A stretch of DNA of 64,000 nucleotides. Origin: Promethearchaeota archaeon. Lineage in GTDB: Archaea > Asgardarchaeota > Heimdallarchaeia > Hodarchaeales > Hodarchaeaceae. Location of the stretch: positions 1-64,000 of the forward strand of contig JBHLMN010000009.1 in assembly GCA_048938105.1 (NCBI GenBank). Reading direction: 5' to 3'. The position numbers and the translations under genes are program-made. Below are positions 1 through 64,000 of this stretch, piece after piece; the first letter of the stretch is position 1; each line of letters opens with the position of its first letter. The notes under the pieces were generated by a model. That model ran no database searches. It saw nothing but the letters and a program-made list of their open reading frames with translations, and was not told the origin of the DNA.

Positions 1-177
1 AACACCATAAATAGGAAAAAAAGAGTAAAGGAGATTTATCCAATAAAAGAGGTTTATGTCATTTAATAAAGATCAGTTTGTCAGGATAGATGATTCCTTA
101 AAGTAGATTCAAGAACATGTATCACTACCTTAAAGATTTTCATACTTAATTATCCTAAAAAAGGTTGGCTGTTAATT

Positions 178-1260
178 CTATCTATATCTTCTTTTTTTGT
201 CTTTTCCTTTAAGATAGATAATTGAAAAGGACATTATTCCAAGAAAACCCATAAAATCTATACTAATTACTAGATTGGATTTTGTAGATACTACTGATCT
301 AATTGAAAAGCTTGCTGCATTCCTTACAATCTCAATGCACTCATCCTCATTTATAACTTCGATCACAATATTATATTCACCAATTTTCATTGCTGTAAAA
401 TTACCAAGATATTTATTATTACCTAATTTAAGCTCAACTTCTTCTACAACTGTAAAATTATTATTTTGATGGATATTTGCAGTAACTTGGGAAATCCCTG
501 AAGCGGCAATATTGTAAGGTAAGTCGGTTAGATTTACGGTCTCAACACTAATCTGAAAATTTGTGTTTAAATCCTCCGAAGTAGGTGTAAGAGAAGTTTT
601 GATAACATAAGAATATCCCAGTATTTCTTTAGCAATAGCAACACATAATTCATACGTGGGTGCAGCAAGATCACATTTTCCAGTGGGACCACCACCTCTA
701 CCACCAGTAACGATACGTTTATCAGAAATAATTTTAGCATCTACCTCAAAAATTCCACCTGCTAATTCAATATCATAGGCATAATGAGGATGTCCTACAA
801 CTTTTGTTCCATTAATAATGTCTGCATCAGCTAGTATAACTGTACTCACACAGAGAGTAGATATGACTAATCCTTCATTGTATGCAGTAGTAATGAACTC
901 TAACACAGATTTGTTATCTCTAAGGATGTGATGTTGAGCACCACTAGCAATAAAAACGCAGTCAAATTGTGAAATATTATTAATTTCAGAAATTAATATA
1001 TCCGATGCTATAAAAATTGGTTCCTTATTTGGACATCCCGTATGATTGTCTTTTAATCCTACAGTTGTAACATCCCATCCCCATTCTTCAAATTGATCTT
1101 TGACGGTAAAATAAGTGTTACCAACCCCATCAGCTATTAAAGAAAGAATATTGATGTCTTTCGAGTCTTGAGCTACAATTTGACAGGGATTTATAGATCC
1201 AATAGTGATGATCAATAGAATTATATAGAAAAAAGTTATGAGAAAACTGTTCTTAGCCAT
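178..1260 (-). CDS. DJ-1/PfpI family protein with signal peptide, C-terminal Ig-like region and membrane anchor
   Basis: DJ-1-like motifs (FDCVFIASG, STLCVS nucleophile Cys, RIVTG); hydrophobic N-terminus; C-terminal TM followed by basic tail KGKDKKRRYR. Confidence 0.8.
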   Translation of the reverse strand: MAKNSFLITFFYIILLIITIGSINPCQIVAQDSKDINILSLIADGVGNTYFTVKDQFEEWGWDVTTVGLKDNHTGCPNKEPIFIASDILISEINNISQFDCVFIASGAQHHILRDNKSVLEFITTAYNEGLVISTLCVSTVILADADIINGTKVVGHPHYAYDIELAGGIFEVDAKIISDKRIVTGGRGGGPTGKCDLAAPTYELCVAIAKEILGYSYVIKTSLTPTSEDLNTNFQISVETVNLTDLPYNIAASGISQVTANIHQNNNFTVVEEVELKLGNNKYLGNFTAMKIGEYNIVIEVINEDECIEIVRNAASFSIRSVVSTKSNLVISIDFMGFLGIMSFSIIYLKGKDKKRRYR

Positions 1261-1663
1261 TTTGATCGTTTTAAATCGTATCTATTCTTATTTTTATAAA
1301 CTCATATAAAAATGCAATTCAGTTATTTAGTTTAATACAGACAAGATTTTCTTCCTCCTCCATTATCCTATAAGTTCTCGGAATATAAATATCTTTCAAT
1401 TAGTAAAATTGGATATATTGAAGATAAATACACTGTTAAGGCAAATTCCTCTTTCTTTAGAAATACAAAGACATAATACTTTCTTAGATATCTAACAACA
1501 AATACAGTTAATTAATAAGTGTAATCAATAAGAAATTGTATTATATAAATGGATTTCATGATGCTTGAATCAAGTATTTAGCTTTTTAAAAAGGATTAAT
1601 TCTCAATATCCTTTAAATAAGGATTTAATTAATGGAAAATAATAGAATAAGGAGATCAATGAT

Positions 1664-2668
1664 TTGCAGTCTCTATCAGAATTGGGCGAAATCGCCATTG
1701 AAGTAAATAATTTAACAAAAACATTTGGGAAAGGAGAACAAAGAGTTGAAGCTGTGAAAGGAATATCACTTTCGGTAAAAAAGGGAGAAATATTTGGGTT
1801 TTTAGGCCCAAATGGAGCAGGAAAGACTACAAGTCTACGTATGATAGTTGGCCTTCTTAAACCAGATGAAGGAGTAGTTAAAATCTTTGGTATGGATCCT
1901 AAAGACGGAAAAAATAGTAAAACGCTAAAAAAATTTCTAGGAATAATTCCTCAAGAGATTAGTCTCTATGAAGAATTAACAGTTGAAGAAAACCTATGGT
2001 TTATGGCAAAAGCTTATCGAATTCAGAAAGAAAAGGCAGAAGATCGAATTAATAGCCTAATTACTAGGATGGGCTTAGATAACAAGCGAAAGTCTCTAGT
2101 TAAGAATTTATCAGGAGGACTTAAGAGGAGGGTAAACGTAATAATGGGCTTAGTTCACGATCCTGTGCTTGTCCTATGTGATGAGCCAACTCCAGGTTTA
2201 GATCCCCAATCACGAGTAGTAGTATGGGAGTTCATTCAAAACTTACCCAAAGAAGGGAAAACTGTCATTTTGACAACTCATTTTATGGAGGAAGCTGACC
2301 GCTTGTCGGATCGTGTTGCAATTATCGACCATGGTGAAATCCTTGTTTTAAATACCCCGAAAAAGTTGAAAGCCTCTATTGGAGAAGGAGATTTATTGGA
2401 ATTTGATTTAGCTGATGATTCAGAAGAACACTTACAGAAAATGGTTGACTTATTAAAGGGATTTACTACTTCCAAAGGATTAACGGTTGAAGATGCTTAT
2501 CTCTCGGAAGGAAGGATGGTAGTGAGAGCTTTGAACGTAATTCCGAATTTAGCACAAATATTAAATCGTATAGAAGAGCATGGGGCAGTAGTAGACAATA
2601 TGGCTATTAGAAACACCACACTTGAAGATGTGTTCATTAATTTAACAGGCAGAGCTCTTCGAAATTAA
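1664..2668 (+). CDS. ABC-2 type exporter ATP-binding subunit
   Basis: Walker A GPNGAGKTT, signature LSGG, Walker B VLCDEPT, H-loop TTH. Confidence 0.95.
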   Translation: MQSLSELGEIAIEVNNLTKTFGKGEQRVEAVKGISLSVKKGEIFGFLGPNGAGKTTSLRMIVGLLKPDEGVVKIFGMDPKDGKNSKTLKKFLGIIPQEISLYEELTVEENLWFMAKAYRIQKEKAEDRINSLITRMGLDNKRKSLVKNLSGGLKRRVNVIMGLVHDPVLVLCDEPTPGLDPQSRVVVWEFIQNLPKEGKTVILTTHFMEEADRLSDRVAIIDHGEILVLNTPKKLKASIGEGDLLEFDLADDSEEHLQKMVDLLKGFTTSKGLTVEDAYLSEGRMVVRALNVIPNLAQILNRIEEHGAVVDNMAIRNTTLEDVFINLTGRALRN

Positions 2669-2682
2669 GGATAAGGATTTTC

Positions 2683-4053
2683 ATGCTCATACTTGACATT
2701 ACTATACGTTTTCTCAAAGAATTACTTAGACTAAGGATTAGTCTTGTAGTACTTTTAGCAATGCCTGCTTTCATGGGATTTATGTTTGCCTTCGCTTTCG
2801 GAGCTTCAGGTCTAGGTGAGACTGAGACTTATTCTATTGGAATTATTAATAACGATGATGGGATTGGAGAAGACTTGTCTGAATATCTTAGAAATGATCC
2901 AATCTTATTAGCCAATCTTCCTTTTAATGAAACAACTATCGATAATGGATTTGCAGCTGACTTCATTGCAATTCTAAACACAACCACTTATCAAACAGAA
3001 GAAGAAAAATCAGACCAACATATTTTTTCTGTTCTAGAGTATAAAGATCAAAAAATGGGACAACAAGCTGTAGAAGATCGGCAGATAGATGCATTAGTTG
3101 TATTTCCTGAAAATTATTCAAACACAACATTATCCGCTTTTAACAATGCTTTCTTCTTTCAAAATAACATCTATATCCACAATCTGAGTTATCCAATGTG
3201 GTCTTATGATGGACCTCCTTTCCCCATCAATGAAAATAGTGAAATTATTATTATTGGAGACGAAGGTTATTCTCGGTATCAAATAACTAAAATCATACTT
3301 GATATTATTTTTTCCACTTTTAATGATCAAATAAAAGCTCTAAGTTATTCAGGGGGAAATCTGGACTTTTATTTCGAACCAATTACCTTGGAAGAGTATA
3401 GTGTCTTTGATACAATCTTTCCTGGGATTTTAGTATTTTCCGTCTTGATGCAAGCAGGAATGATGTCTGCTTTTCTAGTTGCAGAATTTGCTGAAACGAA
3501 AACTATTGCTAGGGTACGATTATCTTTGATCAAACCATATGAATACATTGCTGGGGTTACACTTTATGCATTCGTGTTATCTATCGTTCAATTGAGTATT
3601 CTTATGGTATTTGCAATTGTTGCTTTAGGCTTTAATCCTGCAGGTAATATTATTGAAGCGATGATTGTATTAGAACTTACGACAGTGTTTACAACAGCTC
3701 TTGGATTCCTTTTAGCTGGAATTTTTAAATCATCAGATACGGCTGGTCAATCTGCAGGATTTCTGATGACACCGTTAGCATTTATGTCGGGAGCATTTAT
3801 GGAAACACCAACAATAACAATTTTACCTGGAATTTTCCCAACCGCTTCAGGATTACAGAGAGACTTCATATTGTGGGATATATTGCCCTCCACACATGCT
3901 GTAAATGCATTAAGATCAATATTATTATATGAATTTTCTATAATTGACGTCTGGGCGGATGTGCTTTTTATTATACTCCCAAGTTTAATACTATTGATTT
4001 TCAGTATGATTTTCTACACAAAACGACGATTCAGGGGAGATATACCAAATTAA
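2683..4053 (+). CDS. ABC-2 type permease
   Basis: N-terminal TM, large extracellular loop, 5 C-terminal TMs; follows the ATPase. Confidence 0.9.
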   Translation: MLILDITIRFLKELLRLRISLVVLLAMPAFMGFMFAFAFGASGLGETETYSIGIINNDDGIGEDLSEYLRNDPILLANLPFNETTIDNGFAADFIAILNTTTYQTEEEKSDQHIFSVLEYKDQKMGQQAVEDRQIDALVVFPENYSNTTLSAFNNAFFFQNNIYIHNLSYPMWSYDGPPFPINENSEIIIIGDEGYSRYQITKIILDIIFSTFNDQIKALSYSGGNLDFYFEPITLEEYSVFDTIFPGILVFSVLMQAGMMSAFLVAEFAETKTIARVRLSLIKPYEYIAGVTLYAFVLSIVQLSILMVFAIVALGFNPAGNIIEAMIVLELTTVFTTALGFLLAGIFKSSDTAGQSAGFLMTPLAFMSGAFMETPTITILPGIFPTASGLQRDFILWDILPSTHAVNALRSILLYEFSIIDVWADVLFIILPSLILLIFSMIFYTKRRFRGDIPN

Positions 4054-4072
4054 GGTTGTGTGTGTGGTATTT

Positions 4073-5401
4073 ATGCTTCTTTTTAGTACTTTTATTCGAA
4101 CAATCAAACAGACATTGAGAAGTCCTACCCGTTTAGTTCTAATTGTAGGTTTCCCGTTAGCGTTTACACTTGTTTTTGCATTTATATTCGGAGGAGAAAA
4201 TATAGTAAGTGGGGGAGATTCAACTCTTTCAATAGGAGTCATTAACCATGACGAGGGTGAATATGTCACCATTGGCCATTGGGGAGAGGATTTTACGAAG
4301 TACTCAAAGACTTGGTTTAAAAATGTCACTCAAAATCCGTTTTTCATTGGTTTTGGCCAACTTTTTATCGATAGCTTAAAAGGAGAAACGCCTCTTGGTA
4401 TTACTAATGAAACATTCCACATCACAACCTTTAGTACTGTGAAAGAGGCAAAGCTCGCTGTACAATCCAGAGCTATCACTCTCGCCTTAAGAATTCCTAA
4501 CAACTTTTCCTATGGGATTCTCTCTGGAATGAATTCTCACGAAAAGATTATCAATGGAATACCATTGGTTAATGATCCTGAAATTCAAAATGTGAATATC
4601 ACAATTGAACTAATTGGAGATCCAAGTTATATGGCTTTTCAAACAACTCAAACAGAGATTGAGTCAGCAATGAAAGCCTTTAAATCAAATTTCTATAGTG
4701 TTAAACTTGTTGCAGGTAACTTTGATACTGATTTCCAAAATGTTATTAGTTACGAATTAACCCAGTTTGATTATTTCATTAGTGGATTCTTGACCTTTGG
4801 CTTAGTATTATCATCAAGTAGCATTGCTGGAATTCTAGGCGATGAACGAGAATATAGAACTTTGGACAGACTAAAAATCTCTAACATGCATCCTATTGAA
4901 TTGCTAGGAGGGGTTTCTTTCACCCAGATTGCGACAGGTGGGGTTCAGCTAGCAATTATGATGGGTACAGCTTATTTAATAGGATTCCGTGGTCAAGGGA
5001 ATCCATTTAATGCATTCATTGTAGCAATGCTTACGATAATTCCAATTTTAGGATTGGGATTTTTTGTAAGTGCATTCGTACCCAATGGTCGTGATGCAAC
5101 AGGTGTTATAGCTATGTTGTCAGCTCCGATTGGATTTCTGTCTGGAGCATTTCTCCCTGTACCTGAAGTTCCATTGATCCCTGATATGATACCAACTGCT
5201 TCTGGGAGCCTTCGAGCGCTGCAATTGTGGGATTTCTTCCCCTTTTATTCGAGTACGACCGCAATCCGTAATATTTTGCTTTTTGATCATAATCTTAACC
5301 AAGTATTTCCAGAATTATTCTTTCTTGTGATAAGTGGTTTGATTTTTTTCATCTTTGGCACTATTTTCTTTGTTTGGCGGGTATTTAAACCAGAAAAGTG
5401 A
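4073..5401 (+). CDS. ABC-2 type permease (second paralog); probable start at ATG 4073 rather than 4058
   Basis: Same topology as the upstream permease; shared PTASG...LWD motif. Confidence 0.88.
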   Translation: MLLFSTFIRTIKQTLRSPTRLVLIVGFPLAFTLVFAFIFGGENIVSGGDSTLSIGVINHDEGEYVTIGHWGEDFTKYSKTWFKNVTQNPFFIGFGQLFIDSLKGETPLGITNETFHITTFSTVKEAKLAVQSRAITLALRIPNNFSYGILSGMNSHEKIINGIPLVNDPEIQNVNITIELIGDPSYMAFQTTQTEIESAMKAFKSNFYSVKLVAGNFDTDFQNVISYELTQFDYFISGFLTFGLVLSSSSIAGILGDEREYRTLDRLKISNMHPIELLGGVSFTQIATGGVQLAIMMGTAYLIGFRGQGNPFNAFIVAMLTIIPILGLGFFVSAFVPNGRDATGVIAMLSAPIGFLSGAFLPVPEVPLIPDMIPTASGSLRALQLWDFFPFYSSTTAIRNILLFDHNLNQVFPELFFLVISGLIFFIFGTIFFVWRVFKPEK

Positions 5402-5426
5402 AGAATGCAAAAAATACATTATGGTC

Positions 5427-7361
5427 TTATGAATTCTCTTCAAGAATTCTCCGTGCATCTTCTAAATATCGATAAACAGATAGGTCTTTAGTTGTGCGTA
5501 ATTGCTGCCCTTCTTGCTCAATTAAGTTGATAGCCTCTAATGCTTTCTTTTTTTGTCTAAAAAGATGATAGGTATCAGCATCTTTAATGATTTCAGTATA
5601 GAGCTGATAGGCTTTATCATAATTTGATTGGTAGCGAGCAAGATGAGCTTTCAACAGGTTACATTCCAGAATAAAAGCTGATATTTTTTTCTCTTTAACC
5701 TCTACTTCCAGATCAGCTAAAAGAGATTCTGCTTCTTTAAAAGCGTTCAGATTCCCTGTTCTGGACATTTCTACTAGAAGTTCGATGTACATTAGTTCAT
5801 CAGATAGTGCAGATGCTCCAATTTCTTTTATTTTTTCAAGAGATGATTGAAAAGCTTTCTTAGCTAATCCAAAATTCATTTCATTCTTTTCTATAATCCC
5901 AAGTAAATGATAATATGAAGCTTGATCCCAATTTGATTTACAATTGTCTTTTTGATCTATTAAAAGCGTTCTTGCCTCTTCTATCTTATTTAATGCTAAT
6001 AACACGTTAATCTCGTATTTTAGGATCTTCAATTCGCTATATGGTTCTTTAAATTGAGACTTCAATTGGTCATTGATCCTTCTAGCTTCTGCTATTGCAT
6101 GAGAAGCCTTTTCGTAATTATTTTGCTGATAATAAAGATCACAAAACAATAATTGAATGTGTACTTCAGACCAACCTGCATATTTATATTGAGATTTTTG
6201 AGCAAGATTTAATGCTTTATTCAAGATCTCCTCTGATTCTTTGAATTTTCCAGAAAGTTGAAGAGTACGAGCATATTCAGTATAGACATTGATACGTAGG
6301 AAAGAAGCTGGTTTCTCGCCCTTTATTAGAGTATCTGGTTGTTTTTCAAAGAAAAGAAGAAGTTCTTTCCATATTTTGATGGCTTCTTCCCATTCTCCCG
6401 TAAGATGTCTTAAGATACCGATTCCCCAAAGTGCATTATGATAGCCAATTTCATAATTTACCTCCCCGAATTCCTTTTGAGCTTCCTTAAACCATTTGAT
6501 TGCTTTTTGATAAGCACCCTGTCCTCTATAAGCAATAGCTAATGCACGTTTAATTTCAGCAGATTGCTTGAGGTTTCTTTCGTTCTCTGGTAAATCTCTT
6601 TCATATTCCAGAGTGGATTTAAGGAGATCAGCTGCTTGATTGAATTCCGCTTTCTGGACCAGTAAGAAGCTTTTTTCAATCTGAGAATGAATGTAATCTT
6701 TGCTTTCATAATCTGGGTCTGAGCAACAAGAGTCAATCACTTTAATAGCTTCATCAATCTCCCCTTTCTTCTTAAATGCTGTCGCAAGTTCGTCTTTTAG
6801 AGAAATTCTTATTTCCCTTTCATCTTCTTCTGGTAAATGTATGGAAATAGCTGGTAGGAGCTTTTTATCAATGTCCTGAAGGATTTCTATAGCCTCATCG
6901 TATGATCTCTTCTCTCTAGCACTGACCCCTGTTTCTTTTATCGACTTTAATATCGATATTATTCCAGCTTCATCAAGTTTTTTCTCTTTCAATTCAATTT
7001 GCTTTGACTCCTGGATGTCCTCCTTCACCTTAGGAATCTCTTTTTTCAACGTTTCTAATTCTTGTTCAATAGTTTTATATATCTCTTCTGTCCAGGTTTT
7101 ATCCCCAAAAATCTCTTGGATATGATCGATAGCTTCATCTACCCCCTTCAAAGATATTTTTAAACCTTGAGCTAGATCTTGTTGTAGTTCATTAGCAAGA
7201 TTCTGTGCTAAATCCTCTTTGATTATTTTTATCTTCTTACTTGCTCTCTTAAGCTTTTCTTGATAATCAGCGTTAAACAATAGATTCTCAGGTTTTTCCT
7301 TATCCATACTGTCTTTATTGGGTTTAGGTATAATCAAAACCTCCAAGAAAGAAATAAACAA
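5427..7361 (-). CDS. Tetratricopeptide-repeat protein with N-terminal coiled coil (start possibly ATG 7307)
   Basis: Multiple TPR-like units (ALAIAYRGQGAYQKAIKWF; GIGILRHLTGEWEEAIKIW; YARTLQLSGKFKESEEILNKAL). Confidence 0.8.
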   Translation of the reverse strand: MFISFLEVLIIPKPNKDSMDKEKPENLLFNADYQEKLKRASKKIKIIKEDLAQNLANELQQDLAQGLKISLKGVDEAIDHIQEIFGDKTWTEEIYKTIEQELETLKKEIPKVKEDIQESKQIELKEKKLDEAGIISILKSIKETGVSAREKRSYDEAIEILQDIDKKLLPAISIHLPEEDEREIRISLKDELATAFKKKGEIDEAIKVIDSCCSDPDYESKDYIHSQIEKSFLLVQKAEFNQAADLLKSTLEYERDLPENERNLKQSAEIKRALAIAYRGQGAYQKAIKWFKEAQKEFGEVNYEIGYHNALWGIGILRHLTGEWEEAIKIWKELLLFFEKQPDTLIKGEKPASFLRINVYTEYARTLQLSGKFKESEEILNKALNLAQKSQYKYAGWSEVHIQLLFCDLYYQQNNYEKASHAIAEARRINDQLKSQFKEPYSELKILKYEINVLLALNKIEEARTLLIDQKDNCKSNWDQASYYHLLGIIEKNEMNFGLAKKAFQSSLEKIKEIGASALSDELMYIELLVEMSRTGNLNAFKEAESLLADLEVEVKEKKISAFILECNLLKAHLARYQSNYDKAYQLYTEIIKDADTYHLFRQKKKALEAINLIEQEGQQLRTTKDLSVYRYLEDARRILEENS

Positions 7362-7546
7362 TAGAATTATATCATTTTATGAAAAAATAGAGGTTTTTTG
7401 AAAAAAATTTCTCTCTATTGTGTTGACCTCTTAATAATGACACTTAGGTATTCCATCAAAAGAATAAATATCTTATTGTTTGGGCAAGATCAATATATTT
7501 AATATATATTGGTTTAAAATAAAAGAAATTCTGGAAAAAGATCGAA

Positions 7547-8503
7547 TCATTTAGGGTTTTTGAACCCCAAATCGATTAATTGGCCATAAATAACTGCGAC
7601 AGCATAATTAGTGTATAATTCATTATGTGGAACATCACTTCTTCCATTTAATATCTGTTCAATAAATTCTTCTACAACATATTTTGTAGTTCCACGTTCT
7701 AAGAACTTAGTTTTGACAAAATCACGGAAAAAGTAAGAAAAATCTACATGCTCTTTCAACACTTCTTTCACTTTTTCATAGCCTTTAACTGCTCCTGCAT
7801 GCGCATATCCAACAGTATAAGGTTTTAAATCAATTATTTTTTTTAAACTTTCTATATAAGTCTGAAAATGAAATTCAGGAGGCATAGAACTTGGAACTGT
7901 CTTTAGCATTTGTGAATGTGATAATCCTCCTGCACACTCGCCTAAATATACAAATTCGGTTTTTCCATCAGTAGATAGTGTTGGACTGATGTGGTCATAT
8001 GTATGACCTGGGGTTGATACAAGTTTAAATTGTTTCTCAAGTCCAGGAATTTGAATAGATTCCTCAGGTTCTACAATTTTATACGCATCATCAGGTAAGG
8101 GGTTCATTATTCCGATACGTTCACCAAATGTTCTTTTCGCGCGATTAAGGTGTTCTTGGGAATTTTGTAATAATTTCTTGGTTTTATTTATTGTTAAAAC
8201 CTTCACATCAGGATTCAACTCTTTGATTTTTCCCCATAATTTCCATCCCCCCCCAAAGTGATCAAAATGATGGTGAGTAGGAATCAAATATTTGATTTTT
8301 TTAAACGAAATATTCTTTTCCTTTAAAAATGTGAGAATTGAACTCACATCATCAGATGTCCCAACATCCATTATAATAGTTGACTCTGAAGTGATTAACA
8401 AATATATTGAGCAAGAACGAGGGAGATTATATTGTTTGATATCCAAATGATAGATCTCACTTGTTATTTTCCCTGAAACTGTTATTATCGGCGTTCTGCT
8501 CAT
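7547..8503 (-). CDS. Metallo-beta-lactamase fold hydrolase
   Basis: THHHFDHFGG (HxHxDH), TPGHT, AH motifs. Confidence 0.9.
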   Translation of the reverse strand: MSRTPIITVSGKITSEIYHLDIKQYNLPRSCSIYLLITSESTIIMDVGTSDDVSSILTFLKEKNISFKKIKYLIPTHHHFDHFGGGWKLWGKIKELNPDVKVLTINKTKKLLQNSQEHLNRAKRTFGERIGIMNPLPDDAYKIVEPEESIQIPGLEKQFKLVSTPGHTYDHISPTLSTDGKTEFVYLGECAGGLSHSQMLKTVPSSMPPEFHFQTYIESLKKIIDLKPYTVGYAHAGAVKGYEKVKEVLKEHVDFSYFFRDFVKTKFLERGTTKYVVEEFIEQILNGRSDVPHNELYTNYAVAVIYGQLIDLGFKNPK

Positions 8504-8641
8504 TAGATATTACCTCATTACTCTATTTTAATATGAAGAAAAATGTGAGAGTTAAATTTAACTAATTCATAAAAAATAAAAAAGTTAATGGAACAGCTCT
8601 CTATTAAGGAATAAACAATCTATAACAAATTTAAGATTAGA

Positions 8642-9412
8642 TCAAGAGAATCTTTTAGCTACGGTTTTTTCATGCAAGAAAAAGGCAGCAATTAAAGATA
8701 GGAGAGTAAACCCCAGTAAAATACTAAAGTCTAAGAGAAAACCGAGGGTTCCAAATGAACTTTCAGTTCCAAGACCAATGTTAATTATATCAATGAAATA
8801 AGTAAGTGGGGAAATTACTGCTAGAGGTGTAAAAGAAACTGGCATAAATAAAGGGCTTATGAATATTATTGGAAATTTTACTAAGATGGTTAAAATCATA
8901 GTATTAGCAGGCATATCCGTTGGAGGTACAGAAAGAATTAAGGAAAAACTAGAAAATGCTAAGGCAGCAATAATAATTCCCAAGGTAATTAAAAGAAAAT
9001 TCATTTGGAAATCAAAAAATATGATTCCTCCTAATATCAAAGGGATAGTTGAAAATATACACCCAAAGACAACTGAACTCCACAAATTCCCTAATAAAAT
9101 TGTTTTAATTGAAATTGGACAAGTTATTAATCTTTCAAGGGTCATTTGTCTTGTTTCCCATGGAAACACTACGGGGCCAATAGAGGTCGAAGTCAAGAAG
9201 AGAACCATGGCCATAAGACCAGAGATAATATAAACGGGGGCAATATTTCTGCCGATAGTAAATGCAAAAAATAGCATTATTGGAAAAAGTATTCCCTGAA
9301 TGACAACAGGCCCTTTATTATAATAAATCCTAAGATCTTTTTTCATAATAACAAATGATCGCTTTAACTGAGTGGTGAGGGATGTTGGATTATCTAAAGT
9401 AATTTCTTGCAC
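8642..9412 (-). CDS. ABC-2 type permease; probable GTG start at 9412 (ORF track starts at 9469)
   Basis: Six TMs, ET...TLERL motif, SPLTY; GAAGGAGG ribosome-binding-like sequence just upstream of GTG 9412. Confidence 0.85.
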   Translation of the reverse strand: MQEITLDNPTSLTTQLKRSFVIMKKDLRIYYNKGPVVIQGILFPIMLFFAFTIGRNIAPVYIISGLMAMVLFLTSTSIGPVVFPWETRQMTLERLITCPISIKTILLGNLWSSVVFGCIFSTIPLILGGIIFFDFQMNFLLITLGIIIAALAFSSFSLILSVPPTDMPANTMILTILVKFPIIFISPLFMPVSFTPLAVISPLTYFIDIINIGLGTESSFGTLGFLLDFSILLGFTLLSLIAAFFLHEKTVAKRFS

Positions 9413-9413
9413 T

Positions 9414-10424
9414 TTATATTCCTCCTTCATTAATAATTTGTAGAAAAACATCCTGTAAATGTGGTTCATATGTATTTATTTTATCTATCTTTAAATTATT
9501 TGATTTAGCATAATCTACAATATCACAAAGACCATCATTAAAGTTGCTAACAATGATTCGATAATTATTCTCAATTTTCGAAATCTTCTTGAGATATGGT
9601 AAAGTAATCATTTCTTTTTCATTGATTTCTTTATTTTCGAAACAAACGTCTAAAGCTAGATATTCTTGCTTTAGTTTTAACAAATTTTCTGGTGTATCTA
9701 ATCCTACCAGTTTTCCTTTATTTATAATCCCTATTCTGTCACATAACTCATTTGCAACATCCATATTGTGCGTTGTGAGGACTATTGTCATACCTGTTTT
9801 GTGATATTCTCTTATTAGATTTTTAATAATAATACTACTTTGTACATCCAAACCTGAAGTTGGTTCATCTAGAAAAATCACTTTTGGTTTACTTATTAAC
9901 GCCATACACAATAATAATCTTTGTTTCATTCCTTTTGAATATTTCTTTGCTTTGAGATTACGATTTTCAAAAATTCCAAACTTTTTTAACAGATATTCGG
10001 CCTGTTTATTTCGTTCAGTCTTCTTTACACCATAAAGTTCACCAATTAACTCTAAATTTTGGAGTCCTGTCAGATCAAGGTAGGCATTTGCCATTTCTGG
10101 TACATTACCGATGATTTGTTGGATTGCTATTCTATTTTTCAAGAAATCTCTCTCCAATATGGTGATCCTCCCAGCTGTTGGTTTTAACACTCCTGTTAGC
10201 ATTCGTATGGTTGTAGTCTTCCCAGCACCATTAGGCCCCAATAAACCGAAGATTTCTCCCTTTATAACTTGAAAACTTATATTATCGACAGCTCGTATGA
10301 CATCTTTATAAGTAGCCTTCTGCTTTTCTTTGTCTAGCGATAATTTTCGTGCTTTAGGACTTTTAGGAGTAGAAAAGTGTTTGGATAAATCATTAACCTC
10401 AATTGCAATACTCATCATTATCAA
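9414..10424 (-). CDS. ABC exporter ATP-binding subunit
   Basis: GPNGAGKTT, YSKGMKQR, FLDEPTSGLD, TTH. Confidence 0.95.
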   Translation of the reverse strand: MIMMSIAIEVNDLSKHFSTPKSPKARKLSLDKEKQKATYKDVIRAVDNISFQVIKGEIFGLLGPNGAGKTTTIRMLTGVLKPTAGRITILERDFLKNRIAIQQIIGNVPEMANAYLDLTGLQNLELIGELYGVKKTERNKQAEYLLKKFGIFENRNLKAKKYSKGMKQRLLLCMALISKPKVIFLDEPTSGLDVQSSIIIKNLIREYHKTGMTIVLTTHNMDVANELCDRIGIINKGKLVGLDTPENLLKLKQEYLALDVCFENKEINEKEMITLPYLKKISKIENNYRIIVSNFNDGLCDIVDYAKSNNLKIDKINTYEPHLQDVFLQIINEGGI

Positions 10425-10486
10425 CTGCTAATAAGAAATTAAATTAAAGCTTTTATCATTTCTGCAAAGTAATCTCTTCTTGATTT

Positions 10487-10651
10487 CTAATCTGATGACA
10501 GTTTTGTTGCCAGTTCTTTAATACACTTAAGCCTCGCAATAACATCCTCAATACATTCGTTGAGGTGTTCCATCTTTTCTAAACGGTTCATCTCTTCATG
10601 ATGTGCTATTTTGTGCTTCCCACAATTACAATCTTTTCTTTTTTCTGCCAT
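10487..10651 (-). CDS. Small (54 aa) Cys/His-rich protein, not in ORF track
   Basis: Manual translation MAEKRKDCNCGKHKIAHHEEMNRLEKMEHLNECIEDVIARLKCIKELATKLSSD*; fills the gap directly upstream of the ABC ATPase, same strand. Confidence 0.6.
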   Translation of the reverse strand: MAEKRKDCNCGKHKIAHHEEMNRLEKMEHLNECIEDVIARLKCIKELATKLSSD

Positions 10652-10758
10652 TTTTTTTCACTTTTACTTCTTTTTTAACAACTTTATAATGTGGATTAAC
10701 ACCAAAAACTAAAGCTTAATAAATTATTCACTAAATACTTTGTTAGTTACTGTGGTGG

Positions 10759-11148
10759 TTGTTAGTATTGGAGATTCAACAGGAAATGGTGCAAGGATGT
10801 CTACCAATTGGAGTTAATGGTATTTGTCTGAAACCAGTTACAGATTACTTGAAATTGATAAGTAGCAAGTGGATGATATTTATTATTATGATTTTCCCTC
10901 CTGATTCAACGCCATTGAGATATTCTGAGGTGAGAAAAAGAATTAAGGATAATAGTAAGGAAAAAATTAGTGATACTACCCTAGCCTTACGATTAAATAA
11001 GCTTGTTGATAAAAAAATCCTTTTCAGAAAGCAATATAATGAAATTCCTCCTCGTGTTGAATATCGTTTAACATTAAAGGGACGCGAGTTGCAAAACAGT
11101 CTTCGACCTTTGATAGAATGGGCTATCAAAGATTGCCATAAAAATTAG
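10759..11148 (+). CDS. HxlR-family winged-helix transcriptional regulator (start possibly ATG 10786)
   Basis: SKW...LRYSE...L..RL..L....RKQYNEIPPRVEYRLTLKG signature; divergent from the ABC operon. Confidence 0.9.
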   Translation: MLVLEIQQEMVQGCLPIGVNGICLKPVTDYLKLISSKWMIFIIMIFPPDSTPLRYSEVRKRIKDNSKEKISDTTLALRLNKLVDKKILFRKQYNEIPPRVEYRLTLKGRELQNSLRPLIEWAIKDCHKN

Positions 11149-11160
11149 CTTCATAGGCTT

Positions 11161-12702
11161 TTAGATCGATAATCGTTCGTAGATCTTACTCAGATTAGCA
11201 ATTTCTTCGCTTCTTTCTTTCGACAGCTGCTCCCACACAAAGCGCCATTCCCAGTTACCACTTTCAGTTCCAGGGTAATTCATTCGTCCCTCACTCCCTA
11301 ATCGAAGTAGATCTTGTAACGGAATTACACTAATTTTTGCTACTGAACTCCAGGCAAGTCGAATTAAGTCTCCAACTATATCCTCACCACTTGAGTTTAT
11401 GTAGTTTAAAACTTCATTTTGAACATCTTTAGGGGCTTTCTTAATCCATCCTAGAGTTGTGTCATTATCATGAGTTCCAGTGTAAACAACAGTATTGGGA
11501 ATATAATTATGAGGAAGATAATCATTTTCTATAAGTTCCTCATCCTCATTTTCTACCCCAAAAGCGAATTGTAACACTCTCATACCAGGGAATCCAGTTT
11601 GCTGTAATAACTCTTCTACTGCAGGGGTTATTACTCCAAGATTTTCAGCAATAATTGGTAATGATCTACATGCTTTTTTTAGTGCAATGAATAAATCAAT
11701 TCCTGGACCTGGTACCCACTTTCCGTTTATAGCGGTTGGTTCATTGGCAGGGATCTGCCAGTAAGCCTCAAATCCTCGAAAATGATCTATTCTAAGAATA
11801 TCAACTTGAGAAAGGTTATGTTTAATCCGCTGAATCCACCATTTGTAACCATTTTGCTTCATACGATTCCATCGATATATAGGGTTCCCCCAACGTTGGC
11901 CTGTCTCGGAGAAATAATCTGGTGGAACTCCCGCGACATACTCTAGATCACCATATTCATCTAAGTAATAAAGATGGGAATTTGCCCAAACATCTGCAGA
12001 ATCATATGCTACAAATATTGGTATGTCACCAATAATACTTATTTTCTTATTTTGTGCATACTTTTTTACCTCATTCCATTGATGAAAGAAGAGATATTGC
12101 GTAAACTTATGAAATTCGATGTTTTCCTTATAGTTTCTCTTCCAAGATGATATTGCAGATGTTTTCCGCGTTTTAAGCGGTTCCTCCCACGTATCCCAAG
12201 CTTCTAAATCATTGGTTTCCTTAATAGACATAAATAAAGCAAAATCCTCCAACCAATAATGATTTTCTTTTGAAAATGATTTAAATTGTACCTGTAACGC
12301 CGAATTTTCTTTTTTGGAGTAATTTGTGAAAGCCAGAAGTAATAATTCCCATTTATAAGATATTACATGCTCATAATCAACTTTTGATGATGGAAACTTG
12401 GGGGGATTAATTTCATCTGAAGTTAAAATTCCCATATCCAGAAGCTTTTCAGGGTTAATCAAAATTGGATTCCCTGCAAAGGCCGAAAAGGATTGATATG
12501 GAGAGTTTCCATAACCTGTTGGACCTAGTGGGAGGATTTGTAACAATTGCTGCTGGCTTGAATGCAAAAAATCGATGAAATGGTAAAATTCTGATCCAAG
12601 ATCACCAATTCCATGAATATTTGGCAAGCAGGTTGGATGAAGTAAAATCCCACCTTGACGATTTTTCATGAATGGAGGATCAACAGATTGGAGTAGATTC
12701 AA
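11161..12702 (-). CDS. malQ: 4-alpha-glucanotransferase (amylomaltase, GH77)
   Basis: GILLHPT, SPYQSFSAFAGNP, GVPPDYFSETGQRWGNP, RIDHFRGF, YTGTHDNDT, MNYPGT..GNW. Confidence 0.97.
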   Translation of the reverse strand: MNLLQSVDPPFMKNRQGGILLHPTCLPNIHGIGDLGSEFYHFIDFLHSSQQQLLQILPLGPTGYGNSPYQSFSAFAGNPILINPEKLLDMGILTSDEINPPKFPSSKVDYEHVISYKWELLLLAFTNYSKKENSALQVQFKSFSKENHYWLEDFALFMSIKETNDLEAWDTWEEPLKTRKTSAISSWKRNYKENIEFHKFTQYLFFHQWNEVKKYAQNKKISIIGDIPIFVAYDSADVWANSHLYYLDEYGDLEYVAGVPPDYFSETGQRWGNPIYRWNRMKQNGYKWWIQRIKHNLSQVDILRIDHFRGFEAYWQIPANEPTAINGKWVPGPGIDLFIALKKACRSLPIIAENLGVITPAVEELLQQTGFPGMRVLQFAFGVENEDEELIENDYLPHNYIPNTVVYTGTHDNDTTLGWIKKAPKDVQNEVLNYINSSGEDIVGDLIRLAWSSVAKISVIPLQDLLRLGSEGRMNYPGTESGNWEWRFVWEQLSKERSEEIANLSKIYERLSI

Positions 12703-12750
12703 TCAATGTACTCTCCAAATAGAATAAATTTCTAGAAGTAGATGATACAG

Positions 12751-13356
12751 TTAACTTCGCTTTTTGAAATAAATGACCATTAAACTAATCACCTGTATTG
12801 CTAAACATATTCCAAATGCTGGTGATATAAGTGAAGATGTTGAGGATTTGGTTTTAGTATTATATTCTGTACTTGTTGAAGTATCGGATGAATAAGACGA
12901 AGTAGAAGTTGATGATAAATGGGTTGAAGGAACAGAAGACGTGTATTTTTGCCACTCCGAGAACCCACCTAACAAATTATAAACACGAGTATAATTCAAT
13001 GAAATTAAAGTAGTTGCCGCAATCACTGAACGGCCCCCCGATTGACAGTAAACGAGAATGGGGTGAGATTTATTGACAGGTAATTCATTTTTGTTTTTTG
13101 TAATGTTATTATAGGGGATATTTACTGCTCCTTCAATGTGCCCCGCTTGATATTCATTATCCCATCTAACATCAAGAATAAATAAATCTGGTTCATTATC
13201 AATTAGTTCTTTCGCTTTTGAGACTGTAAGACTAATATAACTCTCGTTGGAGATTGTTGCTTCTGATTGAAGAAAGCTGGAAGATGATAAAAGGACAAAG
13301 ACAAACCAAAGAGATAAAAGAGGAGTATTCCTCTTACTAATGATCAGCGAACTCAT
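12751..13356 (-). CDS. Rhodanese-domain protein with signal peptide, Ser/Thr linker and C-terminal anchor
   Basis: LDVR..EYQAGHIEGA, active loop CQSGGRS, LLGGFSEW; TM plus KKRS tail. Confidence 0.9.
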   Translation of the reverse strand: MSSLIISKRNTPLLSLWFVFVLLSSSSFLQSEATISNESYISLTVSKAKELIDNEPDLFILDVRWDNEYQAGHIEGAVNIPYNNITKNKNELPVNKSHPILVYCQSGGRSVIAATTLISLNYTRVYNLLGGFSEWQKYTSSVPSTHLSSTSTSSYSSDTSTSTEYNTKTKSSTSSLISPAFGICLAIQVISLMVIYFKKRS

Positions 13357-13414
13357 TTGTATTACCAGATATCATTGGGTGTCAAGAATATCCTTAAGAA
13401 ATTTTGCTAATACT

Positions 13415-13963
13415 TTAATATGATTTATATCGTTTCTTGAAGAAAATCATTATTATTATTATCATTATATTTATTACTAAGAGAAATTGGATCCCAGTTG
13501 TGGCACTATTAACATAGGGATAACCTGCATTTTTCCAAGCACTAAACCCACCATCCATATTATATATTTTAGTATAATTCAGTGAGTCAAGTGTATCACT
13601 GGCAATAGCTGAACGCCTACCTGACCTGCAATAAACAAGAATGGATTGTGATTTATTTGTTGGAAGCTCGTCTTGATGATCAATGATATCAGGATGTGGA
13701 ATTAAATATGCTCCTTGGATATGACCATCCTTAAATTCAGATTCTGTTCGTACATCAAGAATAAACAAATCTGTAGAATTATCAATAAGTGCTTTTGCTT
13801 CAGAAACAGGAATTGTGCTATAACTCTCTTTCGAAATCACTCCCACAGATAAATGAGAGCTTTCGGATGATAAAAATAAGACGAGGAGAACAAAACCCCA
13901 AAAAAGAAAATTTTTAGTTCTCAATATCCTTGATTTCATAACGATTAAAGACAAACTTATCAA
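13415..13963 (-). CDS. Rhodanese-domain protein with signal peptide and C-terminal anchor
   Basis: LDVRTESEFKDGHIQGA, CRSGRRS, MDGGFSAWKNAGYP; TM plus basic tail. Confidence 0.9.
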   Translation of the reverse strand: MISLSLIVMKSRILRTKNFLFWGFVLLVLFLSSESSHLSVGVISKESYSTIPVSEAKALIDNSTDLFILDVRTESEFKDGHIQGAYLIPHPDIIDHQDELPTNKSQSILVYCRSGRRSAIASDTLDSLNYTKIYNMDGGFSAWKNAGYPYVNSATTGIQFLLVINIMIIIIMIFFKKRYKSY

Positions 13964-14170
13964 ATTCCTTAAAAATTATTTTCTTTGAAATATACTATTT
14001 CATTTTCTATTTAGCCTGTATGAACCCACTTGACTTTTAAGGGAGGATTATAAGTATTAAATCTGAACATTATATGAATACAGTTATTACATTTCAAGAA
14101 TGGGTACACTAAAGTAACTATTTTATAAATAGTATCTTTTTCCAAAATTAGAAAAATTATGGTGATTTAA

Positions 14171-14680
14171 ATGAGTGAAATAGGTTCAGGATTAGTAAAA
14201 CTCGCTTACCGAGGTATAGCTGGCTTTTTTATTGTCCTAATTATGTTTGTTTTAGGGGTAACAGGATTTGCGCTTTCGTTGGCAGGAGGTCTCATTACAG
14301 CTTTGTGCTGGGTTCCAATAGCGTTTCCTGAGCTTTTAGAAAATGAAATCATTATGGCAGGTTCTGTACAGATTACAGATCCTGCTTTTGCGAGCTTGAT
14401 CTTACTTGTCGTAGGATTGATTTTACTTGCAGTTGGTTTTCTCCTCTTTGCAATAACTTATCTCATAGGAAAAACAGCCATAGTTGTTGATAAAGAGCTT
14501 TCTCGTTCGATTGATCGAGCATTCGCTTCCTCTGGAAGTGACCGTATTTCTCGCTTAGAAAGATTGGCAGCATTACGTGATAGAGGCGTAATTACTCCTG
14601 AGGAATTCGAACGAGAAAAAGTACTTATTATTGGCCAGTCTGATCCTTATGAAAAAGGAGAACTTGCTAAAGAAATTTGA
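14171..14680 (+). CDS. Membrane protein with C-terminal SHOCT domain
   Basis: Three hydrophobic segments; RLERLAALRDRGVITPEEFEREK matches the SHOCT consensus. Confidence 0.8.
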   Translation: MSEIGSGLVKLAYRGIAGFFIVLIMFVLGVTGFALSLAGGLITALCWVPIAFPELLENEIIMAGSVQITDPAFASLILLVVGLILLAVGFLLFAITYLIGKTAIVVDKELSRSIDRAFASSGSDRISRLERLAALRDRGVITPEEFEREKVLIIGQSDPYEKGELAKEI

Positions 14681-14798
14681 GTTCAAACTCAGCTTAGAGT
14701 TCATCATTCCTTTTTTCTTTTTCTTGCTCATTAATGAAATTAAACCAATATTAAGAATTATAGATTAAATCATTAGCTTCTGAATGATATGGAAGAAC

Positions 14799-15821
14799 CT
14801 AATGAAAGAATTTCAAATGAGCTCGCAAACGGATCTCACTATCAAACTTTTTAGGGCAGAAATTACATCGAAACTTGCCACAGGCATTTTTTCTTTCATG
14901 TAATCTTAGATCAACAAGGCGATCAAATTTAATTCCGCATTTCAAGCATTTTAAATCCCGCTTGTGTGTTATTTTCTTTTCTAATGGAGGAGGCCCAGAA
15001 TCTAATTTCTTTTGATAAATTCTATGTCTTAACGAATAGATTTCAAAACTTTCGCGAAAGGATGGAGTAAGAATTTCTGTTCTTCCAAGGATTAAATACC
15101 CTTCAGGATGTAAAAGGTCGTAAAATTTGCGGAAAATGTTTTTCTGAATGTTTTTTGAGAAATAAATTAGCACATTCCTACAAAAAATGACATCAAATTT
15201 AGGAAAATGGAATTTGTCCTTAATTAAGTCTAGATAGGAGAAATCAATCATCTTTCTTATGTTATATTTTACTCGTTGTCCTTGACCAAACGACTCAAAA
15301 TATTTCACTAGAAATTCCTTAGGAATGTTCTCTAAAATTTCTCCTTCATAAATACCTCTTCTAGCGATTTGGAGGAGCTCCTCATTAAAATCGGAGGCAC
15401 GAATCCTAACATTGTACTTTAATAATTGATTTCCTAAAGTGTGATGTACAATACAAGCTATACTGTAAGGTTCAGGCCCAACAGCACAGCCAGCACTCCA
15501 GATGCGGAGTGAGGGAGGAACAGCCTTTTCATTTATATTCTTAATATATAGGGTTAACAAATGTTGAAATTCATCCCATGTATCAGGATCTCGAAAAAAT
15601 TTGGTTACATTAATTGAAAGACACTTCTTGAGTAATTTAATTTCAGCCTTATTTTGGGTAATAGTATTATAGTAGTCTTCAAAATTGTTACAGTTTCTTT
15701 GCCTCATTCTAATTGCTAAACGTCGAATAAGATATTTCTCTTTATACGAACTTATATCAGAAAAGCCTTGTTTATATAAGAATTGTTTAATCAGATCGAA
15801 ATTTCGTTGATCAGGATACAT
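14799..15821 (-). CDS. cheR: CheR-type protein-glutamate O-methyltransferase with two C-terminal zinc fingers
   Basis: SINVTKFFRDP, RIWSAGCAVGPEPYSIA, FDVIFCRNVLIYF, GYLILG; C-terminal C2HC and C2H2 fingers. Confidence 0.9.
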   Translation of the reverse strand: MYPDQRNFDLIKQFLYKQGFSDISSYKEKYLIRRLAIRMRQRNCNNFEDYYNTITQNKAEIKLLKKCLSINVTKFFRDPDTWDEFQHLLTLYIKNINEKAVPPSLRIWSAGCAVGPEPYSIACIVHHTLGNQLLKYNVRIRASDFNEELLQIARRGIYEGEILENIPKEFLVKYFESFGQGQRVKYNIRKMIDFSYLDLIKDKFHFPKFDVIFCRNVLIYFSKNIQKNIFRKFYDLLHPEGYLILGRTEILTPSFRESFEIYSLRHRIYQKKLDSGPPPLEKKITHKRDLKCLKCGIKFDRLVDLRLHERKNACGKFRCNFCPKKFDSEIRLRAHLKFFH

Positions 15822-15987
15822 TTATATCTTCTCAACAATGAGTAAGGATTTCCAATTAAGAATAGGTAAATTATCTACCACTAGGCTCTTATGAAATATG
15901 ACACTCATCTATCACATTAAAACATCAGCATTTAAACACAATTGAGAAAAATAATAATTATCGGATTTATGATGAAAAGGTAACTAT

Positions 15988-16341
15988 ATGGTGAGTTCTA
16001 TGTCTAAAATTGAAAATTTCAACTCTTATAGAGAAAAGATGAACAAAATTATTCTGGAAAAGGCAAATTTAGGGATTAAACGGTTTTTTGCCTTAGATTC
16101 ACGAACCTATAATAAGGGAGTTTTGTCTTCCAAGGTAAAAGAAATGCTAGGATTGGTCGCTAGTCTTGTACTAAGGTGCAATGACTGTATTACCTACCAC
16201 ATTCTCCAGTGCCAAGAATTGGGTGTTTCTGAAGAGGAATTTTACGAAGTATTTAATGTTGCACTTATCGTTGGCGGGTCGATCGTTATTCCTCATGTAA
16301 GAAGAGCAGTAGAAATCTTAGAAGAATGTATTAACAGTTAG
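15988..16341 (+). CDS. Carboxymuconolactone decarboxylase/AhpD-like protein
   Basis: KVKEMLGLVASLVLRCNDCITYH (CxxC..H), GGSIVIPH. Confidence 0.88.
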   Translation: MVSSMSKIENFNSYREKMNKIILEKANLGIKRFFALDSRTYNKGVLSSKVKEMLGLVASLVLRCNDCITYHILQCQELGVSEEEFYEVFNVALIVGGSIVIPHVRRAVEILEECINS

Positions 16342-16429
16342 AATGTATAATTTTAAAAAATTCAATATTTAATCAACTTTTATACATTAATTACTGAGTA
16401 AATCATCTCAATATCTTTGAATGAATAGA

Positions 16430-17206
16430 TTAAAAACTCACTCTAAAGTAATAACGTAATCTGGTACCAATGGTTCTACTCTCCTTAATGAAAGAATAAT
16501 TATTATTTTGAAGATAAGAACTAATTATTTTTTGTAAATTAGGTACGGTTAATTGAAAATAGAGACTTGGAGGATTAGTAAATGTTGCAACTTCCTCTAT
16601 TAACGTTATAATAAACTCATGGCCACTCTCACCTCCAATTAATTCAGATTTCTGTCCTGAAAAACCTTTTTCCAATGATTGATGCTGAAAGTAATAATCC
16701 TTATCATACTGTGGGGGATTACAAGCTATCATATCAAATTTAATTAAAGAAGTGTAAAGACTTCTAAGAATATGATCAGTATCATGGACTTTTCTTAACC
16801 GTATCCTTGAATCTAAATTATTTAGGTTGATGTTATTTTGAGCACTTTGATATGCAATATCATTAATTTCTGTTGCCTCTACAAAACAACCAATTTTTGC
16901 AAACATTAAAGCAAGAATAGCAGAAGAACCTGTACCTATTTCCAATACTTTGGATGGAGAATCACGAATAATCCATCGAATAAAAGCCCAGCGACTACAT
17001 ATAGTTGGAATTAAAAATCCTGGAGGAACCATGAAATCTAAAGACATGAAATCTTGTAGTACTAACCGATTATACAGAAGTAAAGCTTGTCTATCCCCTA
17101 AATCAATTCGATTATTAGTTGCATACTTTCTTAAGGAGGGATAACGCTGAATAGCTTCTTTGAAAGGAAGGCCACATGGCTTTTGAGGGAAGAGATATGA
17201 ATACAT
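16430..17206 (-). CDS. RlmF/METTL16-family RNA adenine-N6 methyltransferase
   Basis: LIPT..R, LEIGTGSSAI, ATEI, catalytic CNPPQY, GGE. Confidence 0.78.
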   Translation of the reverse strand: MYSYLFPQKPCGLPFKEAIQRYPSLRKYATNNRIDLGDRQALLLYNRLVLQDFMSLDFMVPPGFLIPTICSRWAFIRWIIRDSPSKVLEIGTGSSAILALMFAKIGCFVEATEINDIAYQSAQNNINLNNLDSRIRLRKVHDTDHILRSLYTSLIKFDMIACNPPQYDKDYYFQHQSLEKGFSGQKSELIGGESGHEFIITLIEEVATFTNPPSLYFQLTVPNLQKIISSYLQNNNYSFIKESRTIGTRLRYYFRVSF

Positions 17207-17296
17207 GTCAATAAAACTAAACTCTACAAAAGACTAAAAACTTAAGGTATAATTTCTAAAGCATTCATTCTTGATTATCACTGAATATAATGGATT

Positions 17297-18535
17297 ATGA
17301 TGAATATGAAGTATAAAATAGATCCTAATTGGCAGATGGCGACACTGGCGCTCCATGCGGAAGATGAGGAAAAGTATGCTGATTCTCTTGTGACACCTAT
17401 TTTCGCTACTTCTACATTCAGATTTCCTGATGTTACGATTGGTCGTAAACGATTTGAAGGTGACGAACCAGGATATATTTACACACGACTTGGTAATCCA
17501 ACAGTATTTGCCTCTGAAAAAAAGTTATCCATTTTGGAAGGCGTTAATCTAATCAGAGATGGCATTCATGTTGAAGGACATGCCTTTTCAACTGGCATGT
17601 CTGCCATAGCATCAGTTTTGATGGCGTTAACGAAAAGTGAGGACACAATTTTAGCCACGAATCCAGTTTATGGTGGGACTAGTTATTTACTTAATGGAAT
17701 TCTGCAATCTTATCGTATAAAAACAAAATATGTTGATACATCTGGGAGTGATGGGGTGGAACAAGTAAAGAAAGCTATGAATTCAAAAATCAATCTTTTC
17801 TACATTGAAACTCCAACAAATCCAAATTTAGCAATTACCGACATCTTTGAAATTAGTAAAATTGGAAAAGAACAAGAAATCCCAGTGATTGTTGATAATA
17901 CTTTCGCTACTCCTATATTACAAAGACCTCTAGAATTAGGAGCAGATGTATCATTACATTCAACTACAAAATATTTAAACGGTCATGGGACAACCTGTTC
18001 TGGGATTTTAGCTTCAAGATTAACAGGGGAAGAAAGAGAACGTTTACAGTTTGTGAAGAAAAATCTTGGTGCAACACAGTCACCGTTTGATGCTTTTTTA
18101 GTTCTTAATGGAATGAAAACCCTTCCTCTGCGAATGGAAAAACATTGTTCTAATGCAATGATTTTAGCAGAATATCTTGTTGACCATCCTAAAATTAAAG
18201 AGGTTTTTTATCCAGGATTAGTATCCCATCCTCAACATAAGCTGGCCGAAAAACAGATGAATGGGCAATATGGGGGAATGATAGCTTTTGAACTAAAAAC
18301 AGGCTTACTAGGAGGAGAGAGTTTAATGAATAATTTGAAGGTTATAACATTAGCGCCTTCTTTAGGATGTTTAACTAGTCTTATTCAGCACCCTGCGAGT
18401 ATGAGTCACGCCAAAGTCCCTAGAACTAATCGTATTGAAAGTGGAATCACAGATGGGTTGGTAAGATTGTCTGTGGGGCTTGAGGATATTGATGATCTTA
18501 TTGAGGACTTATCACAAGCACTTTCTCACGTTTAA
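17297..18535 (+). CDS. Methionine gamma-lyase / cystathionine gamma-synthase family PLP enzyme
   Basis: PIFATSTF, YTRLGNPT, ETPTNP, VDNTFATP, HSTTKYLNGHG (PLP Lys), SLG, RLSVGLED. Confidence 0.92.
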   Translation: MMNMKYKIDPNWQMATLALHAEDEEKYADSLVTPIFATSTFRFPDVTIGRKRFEGDEPGYIYTRLGNPTVFASEKKLSILEGVNLIRDGIHVEGHAFSTGMSAIASVLMALTKSEDTILATNPVYGGTSYLLNGILQSYRIKTKYVDTSGSDGVEQVKKAMNSKINLFYIETPTNPNLAITDIFEISKIGKEQEIPVIVDNTFATPILQRPLELGADVSLHSTTKYLNGHGTTCSGILASRLTGEERERLQFVKKNLGATQSPFDAFLVLNGMKTLPLRMEKHCSNAMILAEYLVDHPKIKEVFYPGLVSHPQHKLAEKQMNGQYGGMIAFELKTGLLGGESLMNNLKVITLAPSLGCLTSLIQHPASMSHAKVPRTNRIESGITDGLVRLSVGLEDIDDLIEDLSQALSHV

Positions 18536-18729
18536 CGTTTAGTAAATAAGAATTAAAGTGAATGGAGGTTTATTGTTCATTATTCGTTTAAAATTAAATA
18601 GAACAATATTAATTCTTGATATATCAACTTTATAAGTATTAATTAAATTTAATGTGAAATCAAATAGTTTTTATACATATATTAAATTTATATATATAAA
18701 AAATTTCAGGAACTTATTTTGAGGTTAAA

Positions 18730-18861
18730 ATGATGGCGCAAGATCAAAACCGATTACAAGCTGAAGAAATTGTTACCACTCTACCTTTAATTCCTTTTGT
18801 CCTTAGTTTATTCATGGCTAAAGGAAAATTTCGAAGAAAGGGAGCGAGGAGGAGACATTAA
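18730..18861 (+). CDS. Putative 43-aa single-pass membrane peptide with basic tail, not in ORF track
   Basis: MMAQDQNRLQAEEIVTTLPLIPFVLSLFMAKGKFRRKGARRRH*; GAGGT just upstream and TTTATATATA box at about 18687-18696. Confidence 0.45.
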   Translation: MMAQDQNRLQAEEIVTTLPLIPFVLSLFMAKGKFRRKGARRRH

Positions 18862-18977
18862 TATGTTTTAAACCCCTATCATTGTATTATGATATTTACA
18901 CCTGAATATTCAACCTTTTTTCTTTAAGCAGCCTTATAAAAAAAGATTAATAGTAAACCTCTGTAAGAGGTGCTTTT

Positions 18978-19376
18978 TTGTCAGGCATATCAAACTTGAA
19001 GACTTTATTAAAACAAATAAAACCAAAGATAGTGAATGAGGAATTTGTTTTTTGTACCATTTCTAAAGATCTTCTTTCTGAATTGAAAATTGAACCTCTC
19101 ATGATGTTTAAAGAGGAAGAAGGGATCACTCTAATTGTCAAAAAGAAAATTGCAGATGATTTTACACTTCATTATACAGGAGTATGGGCCTGGATTATAC
19201 TCACAGTTCATTCCAACCTCTCTGCAGTTGGGTTTCTATCTACAATAACTGAGACACTTGCTAAATCAGGAATAAGTGTAAATATTGTTTCTGCTTATTA
19301 TCATGATCATCTCTTTGTCCCAATTGAAATATCAGATCAAGTAATGGTACTTTTGGAGGAATTGACATCATTATAA
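18978..19376 (+). CDS. Tandem ACT-domain protein (DUF2241/ACT_7, CASTOR-type)
   Basis: FVFCT, F.EEEGITLI, LTVHSNLSAVGF, ISVNIVSAYYHDHLFVP. Confidence 0.85.
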   Translation: MSGISNLKTLLKQIKPKIVNEEFVFCTISKDLLSELKIEPLMMFKEEEGITLIVKKKIADDFTLHYTGVWAWIILTVHSNLSAVGFLSTITETLAKSGISVNIVSAYYHDHLFVPIEISDQVMVLLEELTSL

Positions 19377-19570
19377 TAAATAGAAGTTGAGGAAAAATTT
19401 TAATTCTAGTTATCGAATTTTACTTCTGTGCTTGCTTTTATAGTGGAGTCTGAAACTTTTCTAAGTTCATGATGGCCTCTTTCCAAGCAAGCATACACTT
19501 TTCATTCTTTTTAGTTTTCACAGGAATCCGAAACAATTCTCTTTGAGTTTAGTAAAATAATAGTTTAAGA

Positions 19571-20341
19571 CTACTTGATGATGGATTCACCTCTAAGCAG
19601 TTCATTCACTTCAGCTGAGTGACTCTTAAAGACACGACGGCACGCTTTTCGGGCAATGAACAAAGTCCATTTGTTATAGTTATTTTCATCCAACCATTCA
19701 CGAAGAATCGCCAAAACTAATTCTGGATGCCTTTTAGAAATGTCAGCCAGGTTATTTCCGACACTTTTACGGACATATAAGCTTGGATCACGATTTAGTC
19801 GCTTTAATCTCTTAATACTCTCCTCTGGTTCATCACGAATCCAGTTTTTACCTCCAACTAATACTGGTCTTAGTGACTCTGATACACAACGTCTTACATT
19901 CTCATTAGGGCTAACTATCCAATCCTTGTCATAGAGCTGTAGAATTTCGCTGGGAAAAACCTGCAGTAATTCTCTCATTGTCATTTGCGCTGCTTCTCTC
20001 ACGGCAAAATGCAAATCAGTTGCAGCAGATTTTATTACTGACAAATAAGGAATGGGGTTTCTCTCCTCAATACTACAATTAGTGGCTACTAAAGGAGCGA
20101 AGTGTCTGATTTGCCAATGTTCATTGACGATTAAAATATCTAAAGATTGCTTTTTCACATTTAAAGGGACTTTTGCTTGTATAACTAGCTGCCTTATATT
20201 ACGTAATGTCCAAACTATGCCTTTTCCTGTCCTTTGGGATTGAGGAATACTTTCCTTAGTGTTTTGGATCAACTCAAAGAGTTGGTCAGTATTGTTATTA
20301 GTTACAAGATCATTGAAAATTTCTTTAATGGGCATCTTCAT
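19571..20341 (-). CDS. HEAT-repeat DNA alkylation repair protein (AlkD-like)
   Basis: VREAA, ENVRRCVSE..RP, DPSLYVRKSVGNNLADISKRHP. Confidence 0.8.
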   Translation of the reverse strand: MKMPIKEIFNDLVTNNNTDQLFELIQNTKESIPQSQRTGKGIVWTLRNIRQLVIQAKVPLNVKKQSLDILIVNEHWQIRHFAPLVATNCSIEERNPIPYLSVIKSAATDLHFAVREAAQMTMRELLQVFPSEILQLYDKDWIVSPNENVRRCVSESLRPVLVGGKNWIRDEPEESIKRLKRLNRDPSLYVRKSVGNNLADISKRHPELVLAILREWLDENNYNKWTLFIARKACRRVFKSHSAEVNELLRGESIIK

Positions 20342-20506
20342 TTATCCCATTTTTATTCGATTATTATTGTTCTTCGGTGTTAGATAAGTTAAGTACTGGA
20401 TTCTCTGTAAGCCATATTTTATAAAGTATCTTCTTAATAAAGATCAAAAAAGCTGCATTTCATCAATAACATGATGTTAATCAGAACATAGCCTAGGAGC
20501 TAGTTT

Positions 20507-21538
20507 ATGGTTCCCTTTGTTCCCAGTGATTTGGTGGAATATCCTATTATAAGCTATTTTAAATTCAGGAATAAAGGAAAGCTTATAGATCAAGAGCTTT
20601 CTCATTCCTTTATTTCCACCTACGGACGTTTTTATCGGAAAGATCCTCGAAATTTCTTTATTAAGGATTTCAAATCGAGTTTGCACGACATCAAATGGGG
20701 TAAAAGTATTTCGAGAGGCCCTTTCTTACATTCTATAGCTAAATTTCGTAGCCCATACCACCCTCTTTCTCCAATATTAAAAGAGACTAAATATCATCCT
20801 GTACTTAATATGATCACCCATCAATATCGATATAAGGACTCGGATGAGAAAGAAGATAAGAAATCAGCTGTTCTCCATCTTCATGGGTATGCTGAGAATA
20901 CTTTTTTCTTTCATGAACTTAGTTATTTTCGACTCTTTCGACATTTTTTTAACTGCAATATTTTTACACTTGAACTTCCCTATCATTTTCATCGACAACC
21001 CATAGATTCACCTTTTTCAGGAGCTTATTACCTCAATGGTAATCCTATTAGAATGTTAGAAGCTATTCGCCAATCCATTCAAGAGATTCTCTATATGATC
21101 CAATACCTCAAAGAGAAATATGAGCGAATCATTTTATTTGGCGTTTCTTTAGGAGGTCACTTGGCAGCTTTAACTACTCAATTTTTTACTGATGTAGATA
21201 TTATCTGCGCACTTGCTAGTCCATTTTTATTTAACCTTAATCCTAAGATCGTACCTGTTTCAACCAAATTCGTGTCTAAAATTAAAGAAAATGGACACAT
21301 AGACTGGTATAAAATCCTATATGTATGTAACTTGAAATATTTCTCTCCTTTCACAACAAATCGTCATACAGCTATTATTGGTGGGGTATACGACCGAATT
21401 GTCCCTTTTTCACGGGTAAATAATTTAGCAACTCTTCTACATAAACCTTTGTTTGTCTATCCTGGAGGTCACCTCTCCCTTATAATTTGGCTTCGTCCAC
21501 TTCTTCATCGAATAAATAATTTTTTTGTAAAGAAATGA
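20507..21538 (+). CDS. Alpha/beta hydrolase (ABHD18/DUF2048-like)
   Basis: LHG, LELPYH..R.P, nucleophile GVSLGGH, D..VP, GGH. Confidence 0.75.
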   Translation: MVPFVPSDLVEYPIISYFKFRNKGKLIDQELSHSFISTYGRFYRKDPRNFFIKDFKSSLHDIKWGKSISRGPFLHSIAKFRSPYHPLSPILKETKYHPVLNMITHQYRYKDSDEKEDKKSAVLHLHGYAENTFFFHELSYFRLFRHFFNCNIFTLELPYHFHRQPIDSPFSGAYYLNGNPIRMLEAIRQSIQEILYMIQYLKEKYERIILFGVSLGGHLAALTTQFFTDVDIICALASPFLFNLNPKIVPVSTKFVSKIKENGHIDWYKILYVCNLKYFSPFTTNRHTAIIGGVYDRIVPFSRVNNLATLLHKPLFVYPGGHLSLIIWLRPLLHRINNFFVKK

Positions 21539-21710
21539 CCATAAATTGCTTTATGCTCGATACAATTAAATTAGAGGTGTGAAAATTTATTATTAGAAAG
21601 ATATCATTTTACTCAATACGCTAGTAGTAGCATTTATATAACATGAAATCTCTAAGATGCTGTATTATTAGTAAATTAAAGTCATATTGAATCTTTATAA
21701 AAAAATATGA

Positions 21711-21760
21711 CGAAAAATTACGAAACATTCAGAAAGATTCAGCTGAATTCAAAAATCAAC
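21711..21760. promoter_or_regulatory. 10-bp phased degenerate repeats with a 12-bp palindrome upstream of surface gene A1
   Basis: cgaaaaatta/cgaaacattc/agaaagattc/agctgaattc; ATTCAGCTGAAT palindrome at 21737-21748. Confidence 0.4.
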
Positions 21761-21904
21761 CATCACCTCACAAAGAAAAAAGGATCGCTATAATAATATT
21801 ATATGAACGATCAAAAACGAGTTCAAGGATGAGGAGTCACACCCACTCATGGATTTCCAATCTCAAACCATGCTTATGTTGTAAATATAATGATGATTAA
21901 ATTA

Positions 21905-24900
21905 AAAGCCTTGGGAGCCTGATGATATGAATTGGACTAGATTCAAAAAGTTTATTTTAAGGAATTATGTTATTATAAGTTTAGTTTTCTTATTTATTTT
22001 CTCTGGAATATCAAATACAACAACAAAGGTAATAAATTCAAGGATTGGTAATGATAATACTCAGATAAATAGTATAACAAATAATAGAGACAAGAGAAAT
22101 GTTTTGGAGAGCATCTCTGCAAATTCTATTGAGTTAATATCACCAGAAAATACGACATACACTTCCCCAATGAGTGGTTATTACCCTGCAACGTTTGGGT
22201 TTGAAAATGAACTCCATGGTACTTTGGGAACAAATCTTGAGTTCTTAGATGAATATGATATTGTAGGTAGTCCCCAGGATTATGTAGGTATAGGGATCAT
22301 TGATGGGCCTTATTATGGCCATAATAAAATGCTGTCCATTGGTGATGCACAGGGAGGGACTTATACTTATGGAGTCCATCATTTTGATAATCCTCCGATA
22401 GCAGGGACAATAGAATTTTATCTTCTCGTAGATAATATTCATTCGCCCTATACAGGTACCCATTATTTTCATTTGCGGGCGATGGATGATACAATTGCAA
22501 TTGAAATGCGAATTAATGTTATTGGACAATATTTGAGTAACATTGAGTATTTTGACGGTAGTTCTTGGCAACTCATCTCGGATCAAGTAAGTTATAACTG
22601 GTACCATCATTCAATAACATTTGATTGTGATGCAGGCACCCAAGGACTTTTTACTTGGATCACAAAATTTGAAAATGGAACTGAAACGGGACGAGTGGAA
22701 AATATTGACTTCTTAAATGATTTGAATACCCTTGATGAATTATATTTAGCAAGTGATGTTCCAACGTATTTTGGATCCACCTTATATGATGCCTTTGGAT
22801 TTAGCTGGGATCCTAATTATACTGTAGGAGATAACCTGAACGAAGGATTACTACTAAGTTATAATCCCCTTACTTCTTTAGATTGGACAGGTTACTCGCT
22901 AGATGGGGGAGCTAACGTCACAATTCCTGGAAATACCACCATTCCAATGCCATCAGAGGGAAGTCATACAATTCAAGTTTATGGGAATGATTCAGTAGGA
23001 ACCTATTATCAATCTGAATTAAGATCCTTCCAAGTTTGGCCTATTGAGATATTAACACCCGAAAATAGAATATACCATGCACCCATGAGTGGTTATTACC
23101 CTGCAACCTATGGATTTGAAAATGAGGATGGGACATTTGGTACGAGTATTGAATTTGTGGATGAGTATTACGCGGCAGGAGGATACACTGGAATTTCGGT
23201 TTGGGACGGACCAACAAATGGTCACATCAAGTATCTACATGTGGGCGATGCGCAGGATTCTACTACTACTTGGTGCGTGCATCATTTTGATAATTCACCA
23301 ACAACAGGAATAATAGAATTCTTCGTGGTTGCTCATGGAACTGTTGGGGAACATCACTTTGCATTGAGAGCTTCAGATGATACAATTGCGGTTGAAATGA
23401 GAGTCTACGTTGATGGAGGAAAATTTCAATATTTTGATGGCACTTCTTGGCAAAATATCGCAGATTTGGTTGTAGACACATGGTTCCATCACTCAATCGT
23501 ATTTGATTGTGAAGCAGGAGGTGGTCAAGGACAATTTGATTGGATTGTAAGCTATGAAAATGGCACTGAAGTTGGGAGTGTAAATAGTATCAGTTTTCAA
23601 AATGATTTGGATAAACTTGATGAATTATATATAGGAAGTACTATATTAACTTATTTAATCTCTACTCAATGGGATGCCTTTGGATTTAGCTGGGATCCTA
23701 ATTATAATGTAGGAGATAACCTGAACGAAGGATTACTACTGAGCTATTATACCCCTACTCCTCTAAATTGGACTGGTTACTCACTAGATGGCGGAGCCAA
23801 CATCACAATTCCTGGAAATACCACCATTCCAATACCATCAGATGGAGATCATATGATTCAGGTTTTCGCGAATGATTCAGAAGGAAACTATTATCAATCT
23901 GAATTAAGATCTTTTCAAGTTATCTCTATTGAAGTATTATCGCCCAAAGATAAAACGTACAATACACCAATGAACGGCTATTATCCTGCCTCCTGGGGCT
24001 TTGAAAATAATGTTCCTGGGAGGGAGCCTTCTGATTGGAATCTTGAGCCTTCAGGTGGTACTAGCTTCTATCGAGTTAATGCAGAATATGATGGCCATAA
24101 AAACGTTCTAGAAATGCGAAAAATCGGTGGTACAACGCAAGTTATGGTAACAAAGAACTTCTTATCAAGTGCTACTGTTGGAACCGTTGAATTCTGGCTC
24201 CAAAAGGATACGGAAGAACAATCAGATCCCACACGGTTTTTTTTGCTTAATTCTTCAGGTCATCCTCAGATAATATTTTATGTTGAAGAAAAAGATCTTT
24301 ATCACCGTAATTACGGGGAAGGGAGTTTACTTGCTTGGGATGTTATCGCTAAGGATACCTGGTATCATTTTCGGATAGATTTTGATGTCTCACAAAGTGG
24401 TTGGCATCTTCAGGTTAATGGTGTATGGTATGGCGGCACCATACCTTTTTATTATTCAGTGGCGAATCGTGTCTCAGGATTCCAAATGGCATCAATCGAC
24501 ACTGGAGATTATTCAGATTATGGTGCTTTTTTGGATGCTGTAGGCTATTCTTGGGATCCTGGCTATATTACTGGGGCTAATCTCAATGAAGGATTACTAC
24601 TGAGCTATAATACCTCTACCCCTCTGAATTGGACTGGTTACTCACTAGATGGCGGAGCTAACGTCACAATTCCTGGAAATACCACCATTCGAGTACCATC
24701 AGATGGAAGTCATACGATTCAAGTTTATGGGAATGATTCACTAGGTAATTGGTATTTCTCGAAACCAAGATCCTTCCAATGTTTTTTAAATCCCCCAAGT
24801 ATCACTAGTCCGCCTGATCAGCTCGATATTGAATTAGGTGATATAGGGAGAAATATTTTATGGTCTGTTTCTGATCCCAATCCTGCTAATTACACAGTAT

Positions 24901-27900
24901 ATCGAAATGGAACAGTATTCGAGGAAGGAAACTTGACTACAACTCCATCACCTGTTTTTATTTCATTGGATGGACTATCAGAAGGAAACCATAATTTTAC
25001 TTGTGTAGCAAGGAATATATTTGCAATGCCTGCCAGTGATGAGGTCTGGATTACTGTAGGTCCTGATGAGACCCCACCTGACATTTCTTCCCCTTCTGAT
25101 ATTAGTTTTGAAGATGGCTCTATTGGGTATACGATTCTTTGGACTGGTTCTGACATCTTTCCTTGGTGGGCATCCGTCCATAGAAACGATGACCTAATTT
25201 ATGATCAAGCGTGGGTTGGAAATGACATTAGAATCTCTCTTGATGGCCTCCCAATTGGATTATCCATCTTCAATTGTACTCTCTTTGATGAAGCTGGTAA
25301 CTCAGTTTATGATGTTGTAGAGGTTAATGTAACTGAAGCTGTTCTAGATACTATCGCACCAAAGGTAACTGCACCAGGTCCCCTAGAGTTTGAGGAAGGA
25401 ACTACAGGTCATATCCTCACCTGGATCTGTTCAGATGATCATCCATATGCCTATAAAATCCAGATAAATAATATTGATGAGCTTTTCAATCCTTGGCGTG
25501 GAGGAAATGTTGTTTATTCTGCGGATGATCTTCCTGTTGGCGTATGGGAAGTAAACCTCACTCTTTACGATCTCTCAGGTAACCTAGCTTCAAGCCCAGT
25601 AATCGTTACAGTTATTCCAGAAGCACCTGATACAACAGCTCCGACGGTTTCTCACCCTGAAGAGTTAATTGTTGCTGAGAATACTGCTAGTACAATTGTC
25701 TGGGAAGTAGATGATAAGCATCCAGACTGGTATACCATTTCTAGAAATGGATCAGTCATCTATGAACAACATTACTGGGTGCCAGGGATCATTCAATTTC
25801 ATTTTACCTCATTACCTCTTGGGACCTGGGAATTTAAGTTAACTGTATGGGATGAGGCAGGAAATAGTGCATCGGGTATTGCAATCGTTATAGCACTTCC
25901 TGGGGATGCATTCGATATTAATCCTCCAGACATTTCCCATGTAGCAGATATACAATATACCTATGGGACCACAAATCATTATCTTATCGTCTATCTATTT
26001 GATGAGCATCCTCAGGGTTATTCAATCTCTATAACTACAGATACTAATATTACTGAACAAATATGGACCTCACCTAATATTCGGGTTGATTTTTGTTTAG
26101 ATGATTTAGCAGTGGGTAGTTATACAGTTACGATAACTGCTTGGGACGCATTTGGCAATACTGAGACAAGTACCGTTAAAGTTACTGTTCAGGGAGATAT
26201 AACCCCACCCACTATTTCTTACCAACCTGATATCACTGCTTATGAAAATACCAATATTACGCTGACCTGGCAAATATCTGACGAGGCTCCCTCTCATTTC
26301 GAGCTAATCTTTTTGCCTGAGGGAAAAGTAAATCAATCAGGATCGTGGTCTGGTAATACAATCGAAATAATTATTAGAAATCTACCTACTGGTACATATC
26401 GATATAGACTTATTGTTTATGATGTTTCAGGTAACTATGCTGTAGATGATTTTACACTAACAGTGATTGAAAGTAGGGGAGCTCCTGGTTTTGAAATCCT
26501 CACTGCTGTACTATTTTTGCTGTTTTTCGCGAGATTTCGGGCTTATTTCAATTTAAAAAGGAGGAAAGGAAAATGAGTATTGTCCAGGAATTAAAATTTG
26601 GAGTTAAGAACCATTGGAAGCTGTTTTATGCTGTTATTGCACTTTTGATCCTTAGCTGTCCCGTAGCAGCTCAGTATTACACACCAGATATTAAATTCTC
26701 TAATTTTATGCCCACTAAAATCCCAAGACTAATGAAACAATCTTCTAATAATGATCAGGCTAAATCAAAAATACCTGATTACTTGTATAATTTCCTATCA
26801 GAAGAAGATCAAAAGAACCTGGAAACATACGGAGAATATTTGGAGTACCTTTCAGACGAAGACTTGGAAATGCTAGAAACATATGATGAATATTTACAGC
26901 AACTTGCGGATCCAAACCAACAATCTTCAAAAGCTTATGATTATTTTCAAAATTGTTGGCACCCTGTTGAAGAAACCATATCAGTCTCATCTGAGGAATT
27001 GCCAAACTTTGAAGAATCACTACAATCATTTTTCTTTAATGATTGGGTCAAAAAACCATCCTATTCTTTAGCAGTTGAATCAGATGAAGAAATTGAATCC
27101 ATAAACACCTGTGATGATCATAAAATTGAAACAACTACGATATTAAAAAAAGATAATTGTGAATTAGTTGATACAACAATTATTTCTGAAAATCAAGAAA
27201 TTTATCAAAGATCAGTGTTTACTGAAGACAGTGAGCTTACACAGATTACAGAAATTTCTGGGAAACCTCAAATTAAACTTATTGAACCAGATTTTTCTGG
27301 ATTCGATGATATTAAGATTCCGATCCGCTCTAAAGAAGAGGCTGGAAAGGGAGCTGGTCAAACTGAGTTAGAATGGGTCACTAAAACTATTGATGTTAAG
27401 ATGGGCTTTGAATTTGATCTTCCTAGTTTTAACTATAGGCTGTATGCATCTATTTATTTCACAAGATTCCGAGCTTGGGCTATATTTGAGGCAGGATTTC
27501 ATTTTATCTTTCCTGTGAGGCTGATTATTGAATATCCTGCAGAAGTAATAGAAGGTCTAACTTACGATTTTAAAGTAACTCTTATTCCTCTTGATCTTCC
27601 GGACTATCATGAGTTTGAAATTAAATTCTTGTTAGATGTTGGCGTTGCAATGGATGTATTGCATCTTTGGTGGGGAACAAAGCGAATATCAATTCCATAT
27701 TGGTGGTTCTGGAAATGGCGTAGTATAACAATAGTAATCCCTTGGCTATATGGGGATTGGAAAAATGTCTATTATTATCCGCTCATTTATTATAATTTCC
27801 ATAAATATGACGATTATCAAACACCTTTAGCGGGAGAAAAAGCCAAGATAGATTTTAATTTTGACGTAGATCTTCTTCCGATCATCGCAGATTTAAATAT

Positions 27901-30900
27901 TCCTTATTTATCTACGATTTGTGATGCATTATCATATTTCTTGGAAATTGGTGTCGGTCTTGGATTCCTCGATATATCTGGAAAAGCAGTTACAGGACAA
28001 CTAGCTGCTTCAGCTGGTGATTCACCTAAGACAAGGAATCCTGTGAGCTGGACTTATTCTGGGGAAGAAAATATCTTAGAATTTGGTATTCCGCATGAAG
28101 CAGGAGAATTACTTGGACTTTCTGTTGATGAAATGATATTCCATGCTAGCAAAGTAGTCTGGAGCCCAGAGTTTTTCCTTTACTTTAAAAATGTAAACTG
28201 GTGGATTTTTACAATTCCTCTTCGAAATTGGATCGGTGGATTTCGTGTCCCAATTCTGGGTATTAATTTCGGAGAAATGAACCTTCCGTCCTTATATTCA
28301 TATGATATTAGCGCATCTTCAATAATATCTGAAGACGTTTATGATTTCCTAATGGATGTTGAAGAAATAACTCCAGTTGGAGGCCAAGGGGCATTAGCGA
28401 CCATCAATACATATGACCAGATGTATGAAATAACATTGCAAAATATCGCAGGTAGATCTGATGTGATTGAACTAGAGGTTCAAGGATTACCAGAAGGTTA
28501 CACAGCTACTTTTGATAGAGCAGTACCCCAATATAGCATTGGTTCGATTCCTACAACTGTGAATTTAATTATTTCACCACCAGAATATATTAAAGCATCC
28601 CCAGGAGAGAAAACATTTAATATTGTAGCAACAAGTCAAGCGAAACGGAATCTGAATGTCCCAGACCCTACAACGACTAAATCTGCTACTTTAATTGTTC
28701 CCTCTACTTCAGATTTCAGTCTTAATGTTGATTTAGGAACTGATATCGATAAAGTTATCCAGGTTAATTACGGAGATTATATCCCAATAGGGTTCTTGGG
28801 GGAAAACTTAGGCAATCAAAATGACACAATAACTGTAAACGCAACGCTTTATTCACCAGATTCAACCCTAAGAAGTTGGGAAGAAAGTTACGCAGTTGAA
28901 CCATATGGTTCAGGATCAAATCAGTATTATTCAGGTGAGTATGGATTTACGTATAATCGAACTGATCTCTATCCCTCTCCGGGTGTTTATACGCTAGATA
29001 TTGAAGCAACAAGTCAAAGGTCACCCACTAATGTTAAGAAAGTTCGATTAGCTCTTAATTTCACCCCACATTACGACTTAGAAACTTCAATTAGTCCCAA
29101 TTCTACAACTATGTTCGCTAATTTCGCGTCTAATTTCACATTCACATTAACAAATATGGGAAATGCCATGGATAACTACACATTGACATCTAGTGGATGG
29201 GATGACTATATCACTTTTATAACTGGAAATAAAATCCTAAATCTCGCTCCTGATGATCATGAGGAAATAATAGTGGCGCTGAAAATACCAAAGTCAGAAA
29301 TAAATAACACAGATGCGGGAGTATATGATTTTCGAATTACCGCTACATCTGATAGTAGCGGAGGAGCGATATTCTCATCAACAGATGTCAGTGTGAATGT
29401 TCTCGAACCTGATTATGTCCCTCCAGCAATCATTTCTGTTGATACACCGTACGATTATGAAGCACTTGAGTTTAAAACTTCACCCTGGGGTTTAGAATAC
29501 CCATATTCAGAAGAATTTACATATGGGCCATCCTGGAAAGCGATCGATGATTATCCGAATAAATACTCAGTTTTTATTGATAATAATCCTTATACGGGTC
29601 CTCTTTACTTAGGATCATGGCAGAATGATACTCCTATATTTGTTCCTGTAACAGGAATAAATGCATTAGATGAAGGAATCCATAATATTACTGTAACATT
29701 CAATGATACCTCTGGAAATGTGGCTACTGAACAGATCTGGATCACAATCACGCCATCTGATACCACGATGCCAATTGTAACACCACTTTCAAGTGATTGC
29801 AGCGTACCAGAGAACTATGTGGAATATGATGTAATTCCTCTTGTCTGGAATTGTACTGAAGAATATCTTTTGGATATAAGTATATATAAGAATGGGACTA
29901 AGTTTCCAATCTATGAATATTTTAGAGAGAGTCTTAAAGTAGAACAAAATCCAGATATAAAACATAATTTTATTGTAACATGTTATATTCCTGAAACGTA
30001 TTTATTAGACGAAGCTGACCCTCCATATGTTTGGAATATTACACTCTCTATTCAGGATGGCGGAGGTAATTCTACCTCAGCAAGTATATTCATTATAGTG
30101 ACTGATCCCGACAATGATCCTCCCGAATTTACGATTTCACCTGAAATTTATTCTTCGGCTTATCTCAAACACGGTAAGACATTTAATTTCACAGCAACAG
30201 ACACTTATCCAGCCAAATATGAGCTTTGGATTAATTCAACTCTTTCACAAAATGGCACATGGAAATCTGGAATTCCTGTCGAATTTCAGGTAGACGAGTT
30301 AAATCTAAGTGTTGGAGCCAATGATTTAGAACTTTATGTATATGATCTCGTAGGCCAGTATGCTTATGCTCAATGGATCTTTACACTTCAAGATATTGAT
30401 CCACCAACGTTAGTGGTTGCACCAAATGATTTCATGGTCTATGAACATAATATAACGGAAGGGGAGCTTCCTTACTGGCAATTACACGATTTTGATCCCA
30501 ATCCTGGCATATACCGAATTTATCAAGATAGTGTTTTGGTCGAAGAGGGCAACTGGACTATTGGTAACCACTTTATCCCAGTCCCAATTGCGAACTTAAC
30601 ACCAGGGCTACATAATATTAGAGCTGAATTTCGAGATGCGACTGGCAATATGATTCCCTCTTCTTTTGATGTGACCGTTAAAGATGTCCTTGCACCATAT
30701 ATTTGGCCACACGATCCCATTCATTACGAACCACTCTATACAGCCTCATGGTTTGAATTTTTCATCTCAGAACCACACTTAGAGAGCTATCAATTGTTCA
30801 GAAATGGGACCTTAATCACTGAAGATTCTTTGTCAGAAGATTTTCCGTTTATATTCGTAAATATTGCGGATTTGTCTTCAGGCTATCATATCTATACAGT

Positions 30901-31620
30901 AGAAGTCACTGACGAGTCAGGAAATATAGGCAAAGAATTAGTTGAGATTTATGTTACTGATTACACTCCGCCTTTCATAATAAGGCCACCAGATCTTATA
31001 TTCTCTGAAGGAACCATAGGCCATTCAATACTTTGGGAGATCATAGAAGCAAATCCTCATAACTATTCTCTGTATCTCGATGATCAGCTAATTTCATCAG
31101 GAACACTTACAGACATGAACATGTCAATTTCTGTAGATACACTTGAATTGGGATTACACAAGTATGTTCTTGTAGTCTATTGTCAATTTGGTTTTTCACA
31201 TAGTGCATCCTGTTATGTTGTAGTTGTGGATACTGCGGCGCCAACATTGTCTCATGTTTTCGATTGTAGATACACCGAGGGAGATCCTAATGCGGAAATT
31301 GTTTGGAAGGCATACGATCTACACCCGTCTTCATACACGATAAAACATAATGGAACTACTATTATAACGGAGACTTGGACAGGAACCGACATCACTTTGC
31401 CGTTAATCGGATGGTTTGCTGGAACTCATAATATTGAGCTGATTGTAAGTGATACTTCAGGAAACACTGCCATGGATGAAGTCAAACTTAAAATAATCAA
31501 AGAAGAATTATATAGTACAGTGAAAGGACCGAGTAGCACTCCAGGGTTCATTTTAATTTATGTTCTAGTGGTTTTTACAATCCTTGCACTAGTTAAATAT
31601 CAAGTGAAAAAGCGAAATTA
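21905..31620 (+). repeat. Copy 1 of a diverged about 10-kb direct duplication (A+B cassette)
   Basis: Long near-identical nucleotide blocks shared with 34246-44112, e.g. tgagaccccacc.gacatttcttc; gaagaagatcaaaagaacctggaaacata. Confidence 0.9.
21927..26576 (+). CDS. Giant surface protein A1: 3 x (Ig domain with inserted LamG/ConA-like module), Ig-repeat stalk, PGF-CTERM-like anchor
   Basis: N-terminal hydrophobic segment; three about 300-aa repeats (GYYPA..GFEN...DAFGFSWDP...WTGYSLDG...GNDS); D..PP Ig repeats; APGFEIL-TM-KRRKGK. Confidence 0.85.
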   Translation: MNWTRFKKFILRNYVIISLVFLFIFSGISNTTTKVINSRIGNDNTQINSITNNRDKRNVLESISANSIELISPENTTYTSPMSGYYPATFGFENELHGTLGTNLEFLDEYDIVGSPQDYVGIGIIDGPYYGHNKMLSIGDAQGGTYTYGVHHFDNPPIAGTIEFYLLVDNIHSPYTGTHYFHLRAMDDTIAIEMRINVIGQYLSNIEYFDGSSWQLISDQVSYNWYHHSITFDCDAGTQGLFTWITKFENGTETGRVENIDFLNDLNTLDELYLASDVPTYFGSTLYDAFGFSWDPNYTVGDNLNEGLLLSYNPLTSLDWTGYSLDGGANVTIPGNTTIPMPSEGSHTIQVYGNDSVGTYYQSELRSFQVWPIEILTPENRIYHAPMSGYYPATYGFENEDGTFGTSIEFVDEYYAAGGYTGISVWDGPTNGHIKYLHVGDAQDSTTTWCVHHFDNSPTTGIIEFFVVAHGTVGEHHFALRASDDTIAVEMRVYVDGGKFQYFDGTSWQNIADLVVDTWFHHSIVFDCEAGGGQGQFDWIVSYENGTEVGSVNSISFQNDLDKLDELYIGSTILTYLISTQWDAFGFSWDPNYNVGDNLNEGLLLSYYTPTPLNWTGYSLDGGANITIPGNTTIPIPSDGDHMIQVFANDSEGNYYQSELRSFQVISIEVLSPKDKTYNTPMNGYYPASWGFENNVPGREPSDWNLEPSGGTSFYRVNAEYDGHKNVLEMRKIGGTTQVMVTKNFLSSATVGTVEFWLQKDTEEQSDPTRFFLLNSSGHPQIIFYVEEKDLYHRNYGEGSLLAWDVIAKDTWYHFRIDFDVSQSGWHLQVNGVWYGGTIPFYYSVANRVSGFQMASIDTGDYSDYGAFLDAVGYSWDPGYITGANLNEGLLLSYNTSTPLNWTGYSLDGGANVTIPGNTTIRVPSDGSHTIQVYGNDSLGNWYFSKPRSFQCFLNPPSITSPPDQLDIELGDIGRNILWSVSDPNPANYTVYRNGTVFEEGNLTTTPSPVFISLDGLSEGNHNFTCVARNIFAMPASDEVWITVGPDETPPDISSPSDISFEDGSIGYTILWTGSDIFPWWASVHRNDDLIYDQAWVGNDIRISLDGLPIGLSIFNCTLFDEAGNSVYDVVEVNVTEAVLDTIAPKVTAPGPLEFEEGTTGHILTWICSDDHPYAYKIQINNIDELFNPWRGGNVVYSADDLPVGVWEVNLTLYDLSGNLASSPVIVTVIPEAPDTTAPTVSHPEELIVAENTASTIVWEVDDKHPDWYTISRNGSVIYEQHYWVPGIIQFHFTSLPLGTWEFKLTVWDEAGNSASGIAIVIALPGDAFDINPPDISHVADIQYTYGTTNHYLIVYLFDEHPQGYSISITTDTNITEQIWTSPNIRVDFCLDDLAVGSYTVTITAWDAFGNTETSTVKVTVQGDITPPTISYQPDITAYENTNITLTWQISDEAPSHFELIFLPEGKVNQSGSWSGNTIEIIIRNLPTGTYRYRLIVYDVSGNYAVDDFTLTVIESRGAPGFEILTAVLFLLFFARFRAYFNLKRRKGK

Positions 31621-31621
31621 A
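26573..31621 (+). CDS. Giant surface protein B1: acidic N-terminal region, Trp-rich domain, Ig-like repeats, PGF-CTERM-like anchor
   Basis: Signal peptide (..PVAA/Q); 4-bp ATGA overlap with A1; many Ig repeats; TPGFIL-TM-KKRN. Confidence 0.85.
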   Translation: MSIVQELKFGVKNHWKLFYAVIALLILSCPVAAQYYTPDIKFSNFMPTKIPRLMKQSSNNDQAKSKIPDYLYNFLSEEDQKNLETYGEYLEYLSDEDLEMLETYDEYLQQLADPNQQSSKAYDYFQNCWHPVEETISVSSEELPNFEESLQSFFFNDWVKKPSYSLAVESDEEIESINTCDDHKIETTTILKKDNCELVDTTIISENQEIYQRSVFTEDSELTQITEISGKPQIKLIEPDFSGFDDIKIPIRSKEEAGKGAGQTELEWVTKTIDVKMGFEFDLPSFNYRLYASIYFTRFRAWAIFEAGFHFIFPVRLIIEYPAEVIEGLTYDFKVTLIPLDLPDYHEFEIKFLLDVGVAMDVLHLWWGTKRISIPYWWFWKWRSITIVIPWLYGDWKNVYYYPLIYYNFHKYDDYQTPLAGEKAKIDFNFDVDLLPIIADLNIPYLSTICDALSYFLEIGVGLGFLDISGKAVTGQLAASAGDSPKTRNPVSWTYSGEENILEFGIPHEAGELLGLSVDEMIFHASKVVWSPEFFLYFKNVNWWIFTIPLRNWIGGFRVPILGINFGEMNLPSLYSYDISASSIISEDVYDFLMDVEEITPVGGQGALATINTYDQMYEITLQNIAGRSDVIELEVQGLPEGYTATFDRAVPQYSIGSIPTTVNLIISPPEYIKASPGEKTFNIVATSQAKRNLNVPDPTTTKSATLIVPSTSDFSLNVDLGTDIDKVIQVNYGDYIPIGFLGENLGNQNDTITVNATLYSPDSTLRSWEESYAVEPYGSGSNQYYSGEYGFTYNRTDLYPSPGVYTLDIEATSQRSPTNVKKVRLALNFTPHYDLETSISPNSTTMFANFASNFTFTLTNMGNAMDNYTLTSSGWDDYITFITGNKILNLAPDDHEEIIVALKIPKSEINNTDAGVYDFRITATSDSSGGAIFSSTDVSVNVLEPDYVPPAIISVDTPYDYEALEFKTSPWGLEYPYSEEFTYGPSWKAIDDYPNKYSVFIDNNPYTGPLYLGSWQNDTPIFVPVTGINALDEGIHNITVTFNDTSGNVATEQIWITITPSDTTMPIVTPLSSDCSVPENYVEYDVIPLVWNCTEEYLLDISIYKNGTKFPIYEYFRESLKVEQNPDIKHNFIVTCYIPETYLLDEADPPYVWNITLSIQDGGGNSTSASIFIIVTDPDNDPPEFTISPEIYSSAYLKHGKTFNFTATDTYPAKYELWINSTLSQNGTWKSGIPVEFQVDELNLSVGANDLELYVYDLVGQYAYAQWIFTLQDIDPPTLVVAPNDFMVYEHNITEGELPYWQLHDFDPNPGIYRIYQDSVLVEEGNWTIGNHFIPVPIANLTPGLHNIRAEFRDATGNMIPSSFDVTVKDVLAPYIWPHDPIHYEPLYTASWFEFFISEPHLESYQLFRNGTLITEDSLSEDFPFIFVNIADLSSGYHIYTVEVTDESGNIGKELVEIYVTDYTPPFIIRPPDLIFSEGTIGHSILWEIIEANPHNYSLYLDDQLISSGTLTDMNMSISVDTLELGLHKYVLVVYCQFGFSHSASCYVVVVDTAAPTLSHVFDCRYTEGDPNAEIVWKAYDLHPSSYTIKHNGTTIITETWTGTDITLPLIGWFAGTHNIELIVSDTSGNTAMDEVKLKIIKEELYSTVKGPSSTPGFILIYVLVVFTILALVKYQVKKRN

Positions 31622-32586
31622 TGTTTTATTTTGATGCAGGATTAAAAATGAACCTCTATCTCATTTTAAGATGGTTTATCCCATTTGTAGCTACACTCAT
31701 CTGCTTCTATATCTGTCTACAAAGTATTCTCATTTACAGACAGAATCCTAAGGATAAGTTCTTAATTTATTTTATCCTAGCTTTAGCAATTGCGGCAATA
31801 GGCCTGTTATTCTATTCTATGACCCCGTTTATAAAAGAAGATCAGAAAATTCTTGCTGAAATATCCTTAGGAGGTAGTTTTATTTTATATTGTATTGCAT
31901 TAATATTTTGTTTTCAATTTTGGCAAATGCTTTATCGAGAAGTTCCTTGGATTACAAAAATATTTTACTTAGCTACTGGTGCAGGCTTTGTTTTTCTGCT
32001 TTATGACCCTTGGAAAATATACATATACGAAAATTTGGGGTTTCATCAGACTGTTTCTTTTAAACTAATTGTACCAATAATCATCCAAGGTGGTTGTATA
32101 TTTATAATATTATTCAAAACTGTCCATACTATTAGAAAAAAAATTGACCAGGAGTTCGTATTAACTGAAAAGCACCAGCAAAAGTATGTAAATAGCGATA
32201 CTAAAAGCAAATCATCAGCAACAAGAAGACGAAATCTACAAACAAAAAAGAAACGCCTAAATCTTATTATCTATTCTTGGTTAATTGGTTTTTTTTTGGC
32301 AGTCATAGGTTTAACACTTCCAAACCCTTATGGTTTTAATCTTGATGTAATAGGATCGTTAATAATAATTATTCCTCAGGCGTATATCCTAATAAAGGAT
32401 AAGGAACTTTTGTTCTCTTTAAGAGTACAAAAAACGAAAGATAAAGCAATTAAGCTTCAAGAAAGCTTTTTCAAACTCCAACAGCAGGTTTCTCACCAAA
32501 TCCTAGAGACGGAAGTTCAAGCTTTGGTTAAATTTATTGAGAAAGCTGACTCTCTATTATACTTTCAAGAGGAACATAATGTCTGA
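31621..32586 (+). CDS. Seven-transmembrane protein with long basic TM5-TM6 loop and cytoplasmic helical tail
   Basis: Seven hydrophobic segments counted by eye; start overlaps the B1 stop (TAATG). Confidence 0.75.
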   Translation: MFYFDAGLKMNLYLILRWFIPFVATLICFYICLQSILIYRQNPKDKFLIYFILALAIAAIGLLFYSMTPFIKEDQKILAEISLGGSFILYCIALIFCFQFWQMLYREVPWITKIFYLATGAGFVFLLYDPWKIYIYENLGFHQTVSFKLIVPIIIQGGCIFIILFKTVHTIRKKIDQEFVLTEKHQQKYVNSDTKSKSSATRRRNLQTKKKRLNLIIYSWLIGFFLAVIGLTLPNPYGFNLDVIGSLIIIIPQAYILIKDKELLFSLRVQKTKDKAIKLQESFFKLQQQVSHQILETEVQALVKFIEKADSLLYFQEEHNV

Positions 32587-32623
32587 ATAAACAATGTGTC
32601 CTTTAATCCTATTTTTTTACTTT

Positions 32624-33382
32624 CTAACTTAATTTCTCTACCATATTACGTATTTTTTCAAATAGTTCAGAATCCTCACGAATAAGAAGATTATCCCAAA
32701 AATCCATTTCTGGATCGAGGGGAATGGAGCCTAAAATTTTAATGTCAATATATTGTTTAAATTCTGAAGTTAAACTGTCCAATAGATTATTTACCTTTTC
32801 AGAGGATCCATGTGGGACTTGATTATAAATTAAAAAGAATAACCGGGGTTTCAAGGTCTTTTTCAGCGCAGTATAGATAGTTTGAATAACATAAAGTGTA
32901 ATATCCAAAGAATGAATCGTTGGCCGATGCACCAGAATTATTGAATCAGCTACTGTCAAGGCACTCACGCTACTCAAAGAGAGTTCAGGTGCTGTATCAA
33001 GAAATAATTTCTCGTATCCTAGTTTTTCCAGACTCTCCCGTAATTGAGAAAACTGCTGAAGAGCGACCCAATGCGGTTTTTCAGTCGTTCCTAATAATCC
33101 TTTACCTAATACTGGTTTAGGATTGGCATAAATAGCGTCAAGATTTGAAATAACGGTCGGATAAATGATTTCTTTCTCACTACTTCTGTTCAGTAAGAAA
33201 TCGTTTCCATATTTAATAGGAGGTATTTTGGAAGTTAAATTTGATTGAAAAGAGGGAGAACCAAAATCACAATCCATTACAATGGTTTTTATTCCTGCAC
33301 GAGCAGAAGCCACCGCCATATTTAAAGCAATAAAACTTTTTCCTGATCCTCCTCTGAAGCTGTGAGTAGCAATAATCTTCAT
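32624..33382 (-). CDS. MinD/ParA-family P-loop ATPase
   Basis: Deviant Walker A HSFRGGSGKS, DCD, LDTAP, ADSIILV, YNQV, IPLD. Confidence 0.88.
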   Translation of the reverse strand: MKIIATHSFRGGSGKSFIALNMAVASARAGIKTIVMDCDFGSPSFQSNLTSKIPPIKYGNDFLLNRSSEKEIIYPTVISNLDAIYANPKPVLGKGLLGTTEKPHWVALQQFSQLRESLEKLGYEKLFLDTAPELSLSSVSALTVADSIILVHRPTIHSLDITLYVIQTIYTALKKTLKPRLFFLIYNQVPHGSSEKVNNLLDSLTSEFKQYIDIKILGSIPLDPEMDFWDNLLIREDSELFEKIRNMVEKLS

Positions 33383-33407
33383 TCTAGTCCCCTTAATTCT
33401 CTGCTTC

Positions 33408-34079
33408 TTAGTGATCTAGCTGCTTCTCGACTTCAATCTTTCTTATTCTGTACTGGTTTATATTATCTTTTGTCTCACGTATTATTAATCCTCTGTTTAA
33501 TAAATAAAAGAGTCCGTTTTTAATTTCAATTTCGGATAGCTTGTCACTTTGAAGTAGACCTTGTTCAGTTAGGGGTTGTTGTTGTAAGAGAGTTACTCCG
33601 ATCATATGAGCAGCTCTATTCTCTTTACTAAGCTGTTCTAAGAAATTCGTATCATAGAGAGTTCGGGGGAATGTATAATAAACTGCCTTCTTTTCTTCAA
33701 AGCGTGTGAAACCCAGTTCACGACCATAAAATTTCAATAACTTCTTTTTTTGAACTAATTTCTCTGCACGAACGTATGCAGTATTATGGTGAATGTCAAG
33801 TTCCTCAGCGAGATCGATACGTGAAATAGGCATCCCGTGATTTGTTTCATCAAGTTTATTAATGGCATCCATGGTTTGTTGTAAGTACCCAACTAGCTCT
33901 GATTCCTCCTCAGGTTGTAATAAATCTGTAAAAAAGTCTAGTCGCGATGAAACATCTTCTATCATTTTGTTTAACTGAGAAATTTCGAAACGTATTTCTT
34001 CCAGTGTTTTCATGACGTCATTTACTGTCATTTCGGTGTTTGTTTTAGATTGCATAGAGTACATCGGCCCCAGCTTCAT
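33408..34079 (-). CDS. Coiled-coil plus tandem winged-helix protein, probable DNA-binding regulator
   Basis: Heptad N-terminus (LEEIRFEISQLNKMIEDVSSRL); HTH ISRIDLAEELDIHHNTAYVRAEKL; second wHTH-like LSEIEIKNGLFYLLNRGLI. Confidence 0.65.
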   Translation of the reverse strand: MKLGPMYSMQSKTNTEMTVNDVMKTLEEIRFEISQLNKMIEDVSSRLDFFTDLLQPEEESELVGYLQQTMDAINKLDETNHGMPISRIDLAEELDIHHNTAYVRAEKLVQKKKLLKFYGRELGFTRFEEKKAVYYTFPRTLYDTNFLEQLSKENRAAHMIGVTLLQQQPLTEQGLLQSDKLSEIEIKNGLFYLLNRGLIIRETKDNINQYRIRKIEVEKQLDH

Positions 34080-34245
34080 AAAATATCTTCATTTATAGAA
34101 TTCACCTGATATTTTTTTAAATATTATCATTCAATATATTCAAATATTTTTTGATTCAGTAATATTTTTAAATATATCGGTTAAGTTAAATATGTACTCG
34201 AAAAAATACTAGATTTCCAACAATTGACCTCCCTCTGAACAATAT

Positions 34246-37200
34246 AAGCCTTGATTGGGAGATGATACGTTGAAGAAGAGTCTAATAGGATTAATAATAA
34301 TTGTACCGTTAATCAATCGCTTTATTTATGAAAGAAAGGATAGAAGATTTATCTTCAGGAATTTTGTTGTTATTGGTTCAATATTCTTATTTATTTTCTC
34401 TGGGATATCAAATACTAATACAAGGGTATTGAATTCAAGGATTGGAATTGATACAACTCAGATAGGTAATATAGCACATGATACAAACAAGGGGAATGTT
34501 TTAGAGAGCATAGCTGCAAATTCAATTGAGTTATTAACACCTGAAAATAAAACATACCATGCACCTATGAGTGGCTATTATCCTGCCTCTTGGGGTTTTG
34601 AAAATAATGATCCTGGGATGGAGCCTTCTGATTGGTACCTTACACCTACAAATGGCAGTAGCTTCTATCGAGTTAATGCGGAATACGATGGCCATAAAAA
34701 CGTTCTAGAAATGCGAAAATATAATGGCACAACACAAGTTACGGTAATAAAGAACTTCTCATCAAGTGTTACTGCTGGAACCGTAGAATTCTGGCTCCAA
34801 AAAGATACGGGAGAGAGTGGAGTCCATCTTTCAGATCCTACACGATTTTTTTTGCTTAATTCTTCAGGTCATCCTCAGGTAGTATTTTTTGTTGAAAGAA
34901 TGGATCTTTATCCGTATAATTATATACCTACTTATGATGTTGTCCCAAAGGATACCTGGCATCATTTTCGAATAGATTTTGATGTTTCACAAGGTGGCTG
35001 GCAACTCCAGTTTAATAACTATCAGTTTGGCAGTGGGTATACCTTGCCCTTTTATTATCCAGTGGTGGATCATGTCTCAGGATTCCAAATGGCGTCGACC
35101 GACTTTGCAGATTTTTCGGATTATGGTGCCTATTTGGATGCTGTAGGCTATTCCTGGGATCCTGGCTATACTGTTGGGGATAATCTCAATGAAGGACTAC
35201 TACTGAGTTATTATACCCCTACCCCTCTAAATTGGACTGGCTACTCACTAGATGGGGGAACTAACGTCACAATTCTTGGAAATACAACCATTCCAATGCC
35301 ATCAGATGAAATTCATACTATTCAAGTTTTTGGCAATGATTCACTAGGTAATTGGTATTCCTCGGAGTTAAGACCCTTCCGATGCTCAGTATCCCTAAAT
35401 ATCTATACACCCGAAGAGAAAACATACCTTGCACCAATGAGCGGTTATTATCCTGCCACGTTTGGGTTCGAAAATGAAATCGATGGTACTGAAGGAACAA
35501 ATCTTGAGTTCATTGATGAATATTATCAACCAGGTGAGCAGAATGCATATATAATTGTCAATGATGGGCCATGGTATGACCATAACAACTTTTTGGTGGT
35601 TTATGATAGAGAAACTGCGTATAATACCTCTGGGGTTCATTATTTTGATAATCCTCCAACAACAGGGACAATAGAATTTTATAATTGTTATGCAGCAGAC
35701 TCAGATGGGTACCATTATTTCATTTTACGGGCTATGGATGATACTGCTGCAATTCAAATAAGAATTGATGTTGAAGGTATAGTTGAGTATTTTGACGGTA
35801 CTTCTTGGCATCTAATCTCGGATCAAGTGTATTATGAATGGTACCATCATTCAATCACATTTGATTGTAAAGCAGGCACAAAAGGACAATTTACTTGGAT
35901 CACAAGAGATACAGATGGAACTGAAGTGGGTCGAGTTGAAAATATTGACTTCTTAAATGATTTGAATACAATTGATGAATTGTATTTAGGAAGTGATGAT
36001 GCTGCAAATTTTGGAGTTACATATTGGGATGCTTTTGGGTTCAGCTGGGAACCTAATTATAATGTCGGAGATAATCTGGACGAAGGATTATTACTAAGTT
36101 ATTATACCCCAACACCCCTAGTTTGGACTGGTTATTCACTCAATGGAGGAACAAACATCACAATTCTTGGAAATACAACCATTCCAATGCCTTTCGATGG
36201 AACTCATACGATTCAAGTTTTTGGGAACGATTCAGCAGGTAATAGGTATTCCTCGGAGCTAAGATCTTTCCAAGTTGCGTCTATTGAGTTATTAACACCC
36301 GAAAATATAACCTACAATGCACCAATGGGCGGTTATTATCCTGCAACATTTGGGTTCGAAAATGAACTCCATAAAACTAGAGGAACAGATATTGAATTCA
36401 TTGATGAATGGTATGAAGCAGGTGAGGTAACAGAAATAGTGGTCTATGAAGGGCCATTGGACGGCCATTACAACTTTTTGGTCATAGCTGATGACATAGA
36501 TGCCTCTGGGGCAAATGCCTCTGGGGTCCATTATTTTGACAATCCTCCAACAACAGGGACAATAGAATTTTATAATTATTATTCAGTTCCTATGTCATTA
36601 GGATCCCATTATTTCATTTTACGGGATATAGATGATACTGTTGCAGTTCAAATAAGAATTAATACTGATGGAGGTAGAATTGAGTATTTTAACGGTACTT
36701 CTTGGCAAAATATCACGAATCAGGTTCCTATCACTTGGTACCATCATTCAATCACATTTGATTGTGAAGCAGGCTCAAATGGACGATTTACTTGGATCAC
36801 AAGAGATACAGATGGAACTGAAGTGGGCCGAGTGGAAAATATTGAATTCTTAAATGATTTAAATACAATTGATGAATTGTATTTAGGAAGTGATGATCCT
36901 GCAAATTTTGGAGACACACTATGGGATGCTTTTGGATTCAGTTGGGATCCTAATTATAATATCGGAGATAATCTGGACGAAGGATTGTTACTAAGTTATA
37001 ATACTCCCACACCCCTAGTTTGGACTGGTTATTCACTCAATGGAGGAACAAACATCACAATTCTTGGAAATACAACCATTCGAATGCCTTTAAGTGGAAC
37101 TCATACAATTCAAGTTTTTGGTAATGATTCGGCAGGTAATTGGTATTCCTCGGAACTGAGATCGTTCGAAACTATAACTCCCCCTAGTATCATTGGCCCA

Positions 37201-40200
37201 GCCGATTTTGCTATTGAGCTTGGTGACATAGGTAAAAACTTTTTATGGTCTCTTTCTGATCCTTATCCTGCTAATTATATAGTATATCGAAATGGGACAA
37301 TTTTCAAGGAAGAAAATTGGTCTGCAGTTGATCTTACTGTTTATATTTCGTTGGATAGACTATCAGAAGGAAACCATAATTTTACCTGTGTTGCAAGAAA
37401 TACATTTGACAGGATAGCCATTGATGAAGTCTGGATTACTGTTGGTCCTGATGAGACCCCACCCGACATTTCTTCTCCTTCTGATATTAGTTTTGAAGAA
37501 GGTTCTATTGGGTATTCAATTCTTTGGACTGGTTCTGACAACTTTCCCTGGTGGGCATCCGTCCATAGAAACGATTCCCTAATTTATGATCAAGCGTGGG
37601 TTGGAAATGACATCGAAATTTCTCTTGATAACCTCACAGCTGGATTATACATCTTCAATTGTACTCTCTTTGATGAACCAGGGAACTCGGCTTATGATAT
37701 TGTAGAGGTTAATGTAACTGAAGCTGTTCCAGATACTAGGCCACCAAAAGTAACAGCACCAGATCCCCTAGAGTTTGAGGAAGGAACTACAGGTCATATC
37801 CTCACCTGGATCTGTTCAGATGATCATCCATATGCCTATAAAATCCAGATAAACGATACTGATGAGCTTTTCAGCGCTTGGCGTGGAGGAAATGTTACTT
37901 TTACTGTAGATGATCTTCCTGTTGGTGTATGGGAAGTAAATCTCACTCTTTACGATCTCTCAGGTAACTTAGCTTCAAGTCCAGTAATCGTCACAGTCAA
38001 TCCAGAAGCCCCTGATACAACCGCTCCGACGGTTTCTCACCCTGCAGAGTTAATTATTGCTGAGAATACTGCTGGTACAATTGTCTGGGAAGTAAGCGAT
38101 AAACATCCAGACTGGTATACAATTTCTAGAAATGGAACAGTCATCTATGAACAACATTACTGGGTGTCAGGGATCATTCAATTTCATTTCACCTCATTAC
38201 CTCTTGGGACCTGGGAATTTAACTTAACTGTATGGGATGAGGCGGGAAATAGTGCATCGGGTATTGCAATCGTTAAAGTACTCCCTGGGAGTGCATTCGA
38301 TACTAATCCTCCAGAAATTTCCCAAGTAAAGGATATACAATATACCTATGGGACTACAAATAATTACCTCATTGTCTATCTATTTGACAAACATCCTCAG
38401 GGTTATTCAATCTCTATAACTACAGATACTAATATTACTGAACAAACATGGACCTCACCTAATATTCGGGTTGAAATTTGCTTAGATGGTTTAGCAGTGG
38501 GAAGTTATACAGTCACAATAACTGCTTGGGACACATTTGGTAATACGGAGGCAAGGACTGTTAAAGTAACTGTTCAGGGAGATGTCAACCCACCCACTAT
38601 TTCTTACCAACCTGATATTACCGCTTACGAAAATACTAATATCACGTTGACTTGGCAAGTATCTGACGAGTCTCCCTCTCATTTTGAGCTATTCATTTTG
38701 CCCGAGGGAAAAGTAAATCAATCAGGATCGTGGTCTGGTAATTCAATCAATATTACTCTGGGATATCTTCCTACTGGTACATATCAATATCAACTTATTG
38801 TTTATGATGCATCTGGTAACTATGCTGTGGATGATTTTACACTCACCGTGATTAAAAGTAGTAGGGTTCCAGGTTTTGAAATCCTCACTGCTGTGCTATT
38901 TTTACTATTTTTCACAAAATTTCGACTTTACTTCAATTTAAAAAGGAGGAAAGAAAAATGAGTTTTGTTCAGGAATTAAAATTTGGAGTTAAGAACCATA
39001 GGAACCTCATTTATGCGGTTTTTGCACTTTTGGTTCTTATTTCTCCAGTAGTAGCCCAGTTTTACACACCAGATATTGAACTCTCTGATTTTATACCCAT
39101 TCAAGTTCCAAGATTGATGAAACAAGATAATGGTCAGGCTAAATCGAAGGTACCTGATTATTTGTATAATTTCCTATCAGAAGAAGATCAAAAGAACCTG
39201 GAAACATATGGAGAATATTTGGAGTACCTTTCAGACGAAGACTTACAGATGCTAGAAACTTATAATGAATATTTACAACAACTTACAGATCCAAACCAAC
39301 AATCATCAAAAGCTTATGATTATTTTCTAAATTGTTGGAACCCTGTTGAAGAGACCATATCTGTCTCATCTGAAGAATTACCTAACTTTAGGGAATCACT
39401 TCAATCATTCTTCTTTAAAGACTGGGTCAAAAAACCATCCTATTCTTTAGAAGTCGAACCAGATGAAGAAGTTGAATCCATTAGCACTTCTGATGACCAT
39501 AAAATTGAAACTACTACCAGAGTAAGAAAAGATAACTGCGAATTAGTTGATACAACAATTATTTCTGAAAATAAAGAGATTCATCAAAGATCAGTGATTA
39601 CTGAAGATAGTGAGATTACTCAGATTTCAGAGATTTCTGGTAGACCCCGAATTCAGCTTATTGAACCTGATTTTTCAGGGTTTGATGATATTAGGATTCC
39701 AATCCACTCTAATGAAGAGGGTGGAAAGGGAGCTGGTCAAGCTGATTTAGAATGGGTCACTAAAACTATTGATGTAGAGATTGGTTATAAATTGTCTCTT
39801 TCTAATATCAAGGAAGACCTGAACTTTACTATAAAAAATTTTGTAAAATTCCAAGCATGGGCTATGTTTATAGTAACATTTCGTTTTGTTTTCCCTGTGA
39901 GGCTGATTATTGAATATCCTGCAGAAGTATTTGAAGGTCAAACTTACGATTTTAAAGTAACTCTTATTCCTCTTGATCTTCCTGACTATCCTGAGTTCAA
40001 GATTAAAGTCTTGTTATGGGCTGGCGTAAGACTGGATATAAAGTTACTGAAGCTTCAAGTGGTATGTAAACCACGATGGTATTGGGATATCTTCAAATGG
40101 AAATGGCGTAAAACAAAAAAGAAATTTTGTGGTCTTTCATTAAGCCCAGTGTGGAAGAATGTCTTTTATTTACCACTTGTACCAATGCATTCTTTCGAGA

Positions 40201-43200
40201 TTAATGATACTTTTCAAACACCTTTAGCGGGCGAATCAGCCACAATTGATCTTCATAGGGGTATGTGTAAGGTGGAAGATATAGGTGTAATAGAAGGGGG
40301 TGATATAGATCTTCTTCCCATCATTGCAGAAAAAGCACCGCATCCCGTGATCAAAATAGTTGCTGAAGTTTTATCTATTCTCATGAAACTGGGTCTCAGC
40401 CTTGGGTGGCTCGACGTATTTGGAAATGCAGTTACAGGAGAACTAGCTGTCTCAGCAGGTGATTCACCTAAATCCAAGAATACCGCGAGCTGGAATCATT
40501 CTGGCGAAGTAAATACCTTAGAATTTGGTATTCCTCATGAAGCAGGAGAATATCTTGGACTTTCCTTTGATAAAATGATATTCCATGCAAGAAAAATAAC
40601 CTGGATGCCAGAGTTTTTTATTTCCTTTAAAGATATCGATTTAAAATCAGTACTTGACTTTTTTTTGTCTAAATGGAAAAAAAATTTCAAATGGCCTGAA
40701 TGGCTCCCCAATCCCAAACTACTACGACTTAATGAATGGTTCGGTACATTTCGTACCCCAATCTCGAAAATTGACCTCGGAAAAAACATTCCTTCTAGAC
40801 ATTCATATGAGATATATAAACTTGCATCCAAAATAGTATCGGCAGATGTTTATGATTTCTTGATGGATGTTGAAGAAATCACTCCAGTTGGAGGACAAGG
40901 GGCATTAGCGACCGTTAATACATATGACCAGATGTATGAAATAACATTACAAAATCCAGCGGGTAGATACGATGTGATTGAACTAGAGGTTCAGGGATTA
41001 CCAGAAGGGTACACAGCTACTTTTGATAGAGCCAAACCCGTCTATAGTATTGATTCGTTTCCTACAACTGTGGATTTAATTGTTTCCCCCCCAGAATATA
41101 TCAAAGCGTCTCCAGGAGTGAAAACATTCAATGTTGTGGCAACAAGTCAAGCAAAACGGAGTCTAAATGTCCCAGATCCTACAATGACCAAATCTGCTAC
41201 TTTAACTGTTCCCTCTACTTCAGATTTCAGTCTTAATGTTGATTTAGGAACCGAAACAGCTAAAACCATCCAAATTAACTATGGAGATTATATCCCAATA
41301 AGGTTCTTAGGTGAAAACTTAGGTAATCAAAATGACACAATAACTGTAAACGCAACGCTTTATTCGCTAGATTCAACCCTAAGAAGTTGGGAAAACAGCT
41401 ACGCTGTTGATCCATATGGTTCAGGATCAAGTCAGTATTATTCAGGTGGGTATGGATTTACATATGATCGAGCTGATCTCTATCCCTCTCCAGGCGTTTA
41501 TGCGCTAGACATTGAAGCAACAAGTCAAAGGTCACCTACCAACATTAAGAAAGAACGATTGGCTCTTAATTTCACCACACATTATGATTTAGAAACTTCC
41601 ATTACTCCCGAGTCTACAACTATGTTTGCTAATTTTGGAACTAATTTCACATTCACATTAAAAAACATGGGACATACCGTGGACAACTATACACTGACAT
41701 CTAGCGGGTGGGATGATTATATTACTTTCCTCACAGGAAATAAAATCCTCGATCTCGCTCCTAATGATACTGAGGAAATAATAGTGGCGCTGAAAATACC
41801 AAAGTCAGAAGTTAATGATACAGATGCGGGAGTATATGATTTTCGAATTGCTGCATTATCTGATGGTAGCGGAGGAGCGATATTCTCATCAACAGATGTC
41901 AGTGTGAATATTCTTGAACCTGACTATGTTCCCCCAGGAATCATCTATGTTGATACTGATAAGTCTGCTTGGGGCTTTGAATATCCATATTCAACAGAAT
42001 TTACATATGGTCCATCATGGAAAGCAATCGACAACTGGCCAGATACATACTCAATCTATATCAACAGTACTACACCTTATGATACTGGTACTTGGATTAA
42101 TGATTCTCCAATTTTTGTTCCTGTAACTGGACCTACTAATGCGTTAGATGAGGGAATCTATAATATTACAGTAACATATAATGATACCTCTGGAAATGAG
42201 GCTACTGAGCAAATCTGGATCACTATCAACCCACCTGACGCAACGATACCGATTGTAACACCACTTTCAGATAATGATAGCGTACCATGGAATTATGCAG
42301 ATGAGAATGTAATTCCTCTTGTCTGGAATTGTACTGAAGAATATCTATTAAATATAAGTATCTATAAGTATTGTATCTATGCCGGTGGTGACATGGGGGA
42401 ATTTTCTCTTACTCAAGATAACCTTGAAGTACTCCTAGATCCAGATATAGAACACAATTTCATTGTAACATTCTATGTTCCTGAATCAGAGTTGGCACTT
42501 CCAGAAGCACCGTTCCCATATGATATGAATATTACACTCTTAGTTCAGGATGGCGGAGGTAATTCTGCCTCAGCAAGCATATTTATCACTGTGGCTGCCC
42601 CCGACATTGTTCCTCCTGAACTTACAATTTCACCTGATGATTATATTATTGCGTATCTCAATTACGGTGGATCATTTAATTTCACAGCAACAGACACTTA
42701 TCCAGCCAAATATGAGCTATGGATTAATTCGACTTTGGGTCAAAATGGTACTTGGAAATCTGGAGTTCCTGTAATATTTCAAGTAGAAGAGTTAAATCTA
42801 CCTGTTGGAGCCAATGATTTAGAACTATATGTATACGACCTAGTAGGTAATGATATTTCTACTAAATGTATCCTTACACTCCATGATATTGATCCCCCGA
42901 CTTTGATGGCAGATCCAGGCGATTTGATAGTTAATGAACATACTCTAATGGAAATAGAGATACCTTATTGGCAATTACACGATTTTGATCCCAGGCCTGG
43001 CACTTATCGAATTTATCAAGACAGTGTATTGGTCAAAAAAGGTACCTGGACCATTGGAAATTGTAGTATCCCAGTCCCTATTAGGAATTTAACCGCAGGA
43101 TCGTATAACATTAAGGCTGAATTTCGAGATGCGACTGGCAATATGATTCCCTCATCTTTTGATGTGACCATTAAAGATGTCCTTGCACCTTATATTTGGC

Positions 43201-44112
43201 CACACGACCCTATTTATTATGAACCACTCTATACCGCCTCGTGGTTTGAGTTTTTCATCTCAGAGCCACACTTAGAGAGCTATCGCCTCTTCAGAAATGG
43301 AACATCAATCGCTGAAGGGACTTTGTCAGAGGATTTTCCGTTTATATTCGTGAGTCTTGCGGATTTGTCTACAGGCTATTATACTTATACAGTGGAAGTC
43401 ACTGACGAGTCAGGAAATATAGGTACAGAATTAGTTGAGGTTCATGTTACTGATTACACTCCCCCGTTCATAATAAGACCACCAGACCTTGTTTTCTCCG
43501 AAGGGACCACAGGCCATTCAATACTTTGGGAAATCATAGAAGCAAACCCTCACAACTATTCTCTCTATCTCAATGATCAGCTAATTTCTTCGGGAACGCT
43601 TACAAACATGAACATGTCAATTTCTGTGGATACCCTTGAATTGGGATTACACAAGTATATCCTCGTCGTTTATTGTCAATTTGGATTTTCACATGCTGCA
43701 TCCTGTTACGTTGTTGTTGTGGATATTACTACACCGACATTGTCTCAAGTTTTCGATTGTAGATTCGTTGAAGGGGATCCCAATGCAAAAGTTGTTTGGA
43801 AAGCATACGATCTACATCCATCCTCATACACAATAAAACATAATGGAACCACTATTATAACAGAAACTTGGACAGGAACCGACATCACATTACCATTAAT
43901 TGGATGGTTTGCTGGAACTCATAATGTTGAGCTGATTGTAAGTGATACCTCAGGAAACACAGCCACAGATGAAGTCAAACTTAAAATAATTAAAAAAGAA
44001 TCATATACTACTTTGAAAGGACCGAGTAGCGCTCCAGGGTTCATTTTAATGTATACTATAATGGTTTTTATAATCTTAACACCAATTAAATTTCGTTTGA
44101 AAAAGCGAAAAT
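34246..44112 (+). repeat. Copy 2 of the A+B cassette duplication
   Basis: Similarity begins at aagccttg...gatgata and ends at tgaaaaagcgaaa, matching the ends of copy 1. Confidence 0.9.
34255..38961 (+). CDS. Giant surface protein A2 (paralog of A1, modules in different order); probable TTG start 34270
   Basis: Same repeats and stalk as A1; VPGFEIL-TM-KRRKEK. Confidence 0.85.
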   Translation: MGDDTLKKSLIGLIIIVPLINRFIYERKDRRFIFRNFVVIGSIFLFIFSGISNTNTRVLNSRIGIDTTQIGNIAHDTNKGNVLESIAANSIELLTPENKTYHAPMSGYYPASWGFENNDPGMEPSDWYLTPTNGSSFYRVNAEYDGHKNVLEMRKYNGTTQVTVIKNFSSSVTAGTVEFWLQKDTGESGVHLSDPTRFFLLNSSGHPQVVFFVERMDLYPYNYIPTYDVVPKDTWHHFRIDFDVSQGGWQLQFNNYQFGSGYTLPFYYPVVDHVSGFQMASTDFADFSDYGAYLDAVGYSWDPGYTVGDNLNEGLLLSYYTPTPLNWTGYSLDGGTNVTILGNTTIPMPSDEIHTIQVFGNDSLGNWYSSELRPFRCSVSLNIYTPEEKTYLAPMSGYYPATFGFENEIDGTEGTNLEFIDEYYQPGEQNAYIIVNDGPWYDHNNFLVVYDRETAYNTSGVHYFDNPPTTGTIEFYNCYAADSDGYHYFILRAMDDTAAIQIRIDVEGIVEYFDGTSWHLISDQVYYEWYHHSITFDCKAGTKGQFTWITRDTDGTEVGRVENIDFLNDLNTIDELYLGSDDAANFGVTYWDAFGFSWEPNYNVGDNLDEGLLLSYYTPTPLVWTGYSLNGGTNITILGNTTIPMPFDGTHTIQVFGNDSAGNRYSSELRSFQVASIELLTPENITYNAPMGGYYPATFGFENELHKTRGTDIEFIDEWYEAGEVTEIVVYEGPLDGHYNFLVIADDIDASGANASGVHYFDNPPTTGTIEFYNYYSVPMSLGSHYFILRDIDDTVAVQIRINTDGGRIEYFNGTSWQNITNQVPITWYHHSITFDCEAGSNGRFTWITRDTDGTEVGRVENIEFLNDLNTIDELYLGSDDPANFGDTLWDAFGFSWDPNYNIGDNLDEGLLLSYNTPTPLVWTGYSLNGGTNITILGNTTIRMPLSGTHTIQVFGNDSAGNWYSSELRSFETITPPSIIGPADFAIELGDIGKNFLWSLSDPYPANYIVYRNGTIFKEENWSAVDLTVYISLDRLSEGNHNFTCVARNTFDRIAIDEVWITVGPDETPPDISSPSDISFEEGSIGYSILWTGSDNFPWWASVHRNDSLIYDQAWVGNDIEISLDNLTAGLYIFNCTLFDEPGNSAYDIVEVNVTEAVPDTRPPKVTAPDPLEFEEGTTGHILTWICSDDHPYAYKIQINDTDELFSAWRGGNVTFTVDDLPVGVWEVNLTLYDLSGNLASSPVIVTVNPEAPDTTAPTVSHPAELIIAENTAGTIVWEVSDKHPDWYTISRNGTVIYEQHYWVSGIIQFHFTSLPLGTWEFNLTVWDEAGNSASGIAIVKVLPGSAFDTNPPEISQVKDIQYTYGTTNNYLIVYLFDKHPQGYSISITTDTNITEQTWTSPNIRVEICLDGLAVGSYTVTITAWDTFGNTEARTVKVTVQGDVNPPTISYQPDITAYENTNITLTWQVSDESPSHFELFILPEGKVNQSGSWSGNSINITLGYLPTGTYQYQLIVYDASGNYAVDDFTLTVIKSSRVPGFEILTAVLFLLFFTKFRLYFNLKRRKEK

Positions 44113-44114
44113 GA
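38958..44114 (+). CDS. Giant surface protein B2 (paralog of B1)
   Basis: Collinear with B1; ATGA overlap with A2; APGFIL-TM-KKRK. Confidence 0.85.
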   Translation: MSFVQELKFGVKNHRNLIYAVFALLVLISPVVAQFYTPDIELSDFIPIQVPRLMKQDNGQAKSKVPDYLYNFLSEEDQKNLETYGEYLEYLSDEDLQMLETYNEYLQQLTDPNQQSSKAYDYFLNCWNPVEETISVSSEELPNFRESLQSFFFKDWVKKPSYSLEVEPDEEVESISTSDDHKIETTTRVRKDNCELVDTTIISENKEIHQRSVITEDSEITQISEISGRPRIQLIEPDFSGFDDIRIPIHSNEEGGKGAGQADLEWVTKTIDVEIGYKLSLSNIKEDLNFTIKNFVKFQAWAMFIVTFRFVFPVRLIIEYPAEVFEGQTYDFKVTLIPLDLPDYPEFKIKVLLWAGVRLDIKLLKLQVVCKPRWYWDIFKWKWRKTKKKFCGLSLSPVWKNVFYLPLVPMHSFEINDTFQTPLAGESATIDLHRGMCKVEDIGVIEGGDIDLLPIIAEKAPHPVIKIVAEVLSILMKLGLSLGWLDVFGNAVTGELAVSAGDSPKSKNTASWNHSGEVNTLEFGIPHEAGEYLGLSFDKMIFHARKITWMPEFFISFKDIDLKSVLDFFLSKWKKNFKWPEWLPNPKLLRLNEWFGTFRTPISKIDLGKNIPSRHSYEIYKLASKIVSADVYDFLMDVEEITPVGGQGALATVNTYDQMYEITLQNPAGRYDVIELEVQGLPEGYTATFDRAKPVYSIDSFPTTVDLIVSPPEYIKASPGVKTFNVVATSQAKRSLNVPDPTMTKSATLTVPSTSDFSLNVDLGTETAKTIQINYGDYIPIRFLGENLGNQNDTITVNATLYSLDSTLRSWENSYAVDPYGSGSSQYYSGGYGFTYDRADLYPSPGVYALDIEATSQRSPTNIKKERLALNFTTHYDLETSITPESTTMFANFGTNFTFTLKNMGHTVDNYTLTSSGWDDYITFLTGNKILDLAPNDTEEIIVALKIPKSEVNDTDAGVYDFRIAALSDGSGGAIFSSTDVSVNILEPDYVPPGIIYVDTDKSAWGFEYPYSTEFTYGPSWKAIDNWPDTYSIYINSTTPYDTGTWINDSPIFVPVTGPTNALDEGIYNITVTYNDTSGNEATEQIWITINPPDATIPIVTPLSDNDSVPWNYADENVIPLVWNCTEEYLLNISIYKYCIYAGGDMGEFSLTQDNLEVLLDPDIEHNFIVTFYVPESELALPEAPFPYDMNITLLVQDGGGNSASASIFITVAAPDIVPPELTISPDDYIIAYLNYGGSFNFTATDTYPAKYELWINSTLGQNGTWKSGVPVIFQVEELNLPVGANDLELYVYDLVGNDISTKCILTLHDIDPPTLMADPGDLIVNEHTLMEIEIPYWQLHDFDPRPGTYRIYQDSVLVKKGTWTIGNCSIPVPIRNLTAGSYNIKAEFRDATGNMIPSSFDVTIKDVLAPYIWPHDPIYYEPLYTASWFEFFISEPHLESYRLFRNGTSIAEGTLSEDFPFIFVSLADLSTGYYTYTVEVTDESGNIGTELVEVHVTDYTPPFIIRPPDLVFSEGTTGHSILWEIIEANPHNYSLYLNDQLISSGTLTNMNMSISVDTLELGLHKYILVVYCQFGFSHAASCYVVVVDITTPTLSQVFDCRFVEGDPNAKVVWKAYDLHPSSYTIKHNGTTIITETWTGTDITLPLIGWFAGTHNVELIVSDTSGNTATDEVKLKIIKKESYTTLKGPSSAPGFILMYTIMVFIILTPIKFRLKKRK

Positions 44115-44254
44115 TGATTACTTCAAATCCCTTCCTCGAATTATTTAACCAGTCATCTAATATAGTCCTTCGATAGATTTACTAATTAGCACTATAAGCC
44201 TCATGAAAAATGGCGCCTATAACTAGGAATAGCATATCATTCAAGAAAAAAACC

Positions 44255-45286
44255 TTAAAATCTCTTCTGTCCTCTTGGATATGCTCTGAATGGAGTTCTT
44301 GGTTCGAGACTGAGCCATTCAGTGGAATCTTCCAACCCAGTTAGCGACCTAAGGATATCAAAGGTTACCCACCTAGAAGATTGCGGAAATGGGGAATAAT
44401 TCCATAACCCGTAAGATCCTTGTTGTTGGAGGATGAATTCTAAGAGTTCTTTAACTCGTTCATCCTCTGTACTAGCCCCAACTCGCCAACATAAGTGGAG
44501 AAGGAAAGCAACATCAAATCTCGCGAAGTGTGTAAAATAGCCCGTAGCTAACTCTAATCCAATCAAACGAGATACTTCAAATCCAAGAGTGTGTTTTTCA
44601 CGAGTTTCCCGAGCAAGAAGAAGATCTAAGGCACGATGAGCTTCCTCACCAGTTCTGCGATCAGGATGTAATGCCAAACAATGTAACGCTGCTGTAGTAT
44701 TTGTCCGACATCCCCAATGTGAATGAGCGAGTTTCCGATACCCTGCAATCAACCCCCTCGTTCCTGCTTTCGTTCCCGCAGGCCATGATCCATCTCTTAA
44801 TCTTTGAGCTAATAACCATTCGTAACCACGCTCAGCTCGTTTATTAGTTGAGTATCCGCATGCTGCGACTGCACGTAATGGAAAAGCTGTTTGTAAAGGA
44901 ATCATATCATACCCTCCATCAACTTTTTGGCTCCTAAGAGGAAGAGGCCATAAACCTTCATCTGATTGTCTTGAGAAGAGAAATTCAACTCCCTTCTGAA
45001 CGGAGGGATGATCTGATGAATATCCTAAGAATCCAAACCTTAACAACACCATTGAGGTAGTTGTAATTTTATCAGTATAAGAAAACAAATTTGGAAAATC
45101 AGTACCATTCCAGGAACCATCAGATTGTTGGAGCTTAAGGAAGTCTGCTATTAGAAAATCAGAATCACGAATTTCTTTTAATTCTTTGACTTCTAGATCT
45201 GATTCTGGCTTATGTAGAAGGTCCTGTAAGACCAATAAACGCAAACAAGGAGATGGATCTGCTAAGAGTAATGGAATCCAGTTCAT
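44255..45286 (-). CDS. Prenyltransferase/squalene-oxidase repeat (alpha-alpha toroid) protein
   Basis: QW-like repeats QQSDGSW, QSDEGLW, QRLRDGSW, QQGSYGLW; 4-bp overlap with the UvrA-like gene. Confidence 0.7.
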   Translation of the reverse strand: MNWIPLLLADPSPCLRLLVLQDLLHKPESDLEVKELKEIRDSDFLIADFLKLQQSDGSWNGTDFPNLFSYTDKITTTSMVLLRFGFLGYSSDHPSVQKGVEFLFSRQSDEGLWPLPLRSQKVDGGYDMIPLQTAFPLRAVAACGYSTNKRAERGYEWLLAQRLRDGSWPAGTKAGTRGLIAGYRKLAHSHWGCRTNTTAALHCLALHPDRRTGEEAHRALDLLLARETREKHTLGFEVSRLIGLELATGYFTHFARFDVAFLLHLCWRVGASTEDERVKELLEFILQQQGSYGLWNYSPFPQSSRWVTFDILRSLTGLEDSTEWLSLEPRTPFRAYPRGQKRF

Positions 45287-48200
45287 AATTGGCCCTCCAA
45301 AACAGGACGAAGGTACTCAGCAGTAGGAGTATCTCCTTCCGCTACTTTTAGGGGGGTGTCAGCTGCTACAATATACCCACCTTCTGGCCCTCCAACAGGT
45401 CCGAGTTCTATAAGCCAGTCACAGGCAGCCAACACATGGGGGTGATGTTCAATCACTACAACACTATTTCCTTCATCAACCAAATGTTGAAGTACTTTCA
45501 GTAACCGTGACACATCATGTAAATGCTGACCTACTGTAGGTTCATCCAAAATATACATTGTTGACTTTTCTAATTTTAGTTTCTTTCTACTAAGTTCTTT
45601 GGCAATTTTAAGCCTTTGACATTCTCCACCAGATAAATGAATGCGTGGTTGACGTAATAGCAAATATCCTAAACCCACGTTTTTAGCTGATTTTAGTGGT
45701 CGAGAAATTCTATCATCAGATTTGAAAAGGTCATATATCTGGTTAAGTGTTAAATCAAACAGCTCTGGCAAAGTATATCCATATAATCGAACCATCCATG
45801 CTTCAGCTGTTAGACCAGTTCCTTGACATGTATCACAAGAAGTGAATACATCAGGAAGAAAACCCATGTCCATTCGAATTCGACCCCTACCCTTACAAGC
45901 AGAACATCCTTGGAATAATTGCTTTTCATCCAATCCAAGAGCTTTAGCATCGTCACTCTCAGCATATAAGGAATATAGGGGTTTTCTTAAGTTAAAATAA
46001 GTAAATGGACTACTGACATTATGCTTTGATTGGTCAATAATCATTGCTCGAGATGGGGCTCCCTCAATAGAATCATATTCACCTGGATTAATTGGTTCAT
46101 ACGCGACAGAAGTTGTATGTTTTTTTGGTACAAGAATTCGGCTTAGTATATCAATTAACAATGTGCTTTTCCCTGAACCAGAAACTCCACAAATCCCTAC
46201 CAATACACCTAGTGGTATTTCTAAATTCACATCTTTAAGATTATGCTCACGAGCACCTCGAAGTCTTAGCCATCTCTTTGATGTACGGAATTTCTCATAC
46301 TTCTTTGGACGAGTAAAGCGACGTTTTCCTCGCAACCATAATGCAGTGATTGTATCAGCTTGGGAGATTTCTCCAAGAGTACCTTGAGCAACAATTGTTC
46401 CACCCTCTGTTCCAGGGCCAGGGCCAATATCTATTACATGATCAGCTGCCTTGATTACCTGAGGATCATGCTCTATAACAATGATTGTATTATTATCATC
46501 ACGAAGACGAGTTAAAGCATTTAACAATCCATCAATCTCACTAGGATGTAAGCCTCTAGTTGGTTCGTCAAGTAAGACTGTAAGAGAGGTCAAGTTACTC
46601 CCTAATAATCCAGCTAATCTTATTCGCTGGGCCTCACCTGCACTCAATGTCATTATTATACGGGAGGCATTGATGTACCCTAAACCAACTTGGTTCAAGA
46701 AGCCTAGACGATGAACAATGGTCTCTAGGCTGTATTGAGCAATATTTTTATCGATATTCGGTAATTCCAAATCTTGTAATACTTCTAGAAGTTGTTTAAA
46801 CGGCATTTCGGTTAAATCATAAATATTGTAACCCCCGAGAGTTATAGTAAGGTATTCAGGCCTTAATCGTGCCCCATTACACTCAGAACAGGTTACTGTA
46901 GAAGAATATGTACCACCAACATCCCAGTCACCAATCCAACCATAAAACCCTGGGAATTGAATTGTCCTATCATATGTACCTAGTCGACTTCGACTTTCAA
47001 ATGTAACCTTTAATGGTTTTGATTCGCCATATAAAAAAGCATTTTGAGCTTCTGGAGTCATTTCATTCCAAGGAGTTGTCATAGGATCAAAATTATGACG
47101 TTTTGCTAAAGCCTGAACTACATAATATCCTCCATTATACTTTTTACATAAATAACCCTTGGGAAAGAATCCTGGAGAGTACATTGCTCCCTTACACAAT
47201 GGTTTATCAGGATGAATGATTAATTTCTCTGGTTTAGGGATTGGAAGTGTTCCAACACCATGACATTTCTTGCAAGCTGAAGCATAATTTGAAGTGGAAA
47301 AATACTTTGCTTCAGGAATTGGGAAGGATAGATTGCAGTTTGGGCAAAACCACTCATGGAGGTTTCTCTTACACAGAGTATTACAGTTAGAACATTGATA
47401 TTCACCGAAATTCGACATAAGGATAGTTAAATGATGTGAAATCTCTGTTATTAAACCTACAGTTGAACGATAATTATACCATCTTCCAATTCGCCTTGGA
47501 TCGATACTAATAGTGACACCAAGACCAGTTATAGAATCAACTGGTGCTTCAGGTCCTTCTCTAAATCCTTGTCTTTCATAAAGAGATAATGTCTCGAGGA
47601 AACGTCTTTCGGCTTCGGATTTAAGGACATCACCGATTAGACTTGACTTTCCAGAACCAGATACTCCCGTAACTACTGTTATTATCCCCTTAGGAAATTC
47701 TATTGAAACATTCTTTAGATTATTGGCAGTTGCATTCTCAATTCGAATACTCTCTACTTTACTCTCACATTGAATTTCTTCTTTTATGGGCTTTATTGAA
47801 TCCTCATATTGAAGTCCTTTTGTAGTAACAGATTCCCTGGCTTTAAACAACTCTTTTGGAGAACCAGCAAATATCAAATTACCCCCTTCAGGGCCCGCAC
47901 CAGATCCAAGATCTATAATCCAATCGGCTGCACGAATAAAATCAGAATTATGTTCTACCACTACTATCGTTGCACCTGTTCGAACTAGTTTATCTAAAAC
48001 AAATAATAATCGTGATACATCATACGGATGTAAGCCTGTAGAAGGTTCATCTAATAAGATCAACCTCTCTTTTAGTGACCTCATTCCTAAATATTTCGCT
48101 AATTTTACTCGTTGAGCTTCTCCTCCTGAAAGTGTTGGAGAGGGTTGTCCAAGCGGGAGATAACCTAAGCCAACATCACGGAGCGCAGTCAAGATACGTT

Positions 48201-50184
48201 TAGCTGCATTCCAGTCTTTTTGTGCTAAGCCAATTTTTTTCTGTTTAATGAGCAAAGTATACGCTTCATCAACAGATAATTCATAGAAATCAGAAATTGA
48301 AAGTGAATGATTATCAAATCGTATCATTGCTTTAAGAACTTTGTCAGAAAAGCGTTTTGTCTCACATACATCACAGGGAATCCAGGTAGAGGGTAGAAAT
48401 CGCATTTTTACTTCAATAGCTCCCATACCTTTACAGTTTTCACACCACCCTTCTGATCGGTTGAAAGAGAAGTGTGAAGGGGAAAACCCTGTAATTTTTG
48501 AAAAGATATCACGAATAACTCCAGCTAAATTTGTGTAAGTAGCTGGATTAGAACGAGGATTTTTACCAATGGGTGTTTGATCAACTAAAACAGCTTTCAA
48601 TGATGGACCTGTTATTTCTTTACATCCAATAGGATTTAGTTCGGTTAAAGAGGCGTATAGCACATCTTCGACCAATGTACTCTTCCCACTACCACTCGGC
48701 CCTGTAATAACAGTTAGTTGGTTTATTGGTATTGATATATTAATACTCTTCAAATTTCTCAAACTAGCTTTTACAATCTTCAAAAATTGATTTGAGGGTG
48801 TACGGTACTCTGGGATCTCCACTTGATCCCTCATACTGAAGAAACGACCAGTATAACTGTTTGCTTTCCAAAGAGCGGATAATGAACCAGTAAAAGTAAC
48901 CTTTCCTCCCTCACGTCCAGCTCCAGGACCAAGATCAATTGCTTGATCTGCTGTAGCTGCAGCCACTCGATCATGTTCAACAAATATCACAGGCCCATGA
49001 AGCTGACGGAAAGCGGGAAGAAGCCTCATTGTATCAATGATACTTAAGCCAATCGTTGGTTCGTCTAATACATGAACTATATCTTCTAAACGACTGATTA
49101 GTGCGATTGCTAAACGTACTCTTTGCGACTCTCCTCGAGATAATGTCGGAGAGGAACGATTCAACGTGATGTAGCCTAATCCAACTGTTACTAACGCGTT
49201 CAATCGTCGTTGTATTTCAAAAAGTAATCGATTTGCGGAAGATGGGAGCTGTGGATCCATAAAAAGTGTCTTTGCCTCCTCAACTGATAGAGTTAACAGA
49301 TCAGGTAAGCGTAATCCTTTCCAAGTTACCATCAGAGTTTCAGGGTGTAAACCTACATTCTGACATCGTTTACACCCTTCTCCCTTACAATATGGACATG
49401 ACATATTGAAAAGAGAGGATTTTATTTCCCCTATCCATGTACCACAAGTAGAACAGCTATTTGTAAAAGAATACATCAATTGATCTTGTTGGTTGATATC
49501 AGATCGAACATGAACAGCATTGGCCCCTAGGGCTATGATCTTCTGAATGTGTACTCGGAGTTCTCTTGGTGAAACTGAATCATCTATTGCAGCTATTTCC
49601 ACTTCGATATCATGAACCTTGAAAGGATCTAAATCTTCAAAATGATAGGGATGACCATCTATAATCAGAGCTTTTTCCCCAAATTCAGTAAGAAGAGTAT
49701 CAAGTAAAGTTTTATGAGAACCCCTGACTTGTTTAACAATCGGCGCATACAGTTTCAAAGTATTATTTTTAACCTGTTGGCTTATTTGATCTACAACCTC
49801 ATCTTCTGAGTAAATAATGATCTTATTCGTACATTTAGGACAAGTTCGTTGGCCAAAATTAGTATAAAGTATTCTTAGAAAGGGATGAAGTCCTGATGCT
49901 GACGCGAGAGTTGATAGAGGGTTTCTGTTGAGAATATTTTGTTCTATTGCGATTGTGGGGCCTAAACCAGTGATTTTGTGAACTTTAGCTGGAGCTAATC
50001 GTGGTTTAGACCCCCTAGTGAATATTTCGGAAAATCGTCGGCGAGATTCGTGATATAATGTTGAGAAAACGAGCGAACTCTTACCACTTCCAGAAATACC
50101 CGTGACAACAGTTAATCCGTCTCCAAATTCAACATCAACATTTTGGAGATTATTTTCATTCGCACCTTGGATTTTAATTTTCAC
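45283..50184 (-). CDS. uvrA: Double-length UvrA-family ABC ATPase
   Basis: Four Walker A motifs (GISGSGKS, GPSGSGKS, GVSGSGKS x2), LSxGExQR signatures, DEP motifs, CxxC zinc clusters, GPGAG..GG. Confidence 0.88.
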   Translation of the reverse strand: MKIKIQGANENNLQNVDVEFGDGLTVVTGISGSGKSSLVFSTLYHESRRRFSEIFTRGSKPRLAPAKVHKITGLGPTIAIEQNILNRNPLSTLASASGLHPFLRILYTNFGQRTCPKCTNKIIIYSEDEVVDQISQQVKNNTLKLYAPIVKQVRGSHKTLLDTLLTEFGEKALIIDGHPYHFEDLDPFKVHDIEVEIAAIDDSVSPRELRVHIQKIIALGANAVHVRSDINQQDQLMYSFTNSCSTCGTWIGEIKSSLFNMSCPYCKGEGCKRCQNVGLHPETLMVTWKGLRLPDLLTLSVEEAKTLFMDPQLPSSANRLLFEIQRRLNALVTVGLGYITLNRSSPTLSRGESQRVRLAIALISRLEDIVHVLDEPTIGLSIIDTMRLLPAFRQLHGPVIFVEHDRVAAATADQAIDLGPGAGREGGKVTFTGSLSALWKANSYTGRFFSMRDQVEIPEYRTPSNQFLKIVKASLRNLKSINISIPINQLTVITGPSGSGKSTLVEDVLYASLTELNPIGCKEITGPSLKAVLVDQTPIGKNPRSNPATYTNLAGVIRDIFSKITGFSPSHFSFNRSEGWCENCKGMGAIEVKMRFLPSTWIPCDVCETKRFSDKVLKAMIRFDNHSLSISDFYELSVDEAYTLLIKQKKIGLAQKDWNAAKRILTALRDVGLGYLPLGQPSPTLSGGEAQRVKLAKYLGMRSLKERLILLDEPSTGLHPYDVSRLLFVLDKLVRTGATIVVVEHNSDFIRAADWIIDLGSGAGPEGGNLIFAGSPKELFKARESVTTKGLQYEDSIKPIKEEIQCESKVESIRIENATANNLKNVSIEFPKGIITVVTGVSGSGKSSLIGDVLKSEAERRFLETLSLYERQGFREGPEAPVDSITGLGVTISIDPRRIGRWYNYRSTVGLITEISHHLTILMSNFGEYQCSNCNTLCKRNLHEWFCPNCNLSFPIPEAKYFSTSNYASACKKCHGVGTLPIPKPEKLIIHPDKPLCKGAMYSPGFFPKGYLCKKYNGGYYVVQALAKRHNFDPMTTPWNEMTPEAQNAFLYGESKPLKVTFESRSRLGTYDRTIQFPGFYGWIGDWDVGGTYSSTVTCSECNGARLRPEYLTITLGGYNIYDLTEMPFKQLLEVLQDLELPNIDKNIAQYSLETIVHRLGFLNQVGLGYINASRIIMTLSAGEAQRIRLAGLLGSNLTSLTVLLDEPTRGLHPSEIDGLLNALTRLRDDNNTIIVIEHDPQVIKAADHVIDIGPGPGTEGGTIVAQGTLGEISQADTITALWLRGKRRFTRPKKYEKFRTSKRWLRLRGAREHNLKDVNLEIPLGVLVGICGVSGSGKSTLLIDILSRILVPKKHTTSVAYEPINPGEYDSIEGAPSRAMIIDQSKHNVSSPFTYFNLRKPLYSLYAESDDAKALGLDEKQLFQGCSACKGRGRIRMDMGFLPDVFTSCDTCQGTGLTAEAWMVRLYGYTLPELFDLTLNQIYDLFKSDDRISRPLKSAKNVGLGYLLLRQPRIHLSGGECQRLKIAKELSRKKLKLEKSTMYILDEPTVGQHLHDVSRLLKVLQHLVDEGNSVVVIEHHPHVLAACDWLIELGPVGGPEGGYIVAADTPLKVAEGDTPTAEYLRPVLEGQL

Positions 50185-50511
50185 TTTGGTACCACTGTCA
50201 CGGAATTAATTGTATTTATTCAATAATATTAAGTTACATCAAAATATTTCCAAATTAAGGATATTAATCTACAGAGTTAATAGAATTCAAATTCATTTTT
50301 TAATCATCGGAAAAGATTAATTAAAATTCAAACTCAGTATGCTAATCTAATTTCGATTAAGAATTCATATTAAAACTACTTTGCTTCATTGATTTACCAA
50401 TAATTAAAAGAAGACTGAGTAACAGGAGACGCTATCTCTTCTACAGCTTGTTGTAGCTGGGTGACCTTCGATATATTATGTTCTCTCTCTCAATTAGATA
50501 ATACTACAGAT

Positions 50512-50554
50512 TGGATAGGTCTTGAACCTCGAACCCCATTCAAGGCCTATACCA
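50512..50554. other. Stem-loop (about 15-bp stem, 12-nt loop) in the uvrA / beta-helix intergenic region
   Basis: tggataggtcttgaa-cctcgaacccca-ttcaaggcctatacca; one G-U pair and one bulge. Confidence 0.5.
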
Positions 50555-50800
50555 GAAGAAAAAAACGATTTTGAATTTTAGGATACGTAGAAACACACCT
50601 GTATATATGAAGAGGAATTTCACTATATGCCGTAATTTCATATATATTTCTCCTCACAAATGATTCTAAGAAGAGTAGTTTTGATTAAAAATAACAAGCG
50701 TAATTAGAATCATTGGTAATTGGGCATGGCCAAAAATTTTTTAAAATGGCCACTAGAATAGCAGTAAGATTATTCACAAAAAAAGCACTATTTAGAAAAC

Positions 50801-53251
50801 TTGATTAGAAGGTCCAAAAAAATGAAAAAAAGAGAACAAGTATTATTTTTTTTATTAATTTCACTGATTTTCATTAGTTATAAAGGGACTGGAGTACAAT
50901 TATCTCCAGAGAACGTTACTGAATCCTCATTAAATGAAATAATAAGTTCAGTTCAATTAGAGGATCATGATTCTATCGTGATTGATGGAAACGCTGACTT
51001 TTCTTCGCAAGCAGGTACTGAAGGGTGGTCAGGTGATGGTTCTCCAAGTGATCCCTATAATATATCGTACTTAAGTATTAGTGGTTATATCAAAATTAGC
51101 AACGTTGATGCTCATTTTACAATAAAAAATTGTCTTATCGATGATGCCTATGATGGAATATTTCTTTCTAATGTAAAAAATGCCCAGATATATAACAATA
51201 CTATTTCTAATCATGTTGACGATGGAATTGAGATGGATTTTTCTTCCAATAACAGTATTTACAATAATTCTATCATTAATAACGGCTGGTTTGGCATTTA
51301 TTTAACAAATTCCTCGATTAATAACAGTATTAGCAATAACATCATTAATAGTAGTGTTAAGGATGGAATAACATTAGATTCTTATTCCAATAATAACACC
51401 TTAACCAATAATACAAACATTAACAATAATGGAGGGATTCTCCTGTGGTATTCCGCAAATAACATTGTTACCAATAATAATCTTTCTATCAACGATAATC
51501 AAGGGATCGAGCTCTATCATTCCTCTAATAACAGTTTTATCAATAATACTATCAGTAACAACAATGAAGCTGGAATCTATTCAACAAGTAGCTCGAACAA
51601 CAGTTTTATCAATAACACTATAAGTAACAACTATGAAGATGGAATTTACTTTTCAGGTGGCTCAAATAATAGTTTTATCAATAATTCGATTATAAATAAT
51701 GATTATGGAGTGTACCTGCATTCCTCCAAAACTAATAGCTTTATCAAAAATACGATTTCTAACAATATGAGAGACGGAATTCGTTCGTATTGGTCCAGTA
51801 ATAATAATACGATAAGTATGAATATAATCAGTAACAACCATGAAGACGGAATTGGCGTACATCAATCAAGCAATACCTGTATTAAGAATAATACTATCAC
51901 TAATAATTACGATGATGGAATTTATCTCGATAGATCCCCTAATAATTATATTAAAGGCAACAATATGACAAGTGGTGGATTATATGTAGTTGGATTCTCC
52001 ATTGAATATTTTATGCAAGCGGAAGTTGTTGATAATTTAGTAAACTCGAAACCACTAGTTTACTGGCAAAATATAAACGAGGGAGTTGTACCTGCGGGTG
52101 CAGGTCAAGTTATTCTTGTTAACAGCAAAGATGTAACTATTAACAACCAAAATTTGTTGTACACCGCTGTTGGGGTACATTGCTTCCTTTGCCAAGAATT
52201 AAATATCACCAATAATACAATCAGTAACAATAAATTCGGGATTATCTTGTATAATGAATTTGATGTGTCTGCGAATAATCTTATTACCAATAACACGATC
52301 ATAAATAACAATGAAGGGATATATACCTATGAATCTACTAATAACTATATAACTGATAACACTATCAATGATAACAATGAATTCGGGATTTATTTGTATG
52401 CATCCTCTCGAAATAACGAAATTTCCATTAACATCGTTGATAACAATGATGTTGGAATTTATTTGTCTTCGGACTCCAATGAGAATCATGTTTCTGATAA
52501 TACCATCAGTAACAACATTGATGTCGGAATCTTCGTGTATAATTCCTATGGTAATAGTATTACCAGAAATAGATTTATCAATAATAATCCCAGTGGTGAT
52601 TCTCAAGCTAATGATTCTGAATCTACCGATACTAGTTTTATAGCCAATTATTGGTCAGATTGGACTAGTCCCGATTCTAACAACGACGGCATTGTTGATA
52701 ATCCATATCCCATAGCTGGAGATACAGCTAACGAAGATCCTTCCCCCATAACCAATATTGAAGGGCATTTTCTTATAGCACCCACAATTACAAGAATTAG
52801 CACCAGTGTTGGCAATGTTAATGTCCAATGGACGGCAGCTGTAGACTCCTTAGACCATGTTGTAACATATAACGTCTATTATTCAGCTGATGACGGCACT
52901 ACTTGGATATTAATTGTTAATGGGTTATCAGCTACCAGTCATAACTGGGATACTACGTCAATGGCTGATGACACTATTTATATGATCAAAGTGCTAGCAA
53001 ACTGCTCCCACGGCTTAACTACTGAAGTTATTTCAGGTGGTTTTTCCATCAATAACAGTATACCGACAACAACAATGGAATCAACCCCTGAAACATCAGA
53101 AAAGAAAACTGAGACATCTTCGAGTGAAACTTCAAGTGAAACCAAAGATGGAGCTCCAACAACTTTCCCTGGTGAAATGCTATTATTAACCGTGCTAATA
53201 GGGGTACTAAACAAAAGAAGAAGAAAAAAGAAAGGAAAATTGGAGGTTTAA
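50801..53251 (+). CDS. NosD-like right-handed beta-helix surface protein with FN3-like domain and C-terminal anchor
   Basis: Many Asn-rich PbH1 repeats (GIYL..S.NN.I.NN.I.NN), NYWSDW, V.WTAA.D...V.YNVYYS; S/T/E linker; TM plus KRRRKK. Confidence 0.88.
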   Translation: MIRRSKKMKKREQVLFFLLISLIFISYKGTGVQLSPENVTESSLNEIISSVQLEDHDSIVIDGNADFSSQAGTEGWSGDGSPSDPYNISYLSISGYIKISNVDAHFTIKNCLIDDAYDGIFLSNVKNAQIYNNTISNHVDDGIEMDFSSNNSIYNNSIINNGWFGIYLTNSSINNSISNNIINSSVKDGITLDSYSNNNTLTNNTNINNNGGILLWYSANNIVTNNNLSINDNQGIELYHSSNNSFINNTISNNNEAGIYSTSSSNNSFINNTISNNYEDGIYFSGGSNNSFINNSIINNDYGVYLHSSKTNSFIKNTISNNMRDGIRSYWSSNNNTISMNIISNNHEDGIGVHQSSNTCIKNNTITNNYDDGIYLDRSPNNYIKGNNMTSGGLYVVGFSIEYFMQAEVVDNLVNSKPLVYWQNINEGVVPAGAGQVILVNSKDVTINNQNLLYTAVGVHCFLCQELNITNNTISNNKFGIILYNEFDVSANNLITNNTIINNNEGIYTYESTNNYITDNTINDNNEFGIYLYASSRNNEISINIVDNNDVGIYLSSDSNENHVSDNTISNNIDVGIFVYNSYGNSITRNRFINNNPSGDSQANDSESTDTSFIANYWSDWTSPDSNNDGIVDNPYPIAGDTANEDPSPITNIEGHFLIAPTITRISTSVGNVNVQWTAAVDSLDHVVTYNVYYSADDGTTWILIVNGLSATSHNWDTTSMADDTIYMIKVLANCSHGLTTEVISGGFSINNSIPTTTMESTPETSEKKTETSSSETSSETKDGAPTTFPGEMLLLTVLIGVLNKRRRKKKGKLEV

Positions 53252-53289
53252 TCCAATCGATTTCCTTTATTTTTTTAAGAATCTCCTAT

Positions 53290-54624
53290 TTATATAACTG
53301 ATTGAGTGATTGGAGTAGCAATTTCCTTAACGATTTGTTTAAGCTGTAAAACATGGGATTGAGTGTGGGCCATTGAGAGAGATCCCAAGCCGTGTAATCC
53401 CAACACTCCTCGATTGAATAACGCTAACTGGAGTAAAGATTCACGCTTTCTATCAGTTAATTGGATTATTTCTTTAATTTTCGGTTCCTCCATCCATTTT
53501 GACATGATATGAAGCATGATGATCGATTTATATCCAGCGGCTACGATTGATAATTCTTTTTCTTCAAAGAATTGATTTAATTCCTGTCTAAGTTTTGTCC
53601 CTTCGCTATTAATCCGTTGGTATTCTTTGGATCTTTTCAAAATTTCTAATGTCTTTAATCCAGTAGCCATACTGAGGGGATAACCAGAAAAAGTTCCACC
53701 ACCAATCAACACTTGATTCTGTGTCTGTGGAGTTGCTAACGCAATAATTTCTTTCTGCCCACCAATTGCACCAATGGGTAAACCTCCTCCAATGATCTTC
53801 CCCATGGTAGTTAGATCGGAGTAAATTTGGAGATCATTTTGGAAAAGTCCATAAGAAAAACGATATCCTGTGATAATTTCATCAAAGATTAATAAAGCAC
53901 CGCACTTTGTAGTTTCTTCCCGTAATCTCTTCAGGAAGTTAAGTTCAACAGGAAAACCACCTCCCCCTCCTAGAATAGGCTCTAAAATTACGGCAGCGAG
54001 ATTAGTACCATTTTTCTGAATAAAATCAAATATCTCATTACTATTAATTGGAAAAGTAACTATACCTGCTTCATCTTTATTCAAGATTCCAGGAGTATCC
54101 TTTCCTACCATCAATCCACCCACATCATAAAACAAGGTGTCATTCGCTCCGTGCCATCCAAGTTTTGCCTTTGCTATTATCCTTCTTTTTGTAAACGCTC
54201 GAGCTAACCTAGAAGCATACATAGTCGCTTCCGTCCCACTGGTACAAAACCGAATTTTTTCAATACTTGGGTTATCACGAATTATTGTTTCAGCTAGTTC
54301 TACCTGATTTTCAGTGTTAGTTCCAACGTGCCATCCGTGTCTCGACCGCTCTGCAATTACTTCTTGAACTTCAGGATGATTGTGACCTAGAATCATGGCG
54401 AAATGACCATTCCAGCAATCAATATACTCATTTCCATCTACATCCTTTATTTTGGCACCTTTAGCTGAATCAATAAATGGTGGAAAAGCACCAATAGAGG
54501 GAAGACCAAAGTTACGGATATTATGAGAAATTCCCCCTGCTAGCATTTGATTTGCCTTTTCCCATAATTGTTTAGATCTGGGTCTATTCTCATGATAAGT
54601 TTCCAGCTCTTCTTTCATAAGCAT
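53290..54624 (-). CDS. hemL: Glutamate-1-semialdehyde 2,1-aminomutase-like class III aminotransferase
   Basis: DVDGNEYID, ILGH, RFCTSGTEATM, FDEIITGYR, GKIIGGGLPIGA, GTFSG. Confidence 0.75.
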   Translation of the reverse strand: MLMKEELETYHENRPRSKQLWEKANQMLAGGISHNIRNFGLPSIGAFPPFIDSAKGAKIKDVDGNEYIDCWNGHFAMILGHNHPEVQEVIAERSRHGWHVGTNTENQVELAETIIRDNPSIEKIRFCTSGTEATMYASRLARAFTKRRIIAKAKLGWHGANDTLFYDVGGLMVGKDTPGILNKDEAGIVTFPINSNEIFDFIQKNGTNLAAVILEPILGGGGGFPVELNFLKRLREETTKCGALLIFDEIITGYRFSYGLFQNDLQIYSDLTTMGKIIGGGLPIGAIGGQKEIIALATPQTQNQVLIGGGTFSGYPLSMATGLKTLEILKRSKEYQRINSEGTKLRQELNQFFEEKELSIVAAGYKSIIMLHIMSKWMEEPKIKEIIQLTDRKRESLLQLALFNRGVLGLHGLGSLSMAHTQSHVLQLKQIVKEIATPITQSVI

Positions 54625-54772
54625 AAAAAAACCTTCAAATCTTACAATATTGATACTTAAATCTCTTTAAATTAGTTTCAATTGTACTCATCACTTTTCT
54701 GACAAATATTTTCTGTGAATATTAATTTAAAGTGTATTGTGATAACGAATAAAATTAAGGGAGTCCTTAGCT

Positions 54773-55099
54773 ATGATCCCAAAAATTACAGTAGAAGATG
54801 AGATGAGGAAAATAGAAAAACCCTGGAGCCCAGTAGAGATTGCTAGGGTTAACGATCAAGTTATTCGCTTAGCTATGTTCAAAGGTACTTATCCAATGCA
54901 TAAACATTCCAATGAGGATGAATTATTCTATGTTTTAAGAGGGACTATAGCAATACAAATAGAGAACGACCAACCTCTTGTTCTCAACCAAGGAGATCTA
55001 GCAGTAATTCCCAAAGGGTTAAACCACAGTCCTACTAGTGAATCCGAGAGTTATGTACTTATGTTTGAACCTCTTGCTTTGAAAAGTAGTGGAGATTAA
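54773..55099 (+). CDS. Cupin domain protein
   Basis: HKHSNEDELFYVLRG, IPKGLNHSP. Confidence 0.9.
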   Translation: MIPKITVEDEMRKIEKPWSPVEIARVNDQVIRLAMFKGTYPMHKHSNEDELFYVLRGTIAIQIENDQPLVLNQGDLAVIPKGLNHSPTSESESYVLMFEPLALKSSGD

Positions 55100-55146
55100 C
55101 CAATTTTTTTTATGCATTTAACCTTTATTCAAATAGTGAATTAAAA

Positions 55147-56418
55147 ATGGGCTTAGATGAAACCTTCTTTGAATTGATAGATAAAGTAAACAGTGCATTA
55201 GACAATACAGCAGAAATTAAAGCAAGGAAATATGCACTTGATCTTATTACAAATCAAAAATACTATTCACTAGAAAAAATCCCTAAAGATGAATTAAAGG
55301 GAGAACTCCGCCAAATTCGGCAAATATGGGTCGAAAAACTACCTGAATTAGTAGAGAGAGCTAATAAGGGATTAATTTCAGTTGGCTGCGAAGTCTTCTA
55401 CGCAGATACTCCTAATGATGCCCTCCATTACATAGAGAAAATTGTGGGAACCAATAAAATTGTTGTGAAGTCAAAAACTAATGCAGGGTCAGAAATAGGC
55501 CTCGTGAAACATCTCGAATCACTCGGGAATGAAGTCATTGAGACTGATCTCGGTGATCGAATCGTTCAAATGCGGAAGGAAAGAGGTAGCCATCCAATTG
55601 CTCCAGCTATTCATATCTCCAGAGAAGAGATAGCTACTCTTTTTGGTCTCCCATCAAATTCCACTGTTGATGATATTATTGCTCTAGCACGAGGAGAAAT
55701 TCGTGATTATATTGTTAATGCTGATATTGGGATTTCTGGCTGTAATGTTCTTGCAGCCAGAGAAGGTGCAATATTCCTATGCGAGAATGAAGGAAATATT
55801 CGATTTATATCGAATGCGCCTCCAATACACATTGTTATTTGCCCTCTGAATAAGATCGTCCCAGATATTGCCACTGCATTTACGCAAATCCGATTACTAA
55901 GCGTTTACGCAACTGGGCAAATTACTCCAGTGTATTTATCTATGATTTCAGGCCCAAGTAAAACAGGTGATATTGAATTTGATGTGAGGAATGGAATGCA
56001 TGGGCCAAAAGAAGTTCATGTAATATTTGTCAACAACCATCGAATAGAAGCAAGTAAAGGGCCACTTAAAGAATCCTTGATTTGCTTAGGGTGTGGATCT
56101 TGTATTAATGAATGTCCTGTATATGAAAACCTAGGAATCGCCTTTGGGGGGCCTACATATATTGGTCCCATTGGGATTGTACATACAGCGGTTTTAAATG
56201 GAATTCAAACTGCTGTAGAATCTGGATTAAATTTCTGCACGATGTGTAAGAGATGTGGGGATGTTTGCCCAGTAGATATTCCTATACCTGATCTCCTCAA
56301 ATATATAAGGGATTGTGCAACAAAGGAAGGATTACTTTTACCTCCATTAGCTGATATCGAAAAAAGAGTAGAAGAATCTGGTAATCCTTTTGGTAGACAA
56401 AATCCAAAAGAGAGGTGA
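55147..56418 (+). CDS. LUD-domain / 4Fe-4S protein (LutB/LldF-like)
   Basis: KSK, ETDLGD.IVQ, HPIAPAIH, ENEGN, GPS.T.DIE, GP.E.H, CxxCxxCxxxCP x2. Confidence 0.88.
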   Translation: MGLDETFFELIDKVNSALDNTAEIKARKYALDLITNQKYYSLEKIPKDELKGELRQIRQIWVEKLPELVERANKGLISVGCEVFYADTPNDALHYIEKIVGTNKIVVKSKTNAGSEIGLVKHLESLGNEVIETDLGDRIVQMRKERGSHPIAPAIHISREEIATLFGLPSNSTVDDIIALARGEIRDYIVNADIGISGCNVLAAREGAIFLCENEGNIRFISNAPPIHIVICPLNKIVPDIATAFTQIRLLSVYATGQITPVYLSMISGPSKTGDIEFDVRNGMHGPKEVHVIFVNNHRIEASKGPLKESLICLGCGSCINECPVYENLGIAFGGPTYIGPIGIVHTAVLNGIQTAVESGLNFCTMCKRCGDVCPVDIPIPDLLKYIRDCATKEGLLLPPLADIEKRVEESGNPFGRQNPKER

Positions 56419-57125
56419 ATACGATGAGGAAAATTCTTCTATTTCATGGCTGTATGAATCGTTTTATGACTCCCCAAATTTCTAATGCAACTGAAAGAAT
56501 ATTGATAGAAGCAAAAATCGATTATCTTAATCTAAAAACTGAACAATGTTGTGGATTCATCTTATATGAGAATGGTCAACAGAAAGCAGCTATAAAACTA
56601 ATGAAGATGAATCAGGAGATCTTTTCTAATCAGGACATTGATACCATTATTACAAGTTGCCCCACATGTGCTTATATCTTCAAAATTCATTATCCAGAGT
56701 ATTTATCTGATTTTAACTATGATGTTTTACATATTACAGAGTTATTCGCAGAACTAATTGAAGAGAAAAGAATTGATGTCCATAAGAAGAAAGATGTTGC
56801 TGTTACATTTCATGACCCTTGTCACCTTTTACGGGGCCTCAAAATTTTTGAAGAACCAAGAAAGATTCTAAATGCAATACTAGGTCAAGAAATTAGAGAA
56901 ATGGAGCATACTCGTGAAGCATCTAAATGTTGTGGGGCTGGAAGTGGAATGCGCCTTTCATTTAGTCGTATAGCGCAAACCTTAGCACAGGATCGAATCT
57001 CAGAAGCAGAAAATACTGGTGCTAGTGTATTGGTAACTTCCTGTCCAACCTGCATGCTACATCTTCAAGAAAATGCAAGAAAAATTAAAGTAATAGATAT
57101 CGCGGAAGCAATTCTTGATCTTTGA
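56415..57125 (+). CDS. CCG-domain (Fe-S)-binding protein (LutA/GlpC-like)
   Basis: FHGC, QCCG, SCPTC, FHDPCHL, CCGAG, SCPTC. Confidence 0.88.
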   Translation: MNTMRKILLFHGCMNRFMTPQISNATERILIEAKIDYLNLKTEQCCGFILYENGQQKAAIKLMKMNQEIFSNQDIDTIITSCPTCAYIFKIHYPEYLSDFNYDVLHITELFAELIEEKRIDVHKKKDVAVTFHDPCHLLRGLKIFEEPRKILNAILGQEIREMEHTREASKCCGAGSGMRLSFSRIAQTLAQDRISEAENTGASVLVTSCPTCMLHLQENARKIKVIDIAEAILDL

Positions 57126-57172
57126 AAAAGATGGTTATATTCATGGAAAGAATTTGATATTAGTGATTAGAT

Positions 57173-57676
57173 ATGAAATCGGAAAGTCAGAAATTAAGTG
57201 TTAGCCTGATTTTATCACAGGAATTTAAGAATAGTTGGAATATTCTACGTCAAGCAATTGAAAACATTACTGAGGAACACTGGCTGGAAATGGTGAATGA
57301 ATGGTCGTTTTCATTGACTGTCTATCATATTATCGAAACAGCTGAATTTTATAGCCGTAATACACCTGAAGGAATGGAATGGGGAAAAATAGCAGGGTTT
57401 AATTATGAAACTGATACTGATGAAATGAAAATTCAAAAGCAAGCAAGGATTACAAAAGAACTCCTATTAGATTATCTTGCCGAAATTGAAGAGCGAATTA
57501 CAAATTATTTTGAAAATACTCGTGATGAAGACTTATTTGAAAAAGATGGATTCGATCCACATCTAAAAAGTATCTTAGAAAAATTGCTATACTTACTCAG
57601 ACATAATATGCACCACATAGGAGAATTAAACAAAGCCCTAAGGGACTGGAATTGTCAACGAATAAATTGGATTTAA
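57173..57676 (+). CDS. DinB/YfiT family protein
   Basis: YHI..T..FY and LRHNMHHIGEL metal-binding His motifs. Confidence 0.8.
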   Translation: MKSESQKLSVSLILSQEFKNSWNILRQAIENITEEHWLEMVNEWSFSLTVYHIIETAEFYSRNTPEGMEWGKIAGFNYETDTDEMKIQKQARITKELLLDYLAEIEERITNYFENTRDEDLFEKDGFDPHLKSILEKLLYLLRHNMHHIGELNKALRDWNCQRINWI

Positions 57677-57709
57677 CTAAAGATAAATATTCTGAAGGAA
57701 ATAGAAACA

Positions 57710-58507
57710 ATGGATTGGTCAATGGATGACCTGAATACATTTCGACAACAGCAAAAGGCTAAAAAAATCGAAATTAATGACACTAAGTGGGAATTTTTTG
57801 ATTTTGGAGAAAAGGACTCTGAATTTGCTCTTGTGTTCTTACATGGTACAACAGGTAGTAGAGAGATTTTCTGGTTACCAATGAAATCACTTATGAGTAA
57901 ATATCGAGTAATAAGTTTTGATTTACCTCCTATAGTTGGAGTCGAAAACCTATCACTGGGAATACATGAAATACTTAGCAAAAACGATATAAAAAAAACA
58001 GTATTAATTGGGACTTCGTTTGGTGGTTATCTAGCTCAATTCTTCTGTTCTAAATATAACAAGATGGTTGAAAAACTTGTACTTTCTAATACTTTCATAA
58101 CTACACACCTTTATCATCAGAAATATAAGAAACTGCTATTAGTTGAGAAATTGATTCCAACTTTCCTGATAAAAAGATTCATGAAAAAGAGCTTGTTGAC
58201 ATTAGAGCACGATCAGACCCGTGAGTACCTCCTCAATCAATTAGAACAAAATATAACCAAGAAAATATTGATGGCACGTCTAAAGAGTTTTATCACAACT
58301 AGAATCATTGAAGTTACCCCACCAGATCAAGTACTAATAATTGAAACAGAAGATGATCCATTAGTCCCTAAACAATTACAAAATGAGTTGAAAGAAGCTT
58401 ATCCTCATGCGATTGTGAAAACTTTTAGTAGAAAGGCAAACCATTTTCCATATCTCACAATGAGTGATGAGTACACTCAGATTCTTATTGATTTTTTAAA
58501 CAGATGA
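57710..58507 (+). CDS. Maspardin-like alpha/beta hydrolase
   Basis: FLHG..G, YRVI, GTSFGGYLAQ, L.LSN.F, DDPLV, HFPYL. Confidence 0.8.
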   Translation: MDWSMDDLNTFRQQQKAKKIEINDTKWEFFDFGEKDSEFALVFLHGTTGSREIFWLPMKSLMSKYRVISFDLPPIVGVENLSLGIHEILSKNDIKKTVLIGTSFGGYLAQFFCSKYNKMVEKLVLSNTFITTHLYHQKYKKLLLVEKLIPTFLIKRFMKKSLLTLEHDQTREYLLNQLEQNITKKILMARLKSFITTRIIEVTPPDQVLIIETEDDPLVPKQLQNELKEAYPHAIVKTFSRKANHFPYLTMSDEYTQILIDFLNR

Positions 58508-58588
58508 AATAGAGATTAAACTTATTTTTTAAAACAAACACTCTTAGTAGTAAAATCTTTCAGTATATAATACCACAAATAGGAAGAA

Positions 58589-59029
58589 GTGAGAATGAAT
58601 AACGTTGAAAACGCTGTTTCCTGCTTTAAAACCAAATTTAATTGCTCTCAAGCAATTTTTTCAACTTATGGACCAAAATTAGGCATTGATCGAGGTTCAT
58701 GTTTGAAAATAGCGGAGATTTTTGGGGGGGGAATGGCTTACATGGGTAACGTATGTGGTGCGGTTACTGGAGCATTCATGGTCATTGGCCTTAAATATGG
58801 AAGAAAAAGAGATAATGATGAACAAGCAAAAGAAAAGGCATATGATGCTGCTACACGATTTGTGGAAGAATTCAAAACCCGAAATGGTACCATTATGTGC
58901 AGAGAACTGATTGACTTCGATTTAAGTACACCAGAGCAAAGGGAACTCGCAAGAGAGAAAAATATTTTTGATAAATGCCAGAAATTTGTACAAGATTCAG
59001 CTGAGATACTCGAGAAGATTATATCCTGA
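58589..59029 (+). CDS. C_GCAxxG_C_C family redox protein
   Basis: NCSQA, FGGG, CGAVTG, CREL, C. Confidence 0.9.
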   Translation: MRMNNVENAVSCFKTKFNCSQAIFSTYGPKLGIDRGSCLKIAEIFGGGMAYMGNVCGAVTGAFMVIGLKYGRKRDNDEQAKEKAYDAATRFVEEFKTRNGTIMCRELIDFDLSTPEQRELAREKNIFDKCQKFVQDSAEILEKIIS

Positions 59030-59153
59030 GTAGAAAGTTCAGAAGTACAAATTATTATCCATATCTCACTGTGAATGATAATTATTTTTAAATCCTGATT
59101 TATTTCACGTTCCAGACAATCTAATTGCTTTACAAGAAAAGGGTGAAAGCCGA

Positions 59154-59987
59154 ATGAGTAGCTTAAAACAACAGAGATTACAGACATCAATAGCTGATTT
59201 ATCGTATTATCGAACCAAAACTATTGAGCATAATTTTGATATTTTATTCATACATGGATTAGGAGGAAACAAAGAATGGTTTCCAAGGCATTATGATTTA
59301 TATTCTATTAGTAAATTTTCATGGATTGTTCCAGATCTCATTGGTCATGGAAATTCAGCAAAGTCAAACCTTGAACAGGCCTATTTAATGGATCAACAAG
59401 CTAGAAGTCTACATCAACTCTTGTTGAAGGAAAAAGTGAAATCTCTCGTTATAATTGCTCATTCAATGGGGGGACCAATTGCTATATCTCTCATTGAGCA
59501 ATTGATCCAAGAAAAAGATCAAATTAAAGTAATAGGCTTGTTTTACTTGGAAGGAAATTTGGATAAGAATGATACCTTTTTCTCTTCTCAAATCGCAAAA
59601 TATTCATGCGAAGAGTTCGAAAATGAATTTGATTCTTGGATAGAAACACTCAATAAGAAAACCAAAGGAAGACTAGTGGAATTTATAGCTGAACTTCAAA
59701 AAATAGGCCCATTCCCTTTATGGGCTACAAGTGTAGATCTGGTTTCAGTTTCATTAAGTAACCAGCTTTTACCTAGATTACAGTCTACATTAAAAGGGTC
59801 GAATTGTCCAATTTATTTCATATATGGAGAAAAAAATAAGGGATTATTTTCTTCTGAAATACTAATTAAACAAGCTCAATTACCCTTAATATTTATCCCC
59901 GATGCTGGTCATGTTATGTTTGAAGACAACCCAAATGGCTTTTGGAAGATTATAATGCAATCGCTAAGTCAATTAAAGACTCAATGA
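59154..59987 (+). CDS. Alpha/beta fold hydrolase
   Basis: FIHGLGG, PDLIGHGNS, AHSMGG, AGH. Confidence 0.88.
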   Translation: MSSLKQQRLQTSIADLSYYRTKTIEHNFDILFIHGLGGNKEWFPRHYDLYSISKFSWIVPDLIGHGNSAKSNLEQAYLMDQQARSLHQLLLKEKVKSLVIIAHSMGGPIAISLIEQLIQEKDQIKVIGLFYLEGNLDKNDTFFSSQIAKYSCEEFENEFDSWIETLNKKTKGRLVEFIAELQKIGPFPLWATSVDLVSVSLSNQLLPRLQSTLKGSNCPIYFIYGEKNKGLFSSEILIKQAQLPLIFIPDAGHVMFEDNPNGFWKIIMQSLSQLKTQ

Positions 59988-59993
59988 ATGCTT

Positions 59994-61298
59994 CTACACT
60001 GGTTTCAAATGACCCCATTTTTCTAGGGCTTTTTGGAGCTCAGGATGGGATTTGGCTTGCTCTTCAAGTGAAATTTCTTCACGCCAGGCGTCAATTGCTT
60101 GAACAGTAGCTTTCGTACCCGCATGGGTGCCTTCAGGATGACCATGAATACCTCCACCTACTTGGAGAACCATATCAGTGGTTCCATACACAGTTAGAAC
60201 TTCTGGAAGAACTCCTGGATGTAATCCACCAGAAGCAACTGGTAATGTAGGCTTAATGTTCCCCCATGATTGAGTAAGTTTTCTTCCCTTATCTTCACTG
60301 ATTTCTGGATTAAGTAAAAGGTCTTTCATATCAAGGACATCCTCTTTTGGGCTATCAAGCTTACCAACAACAGTACCAATGTGAATATTATCGACACCAA
60401 TGAGTCTCATCAATTTAGCTAAGAAATACATGCTTATACCATGTGTATAGTGCTTTGTAAACGTTGCATGCATAGCCCGATGCGCATGTATAGCCATGTC
60501 TAGATCATCTGCTAAATTTCTAAGGGTTTGAACGCTTGCGAAACCAGTGGTTACTACATCGACCATAAAATATTTAAATCCGTGATCATGAATAAGCTTC
60601 ACACGATTCTCCATTTCATGTGTTTCTGCAGTCACATTGATGAGTGCATCTTTTATCTCACCTGTTGCATTCTCAGCCTTATCTCGTGTCTTTGCCATCT
60701 GTTCAACACGTTTTTCAAAGATATTAAACGACTGAGAAGTTAGGTTCTCATCATCTTTAACCAAATCGCCTCCAGCGCTCCAAAAATCCCATGCAATTTC
60801 ACAATGCTGTTCTACAGTCAACCCAATTTTAGGTTTAGGAACACAGGCTAATAATGGGCCTTCTTTTTTCTTGAAAATTCTCTGAATAGCCTCAACTCCC
60901 ATATGAGGGCCCTTTGACTCTTTAATGTATTGCAAAGGAAGAGTGGCATCTATTAACCGTAAATTCCTAACTGCCTTCATTCCAAAGATGTTCCCTGCTA
61001 TCCCCGACATCAGTTGCGGGACATTATCGCGCTCCCATAGAATTGAAGGATAAGCAATTTTAACAAAATGTTCATCATTCCAGAAGGCTCGGCCTCGCAT
61101 ATCATATATTCGATTATCTAGTGTCTCTAGAGTGGTCCAAGTTCCAATTGAAGACTCTGATGCTAATCTTCCAATAGTGTCATCAATCGTGACTTCTTCC
61201 GACTTATCGAAATAGTAAAGCGCGATTAGATCATCCTTTTTTGGTTTATAATCACGGTCGATAAAATCATGATACCACTCTATTTTTTCTTTTGTCAA
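59994..61298 (-). CDS. rbcL: Form III ribulose-1,5-bisphosphate carboxylase large subunit
   Basis: ASESSIGTWT, GNIFGMK, PKPKIG, DLVKDDENLT, HAHRAMH, VGKL, SGGLHP, GGGIHGHP. Confidence 0.96.
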   Translation of the reverse strand: MTKEKIEWYHDFIDRDYKPKKDDLIALYYFDKSEEVTIDDTIGRLASESSIGTWTTLETLDNRIYDMRGRAFWNDEHFVKIAYPSILWERDNVPQLMSGIAGNIFGMKAVRNLRLIDATLPLQYIKESKGPHMGVEAIQRIFKKKEGPLLACVPKPKIGLTVEQHCEIAWDFWSAGGDLVKDDENLTSQSFNIFEKRVEQMAKTRDKAENATGEIKDALINVTAETHEMENRVKLIHDHGFKYFMVDVVTTGFASVQTLRNLADDLDMAIHAHRAMHATFTKHYTHGISMYFLAKLMRLIGVDNIHIGTVVGKLDSPKEDVLDMKDLLLNPEISEDKGRKLTQSWGNIKPTLPVASGGLHPGVLPEVLTVYGTTDMVLQVGGGIHGHPEGTHAGTKATVQAIDAWREEISLEEQAKSHPELQKALEKWGHLKPV

Positions 61299-61405
61299 AA
61301 TAAAAACCTCTTATGTTATATGTAAAGTTTTAACAGTTGTTAGCTTCAATATTCGCTCAAAGCTTTTTCATTAATACAAATTGTTCTAATTTAAATGCAG
61401 AATTA

Positions 61406-62662
61406 TTATTGACCATCCACAGAATTTGTGTATGGGACAGTGGAATCATATTCAACGTCTTTGGCCCCAACCATTGACTTCCAACGCGCTAACATCCGAT
61501 GAAAAGCCTCTTCTACATTGGAATCTATTAAGAAATGGTTTTCAGCTTGAAGCTGGTCTTCAGCTTGATAATTAAATATTCGAAGTATTGACTTTTTAGA
61601 ATCATATTTCGCTTCCAATCTTCCTATAAAATTCCCACAATAGAGGAGAGGATAGACATAATAACCCCATTTTCGATCCTGAGGTTTTTTATATACTTCC
61701 CATACATAATCGTACTCAAACAACTTATTTAGGAGTTGTCTATCCCAAATAACTGGGTCTAACGGGCCTATAACTCTCATCTCCTCATCTAGATTCTCTT
61801 GACATAGATTCCTCCAATTTGAAGGCACAATATAACCTATAACCTCATCTTTCAACTGAACTAGAGTGGGTATTTGCTCTTTAGATTCTTTAATTAAGAG
61901 TTTTTCAGGAGGAATAGCTATTTTCTTACCAAATCTAATGTTTCCGTCTTTCTTGATGGTTATCTTACCAGTGGGAATAATAGGAAAACTTTTCATCTTG
62001 AGTTTGAGCTTTAAAAATTGTTGTTCTTCTTTCGTGTAAGATTTCTTTGTCAAATATGACTTTTTGATATAATTCTCAATTAAATCATACATTTTTCGAA
62101 AATTATTATCACGTATTACTGCTAGTTTCCCCATAGCCCATAATAGCTCAAGAGCTGTCCCTGAATTTCGACTTGTTTTCCATACTGCATATTTTGGTTC
62201 AGCTTTCCCCAAACTAACTAAATCTGAACTTCTCGTTATTCCATGTTTTTGAACATAATCCAACACTTGATCCAGCATTTCAGGATGAGTTTGCTCAAGT
62301 ATCCTTAATGCTCGACTATAATATCTTCCCAGATGGTCTCGATCTAGTGTTTGAGAGTAAAAGAGAGGAAAATACTCTATATAAATCGCATTTAAATTAT
62401 GAAAATATGTTTCAAACACCAATTTCTCTGAATAGACAATTCTTTCAAATTCTCCTTGATGATAATCAAAAATTCGTGAACTGAAAAAAAGATCATGATA
62501 TCTACCAGCAGGGTTGATAGGATCTAACTGAACTATTCCTTGCTCTTGAATAACTTTTTTGATACTATCTTTTCCCTTGCTTTGCCAGCGATGAAGATGA
62601 CAACCTACAATTAATACCCGTTTCAGTTCTTCCTGAGTGATTTGAGGAATTTTCGGAGCCAT
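61406..62662 (-). CDS. YcaQ/AlkZ-family (HTH_42) crosslink-repair DNA glycosylase
   Basis: VQLDPI (QxD motif), R..F.KMYDL, PLDPVIWDR, Y.WEVY.....RKWGYYVYPLL, GR. Confidence 0.85.
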   Translation of the reverse strand: MAPKIPQITQEELKRVLIVGCHLHRWQSKGKDSIKKVIQEQGIVQLDPINPAGRYHDLFFSSRIFDYHQGEFERIVYSEKLVFETYFHNLNAIYIEYFPLFYSQTLDRDHLGRYYSRALRILEQTHPEMLDQVLDYVQKHGITRSSDLVSLGKAEPKYAVWKTSRNSGTALELLWAMGKLAVIRDNNFRKMYDLIENYIKKSYLTKKSYTKEEQQFLKLKLKMKSFPIIPTGKITIKKDGNIRFGKKIAIPPEKLLIKESKEQIPTLVQLKDEVIGYIVPSNWRNLCQENLDEEMRVIGPLDPVIWDRQLLNKLFEYDYVWEVYKKPQDRKWGYYVYPLLYCGNFIGRLEAKYDSKKSILRIFNYQAEDQLQAENHFLIDSNVEEAFHRMLARWKSMVGAKDVEYDSTVPYTNSVDGQ

Positions 62663-62936
62663 AATGGTTCAAGTTTGAAAATCTAAAAAATAGATTTATA
62701 TCAATGCAATAAGCCAATACAATTGGTCAAGTTTAATACTTCGGGGACGGTGGTGTTCCTCTCCTTATCATTGGGTAAAATGAAGAGGATTCTGAAATAT
62801 GGAATTTTCAAATAAAGATAATTCATTTTCAAAGATGCGAAGAATCGAAAACAATAGAAACAACAAACTTCGTCAATTGACCACACTTTGGATTTTGGTT
62901 TTTGGGGTAATATTAGTACTTCTTTCTGGATTTTTT

Positions 62937-64000
62937 TTAAGAACTATAATCTAAAGAGTATTTACTTTGTGTATCATACACTACTTCAAATAAGTCGTTT
63001 TTTATTTTATCAACTGTTTTTAATAGATGGATAATTAAATTTTCTTCCTGTTTCGTCATCACAGGAAAACCATAAGCATTATTCATGTATTTCAAAGGTT
63101 TTCCTTGAGCTAGTCTCCTTTGTACAAAGTTTTCATGCCTCTGTAAACGCTTGTTTATTCTTTGATTAGCAAATTCTACAATTCCTTCTAAACGTTTGAT
63201 TATTATATTTTCAAACCTCGGATCTAGTTCATATCCAATACTATTTCTTTCTGAACTCATCGCAGCAACTGTTGTTGTCCCTGTGCCAAGAAAAGGATCA
63301 AGAACGATATCTCCTCTCACTGAAAACATATTAATTAATCTATAGGCTAATTCAAAAGCGAAAGCAGCACTTCTCTCTCTGGTTTCATTGTTCAGTCCTT
63401 GTGATGTCCCTTTAATATTCCAAAGATCAGAAAACCAATCATTTCGTTCTTCCCAAAAGTAAGAACTTTCTTGTCTATTCAGCTTTTCCAAGGCTTTTTT
63501 AAATTCCCTTTTACCCCCTTTTCTGAGGATTAAAATAAATTCATGCTCTAATGTAACATATGCCCCAGGAGGTAACATTCCTGACCCCATAAACTTATTC
63601 GGAGCATTAGTAGGTTTATGCCAGATTATTTCTGGTAATGCACTGAATCCCAGAACAAAACAAGAATTTAAAATCCGTGAATGGTTCGAATAGACGTGAA
63701 AATTTTCTCCAATTGTTCTAACAGCGTCACCAACATTAATACAAGTAATTCCTCCTCTTTTAAGAACCCGATAAACCTCCTTCCAGACTTTATCTAACTC
63801 TCGATGCATTAATTCAAATGCTAAAAGGCCATTTTGTACGTGTAAAGCGCTCTTAATCTCTGGATTTATTTTAGAGAATAAATCATCCCATAGCTCAATA
63901 ATTGGGTACGGGGGACTAGTAACTACTAAATCAACACTTTCTGTTTTGATTTTTTGCATGTTATTAGAATTGCTGAAAAATATCTGGTGAGTAGTCTTCA
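62937..64000 (-). CDS. Site-specific DNA methyltransferase (N4C/N6A, beta class); true start probably at 64001, just outside the window
   Basis: VTSPPY precedes DPFLGTGTT; the frame stays open to the window end: (A)TG-KTTHQIFFSNSNN-MQKI. Confidence 0.9.
   Translation of the reverse strand, partial: KTTHQIFFSNSNNMQKIKTESVDLVVTSPPYPIIELWDDLFSKINPEIKSALHVQNGLLAFELMHRELDKVWKEVYRVLKRGGITCINVGDAVRTIGENFHVYSNHSRILNSCFVLGFSALPEIIWHKPTNAPNKFMGSGMLPPGAYVTLEHEFILILRKGGKREFKKALEKLNRQESSYFWEERNDWFSDLWNIKGTSQGLNNETRERSAAFAFELAYRLINMFSVRGDIVLDPFLGTGTTTVAAMSSERNSIGYELDPRFENIIIKRLEGIVEFANQRINKRLQRHENFVQRRLAQGKPLKYMNNAYGFPVMTKQEENLIIHLLKTVDKIKNDLFEVVYDTQSKYSLDYSS

Follow-up and report, generated by a model that had tools for sequence, protein, structure and literature searches.

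A/D ATPases place flagella, chemoreceptor arrays, Tad pili and the BcsQ/cellulose apparatus, and their genes typically adjoin those of a partner and a cargo (PMC11407121, PMC10241942). They work with their partner proteins via N-terminal regions (PMC11407121). In the FleN-FleQ pair, an ATPase of this family acts as an antiactivator and modulates FleQ, a DNA-binding regulator of a cell-surface structure (PMC8528422). In the CapA-CapB pair of Firmicutes, found at an envelope-polymer locus, the short cytoplasmic C-terminal tail of a membrane protein engages the MinD-like P-loop protein encoded by the adjacent gene: the last 29 cytoplasmic residues of CapA activate the kinase CapB (PMC2422856).

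Here we describe a locus in the window, that is, the whole 64,000-nucleotide stretch of Hodarchaeaceae contig JBHLMN010000009.1 that was analysed. The source is an Asgard archaeon of the Hodarchaeota, as expected at the outset. The locus encodes two pairs of giant surface proteins (A1-B1 and A2-B2), a predicted seven-helix membrane protein (7TM), a ParA/MinD-class P-loop ATPase (ParA) and a predicted tandem winged-helix protein (wHTH). Like the A/D ATPases (ParA-ParB, McdA-McdB, ParC-ParP/PpfA, FlhG, TadZ, BcsQ), ParA is a P-loop ATPase of ~250 aa with a Walker A that resembles the deviant type, and its gene shares a putative operon with that of a small partner whose N-terminus is basic; as with those ATPases, several paralogous cassettes occur per genome and envelope genes adjoin (PMC11407121). 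In contrast, the partner is here a tandem winged-helix protein whose gene lies upstream of that of the ATPase, a dedicated 7TM is always alongside, most orthologues have Arg in place of the signature Lys, and giant sortase-substrate surface proteins are a new candidate cargo. FleN-FleQ resembles the arrangement proposed below in that an ATPase acts on a DNA-binding regulator; however, FleQ is a sigma54 AAA+ activator unrelated to wHTH, and the pair is bacterial and has no 7TM partner. As for CapA-CapB, ParA lacks the Tyr cluster and has a ParA-type Walker A motif, a 7TM bundle takes the place of the two-TM Wzz-like membrane partner, and the two genes converge where those of CapA-CapB lie in tandem.

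Other likenesses are partial. Adhesion and class A-D GPCRs have an N-out, C-in seven-helix bundle like the one predicted for 7TM, and large adhesive ectodomains are encoded near 7TM. However, sequence similarity is absent (3–12% identity) and so is a GAIN/GPS domain, the A/B ectodomains are separate genes with sortase tails of their own and no covalent or encoded link to 7TM, and the NTPase encoded alongside, of the SIMIBI class, is no G protein. In a type Ib-like partition locus, too, ParA shares its operon with a small DNA-binding partner, but the setting is here chromosomal, with no integrase or tRNA in the flanks and no iterated centromere. Lastly, the PGF, TM and basic ends of A and B resemble those of the Heimdall-CTERM/heimdallarchaeosortase system, the Asgard counterpart of PGF-CTERM/ArtA, which has been described without the paired A-B architecture, the swappable heads or the ParA-cassette link seen here. 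A literature search found no publication on the five-gene module, in keeping with the original prediction of an undescribed system; the module is probably new and probably controls or positions surface proteins.

Organization of the locus

Three genes on the plus strand come first: A1 (21927..26576, 1549 aa), B1 (26573..31621, 1682 aa) and 7TM (31648..32586, 312 aa if counted from the start that the homologues share, in a reading frame open from 31621). They are followed on the minus strand by ParA (32624..33382, 252 aa) and wHTH (33408..34079, 223 aa), and again on the plus strand by A2 (34255..38961, at most 1568 aa, with a TTG start at 34255 or 34270) and B2 (38958..44114, 1718 aa, 72% identical to B1). 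These coordinates agree with the order and strands predicted at the outset. The ATGA overlaps proposed for A1/B1 and A2/B2 are seen directly in the sequence, with AGGAGG 7 nt 5' of each ATG. A similar coupling of B1 and 7TM through TAATG had been proposed, and the motif is indeed present at 31619–31623; however, all 7TM homologues begin at the residue equivalent to M10, which corresponds to the ATG at 31648, preceded by AGGA 8 nt upstream. Hence, 7TM is more likely to start 26 nt past the B1 stop codon, and B1 and 7TM are closely linked but probably do not overlap.

The wHTH and ParA genes are co-oriented, with wHTH upstream and a gap of 25 nt, and their co-orientation in a single putative operon is the same in all orthologous loci. 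No integrase, transposase or tRNA was found in the flanks of the locus, which hold ordinary chromosomal housekeeping genes.

The giant surface proteins

A1, B1, A2 and B2 have the build initially described for them: an N-terminal hydrophobic segment, an Ig-like stalk, and a tail made of PGF, a hydrophobic stretch and basic residues. Ig-like Pfam matches (Big_13, HYR, K319L-like PKD and Big_3_3) fall in the C-terminal halves. The head of A1 consists of three modules of ~290 aa that belong to no known family; A2 has the same modules in a different order, with stalk and tail conserved. B1 combines a signal peptide with an acidic helical region, a variable region rich in Trp (~360–555), and FixG_C/CARDB-like and Ig-like domains.

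The two pairs are paralogous, and each is a predicted two-gene operon. At the DNA level, 21951–31626 and 34348–44119 are duplicated with 72–86% nucleotide identity; the duplication ends at the B stop codon, and 7TM therefore lies outside it. The stalks were expected to be conserved and the distal domains to differ, and this is the case: protein identity is 80–93% in the stalks (80–92% for A1 versus A2) and 17–37% in the heads and in B region 360–555. The genome carries six A-B pairs in total.

The tails had been read as PGF-CTERM, the mark of archaeosortase substrates. The pattern of PGF, TM and basic residues is clear by eye, but the PGF-CTERM model gave no reported match on the A/B tails and Heimdall-CTERM (NF045529) fits better, with scores of 14.6 bits for A1 and 18.7 bits for B1, both under the cut-off of 24. 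Two ORFs of the genome encode heimdallarchaeosortases (NF045528; 251.8 and 261.4 bits, cut-off 130). ArtA (TIGR04125) was also considered and discarded: its best matches score 31 and 21.9 bits, where 75 would be required, and they are the same two ORFs. Heimdallarchaeosortases belong to the exosortase/archaeosortase family, and by analogy with that family we infer that the A/B tails are cut and the proteins anchored by one of the two enzymes. Tails with PGF, TM and basic residues are found in ~53 ORFs of the genome.

The ParA, wHTH and 7TM proteins

ParA is a ParA/MinD ATPase, as proposed, with scores above the cut-offs for AAA_31 (55.6 bits), CbiA (46.6) and ParA (33.5). Its best PDB sequence matches are CapA/CapB chimeras (E 8e-8), and Soj, ParA, MinD and FleN (E 5e-4 for the latter) are also among them; in NCBIfam, the eps tyrosine autokinase domain ranks first (5e-11, under its cut-off). 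The Walker A sequence is HSFRGGSGKS, in which Arg replaces the signature Lys; FRGGSGK[ST] is found in the window and in most Hodarchaeales orthologues, and an atypical ATPase cycle is therefore possible. The signature Lys is retained in L064, in L065 and in three of four aligned distant homologues (two f4, one f2). Among the four ParA paralogues of the same genome that are preceded by an adaptor gene, three have Lys and one (C41b) has Arg. The C-terminus, ...EDSELFEKIRNMVEKLS, is acidic and hydrophilic and contains no MinD-type amphipathic membrane-targeting helix; the protein would thus be ParA-like, not MinD-like, or else reliant on a protein tether. No C-terminal Tyr cluster was detected: Tyr is absent from the last 30 residues of the protein and of its orthologues.

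The wHTH protein, a putative adaptor or regulator, is basic at its N-terminus and is modelled with a long helix (residues 10–53) and two helix-helix-helix-hairpin units, taken as two winged-helix domains (AF2 model, pLDDT 73). It matched no NCBIfam family, and no Pfam match reached its cut-off. Foldseek gave weak tandem winged-helix matches to TFIIIC, ScpB, ESCRT-II Vps25/22 and RPC62 (E 2e-3 to 3e-2). As a side observation, some of these, such as ScpB and ESCRT-II, are tandem winged-helix proteins that do not bind DNA. The family comprises 28 clusters, from Hodarchaeales/LC_3 plus one Odinarchaeota match.

In the divergent intergenic region between wHTH and A2 lies a conserved element, GTAATATTTTTAAATATAT (34159..34177), with the core AATATwT-n3-AATATwT. 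It aligns in five lineages and is present in L063 and L066 too. In the 5.85-Mb genome it has one exact occurrence, and neither A1 nor the other four A-B pairs have it upstream; being unique in the genome and missing from other A-B promoters, it points to local control. We consider it a candidate operator or, alternatively, a candidate bidirectional TATA/BRE promoter.

7TM is modelled with seven TM helices (AlphaFold, pLDDT 76) and matches no Pfam or NCBIfam family; its own family is limited to 29 clusters among 1.84 billion representatives. The predicted topology is N-out, C-in, with a beta-hairpin in ECL2 and a long basic ICL3; the extracellular loops are short (9, 18 and 8 residues). The cytoplasmic tail is helical and ends in a near-invariant motif, FIEKxD..[LFY][YF]; conserved residues are found at outward-facing positions and in this tail. 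Foldseek matches are weak, with E ≥ 0.018 and TM-scores of 0.2–0.48, as for a generic 7TM bundle. With VIA, Z ranges from 15.9 for Ste2 down to ~12, at 3–12% identity and with helical-bundle noise at ~13; designed GPCR-like folds reach 15.2, and many GPCRs and rhodopsins 12–13. A microbial rhodopsin was considered and rejected because TM7, LDVIGSLIIIIPQAYILI, has no Lys in the membrane span to hold retinal.

Conservation of the module

In 8/8 informative Hodarchaeales lineages, a giant A-B pair diverges from the wHTH-ParA operon, and 7TM converges on that operon from the other side. Lineages were considered informative if they had wHTH and enough contig: the window, G004, L045, L056-58, Heimdallarchaeota LC_3 (L062), L063, L064 and L066. 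Thus, the core genes are linked to A/B, not usually unlinked, as expected for the system originally claimed. The arrangement holds down to ~50% identity for wHTH, 59% for ParA and 32% for 7TM, LC_3 included. Since the informative loci are orthologous, this figure represents inherited synteny and should not be taken for eight separate origins.

In every lineage, 7TM and ParA are neighbours. In G017 both are kept, while wHTH and all A-B genes are jointly absent, so the role of 7TM and ParA cannot be A-B regulation alone. A-B pairs mostly stand without the trio, namely four others in this genome and further ones in the related genomes G003, G009, G011 and G012. Occurrence is patchy (3/21 same-genus genomes, G000 included), and a wHTH-ParA pair of Odinarchaeota has neither 7TM nor A-B alongside. 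Together, wHTH, ParA and 7TM form a putative three-gene cassette that is single-copy and Hodarchaeales-restricted. At a more general level, wHTH-ParA is one of five cassettes in the genome in which the gene for a small DNA-binding protein precedes ParA; three of the five diverge from operons whose products carry both a signal peptide and a C-terminal anchor, and a membrane-protein gene adjoins their ParA.

A proposed locus-specific regulatory cassette

The identities of the genes and the duplication are directly observed, and so is the conservation of the synteny, the DNA element and the 7TM tail. Upon these observations we place a tentative reading, to which we assign a probability of about 40%: the trio would be a locus-specific regulatory cassette in which wHTH controls A2-B2, ParA is its partner or switch, and 7TM is a new type of partner acting as tether or input. 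The tandem winged-helix protein would bind AATATwT-n3-AATATwT in the promoter region common to wHTH and A2-B2, and may regulate, in either direction, the A2-B2 operon and its own. The ATPase, probably co-transcribed, would contact wHTH as a nucleotide-dependent partner or switch, in the manner of ParA-plus-DNA-binding-partner pairs and of FleN-FleQ. The product of the convergent 7TM gene might in turn provide the ATPase with a membrane tether or an input through its near-invariant cytoplasmic tail.

A somewhat unlikely alternative is that the locus encodes a positioning or assembly device of the A/D type. ParA would not be a transcription switch but would form patterns on the nucleoid or membrane, and the wHTH adaptor and 7TM would place the A-B complex, or the A-B locus itself, at membrane sites, so that, for instance, transcription and translation of the giant proteins are coupled to export. 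The cargoes and gene neighbourhoods of known A/D ATPases are in line with this possibility, and so are the five adaptor-ParA cassettes with three beside envelope operons, the basic N-terminus of wHTH, which is found in other ATPase-stimulating partners, and the retention of 7TM and ParA together in G017, where wHTH is missing. However, the winged-helix domains of the adaptor and the nearby conserved element suit regulation or a DNA cargo better than a protein cargo. Furthermore, the processing predicted for A and B would leave them outside the cell on a lipid anchor, with little cytoplasmic handle for positioning.

A1-B1 as an inserted cassette

The original prediction held that two alternative ectodomain pairs share one transducer. 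Comparison with near relatives speaks against this view. The A1-B1 segment (21878..31642, 9.76 kb) is missing from L042, whose ParA is 95% identical to that of the window: positions 1–703 and 769–909 of L042 match 20880–21582 and 21735–21877 of the window, 1003–3366 match 31643–34006, and ~93 nt stand in place of the segment. In L066, the slot upstream of 7TM is occupied by a different A-B pair, and an A2 orthologue with 93% identity is found at the same position as A2. Hence, A2-B2 is the resident partner of the trio, and A1-B1 is a strain-specific insertion into a variable slot just 5' of the 7TM start codon. We regard A1-B1 as a recent paralogous cassette, and not as a designed second input. 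The sharing of one transducer is also at odds with the fact that most A-B pairs lack the trio and with G017, which has 7TM and ParA without A-B or wHTH.

These observations weigh likewise on the idea of a split receptor resembling an adhesion GPCR, in which the A/B ectodomains would sense a partner or prey and signal via 7TM to ParA and wHTH, the two pairs being alternative inputs. Such a receptor is in agreement with the conserved five-gene synteny, with the A-B pair that leads directly into 7TM in two strains, with the GPCR/rhodopsin-type helix packing of the 7TM model (best match Ste2) and with conserved residues on the outer face and cytoplasmic tail, as a transducer would have. We nevertheless consider it quite unlikely. 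Besides the strain-specific insertion and the separate occurrence of A-B and 7TM, no tethered agonist was found in A/B, and no GAIN/GPS domain was matched in A1, B1, A2, B2 or 7TM at E ≤ 0.01. In addition, the 7TM extracellular loops are short, the C-terminal helices of A/B are sortase signals whose removal is expected, and the fold match lies close to helical-bundle noise. Pfam 7tm families did not match 7TM, and no G-protein link was found.

We consider it very unlikely that wHTH-ParA is what remains of the partition system (ParA and its centromere-binding protein) of an earlier mobile element, lying by chance in a surface-protein island prone to recombination, next to an unrelated 7TM. ParA, its small DNA-binding partner and the upstream repeat do resemble type Ib partition loci, ParA/Soj proteins appear among the PDB matches, and the patchy distribution, including the Odinarchaeota pair, would fit. 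However, the order of the five genes persists in lineages with as little as ~50–59% identity, LC_3 among them, the flanks have housekeeping genes and lack mobile-element marks, 7TM with its near-invariant tail is adjacent to ParA in every lineage, and a single 17–19-bp element is present instead of an iterated centromere array. As to a split BY-kinase-like pair, in which the 7TM tail would activate the P-loop protein as a protein kinase acting on envelope-biogenesis targets, the top PDB and NCBIfam matches of ParA and the precedent of CapAB make it conceivable, but ParA has no C-terminal tyrosine cluster, the autophosphorylation feature of BY-kinases (PMC2422856), its Walker A resembles the deviant KGG type of ParA/MinD and not that of BY-kinases, and the CapA/CapB matches span only the Walker A region (residues 8–92) and stand barely above Soj or MinD, so that we deem it extremely improbable.

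Additional observations bear on the regulatory reading. Against it, most A-B pairs have no such cassette, the AT-rich element may be a plain bidirectional promoter, and the fold matches of wHTH are weak. In its favor are the synteny in 8/8 informative lineages, the intergenic element missing from other A-B promoters, the chromosomal setting, the recurring adaptor-ParA architecture and the joint loss of wHTH and A-B in G017, together with a ParA that has no MinD-type helix and a 7TM with a near-invariant cytoplasmic tail and conserved outward-facing residues. Furthermore, the type of A head differs by lineage (lectin-like here, NosD beta-helix in L056 and LC_3, DUF2341 in L063 and L064), and the pairing of wHTH-ParA with A-B outlasts these head swaps.

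Organization of the locus and duplication of the surface-protein genes

The ORF listing agrees with the gene order and strands of the original prediction. On the forward strand, the surface-protein genes A1 (21927-26576) and B1 (26573-31621) and the ORF of a seven-transmembrane protein (7TM; 31621-32586) are followed by ParA (32624-33382) and wHTH (33408-34079) on the reverse strand, and then by A2 (34255-38961) and B2 (38958-44114), again on the forward strand. The ATGA overlap expected at both A/B junctions was found, with an AGGAGG sequence 7 nt 5' of each ATG. At the B1/7TM junction, the TAATG sequence proposed to couple both genes is present; however, the 7TM gene most likely starts at ATG 31648, 26 nt beyond the B1 stop codon, because the position equivalent to M10 is the first residue in all 7TM homologues and in the database gene call. 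This ATG has an AGGA sequence 8 nt upstream.

The four giant proteins possess the predicted N-terminal hydrophobic segments, Ig-like stalk matches and tails made of PGF, a hydrophobic stretch and basic residues; the Pfam families matched by their C-terminal halves are Big_13, HYR, K319L-like PKD and Big_3_3. The duplicated DNA, 72-86% identical, extends from 21951/34348 to 31626/44119; its boundary is at the stop codon of B. Therefore, the 7TM gene lies outside the duplicated unit. The contrast drawn between conserved stalks and divergent distal domains was also observed: at the protein level, the stalks are 80-93% identical, against 17-37% for the A heads and for residues 360-555 of B. Furthermore, the order of the A head modules is permuted between A1 and A2. 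Pfam searches with the A head modules and with B residues 30-640 yielded sub-threshold noise only at E <= 1, and residues 230-640 of B had no match in the protein atlas.

The most divergent part of B, residues ~360-555 (27650-28230 in B1 and 40040-40740 in B2), is rich in Trp and Lys, shows 28-37% identity with indels, and is flanked by regions that are 68-92% identical between B1 and B2. It matched no known family.

Surface anchoring

The premise that the tails are PGF-CTERM signals for an archaeosortase needs correction, as the genome has no ArtA above cut-off. Two heimdallarchaeosortases (NF045528) are encoded instead, scoring 252 and 261 bits (cut-off 130). The A and B tails match Heimdall-CTERM (NF045529) with scores below the cut-off of the model, and around 53 ORFs of the genome have tails of this type.

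Another surface protein is encoded at 50801-53251 on the forward strand. It is an 816-aa NosD/beta-helix protein with a C-terminal FPGE, a transmembrane segment and a basic tail, and a weak PEP-CTERM match. Its beta-helix is ~30% identical to the A heads that replace the lectin-like modules in locus L056 and in Heimdallarchaeota LC_3.

The ParA, 7TM and wHTH proteins

ParA scores above the cut-off for the Pfam families AAA_31, CbiA and ParA. In its Walker A motif, HSFRGGSGKS, Arg replaces the signature Lys, as in most Hodarchaeales orthologues. The signature Lys is present in the orthologue of locus L064, in an Odinarchaeota homologue, in three out of four aligned distant homologues, and in three of the four adaptor-linked paralogues of the window's genome. 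A MinD-type membrane helix is absent from the protein. Neither 7TM nor wHTH belongs to a Pfam or NCBIfam family; QcrA_N and HTH_9 matches in family scans of these proteins fell below the cut-offs and were taken as noise.

An AlphaFold model of 7TM (7-sequence alignment, pLDDT 76) predicts seven transmembrane helices and a helical tail, with ECL2 containing a beta-hairpin and a basic ICL3 that is long and helical. Foldseek returned weak GPCR and rhodopsin matches only (E >= 0.018). VIA-align placed Ste2 first, at Z 15.9, ahead of designed GPCR-like folds at Z 15.2; numerous GPCRs and rhodopsins scored Z ~12-13, and identity was 3-12%. 7TM may thus be viewed as a GPCR/rhodopsin-type bundle whose match is, at best, just above the helical-bundle noise stated for the tool. 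The retinal Lys is absent. In a 13-sequence alignment, conserved residues were concentrated at outward-facing positions of ECL1 (TPF), the top of TM3 (LAE), ECL2 (PW..G..Q..S) and TM7 (D..G...PQAY), and also in the near-invariant cytoplasmic tail motif FIEKxD..[LFY][YF]. ICL3 is the least conserved region. A sortase-like role was considered and rejected by inspection, as the invariant residues are G, W, Q, P, Y, E, D and S without a Cys/Arg/His set.

The wHTH model (pLDDT 73) shows two winged-helix units and, at the N-terminus, a long helix, with weak matches to the tandem winged-helix proteins ScpB, ESCRT-II, RPC62 and TFIIIC. Complex prediction with full-length 7TM and ParA gave a score of 0.13 against a mark of 0.32, which counts neither for nor against contact. 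Among near relatives, 7TM diverges faster (78% identity) than ParA (95%) and wHTH (91%). Pairs of 7TM paralogues were also found: they are 56% identical in LC_3 (L062:11456-14641), and lie in tandem in the same-genus genome G004 (L012:16722-18826) and in locus L059.

Distribution and limits of the linkage

The window's genome is a 5.85-Mb Hodarchaeota MAG where 7TM and wHTH are single-copy. The 7TM family amounted to 4 clusters in a word-indexed search and to 29 clusters among 1.84 billion representatives in a profile search. The 28 clusters of the wHTH family belong to Hodarchaeales or LC_3, save for one Odinarchaeota match. The module is restricted to Hodarchaeales, including LC_3. Wherever wHTH is present and the contig is long enough, an A-B pair is divergent from wHTH-ParA, and ParA is convergent with 7TM (G004:C152, L045, L056-58, L062 of LC_3 with its two 7TM paralogues, L063, L064 and L066). 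Lectin-like modules form the A head in the window, whereas L056 and LC_3 have a NosD beta-helix there, and L063 and L064 have DUF2341; the A stalk (~50%) and B (44-48%) are conserved across lineages. Therefore, the association survives head swapping.

The wHTH/A intergenic region contains an element with the core AATATwT-n3-AATATwT in five aligned lineages as well as in L063 and L066. In the 5.85-Mb genome, a single exact copy of the element was found. As neither A1 nor any of the other four A-B pairs has it upstream, the possibility of a regulon-wide operator was discarded.

The linkage has limits. Six A-B pairs exist in the window's genome, all with 4-nt overlaps, and no homologue of 7TM, ParA or wHTH lies in the vicinity of the four located outside the window. 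When 20 other genomes of the genus were searched, B-type proteins were detected in G003, G004, G009, G011 and G012, and the 7TM-ParA-wHTH trio in G004 only. An 86%-complete assembly, G017, has kept 7TM and ParA, and wHTH, A and B were found nowhere in it. Compared with locus L042 of a near relative (ParA 95% identical), the window has a 9.76-kb insertion (21878-31642) that comprises A1-B1 and ends 5 nt before the 7TM start, so that the former upstream region of 7TM is now 5' of A1. In strain locus L066, the same slot harbors a different pair (B 37% identical to B1, and an A of beta-helix type), and the gene divergent from wHTH is an A2 orthologue (93%). Hence, these sequence comparisons identify A2-B2 as the trio's resident partner and the upstream slot as variable.

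Other neighbors were observed in relatives. In one Hodarchaeales lineage, an actin-family gene (484 aa, PF00022) is found directly 5' of the 7TM gene and in the same orientation (L056:2175-3629, L057:1-1200). A 226-aa TrmB-like wHTH gene, unrelated to the wHTH of the trio, is divergent from 7TM in G004 (L012:19156-19836) and G017 (L015:515-1195); paralogues ~52-54% identical are found on contigs C42, C39 and C49 of the window's genome.

Adaptor-ParA cassettes elsewhere in the genome

Four of the five ParA paralogues of the genome (~29% identity) have a small gene 0-21 nt before them, and the resulting cassettes lie at C56:169480-170787, C41:13804-15111, C41:86189-87427 and C61:1510-2978. By inspection, the product of this gene has either an RHH-like N-terminus or a coiled coil, followed by a wHTH. 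Together with wHTH-ParA, the genome thus has five adaptor-ParA cassettes. In three (C53, C56 and C41b, one of the two on C41), a membrane-protein gene directly follows ParA or is convergent with it, and the neighboring operon in divergent orientation encodes proteins that carry a signal peptide and, at the C-terminus, an anchor made of a transmembrane segment and basic residues. Given this recurrence beside other envelope operons of the same genome, the adaptor-ParA-membrane-protein arrangement may be general in the lineage.

Among more distant ParA relatives, a search for 7TM-ParA pairing was negative: the homologues of family f4 (33-38%) lie in an operon for an unknown protein of ~252 aa, the ParA-like ATPase and a DUF460 protein of ~720 aa (L030-L041, e.g. 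L030:1294-5163); of 12 f4 genomes searched, 10 have this operon.

Possible mechanisms

The best-supported reading, with a probability of about 0.4, is that of a locus-specific control cassette, whose protein-DNA and protein-protein contacts we infer throughout. The wHTH protein would bind the conserved element in the divergent promoter common to wHTH and A2, ParA would be its nucleotide-dependent partner, and the 7TM tail would tether or inform ParA. This reading has precedents in pairs made of a ParA and a DNA-binding partner, in FleN-FleQ (PMC8528422), in partner-stimulated A/D ATPases (PMC11407121) and in the activation of CapB by the CapA tail (PMC2422856).

The main rival, which we consider possible if somewhat unlikely, is that the ATPase positions a cargo or the locus itself in the manner of A/D ATPases. 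A more specific proposal appears doubtful: a GPCR-fold 7TM would couple directly, via FIEKxD..[LFY][YF], to a ParA-class NTPase acting on a DNA-bound wHTH adaptor at the adhesin promoter, either for receptor-to-NTPase-to-DNA signaling or for tethering the adhesin locus to the membrane, where its products would be exported co-transcriptionally. The original prediction of a split adhesion-GPCR, in which two alternative ectodomain pairs share one transducer, finds partial support in the conserved five-gene order. The model is weakened, however, by A-B pairs that lack the trio, by G017, which lacks A-B, and by the insertion of A1-B1 in a variable slot. The sortase-type tails of A and B also count against it, as does the lack of GAIN/GPS features, and we regard it as improbable. 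A remnant of a mobile-element partition system is also quite improbable; the cluster is flanked by ordinary chromosomal genes, with neither integrase nor tRNA. A BY-kinase-like pair, despite the CapA-CapB precedent, is very improbable, and the BY-kinase Tyr cluster is absent from ParA.

Significance of the module

Hodarchaeales count among the nearest archaeal relatives of eukaryotes known so far, and models of eukaryogenesis give a central place to the way in which these archaea sense partner cells and attach to them. The parts and the logic of the module are of the known ParA/MinD-plus-partner kind. The novelty lies in a dedicated 7TM partner and in a conserved association with pairs of giant surface proteins that have Heimdall-CTERM-type tails and swappable heads; the module was absent from the literature searched on heimdallarchaeosortase/Heimdall-CTERM and on Asgard 7TM, ParA and adhesins. 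The module joins the largest and most variable surface proteins of these archaea with a dedicated ParA-class ATPase, a DNA-binding adaptor and a family-restricted 7TM. If the link is functional, it would offer a concrete handle on the control of surface-adhesin expression or placement in Asgard archaea, and ParA/MinD systems would gain a 7TM partner.

Other genes in the window

A single 1633-aa ORF (45283-50184, reverse strand) was considered as a third adhesin and rejected, as it encodes a double UvrA-like ABC ATPase with UvrA_inter and UvrA_DNA-bind matches. It has a 4-nt overlap with a reverse-strand gene (44255-45286) for a 343-aa protein with squalene-hopene-cyclase-like repeats. An unusual fusion is encoded at 14799-15821, also on the reverse strand: a CheR-type methyltransferase with a C-terminal C2H2 zinc-finger match.

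Follow-up and report, generated by a model that had tools for sequence, protein, structure and literature searches.

A stand-alone seven-transmembrane protein of Asgard archaea and its constant neighbour, a ParA/MinD-type ATPase

The GPCR-type bundle is a familiar shape among the stand-alone seven-transmembrane (7TM) proteins of prokaryotes, and to our knowledge the way in which they signal, lacking a fused output domain, is mostly unknown. The window analysed here, a stretch of 64,000 nucleotides from an Asgard archaeon with a 99%-complete genome, encodes one such protein. The locus raises the question of what this protein is, whether its likeness to GPCRs reflects kinship, and which partner it could work with. 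Neither the 7TM family nor its gene module was found described in the literature.

The 7TM gene, its topology and its conserved residues

The region 31621-32586 of the forward strand is a stop-free open reading frame that includes the segments QTKKKR, IIIIPQAYILI, and KDKELLFSL. The longest frame starts at 31621 and gives 321 aa, and the initial annotation took this start, which overlaps the upstream gene in an 'ATGA'. Given that Met10 is the first residue of the database entry and its counterpart that of all orthologues, this overlap is probably not the real start, and the probable coding sequence is 31648-32586 (forward strand, 312 aa). A search of 1.84 billion cluster representatives retrieved a family of 23, all of them from Asgard metagenomes or genomes. 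It is a real, conserved gene encoding a 7TM protein, and its family is tiny and known only in Asgard archaea. The homologues were 82-369 aa long and none above 369 aa was detectable among the representatives. No output domain was present in the protein (312-321 aa), which carries only a 62-residue helical tail, or in any homologue, in agreement with its description as a stand-alone protein.

Several weaker candidates were rejected. The weak matches of the family profile in the genome (E 1e-4 to 7e-4) were MFS transporters and other unrelated membrane proteins, and the weak own-genome match in the single-protein search (E 0.7) was an acyltransferase. The distant members P0027, P0029, and P0033 have an additional domain at the C-terminus, for which language-model features suggested roadblock/longin (0.82-0.84); Pfam gave this reading no support and hhalign against the Robl_LC7 proteins of the genome itself returned a probability of 0.5%.

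Seven hydrophobic segments were detected by hydropathy, and the positive-inside rule gave an N-out/C-in orientation, with 15 K/R in the 49-aa loop between TM5 and TM6 against 0-2 in each outer loop. The AF2 model built from a 25-sequence alignment (pLDDT 83.9, pTM 0.77) contained seven TM helices, with a beta-hairpin in the loop from TM4 to TM5; a single-sequence model was poor (pLDDT 56) and was discarded. The seven TM helices and the outer N-terminus that had been proposed from the sequence are confirmed.

From the AF2 model, hydropathy, and conservation, TM1-TM4 were placed at 31654-32004 (forward strand, as are all segments of the protein; residues 3-32, 38-57, 67-96, and 101-119). The outer end of TM3 (residues 69-77) carries a conserved L-A-E...G-G-S motif. 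The model and conservation placed extracellular loop 2 (ECL2), with its beta-hairpin, at 32005-32058 (residues 120-137), where P121, W122, G131, Q134, and S137 are conserved. It is followed by TM5 and TM6, joined by a long basic cytoplasmic helical hairpin (32059-32316; hydropathy, model, and conservation); the cytoplasmic part spans residues 159-203 and contains 14 K/R. The long basic 'ICL3' of the initial annotation is therefore correct as to composition; in the model it consists of TM5 and TM6 extended as helices (residues 138-179 and 184-223), and it is the least conserved region of the protein, only its basic composition being kept.

TM7 (32341-32397, residues 232-250) and the cytoplasmic tail (32398-32583, residues 251-312) were delimited from the alignment, the model, and conservation. 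D233 and G236 lie at the outer end of TM7, and at its cytoplasmic end P243-Q244-A245-Y246 is near-invariant (32374-32385). The tail, which was modelled as two long soluble helices, has a conserved F-I-E-K-x-D motif (residues 296-301, 32533-32550) and is absent in P0013, the sole core member without a ParA neighbour. It had been called helix-8-like; this is weak, since the tail forms two long soluble helices and the segment right after TM7 is not amphipathic (muH 0.16-0.29).

Comparison with GPCRs and other seven-helix families

The best solved-structure matches of the 7TM model were GPCRs and rhodopsins, not transporters, with GPCRs at the top of both searches. Together with the seven TM helices and the outer N-terminus, this outcome is the one to be expected of a receptor-like bundle. 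Foldseek against the PDB returned no match at E<=1e-3 (best E 8.4e-3); all the matches listed were GPCRs, with TM scores of 0.3-0.5. In the structural comparison, rhodopsins and a ceramidase scored nearly as high as GPCRs (Z 12.0 to ACER3). Searching the sequences of solved structures with the family profile gave a chance-level match only (6w6l, E 0.0056). In the Pfam scan of 25 family members there were no GPCR families, even at E<=5, and 7tm_1 (PF00001) had no match in the whole host genome. The class A micro-switches, namely, DRY, CWxP, the Asn of NPxxY, and the cysteines linking TM3 and ECL2, are absent from the alignment, and the end of TM3 reads Y..Y.H.L where class A receptors have E/DRY. 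The PxxY noted in TM7 thus stands as the near-invariant PQAY, at the cytoplasmic end of the helix, and fails as NPxxY.

The bundle has the general GPCR/rhodopsin shape without detectable kinship to GPCRs. The protein shares with class A receptors seven TM helices, an N-terminus outside, and a GPCR-type helix arrangement; it differs from eukaryotic GPCRs (classes A, C, D, and T2R) in sequence and motifs, in a tail devoid of their amphipathic helix 8, and in the heterotrimeric G protein, for which the host genome has no G-alpha (PF00503) above the cut-off (best 21.6 bits versus 48.8). It could be argued that, in the sister group of eukaryotes among the archaea, the 7TM protein truly descends from the same ancestor as eukaryotic GPCRs and couples to a GTPase. 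The topology, the rank of GPCRs in both searches, the PxxY in the place of NPxxY, an ECL2 beta-hairpin like that of many class A receptors, and the Asgard host are in favour of it. Nevertheless, we judge it extremely improbable considering the Foldseek, Pfam, and G-alpha results and the missing motifs, the near-equal scores of rhodopsins and ceramidase, a family so tiny and patchy that it does not look ancestral, and a conserved neighbour that is a ParA-type ATPase. Since no homology to GPCRs was found, the protein ought not to be presented as an ancestral GPCR of archaea, and a specific GPCR relationship is not supported.

Among the predicted structures of the ESM Atlas the nearest was HisKA_7TM (PF16927), a 7TM region that forms the N-terminal sensor of histidine kinases, GGDEF, and LuxR-type proteins in bacteria and archaea. 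The TM scores were 0.57-0.66 over ~220-250 residues, both structures being predicted and generic 7TM bundles scoring similarly. HisKA_7TM was also a nearest neighbour in language-model features (0.86, a lead only). Both have seven TM helices followed by a cytoplasmic helix, and the short P....LD spacing ahead of TM7 looks similar. Aligning the family with hhalign to 13 Asgard HisKA_7TM regions gave, however, a probability of 0.9%, and the Pfam family matched one of the 25 members, at E 0.066 only. HisKA_7TM regions are fused to an output (HisKA/HATPase, GGDEF, PAS), whereas neither a kinase nor a cyclase nor an HTH is fused to the 7TM protein, and its constant companion is a separate ParA-type ATPase. 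The host genome encodes two genuine HisKA_7TM kinases.

The protein might also be a transporter, a channel, or an intramembrane enzyme, energised or gated by the ATPase in an ArsA/ArsB-like manner and with lipids, glycans, or the giant surface proteins encoded nearby as its targets. This we consider unlikely, taking into account the families to which it was compared. Microbial rhodopsins, including the Asgard schizo- and heliorhodopsins, carry the retinal Schiff-base lysine in TM7; in the present protein the first lysine of TM7 (residues 232-250) is K250, at the cytoplasmic end, and no lysine of the helix is conserved, and the Pfam scan of the 25 members found no sequence similarity to microbial rhodopsins. 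PAQR and alkaline ceramidase (CREST) hydrolases are N-in and have His/Asp/Ser metal motifs, whereas the 7TM protein is N-out and has no conserved histidines, nor a conserved His/Asp metal site. The catalytic Cys-Arg-His of archaeosortases and exosortases is not conserved either, TIGR04178/PF09721 matched no member, and archaeosortase-family genes sit elsewhere in the genome (contigs C38 and C64). No transporter or enzyme family was matched consistently across the 25 members by Pfam.

The ATPase, the winged-helix-like protein, and the giant surface proteins

Downstream of the 7TM gene, and convergent with it across a 37-nt gap, lies the gene of a ParA/MinD-type ATPase of 252 aa (32624-33382, reverse strand). 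It matched AAA_31 (8.2e-15), CbiA (4e-12), and ParA (3.8e-8) in Pfam, all above the cut-offs, and its best solved-structure sequence matches were CapA-CapB chimeras (E 8e-8), followed by ParA, Soj, and MinD. The Walker A (RGGSGKS/T), the MDCDF segment (DxD), and the Walker B (LDT/LDI) are invariant or near-invariant in seven orthologues, and R10, which replaces the signature Lys of KGGxGK[ST], is invariant in all seven. A P-loop NTPase at this position had been proposed as the partner of the receptor. As a G protein it does not qualify, being of the ParA/MinD type in a genome with no G-alpha; as a partner candidate it is by far the best. The two genes are convergent in 10 of the 11 core-family loci, with ATPase identities of 56-95% and the P-loop RGGSGKS unchanged, and close ATPase orthologues were found only in three genomes of the same genus, all of which carry the 7TM gene too. 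These loci amount to about ten independent ones, many on short contigs and from related organisms. The two genes run towards each other and are not co-transcribed. Co-folding of the 7TM protein (25-row alignment) with ATP and the ATPase (7-row alignment) gave 0.03 and 0.21, below the mark of 0.32, which speaks neither for nor against binding.

The pair is usually accompanied by a coiled-coil protein with double wHTH and by giant PGF-CTERM surface proteins. In the window, a 223-aa protein, read as a coiled coil with two winged-helix-like segments, is encoded upstream of the ATPase (33408-34079, reverse strand), presumably in the same operon. Its wHTH reading comes from the sequence, database support being sub-threshold, and its match to AspA was not significant (E 0.32). 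Most orthologues have a short basic N-terminus and then a coiled coil. Next to it is a divergent AT-rich promoter region (34080-34254), with blocks conserved across five orthologous loci and a near-palindrome at 34159-34177; the palindrome is confined to this region and is not found upstream of A1 or of the 7TM gene. On the other side are the two overlapping giant surface-protein genes A2 and B2 (34255-44114, forward strand), each encoding a signal peptide, Ig-like domains, and a PGF-CTERM anchor. A paralogous pair of giant PGF-CTERM genes, A1 and B1 (21927-31621, forward strand), ends 26 nt before the 7TM start; the other loci showed no such pair ahead of their 7TM gene. The genome G192 has the 7TM-ATPase pair only; both the HTH protein and the giant genes are missing.

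A proposed membrane sensor or dock for the ATPase, and the alternatives

In the explanation that we prefer, and to which we give about an even chance, the stand-alone 7TM protein is a membrane sensor or dock that forms a two-protein core with the ParA/MinD-type ATPase and serves in the control or placement of the giant proteins. It builds on a real gene whose topology, fold class, conservation pattern, conserved synteny, and co-occurrence with the ATPase are described above. Ligand sensing may take place in an outward-facing site formed by conserved polar and aromatic residues of the outer half (E71, G75-G76-S77, W122, Q134, and D233). The protein has no sequence homologue among the characterised sensor families, so the term sensor is drawn from the fold class and the conservation pattern only. 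On the cytoplasmic face, the PQAY of TM7, the basic TM5/TM6 hairpin, and the FIEKxD tail helix would offer a surface to which the ATPase could physically bind; the poor conservation of the hairpin counts against its part in this. In most genomes the pair would act with the coiled-coil double-wHTH protein, a predicted DNA-binding protein. As this protein lies at the palindrome-bearing divergent promoter of two giant genes, the likely output is their control or placement; it is the gene order and the conserved palindrome alone that suggest such a regulatory output.

Known systems offer partial analogies. In CapA/CapB, the activator of a BY-kinase is a transmembrane protein of its own, and it binds the kinase through its cytoplasmic C-terminal tail. 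Like CapA/CapB and Get1/2-Get3, the present pair joins a membrane protein to a separate deviant-Walker-A NTPase, and the conserved cytoplasmic C-terminal helix of the 7TM protein may be comparable to that tail. The ATPase, in contrast, has no C-terminal tyrosine cluster and has a GG-type Walker A of the ParA/MinD kind, and the membrane partners in those systems have 2 or 3 TM helices instead of 7. FleN/FleQ and ParA/ParB resemble the locus in having a ParA/MinD-type ATPase and a DNA-binding-like protein at a promoter with conserved palindromes. Here, by contrast, the signature lysine is an arginine, the DNA-binding-like protein, for which the reading is a coiled coil with double wHTH, is an orphan, and the constant third component is a 7TM protein, which we do not know to have been reported for pairs of these types.

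The synteny that supports a sensor or dock would also fit a static landmark or cargo adaptor, in which the ATPase, relying on the nucleoid and on the wHTH protein as adaptor, positions the 7TM protein and hence the insertion sites of the giant proteins, with no ligand sensing. Other ParA/MinD ATPases position chemoreceptor arrays or carboxysomes, and ParA partner proteins often have a short basic N-terminus and then a coiled coil. The ATPase belongs to this type and the N-terminal part of the HTH protein looks similar to such partners. Yet a passive landmark has no need of strongly conserved outward polar residues or of the ECL2 hairpin, and in G192 the pair exists with neither the HTH protein nor the giant genes, so that we hold this possibility to be somewhat unlikely. 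Less probable still, indeed very unlikely, is a mobile island with a partition cassette, in which the ATPase would be the ParA and the HTH protein the centromere-binding protein; the 7TM and giant genes would then be passengers, not directly connected with the ATPase. The patchiness of the module (it occurs in 3 of the 20 species in the genus and in 4 of the 399 genomes in the phylum), its differing genomic surroundings, the weak AspA match already mentioned, and the HTH-then-ParA gene order, which archaeal partition operons can have, would fit such a cassette. On the other hand, G192 keeps the ATPase and the 7TM protein and lacks the HTH protein, the reverse of the retention expected; no integrase or replication gene was among the neighbours scanned, and the host contigs carry housekeeping genes.

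A bolder extension of the sensor or dock explanation, about which we are rather doubtful, is that the locus encodes a previously undescribed Asgard signalling pair, a stand-alone GPCR-shaped 7TM receptor with a separate ParA/MinD-type (SIMIBI-class) ATPase as transducer, in place of a G protein or a fused kinase. A ligand or surface contact sensed in the outer pocket would govern how the ATPase docks on the PQAY/FIEKxD face, and the wHTH protein would relay this to the expression or placement of the giant, variable, adhesin-like PGF-CTERM proteins. The 7TM protein would then be an 'NTPase-coupled 7TM receptor' with an origin independent of GPCR-G protein signalling, in the archaea most closely related to eukaryotes. 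In Asgard archaea, contact of the cell surface with partner cells has a central place in thinking on eukaryote origins. With one constant companion, the Arg-variant ATPase, the partner question becomes testable for this family. If the coupling is real, it would be a new type of input for ParA/MinD biology and a new type of output for 7TM receptors; if it is not, the 7TM protein is an orphan membrane protein of narrow distribution.

Other Asgard ParA-like paralogues (31-38% identity) belong to other families, have no 7TM gene nearby, and were set aside as uninformative on this pair; they are flanked by a ~250-aa protein and a DUF460 protein.

Topology and fold of the 7TM protein

The ORF at 31621-32586 (+) is open throughout, and every string quoted from it in the initial annotation was found in the translation. 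The start codon is probably at 31648 (Met10), because the database copy of the window's protein (P0006, 312 aa) and all the orthologues begin at the equivalent residue; this position is 26 nt past the stop codon of the upstream giant gene. Kyte-Doolittle analysis confirmed the seven hydrophobic segments described previously. The charge pattern was strongly positive-inside for an N-out/C-in topology (15 K/R in the 49-residue TM5-TM6 segment and 0-2 per outer loop), bearing out the orientation expected.

The AlphaFold2 model, calculated with a 25-sequence alignment, was confident (pLDDT 83.9, pTM 0.77). It also showed seven TM helices, with a beta-hairpin joining TM4 to TM5 on the outer side and a cytoplasmic helical hairpin formed by prolonged TM5 (138-179) and TM6 (184-223). 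The segment between them had been read as a long basic ICL3; its basic composition holds, but it was modelled as extensions of the two helices, and no other part of the protein is so poorly conserved. The tail was modelled as two helices at lower confidence, and since the residues immediately following TM7 lack amphipathic character (muH 0.16-0.29), the analogy with helix 8 is weak. The PxxY noticed in TM7 is near-invariant at its cytoplasmic end (P243 in 100%, Q244 in 94%, and Y246 in 94% of sequences); this P..Y part of NPxxY is all that is present of the class A motifs. The retinal lysine is absent from TM7.

Conserved positions of the outer half were located in TM3 (L69-A70-E71 and G75-G76-S77), in the ECL2 hairpin (P121, W122, G131, Q134, and S137), and at the start of TM7 (D233 and G236). 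A second cluster is PQAY, at the inner end of TM7, and a third is the C-terminal F296-I297-E298-K299-x-D301. Judging from the alignment, these clusters would fit an outward-facing binding site and a cytoplasmic docking surface.

The Foldseek matches listed from the PDB were exclusively GPCRs, none of them at E<=1e-3. An exhaustive VIA search of solved structures gave scores of 15.0 for a designed GPCR-like fold, 12-14 for class A, C, and D GPCRs and a taste receptor, 12-13.3 for microbial rhodopsins and channelrhodopsins, and 12.0 for alkaline ceramidase 3. The nearest predicted structures (TM 0.57-0.66) were unannotated archaeal 7TM clusters and the HisKA_7TM sensor regions found in histidine kinases, GGDEF proteins, and LuxR-type proteins. 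In archaeal kinases, HisKA_7TM is an established sensor domain (PMC5847659), and GPCR-like 7TM structures have been noted in bacterial sensor proteins (PMC10760455). An hhalign comparison of the family against 13 Asgard HisKA_7TM regions gave a probability of 0.9%. The HisKA_7TM Pfam model matched 1 of 25 family members (E 0.066), and no Pfam family was consistently matched across the 25.

Family size and hosts

When 1.84 billion cluster representatives were searched exhaustively with phmmer, only 23 proteins matched, 18 of them at E<=1e-10. Their lengths range over 82-369 aa and none carries a fused output domain, in agreement with the lack of a kinase or cyclase domain noted initially; word-indexed searches added three further close relatives. 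Where stated, the source names ('Promethearchaeota archaeon' or 'Candidatus Hodarchaeales archaeon') place the hosts in the Asgard archaea. Solid matches were present in 4 of the 399 species genomes of the phylum: the window's own (5.85 Mb, 99% complete), 2 of 20 same-genus species, one of these with a tandem pair, and one with a distant member.

The distant subfamily (P0027, P0029, and P0033; L008:1501-2610 and L013:8001-9062) has 25-27% identity over TM2-TM7 and no ParA neighbour, and its helical tail is replaced by an alpha/beta domain of ~120 aa. A roadblock/longin identity for this domain, proposed from language-model features, was unconfirmed by Pfam or hhalign. Tandem duplication occurred in two lineages (L012:8838-10942, which is genome G303, and L018:169-2172); these paralogues are ~35-39% identical to the window's protein, and the next gene downstream is again the ParA-type one, convergent with them.

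The convergent ATPase and the giant surface-protein genes

A 252-aa ParA/MinD-type ATPase gene (32624-33382, -) is convergent with the 7TM gene; the two lie 37 nt apart in the window and some 7-112 nt apart elsewhere. Ten loci show this arrangement (the window, L001, L003, L012/G303, L014/L015, L016, L018, the P0015 contig, and G192). The sole exception in the core family is P0013, a protein without the FIEKxD tail whose contig stops 334 nt downstream of the gene. The ATPase is conserved well above its neighbours: across loci, its identity to the window's copy was 56-95%, against 55-65% for the HTH-like protein (92% in the nearest relative) and 35-47% for the 7TM protein (79% in the nearest relative). 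The Walker A of the ATPase is invariant, RGGSGKS/T, with the signature Lys replaced by Arg, and close orthologues appeared only in three same-genus genomes, all 7TM-bearing. Genome G192 keeps the 7TM and ATPase genes without the HTH or giant genes; therefore, this pair is the core of the module. The adjacent P-loop NTPase proposed as partner is the right suspect by synteny. It belongs, however, to the ParA-type ATPases, and its coupling to the 7TM protein is presumptive; co-folding of both with ATP gave 0.21 (the tool's mark is 0.32), neutral as to binding.

In loci other than G192 the ATPase is preceded by a protein of ~220 aa (in the window 33408-34079, -), which reads as a coiled coil and two winged-helix-like segments, with sub-threshold database matches only. 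One or two genes for giant surface proteins (two in the window, 34255-44114, +) lie divergent to it, and the window's giant proteins have signal peptides and PGF-CTERM anchors. The divergent promoter (34080-34254) has blocks conserved across five loci with proteins just 55-70% identical. Among the blocks are TCTCT-N6-AGAGA near the wHTH start and a AATATTTATAAATATT-type palindrome (a near-palindrome at 34159-34177), an element unique within the window. Among the loci examined, only the window has a second giant pair (21927-31621, +), immediately upstream of the 7TM gene.

Possible function and neighbouring genes

We consider it an even call that the 7TM protein is a stand-alone sensor or dock working with the ParA-type ATPase, whose joint action the wHTH-like protein would, in most genomes, relay to the giant surface-protein operon. 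MinD/ParA-superfamily proteins with separate membrane partners are known in CapA/CapB and Get1/2-Get3, and FleN/FleQ is a precedent for an ATPase-regulator pair. CapA-CapB chimeras were the best solved-structure matches of the ATPase (E 8e-8), although it has no tyrosine cluster and its P-loop is of the ParA/MinD type. Literature searches found no description of the 7TM/ATPase/HTH/giant module.

The 7TM protein could, less probably, be a passive positioning landmark; with still lower probability, the ATPase and HTH-like protein could form a partition cassette with the 7TM and giant genes as passengers. An ATPase-assisted transporter or enzyme was also considered, but the family alignment has no conserved His, Cys, or Arg fit for hydrolase or sortase chemistry, and archaeosortase-family genes are found elsewhere in the genome. 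As for true kinship with GPCRs, the GPCR-like layout stands as regards the generic bundle, but no GPCR Pfam family was matched by any of the 25 members, and in the window's genome no G-alpha exceeded the cut-off and 7tm_1 went unmatched. The resemblance is one of shared generic fold only, and we filed the protein as a prokaryotic stand-alone sensor-like 7TM protein, an already known kind.

Some other genes were observed around these loci. An actin-family gene (PF00022) is immediately upstream of the 7TM gene in Hodarchaeales MAGs (L014:2175-3629 and L015:1-1200). In two same-genus genomes a 226-aa TrmB-type HTH regulator, absent at the window's 7TM gene, is divergent from the 7TM gene(s) (L012:7828-8508, G303; L082:13516-14196, G192). 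ParA-like paralogues of other Asgard families (L045-L061; f4, f7, and f2) have 31-38% identity and a Walker A of YKGGTGKT or TRGGSGKT; they are preceded by an orphan protein of ~250 aa in a conserved trio with no 7TM gene, and in f7 are followed by a 430-470-aa protein, with DUF460 in the one tested (L051).

Within the window, 14799-15821 (-) encodes a CheR methyltransferase whose C-terminal part matches a C2H2 zinc finger (PF00096, E 1.1e-5), with no other chemotaxis genes among the ORFs scanned. An 816-aa protein (50801-53251, +) has right-handed beta-helix/NosD repeats, a repeat type that in L014/L015 makes up the module's first giant protein. At 44255-50184 (-), an ORF of 1633 aa overlaps the beginning of a 343-aa squalene-hopene-cyclase-like repeat protein (PF13243).
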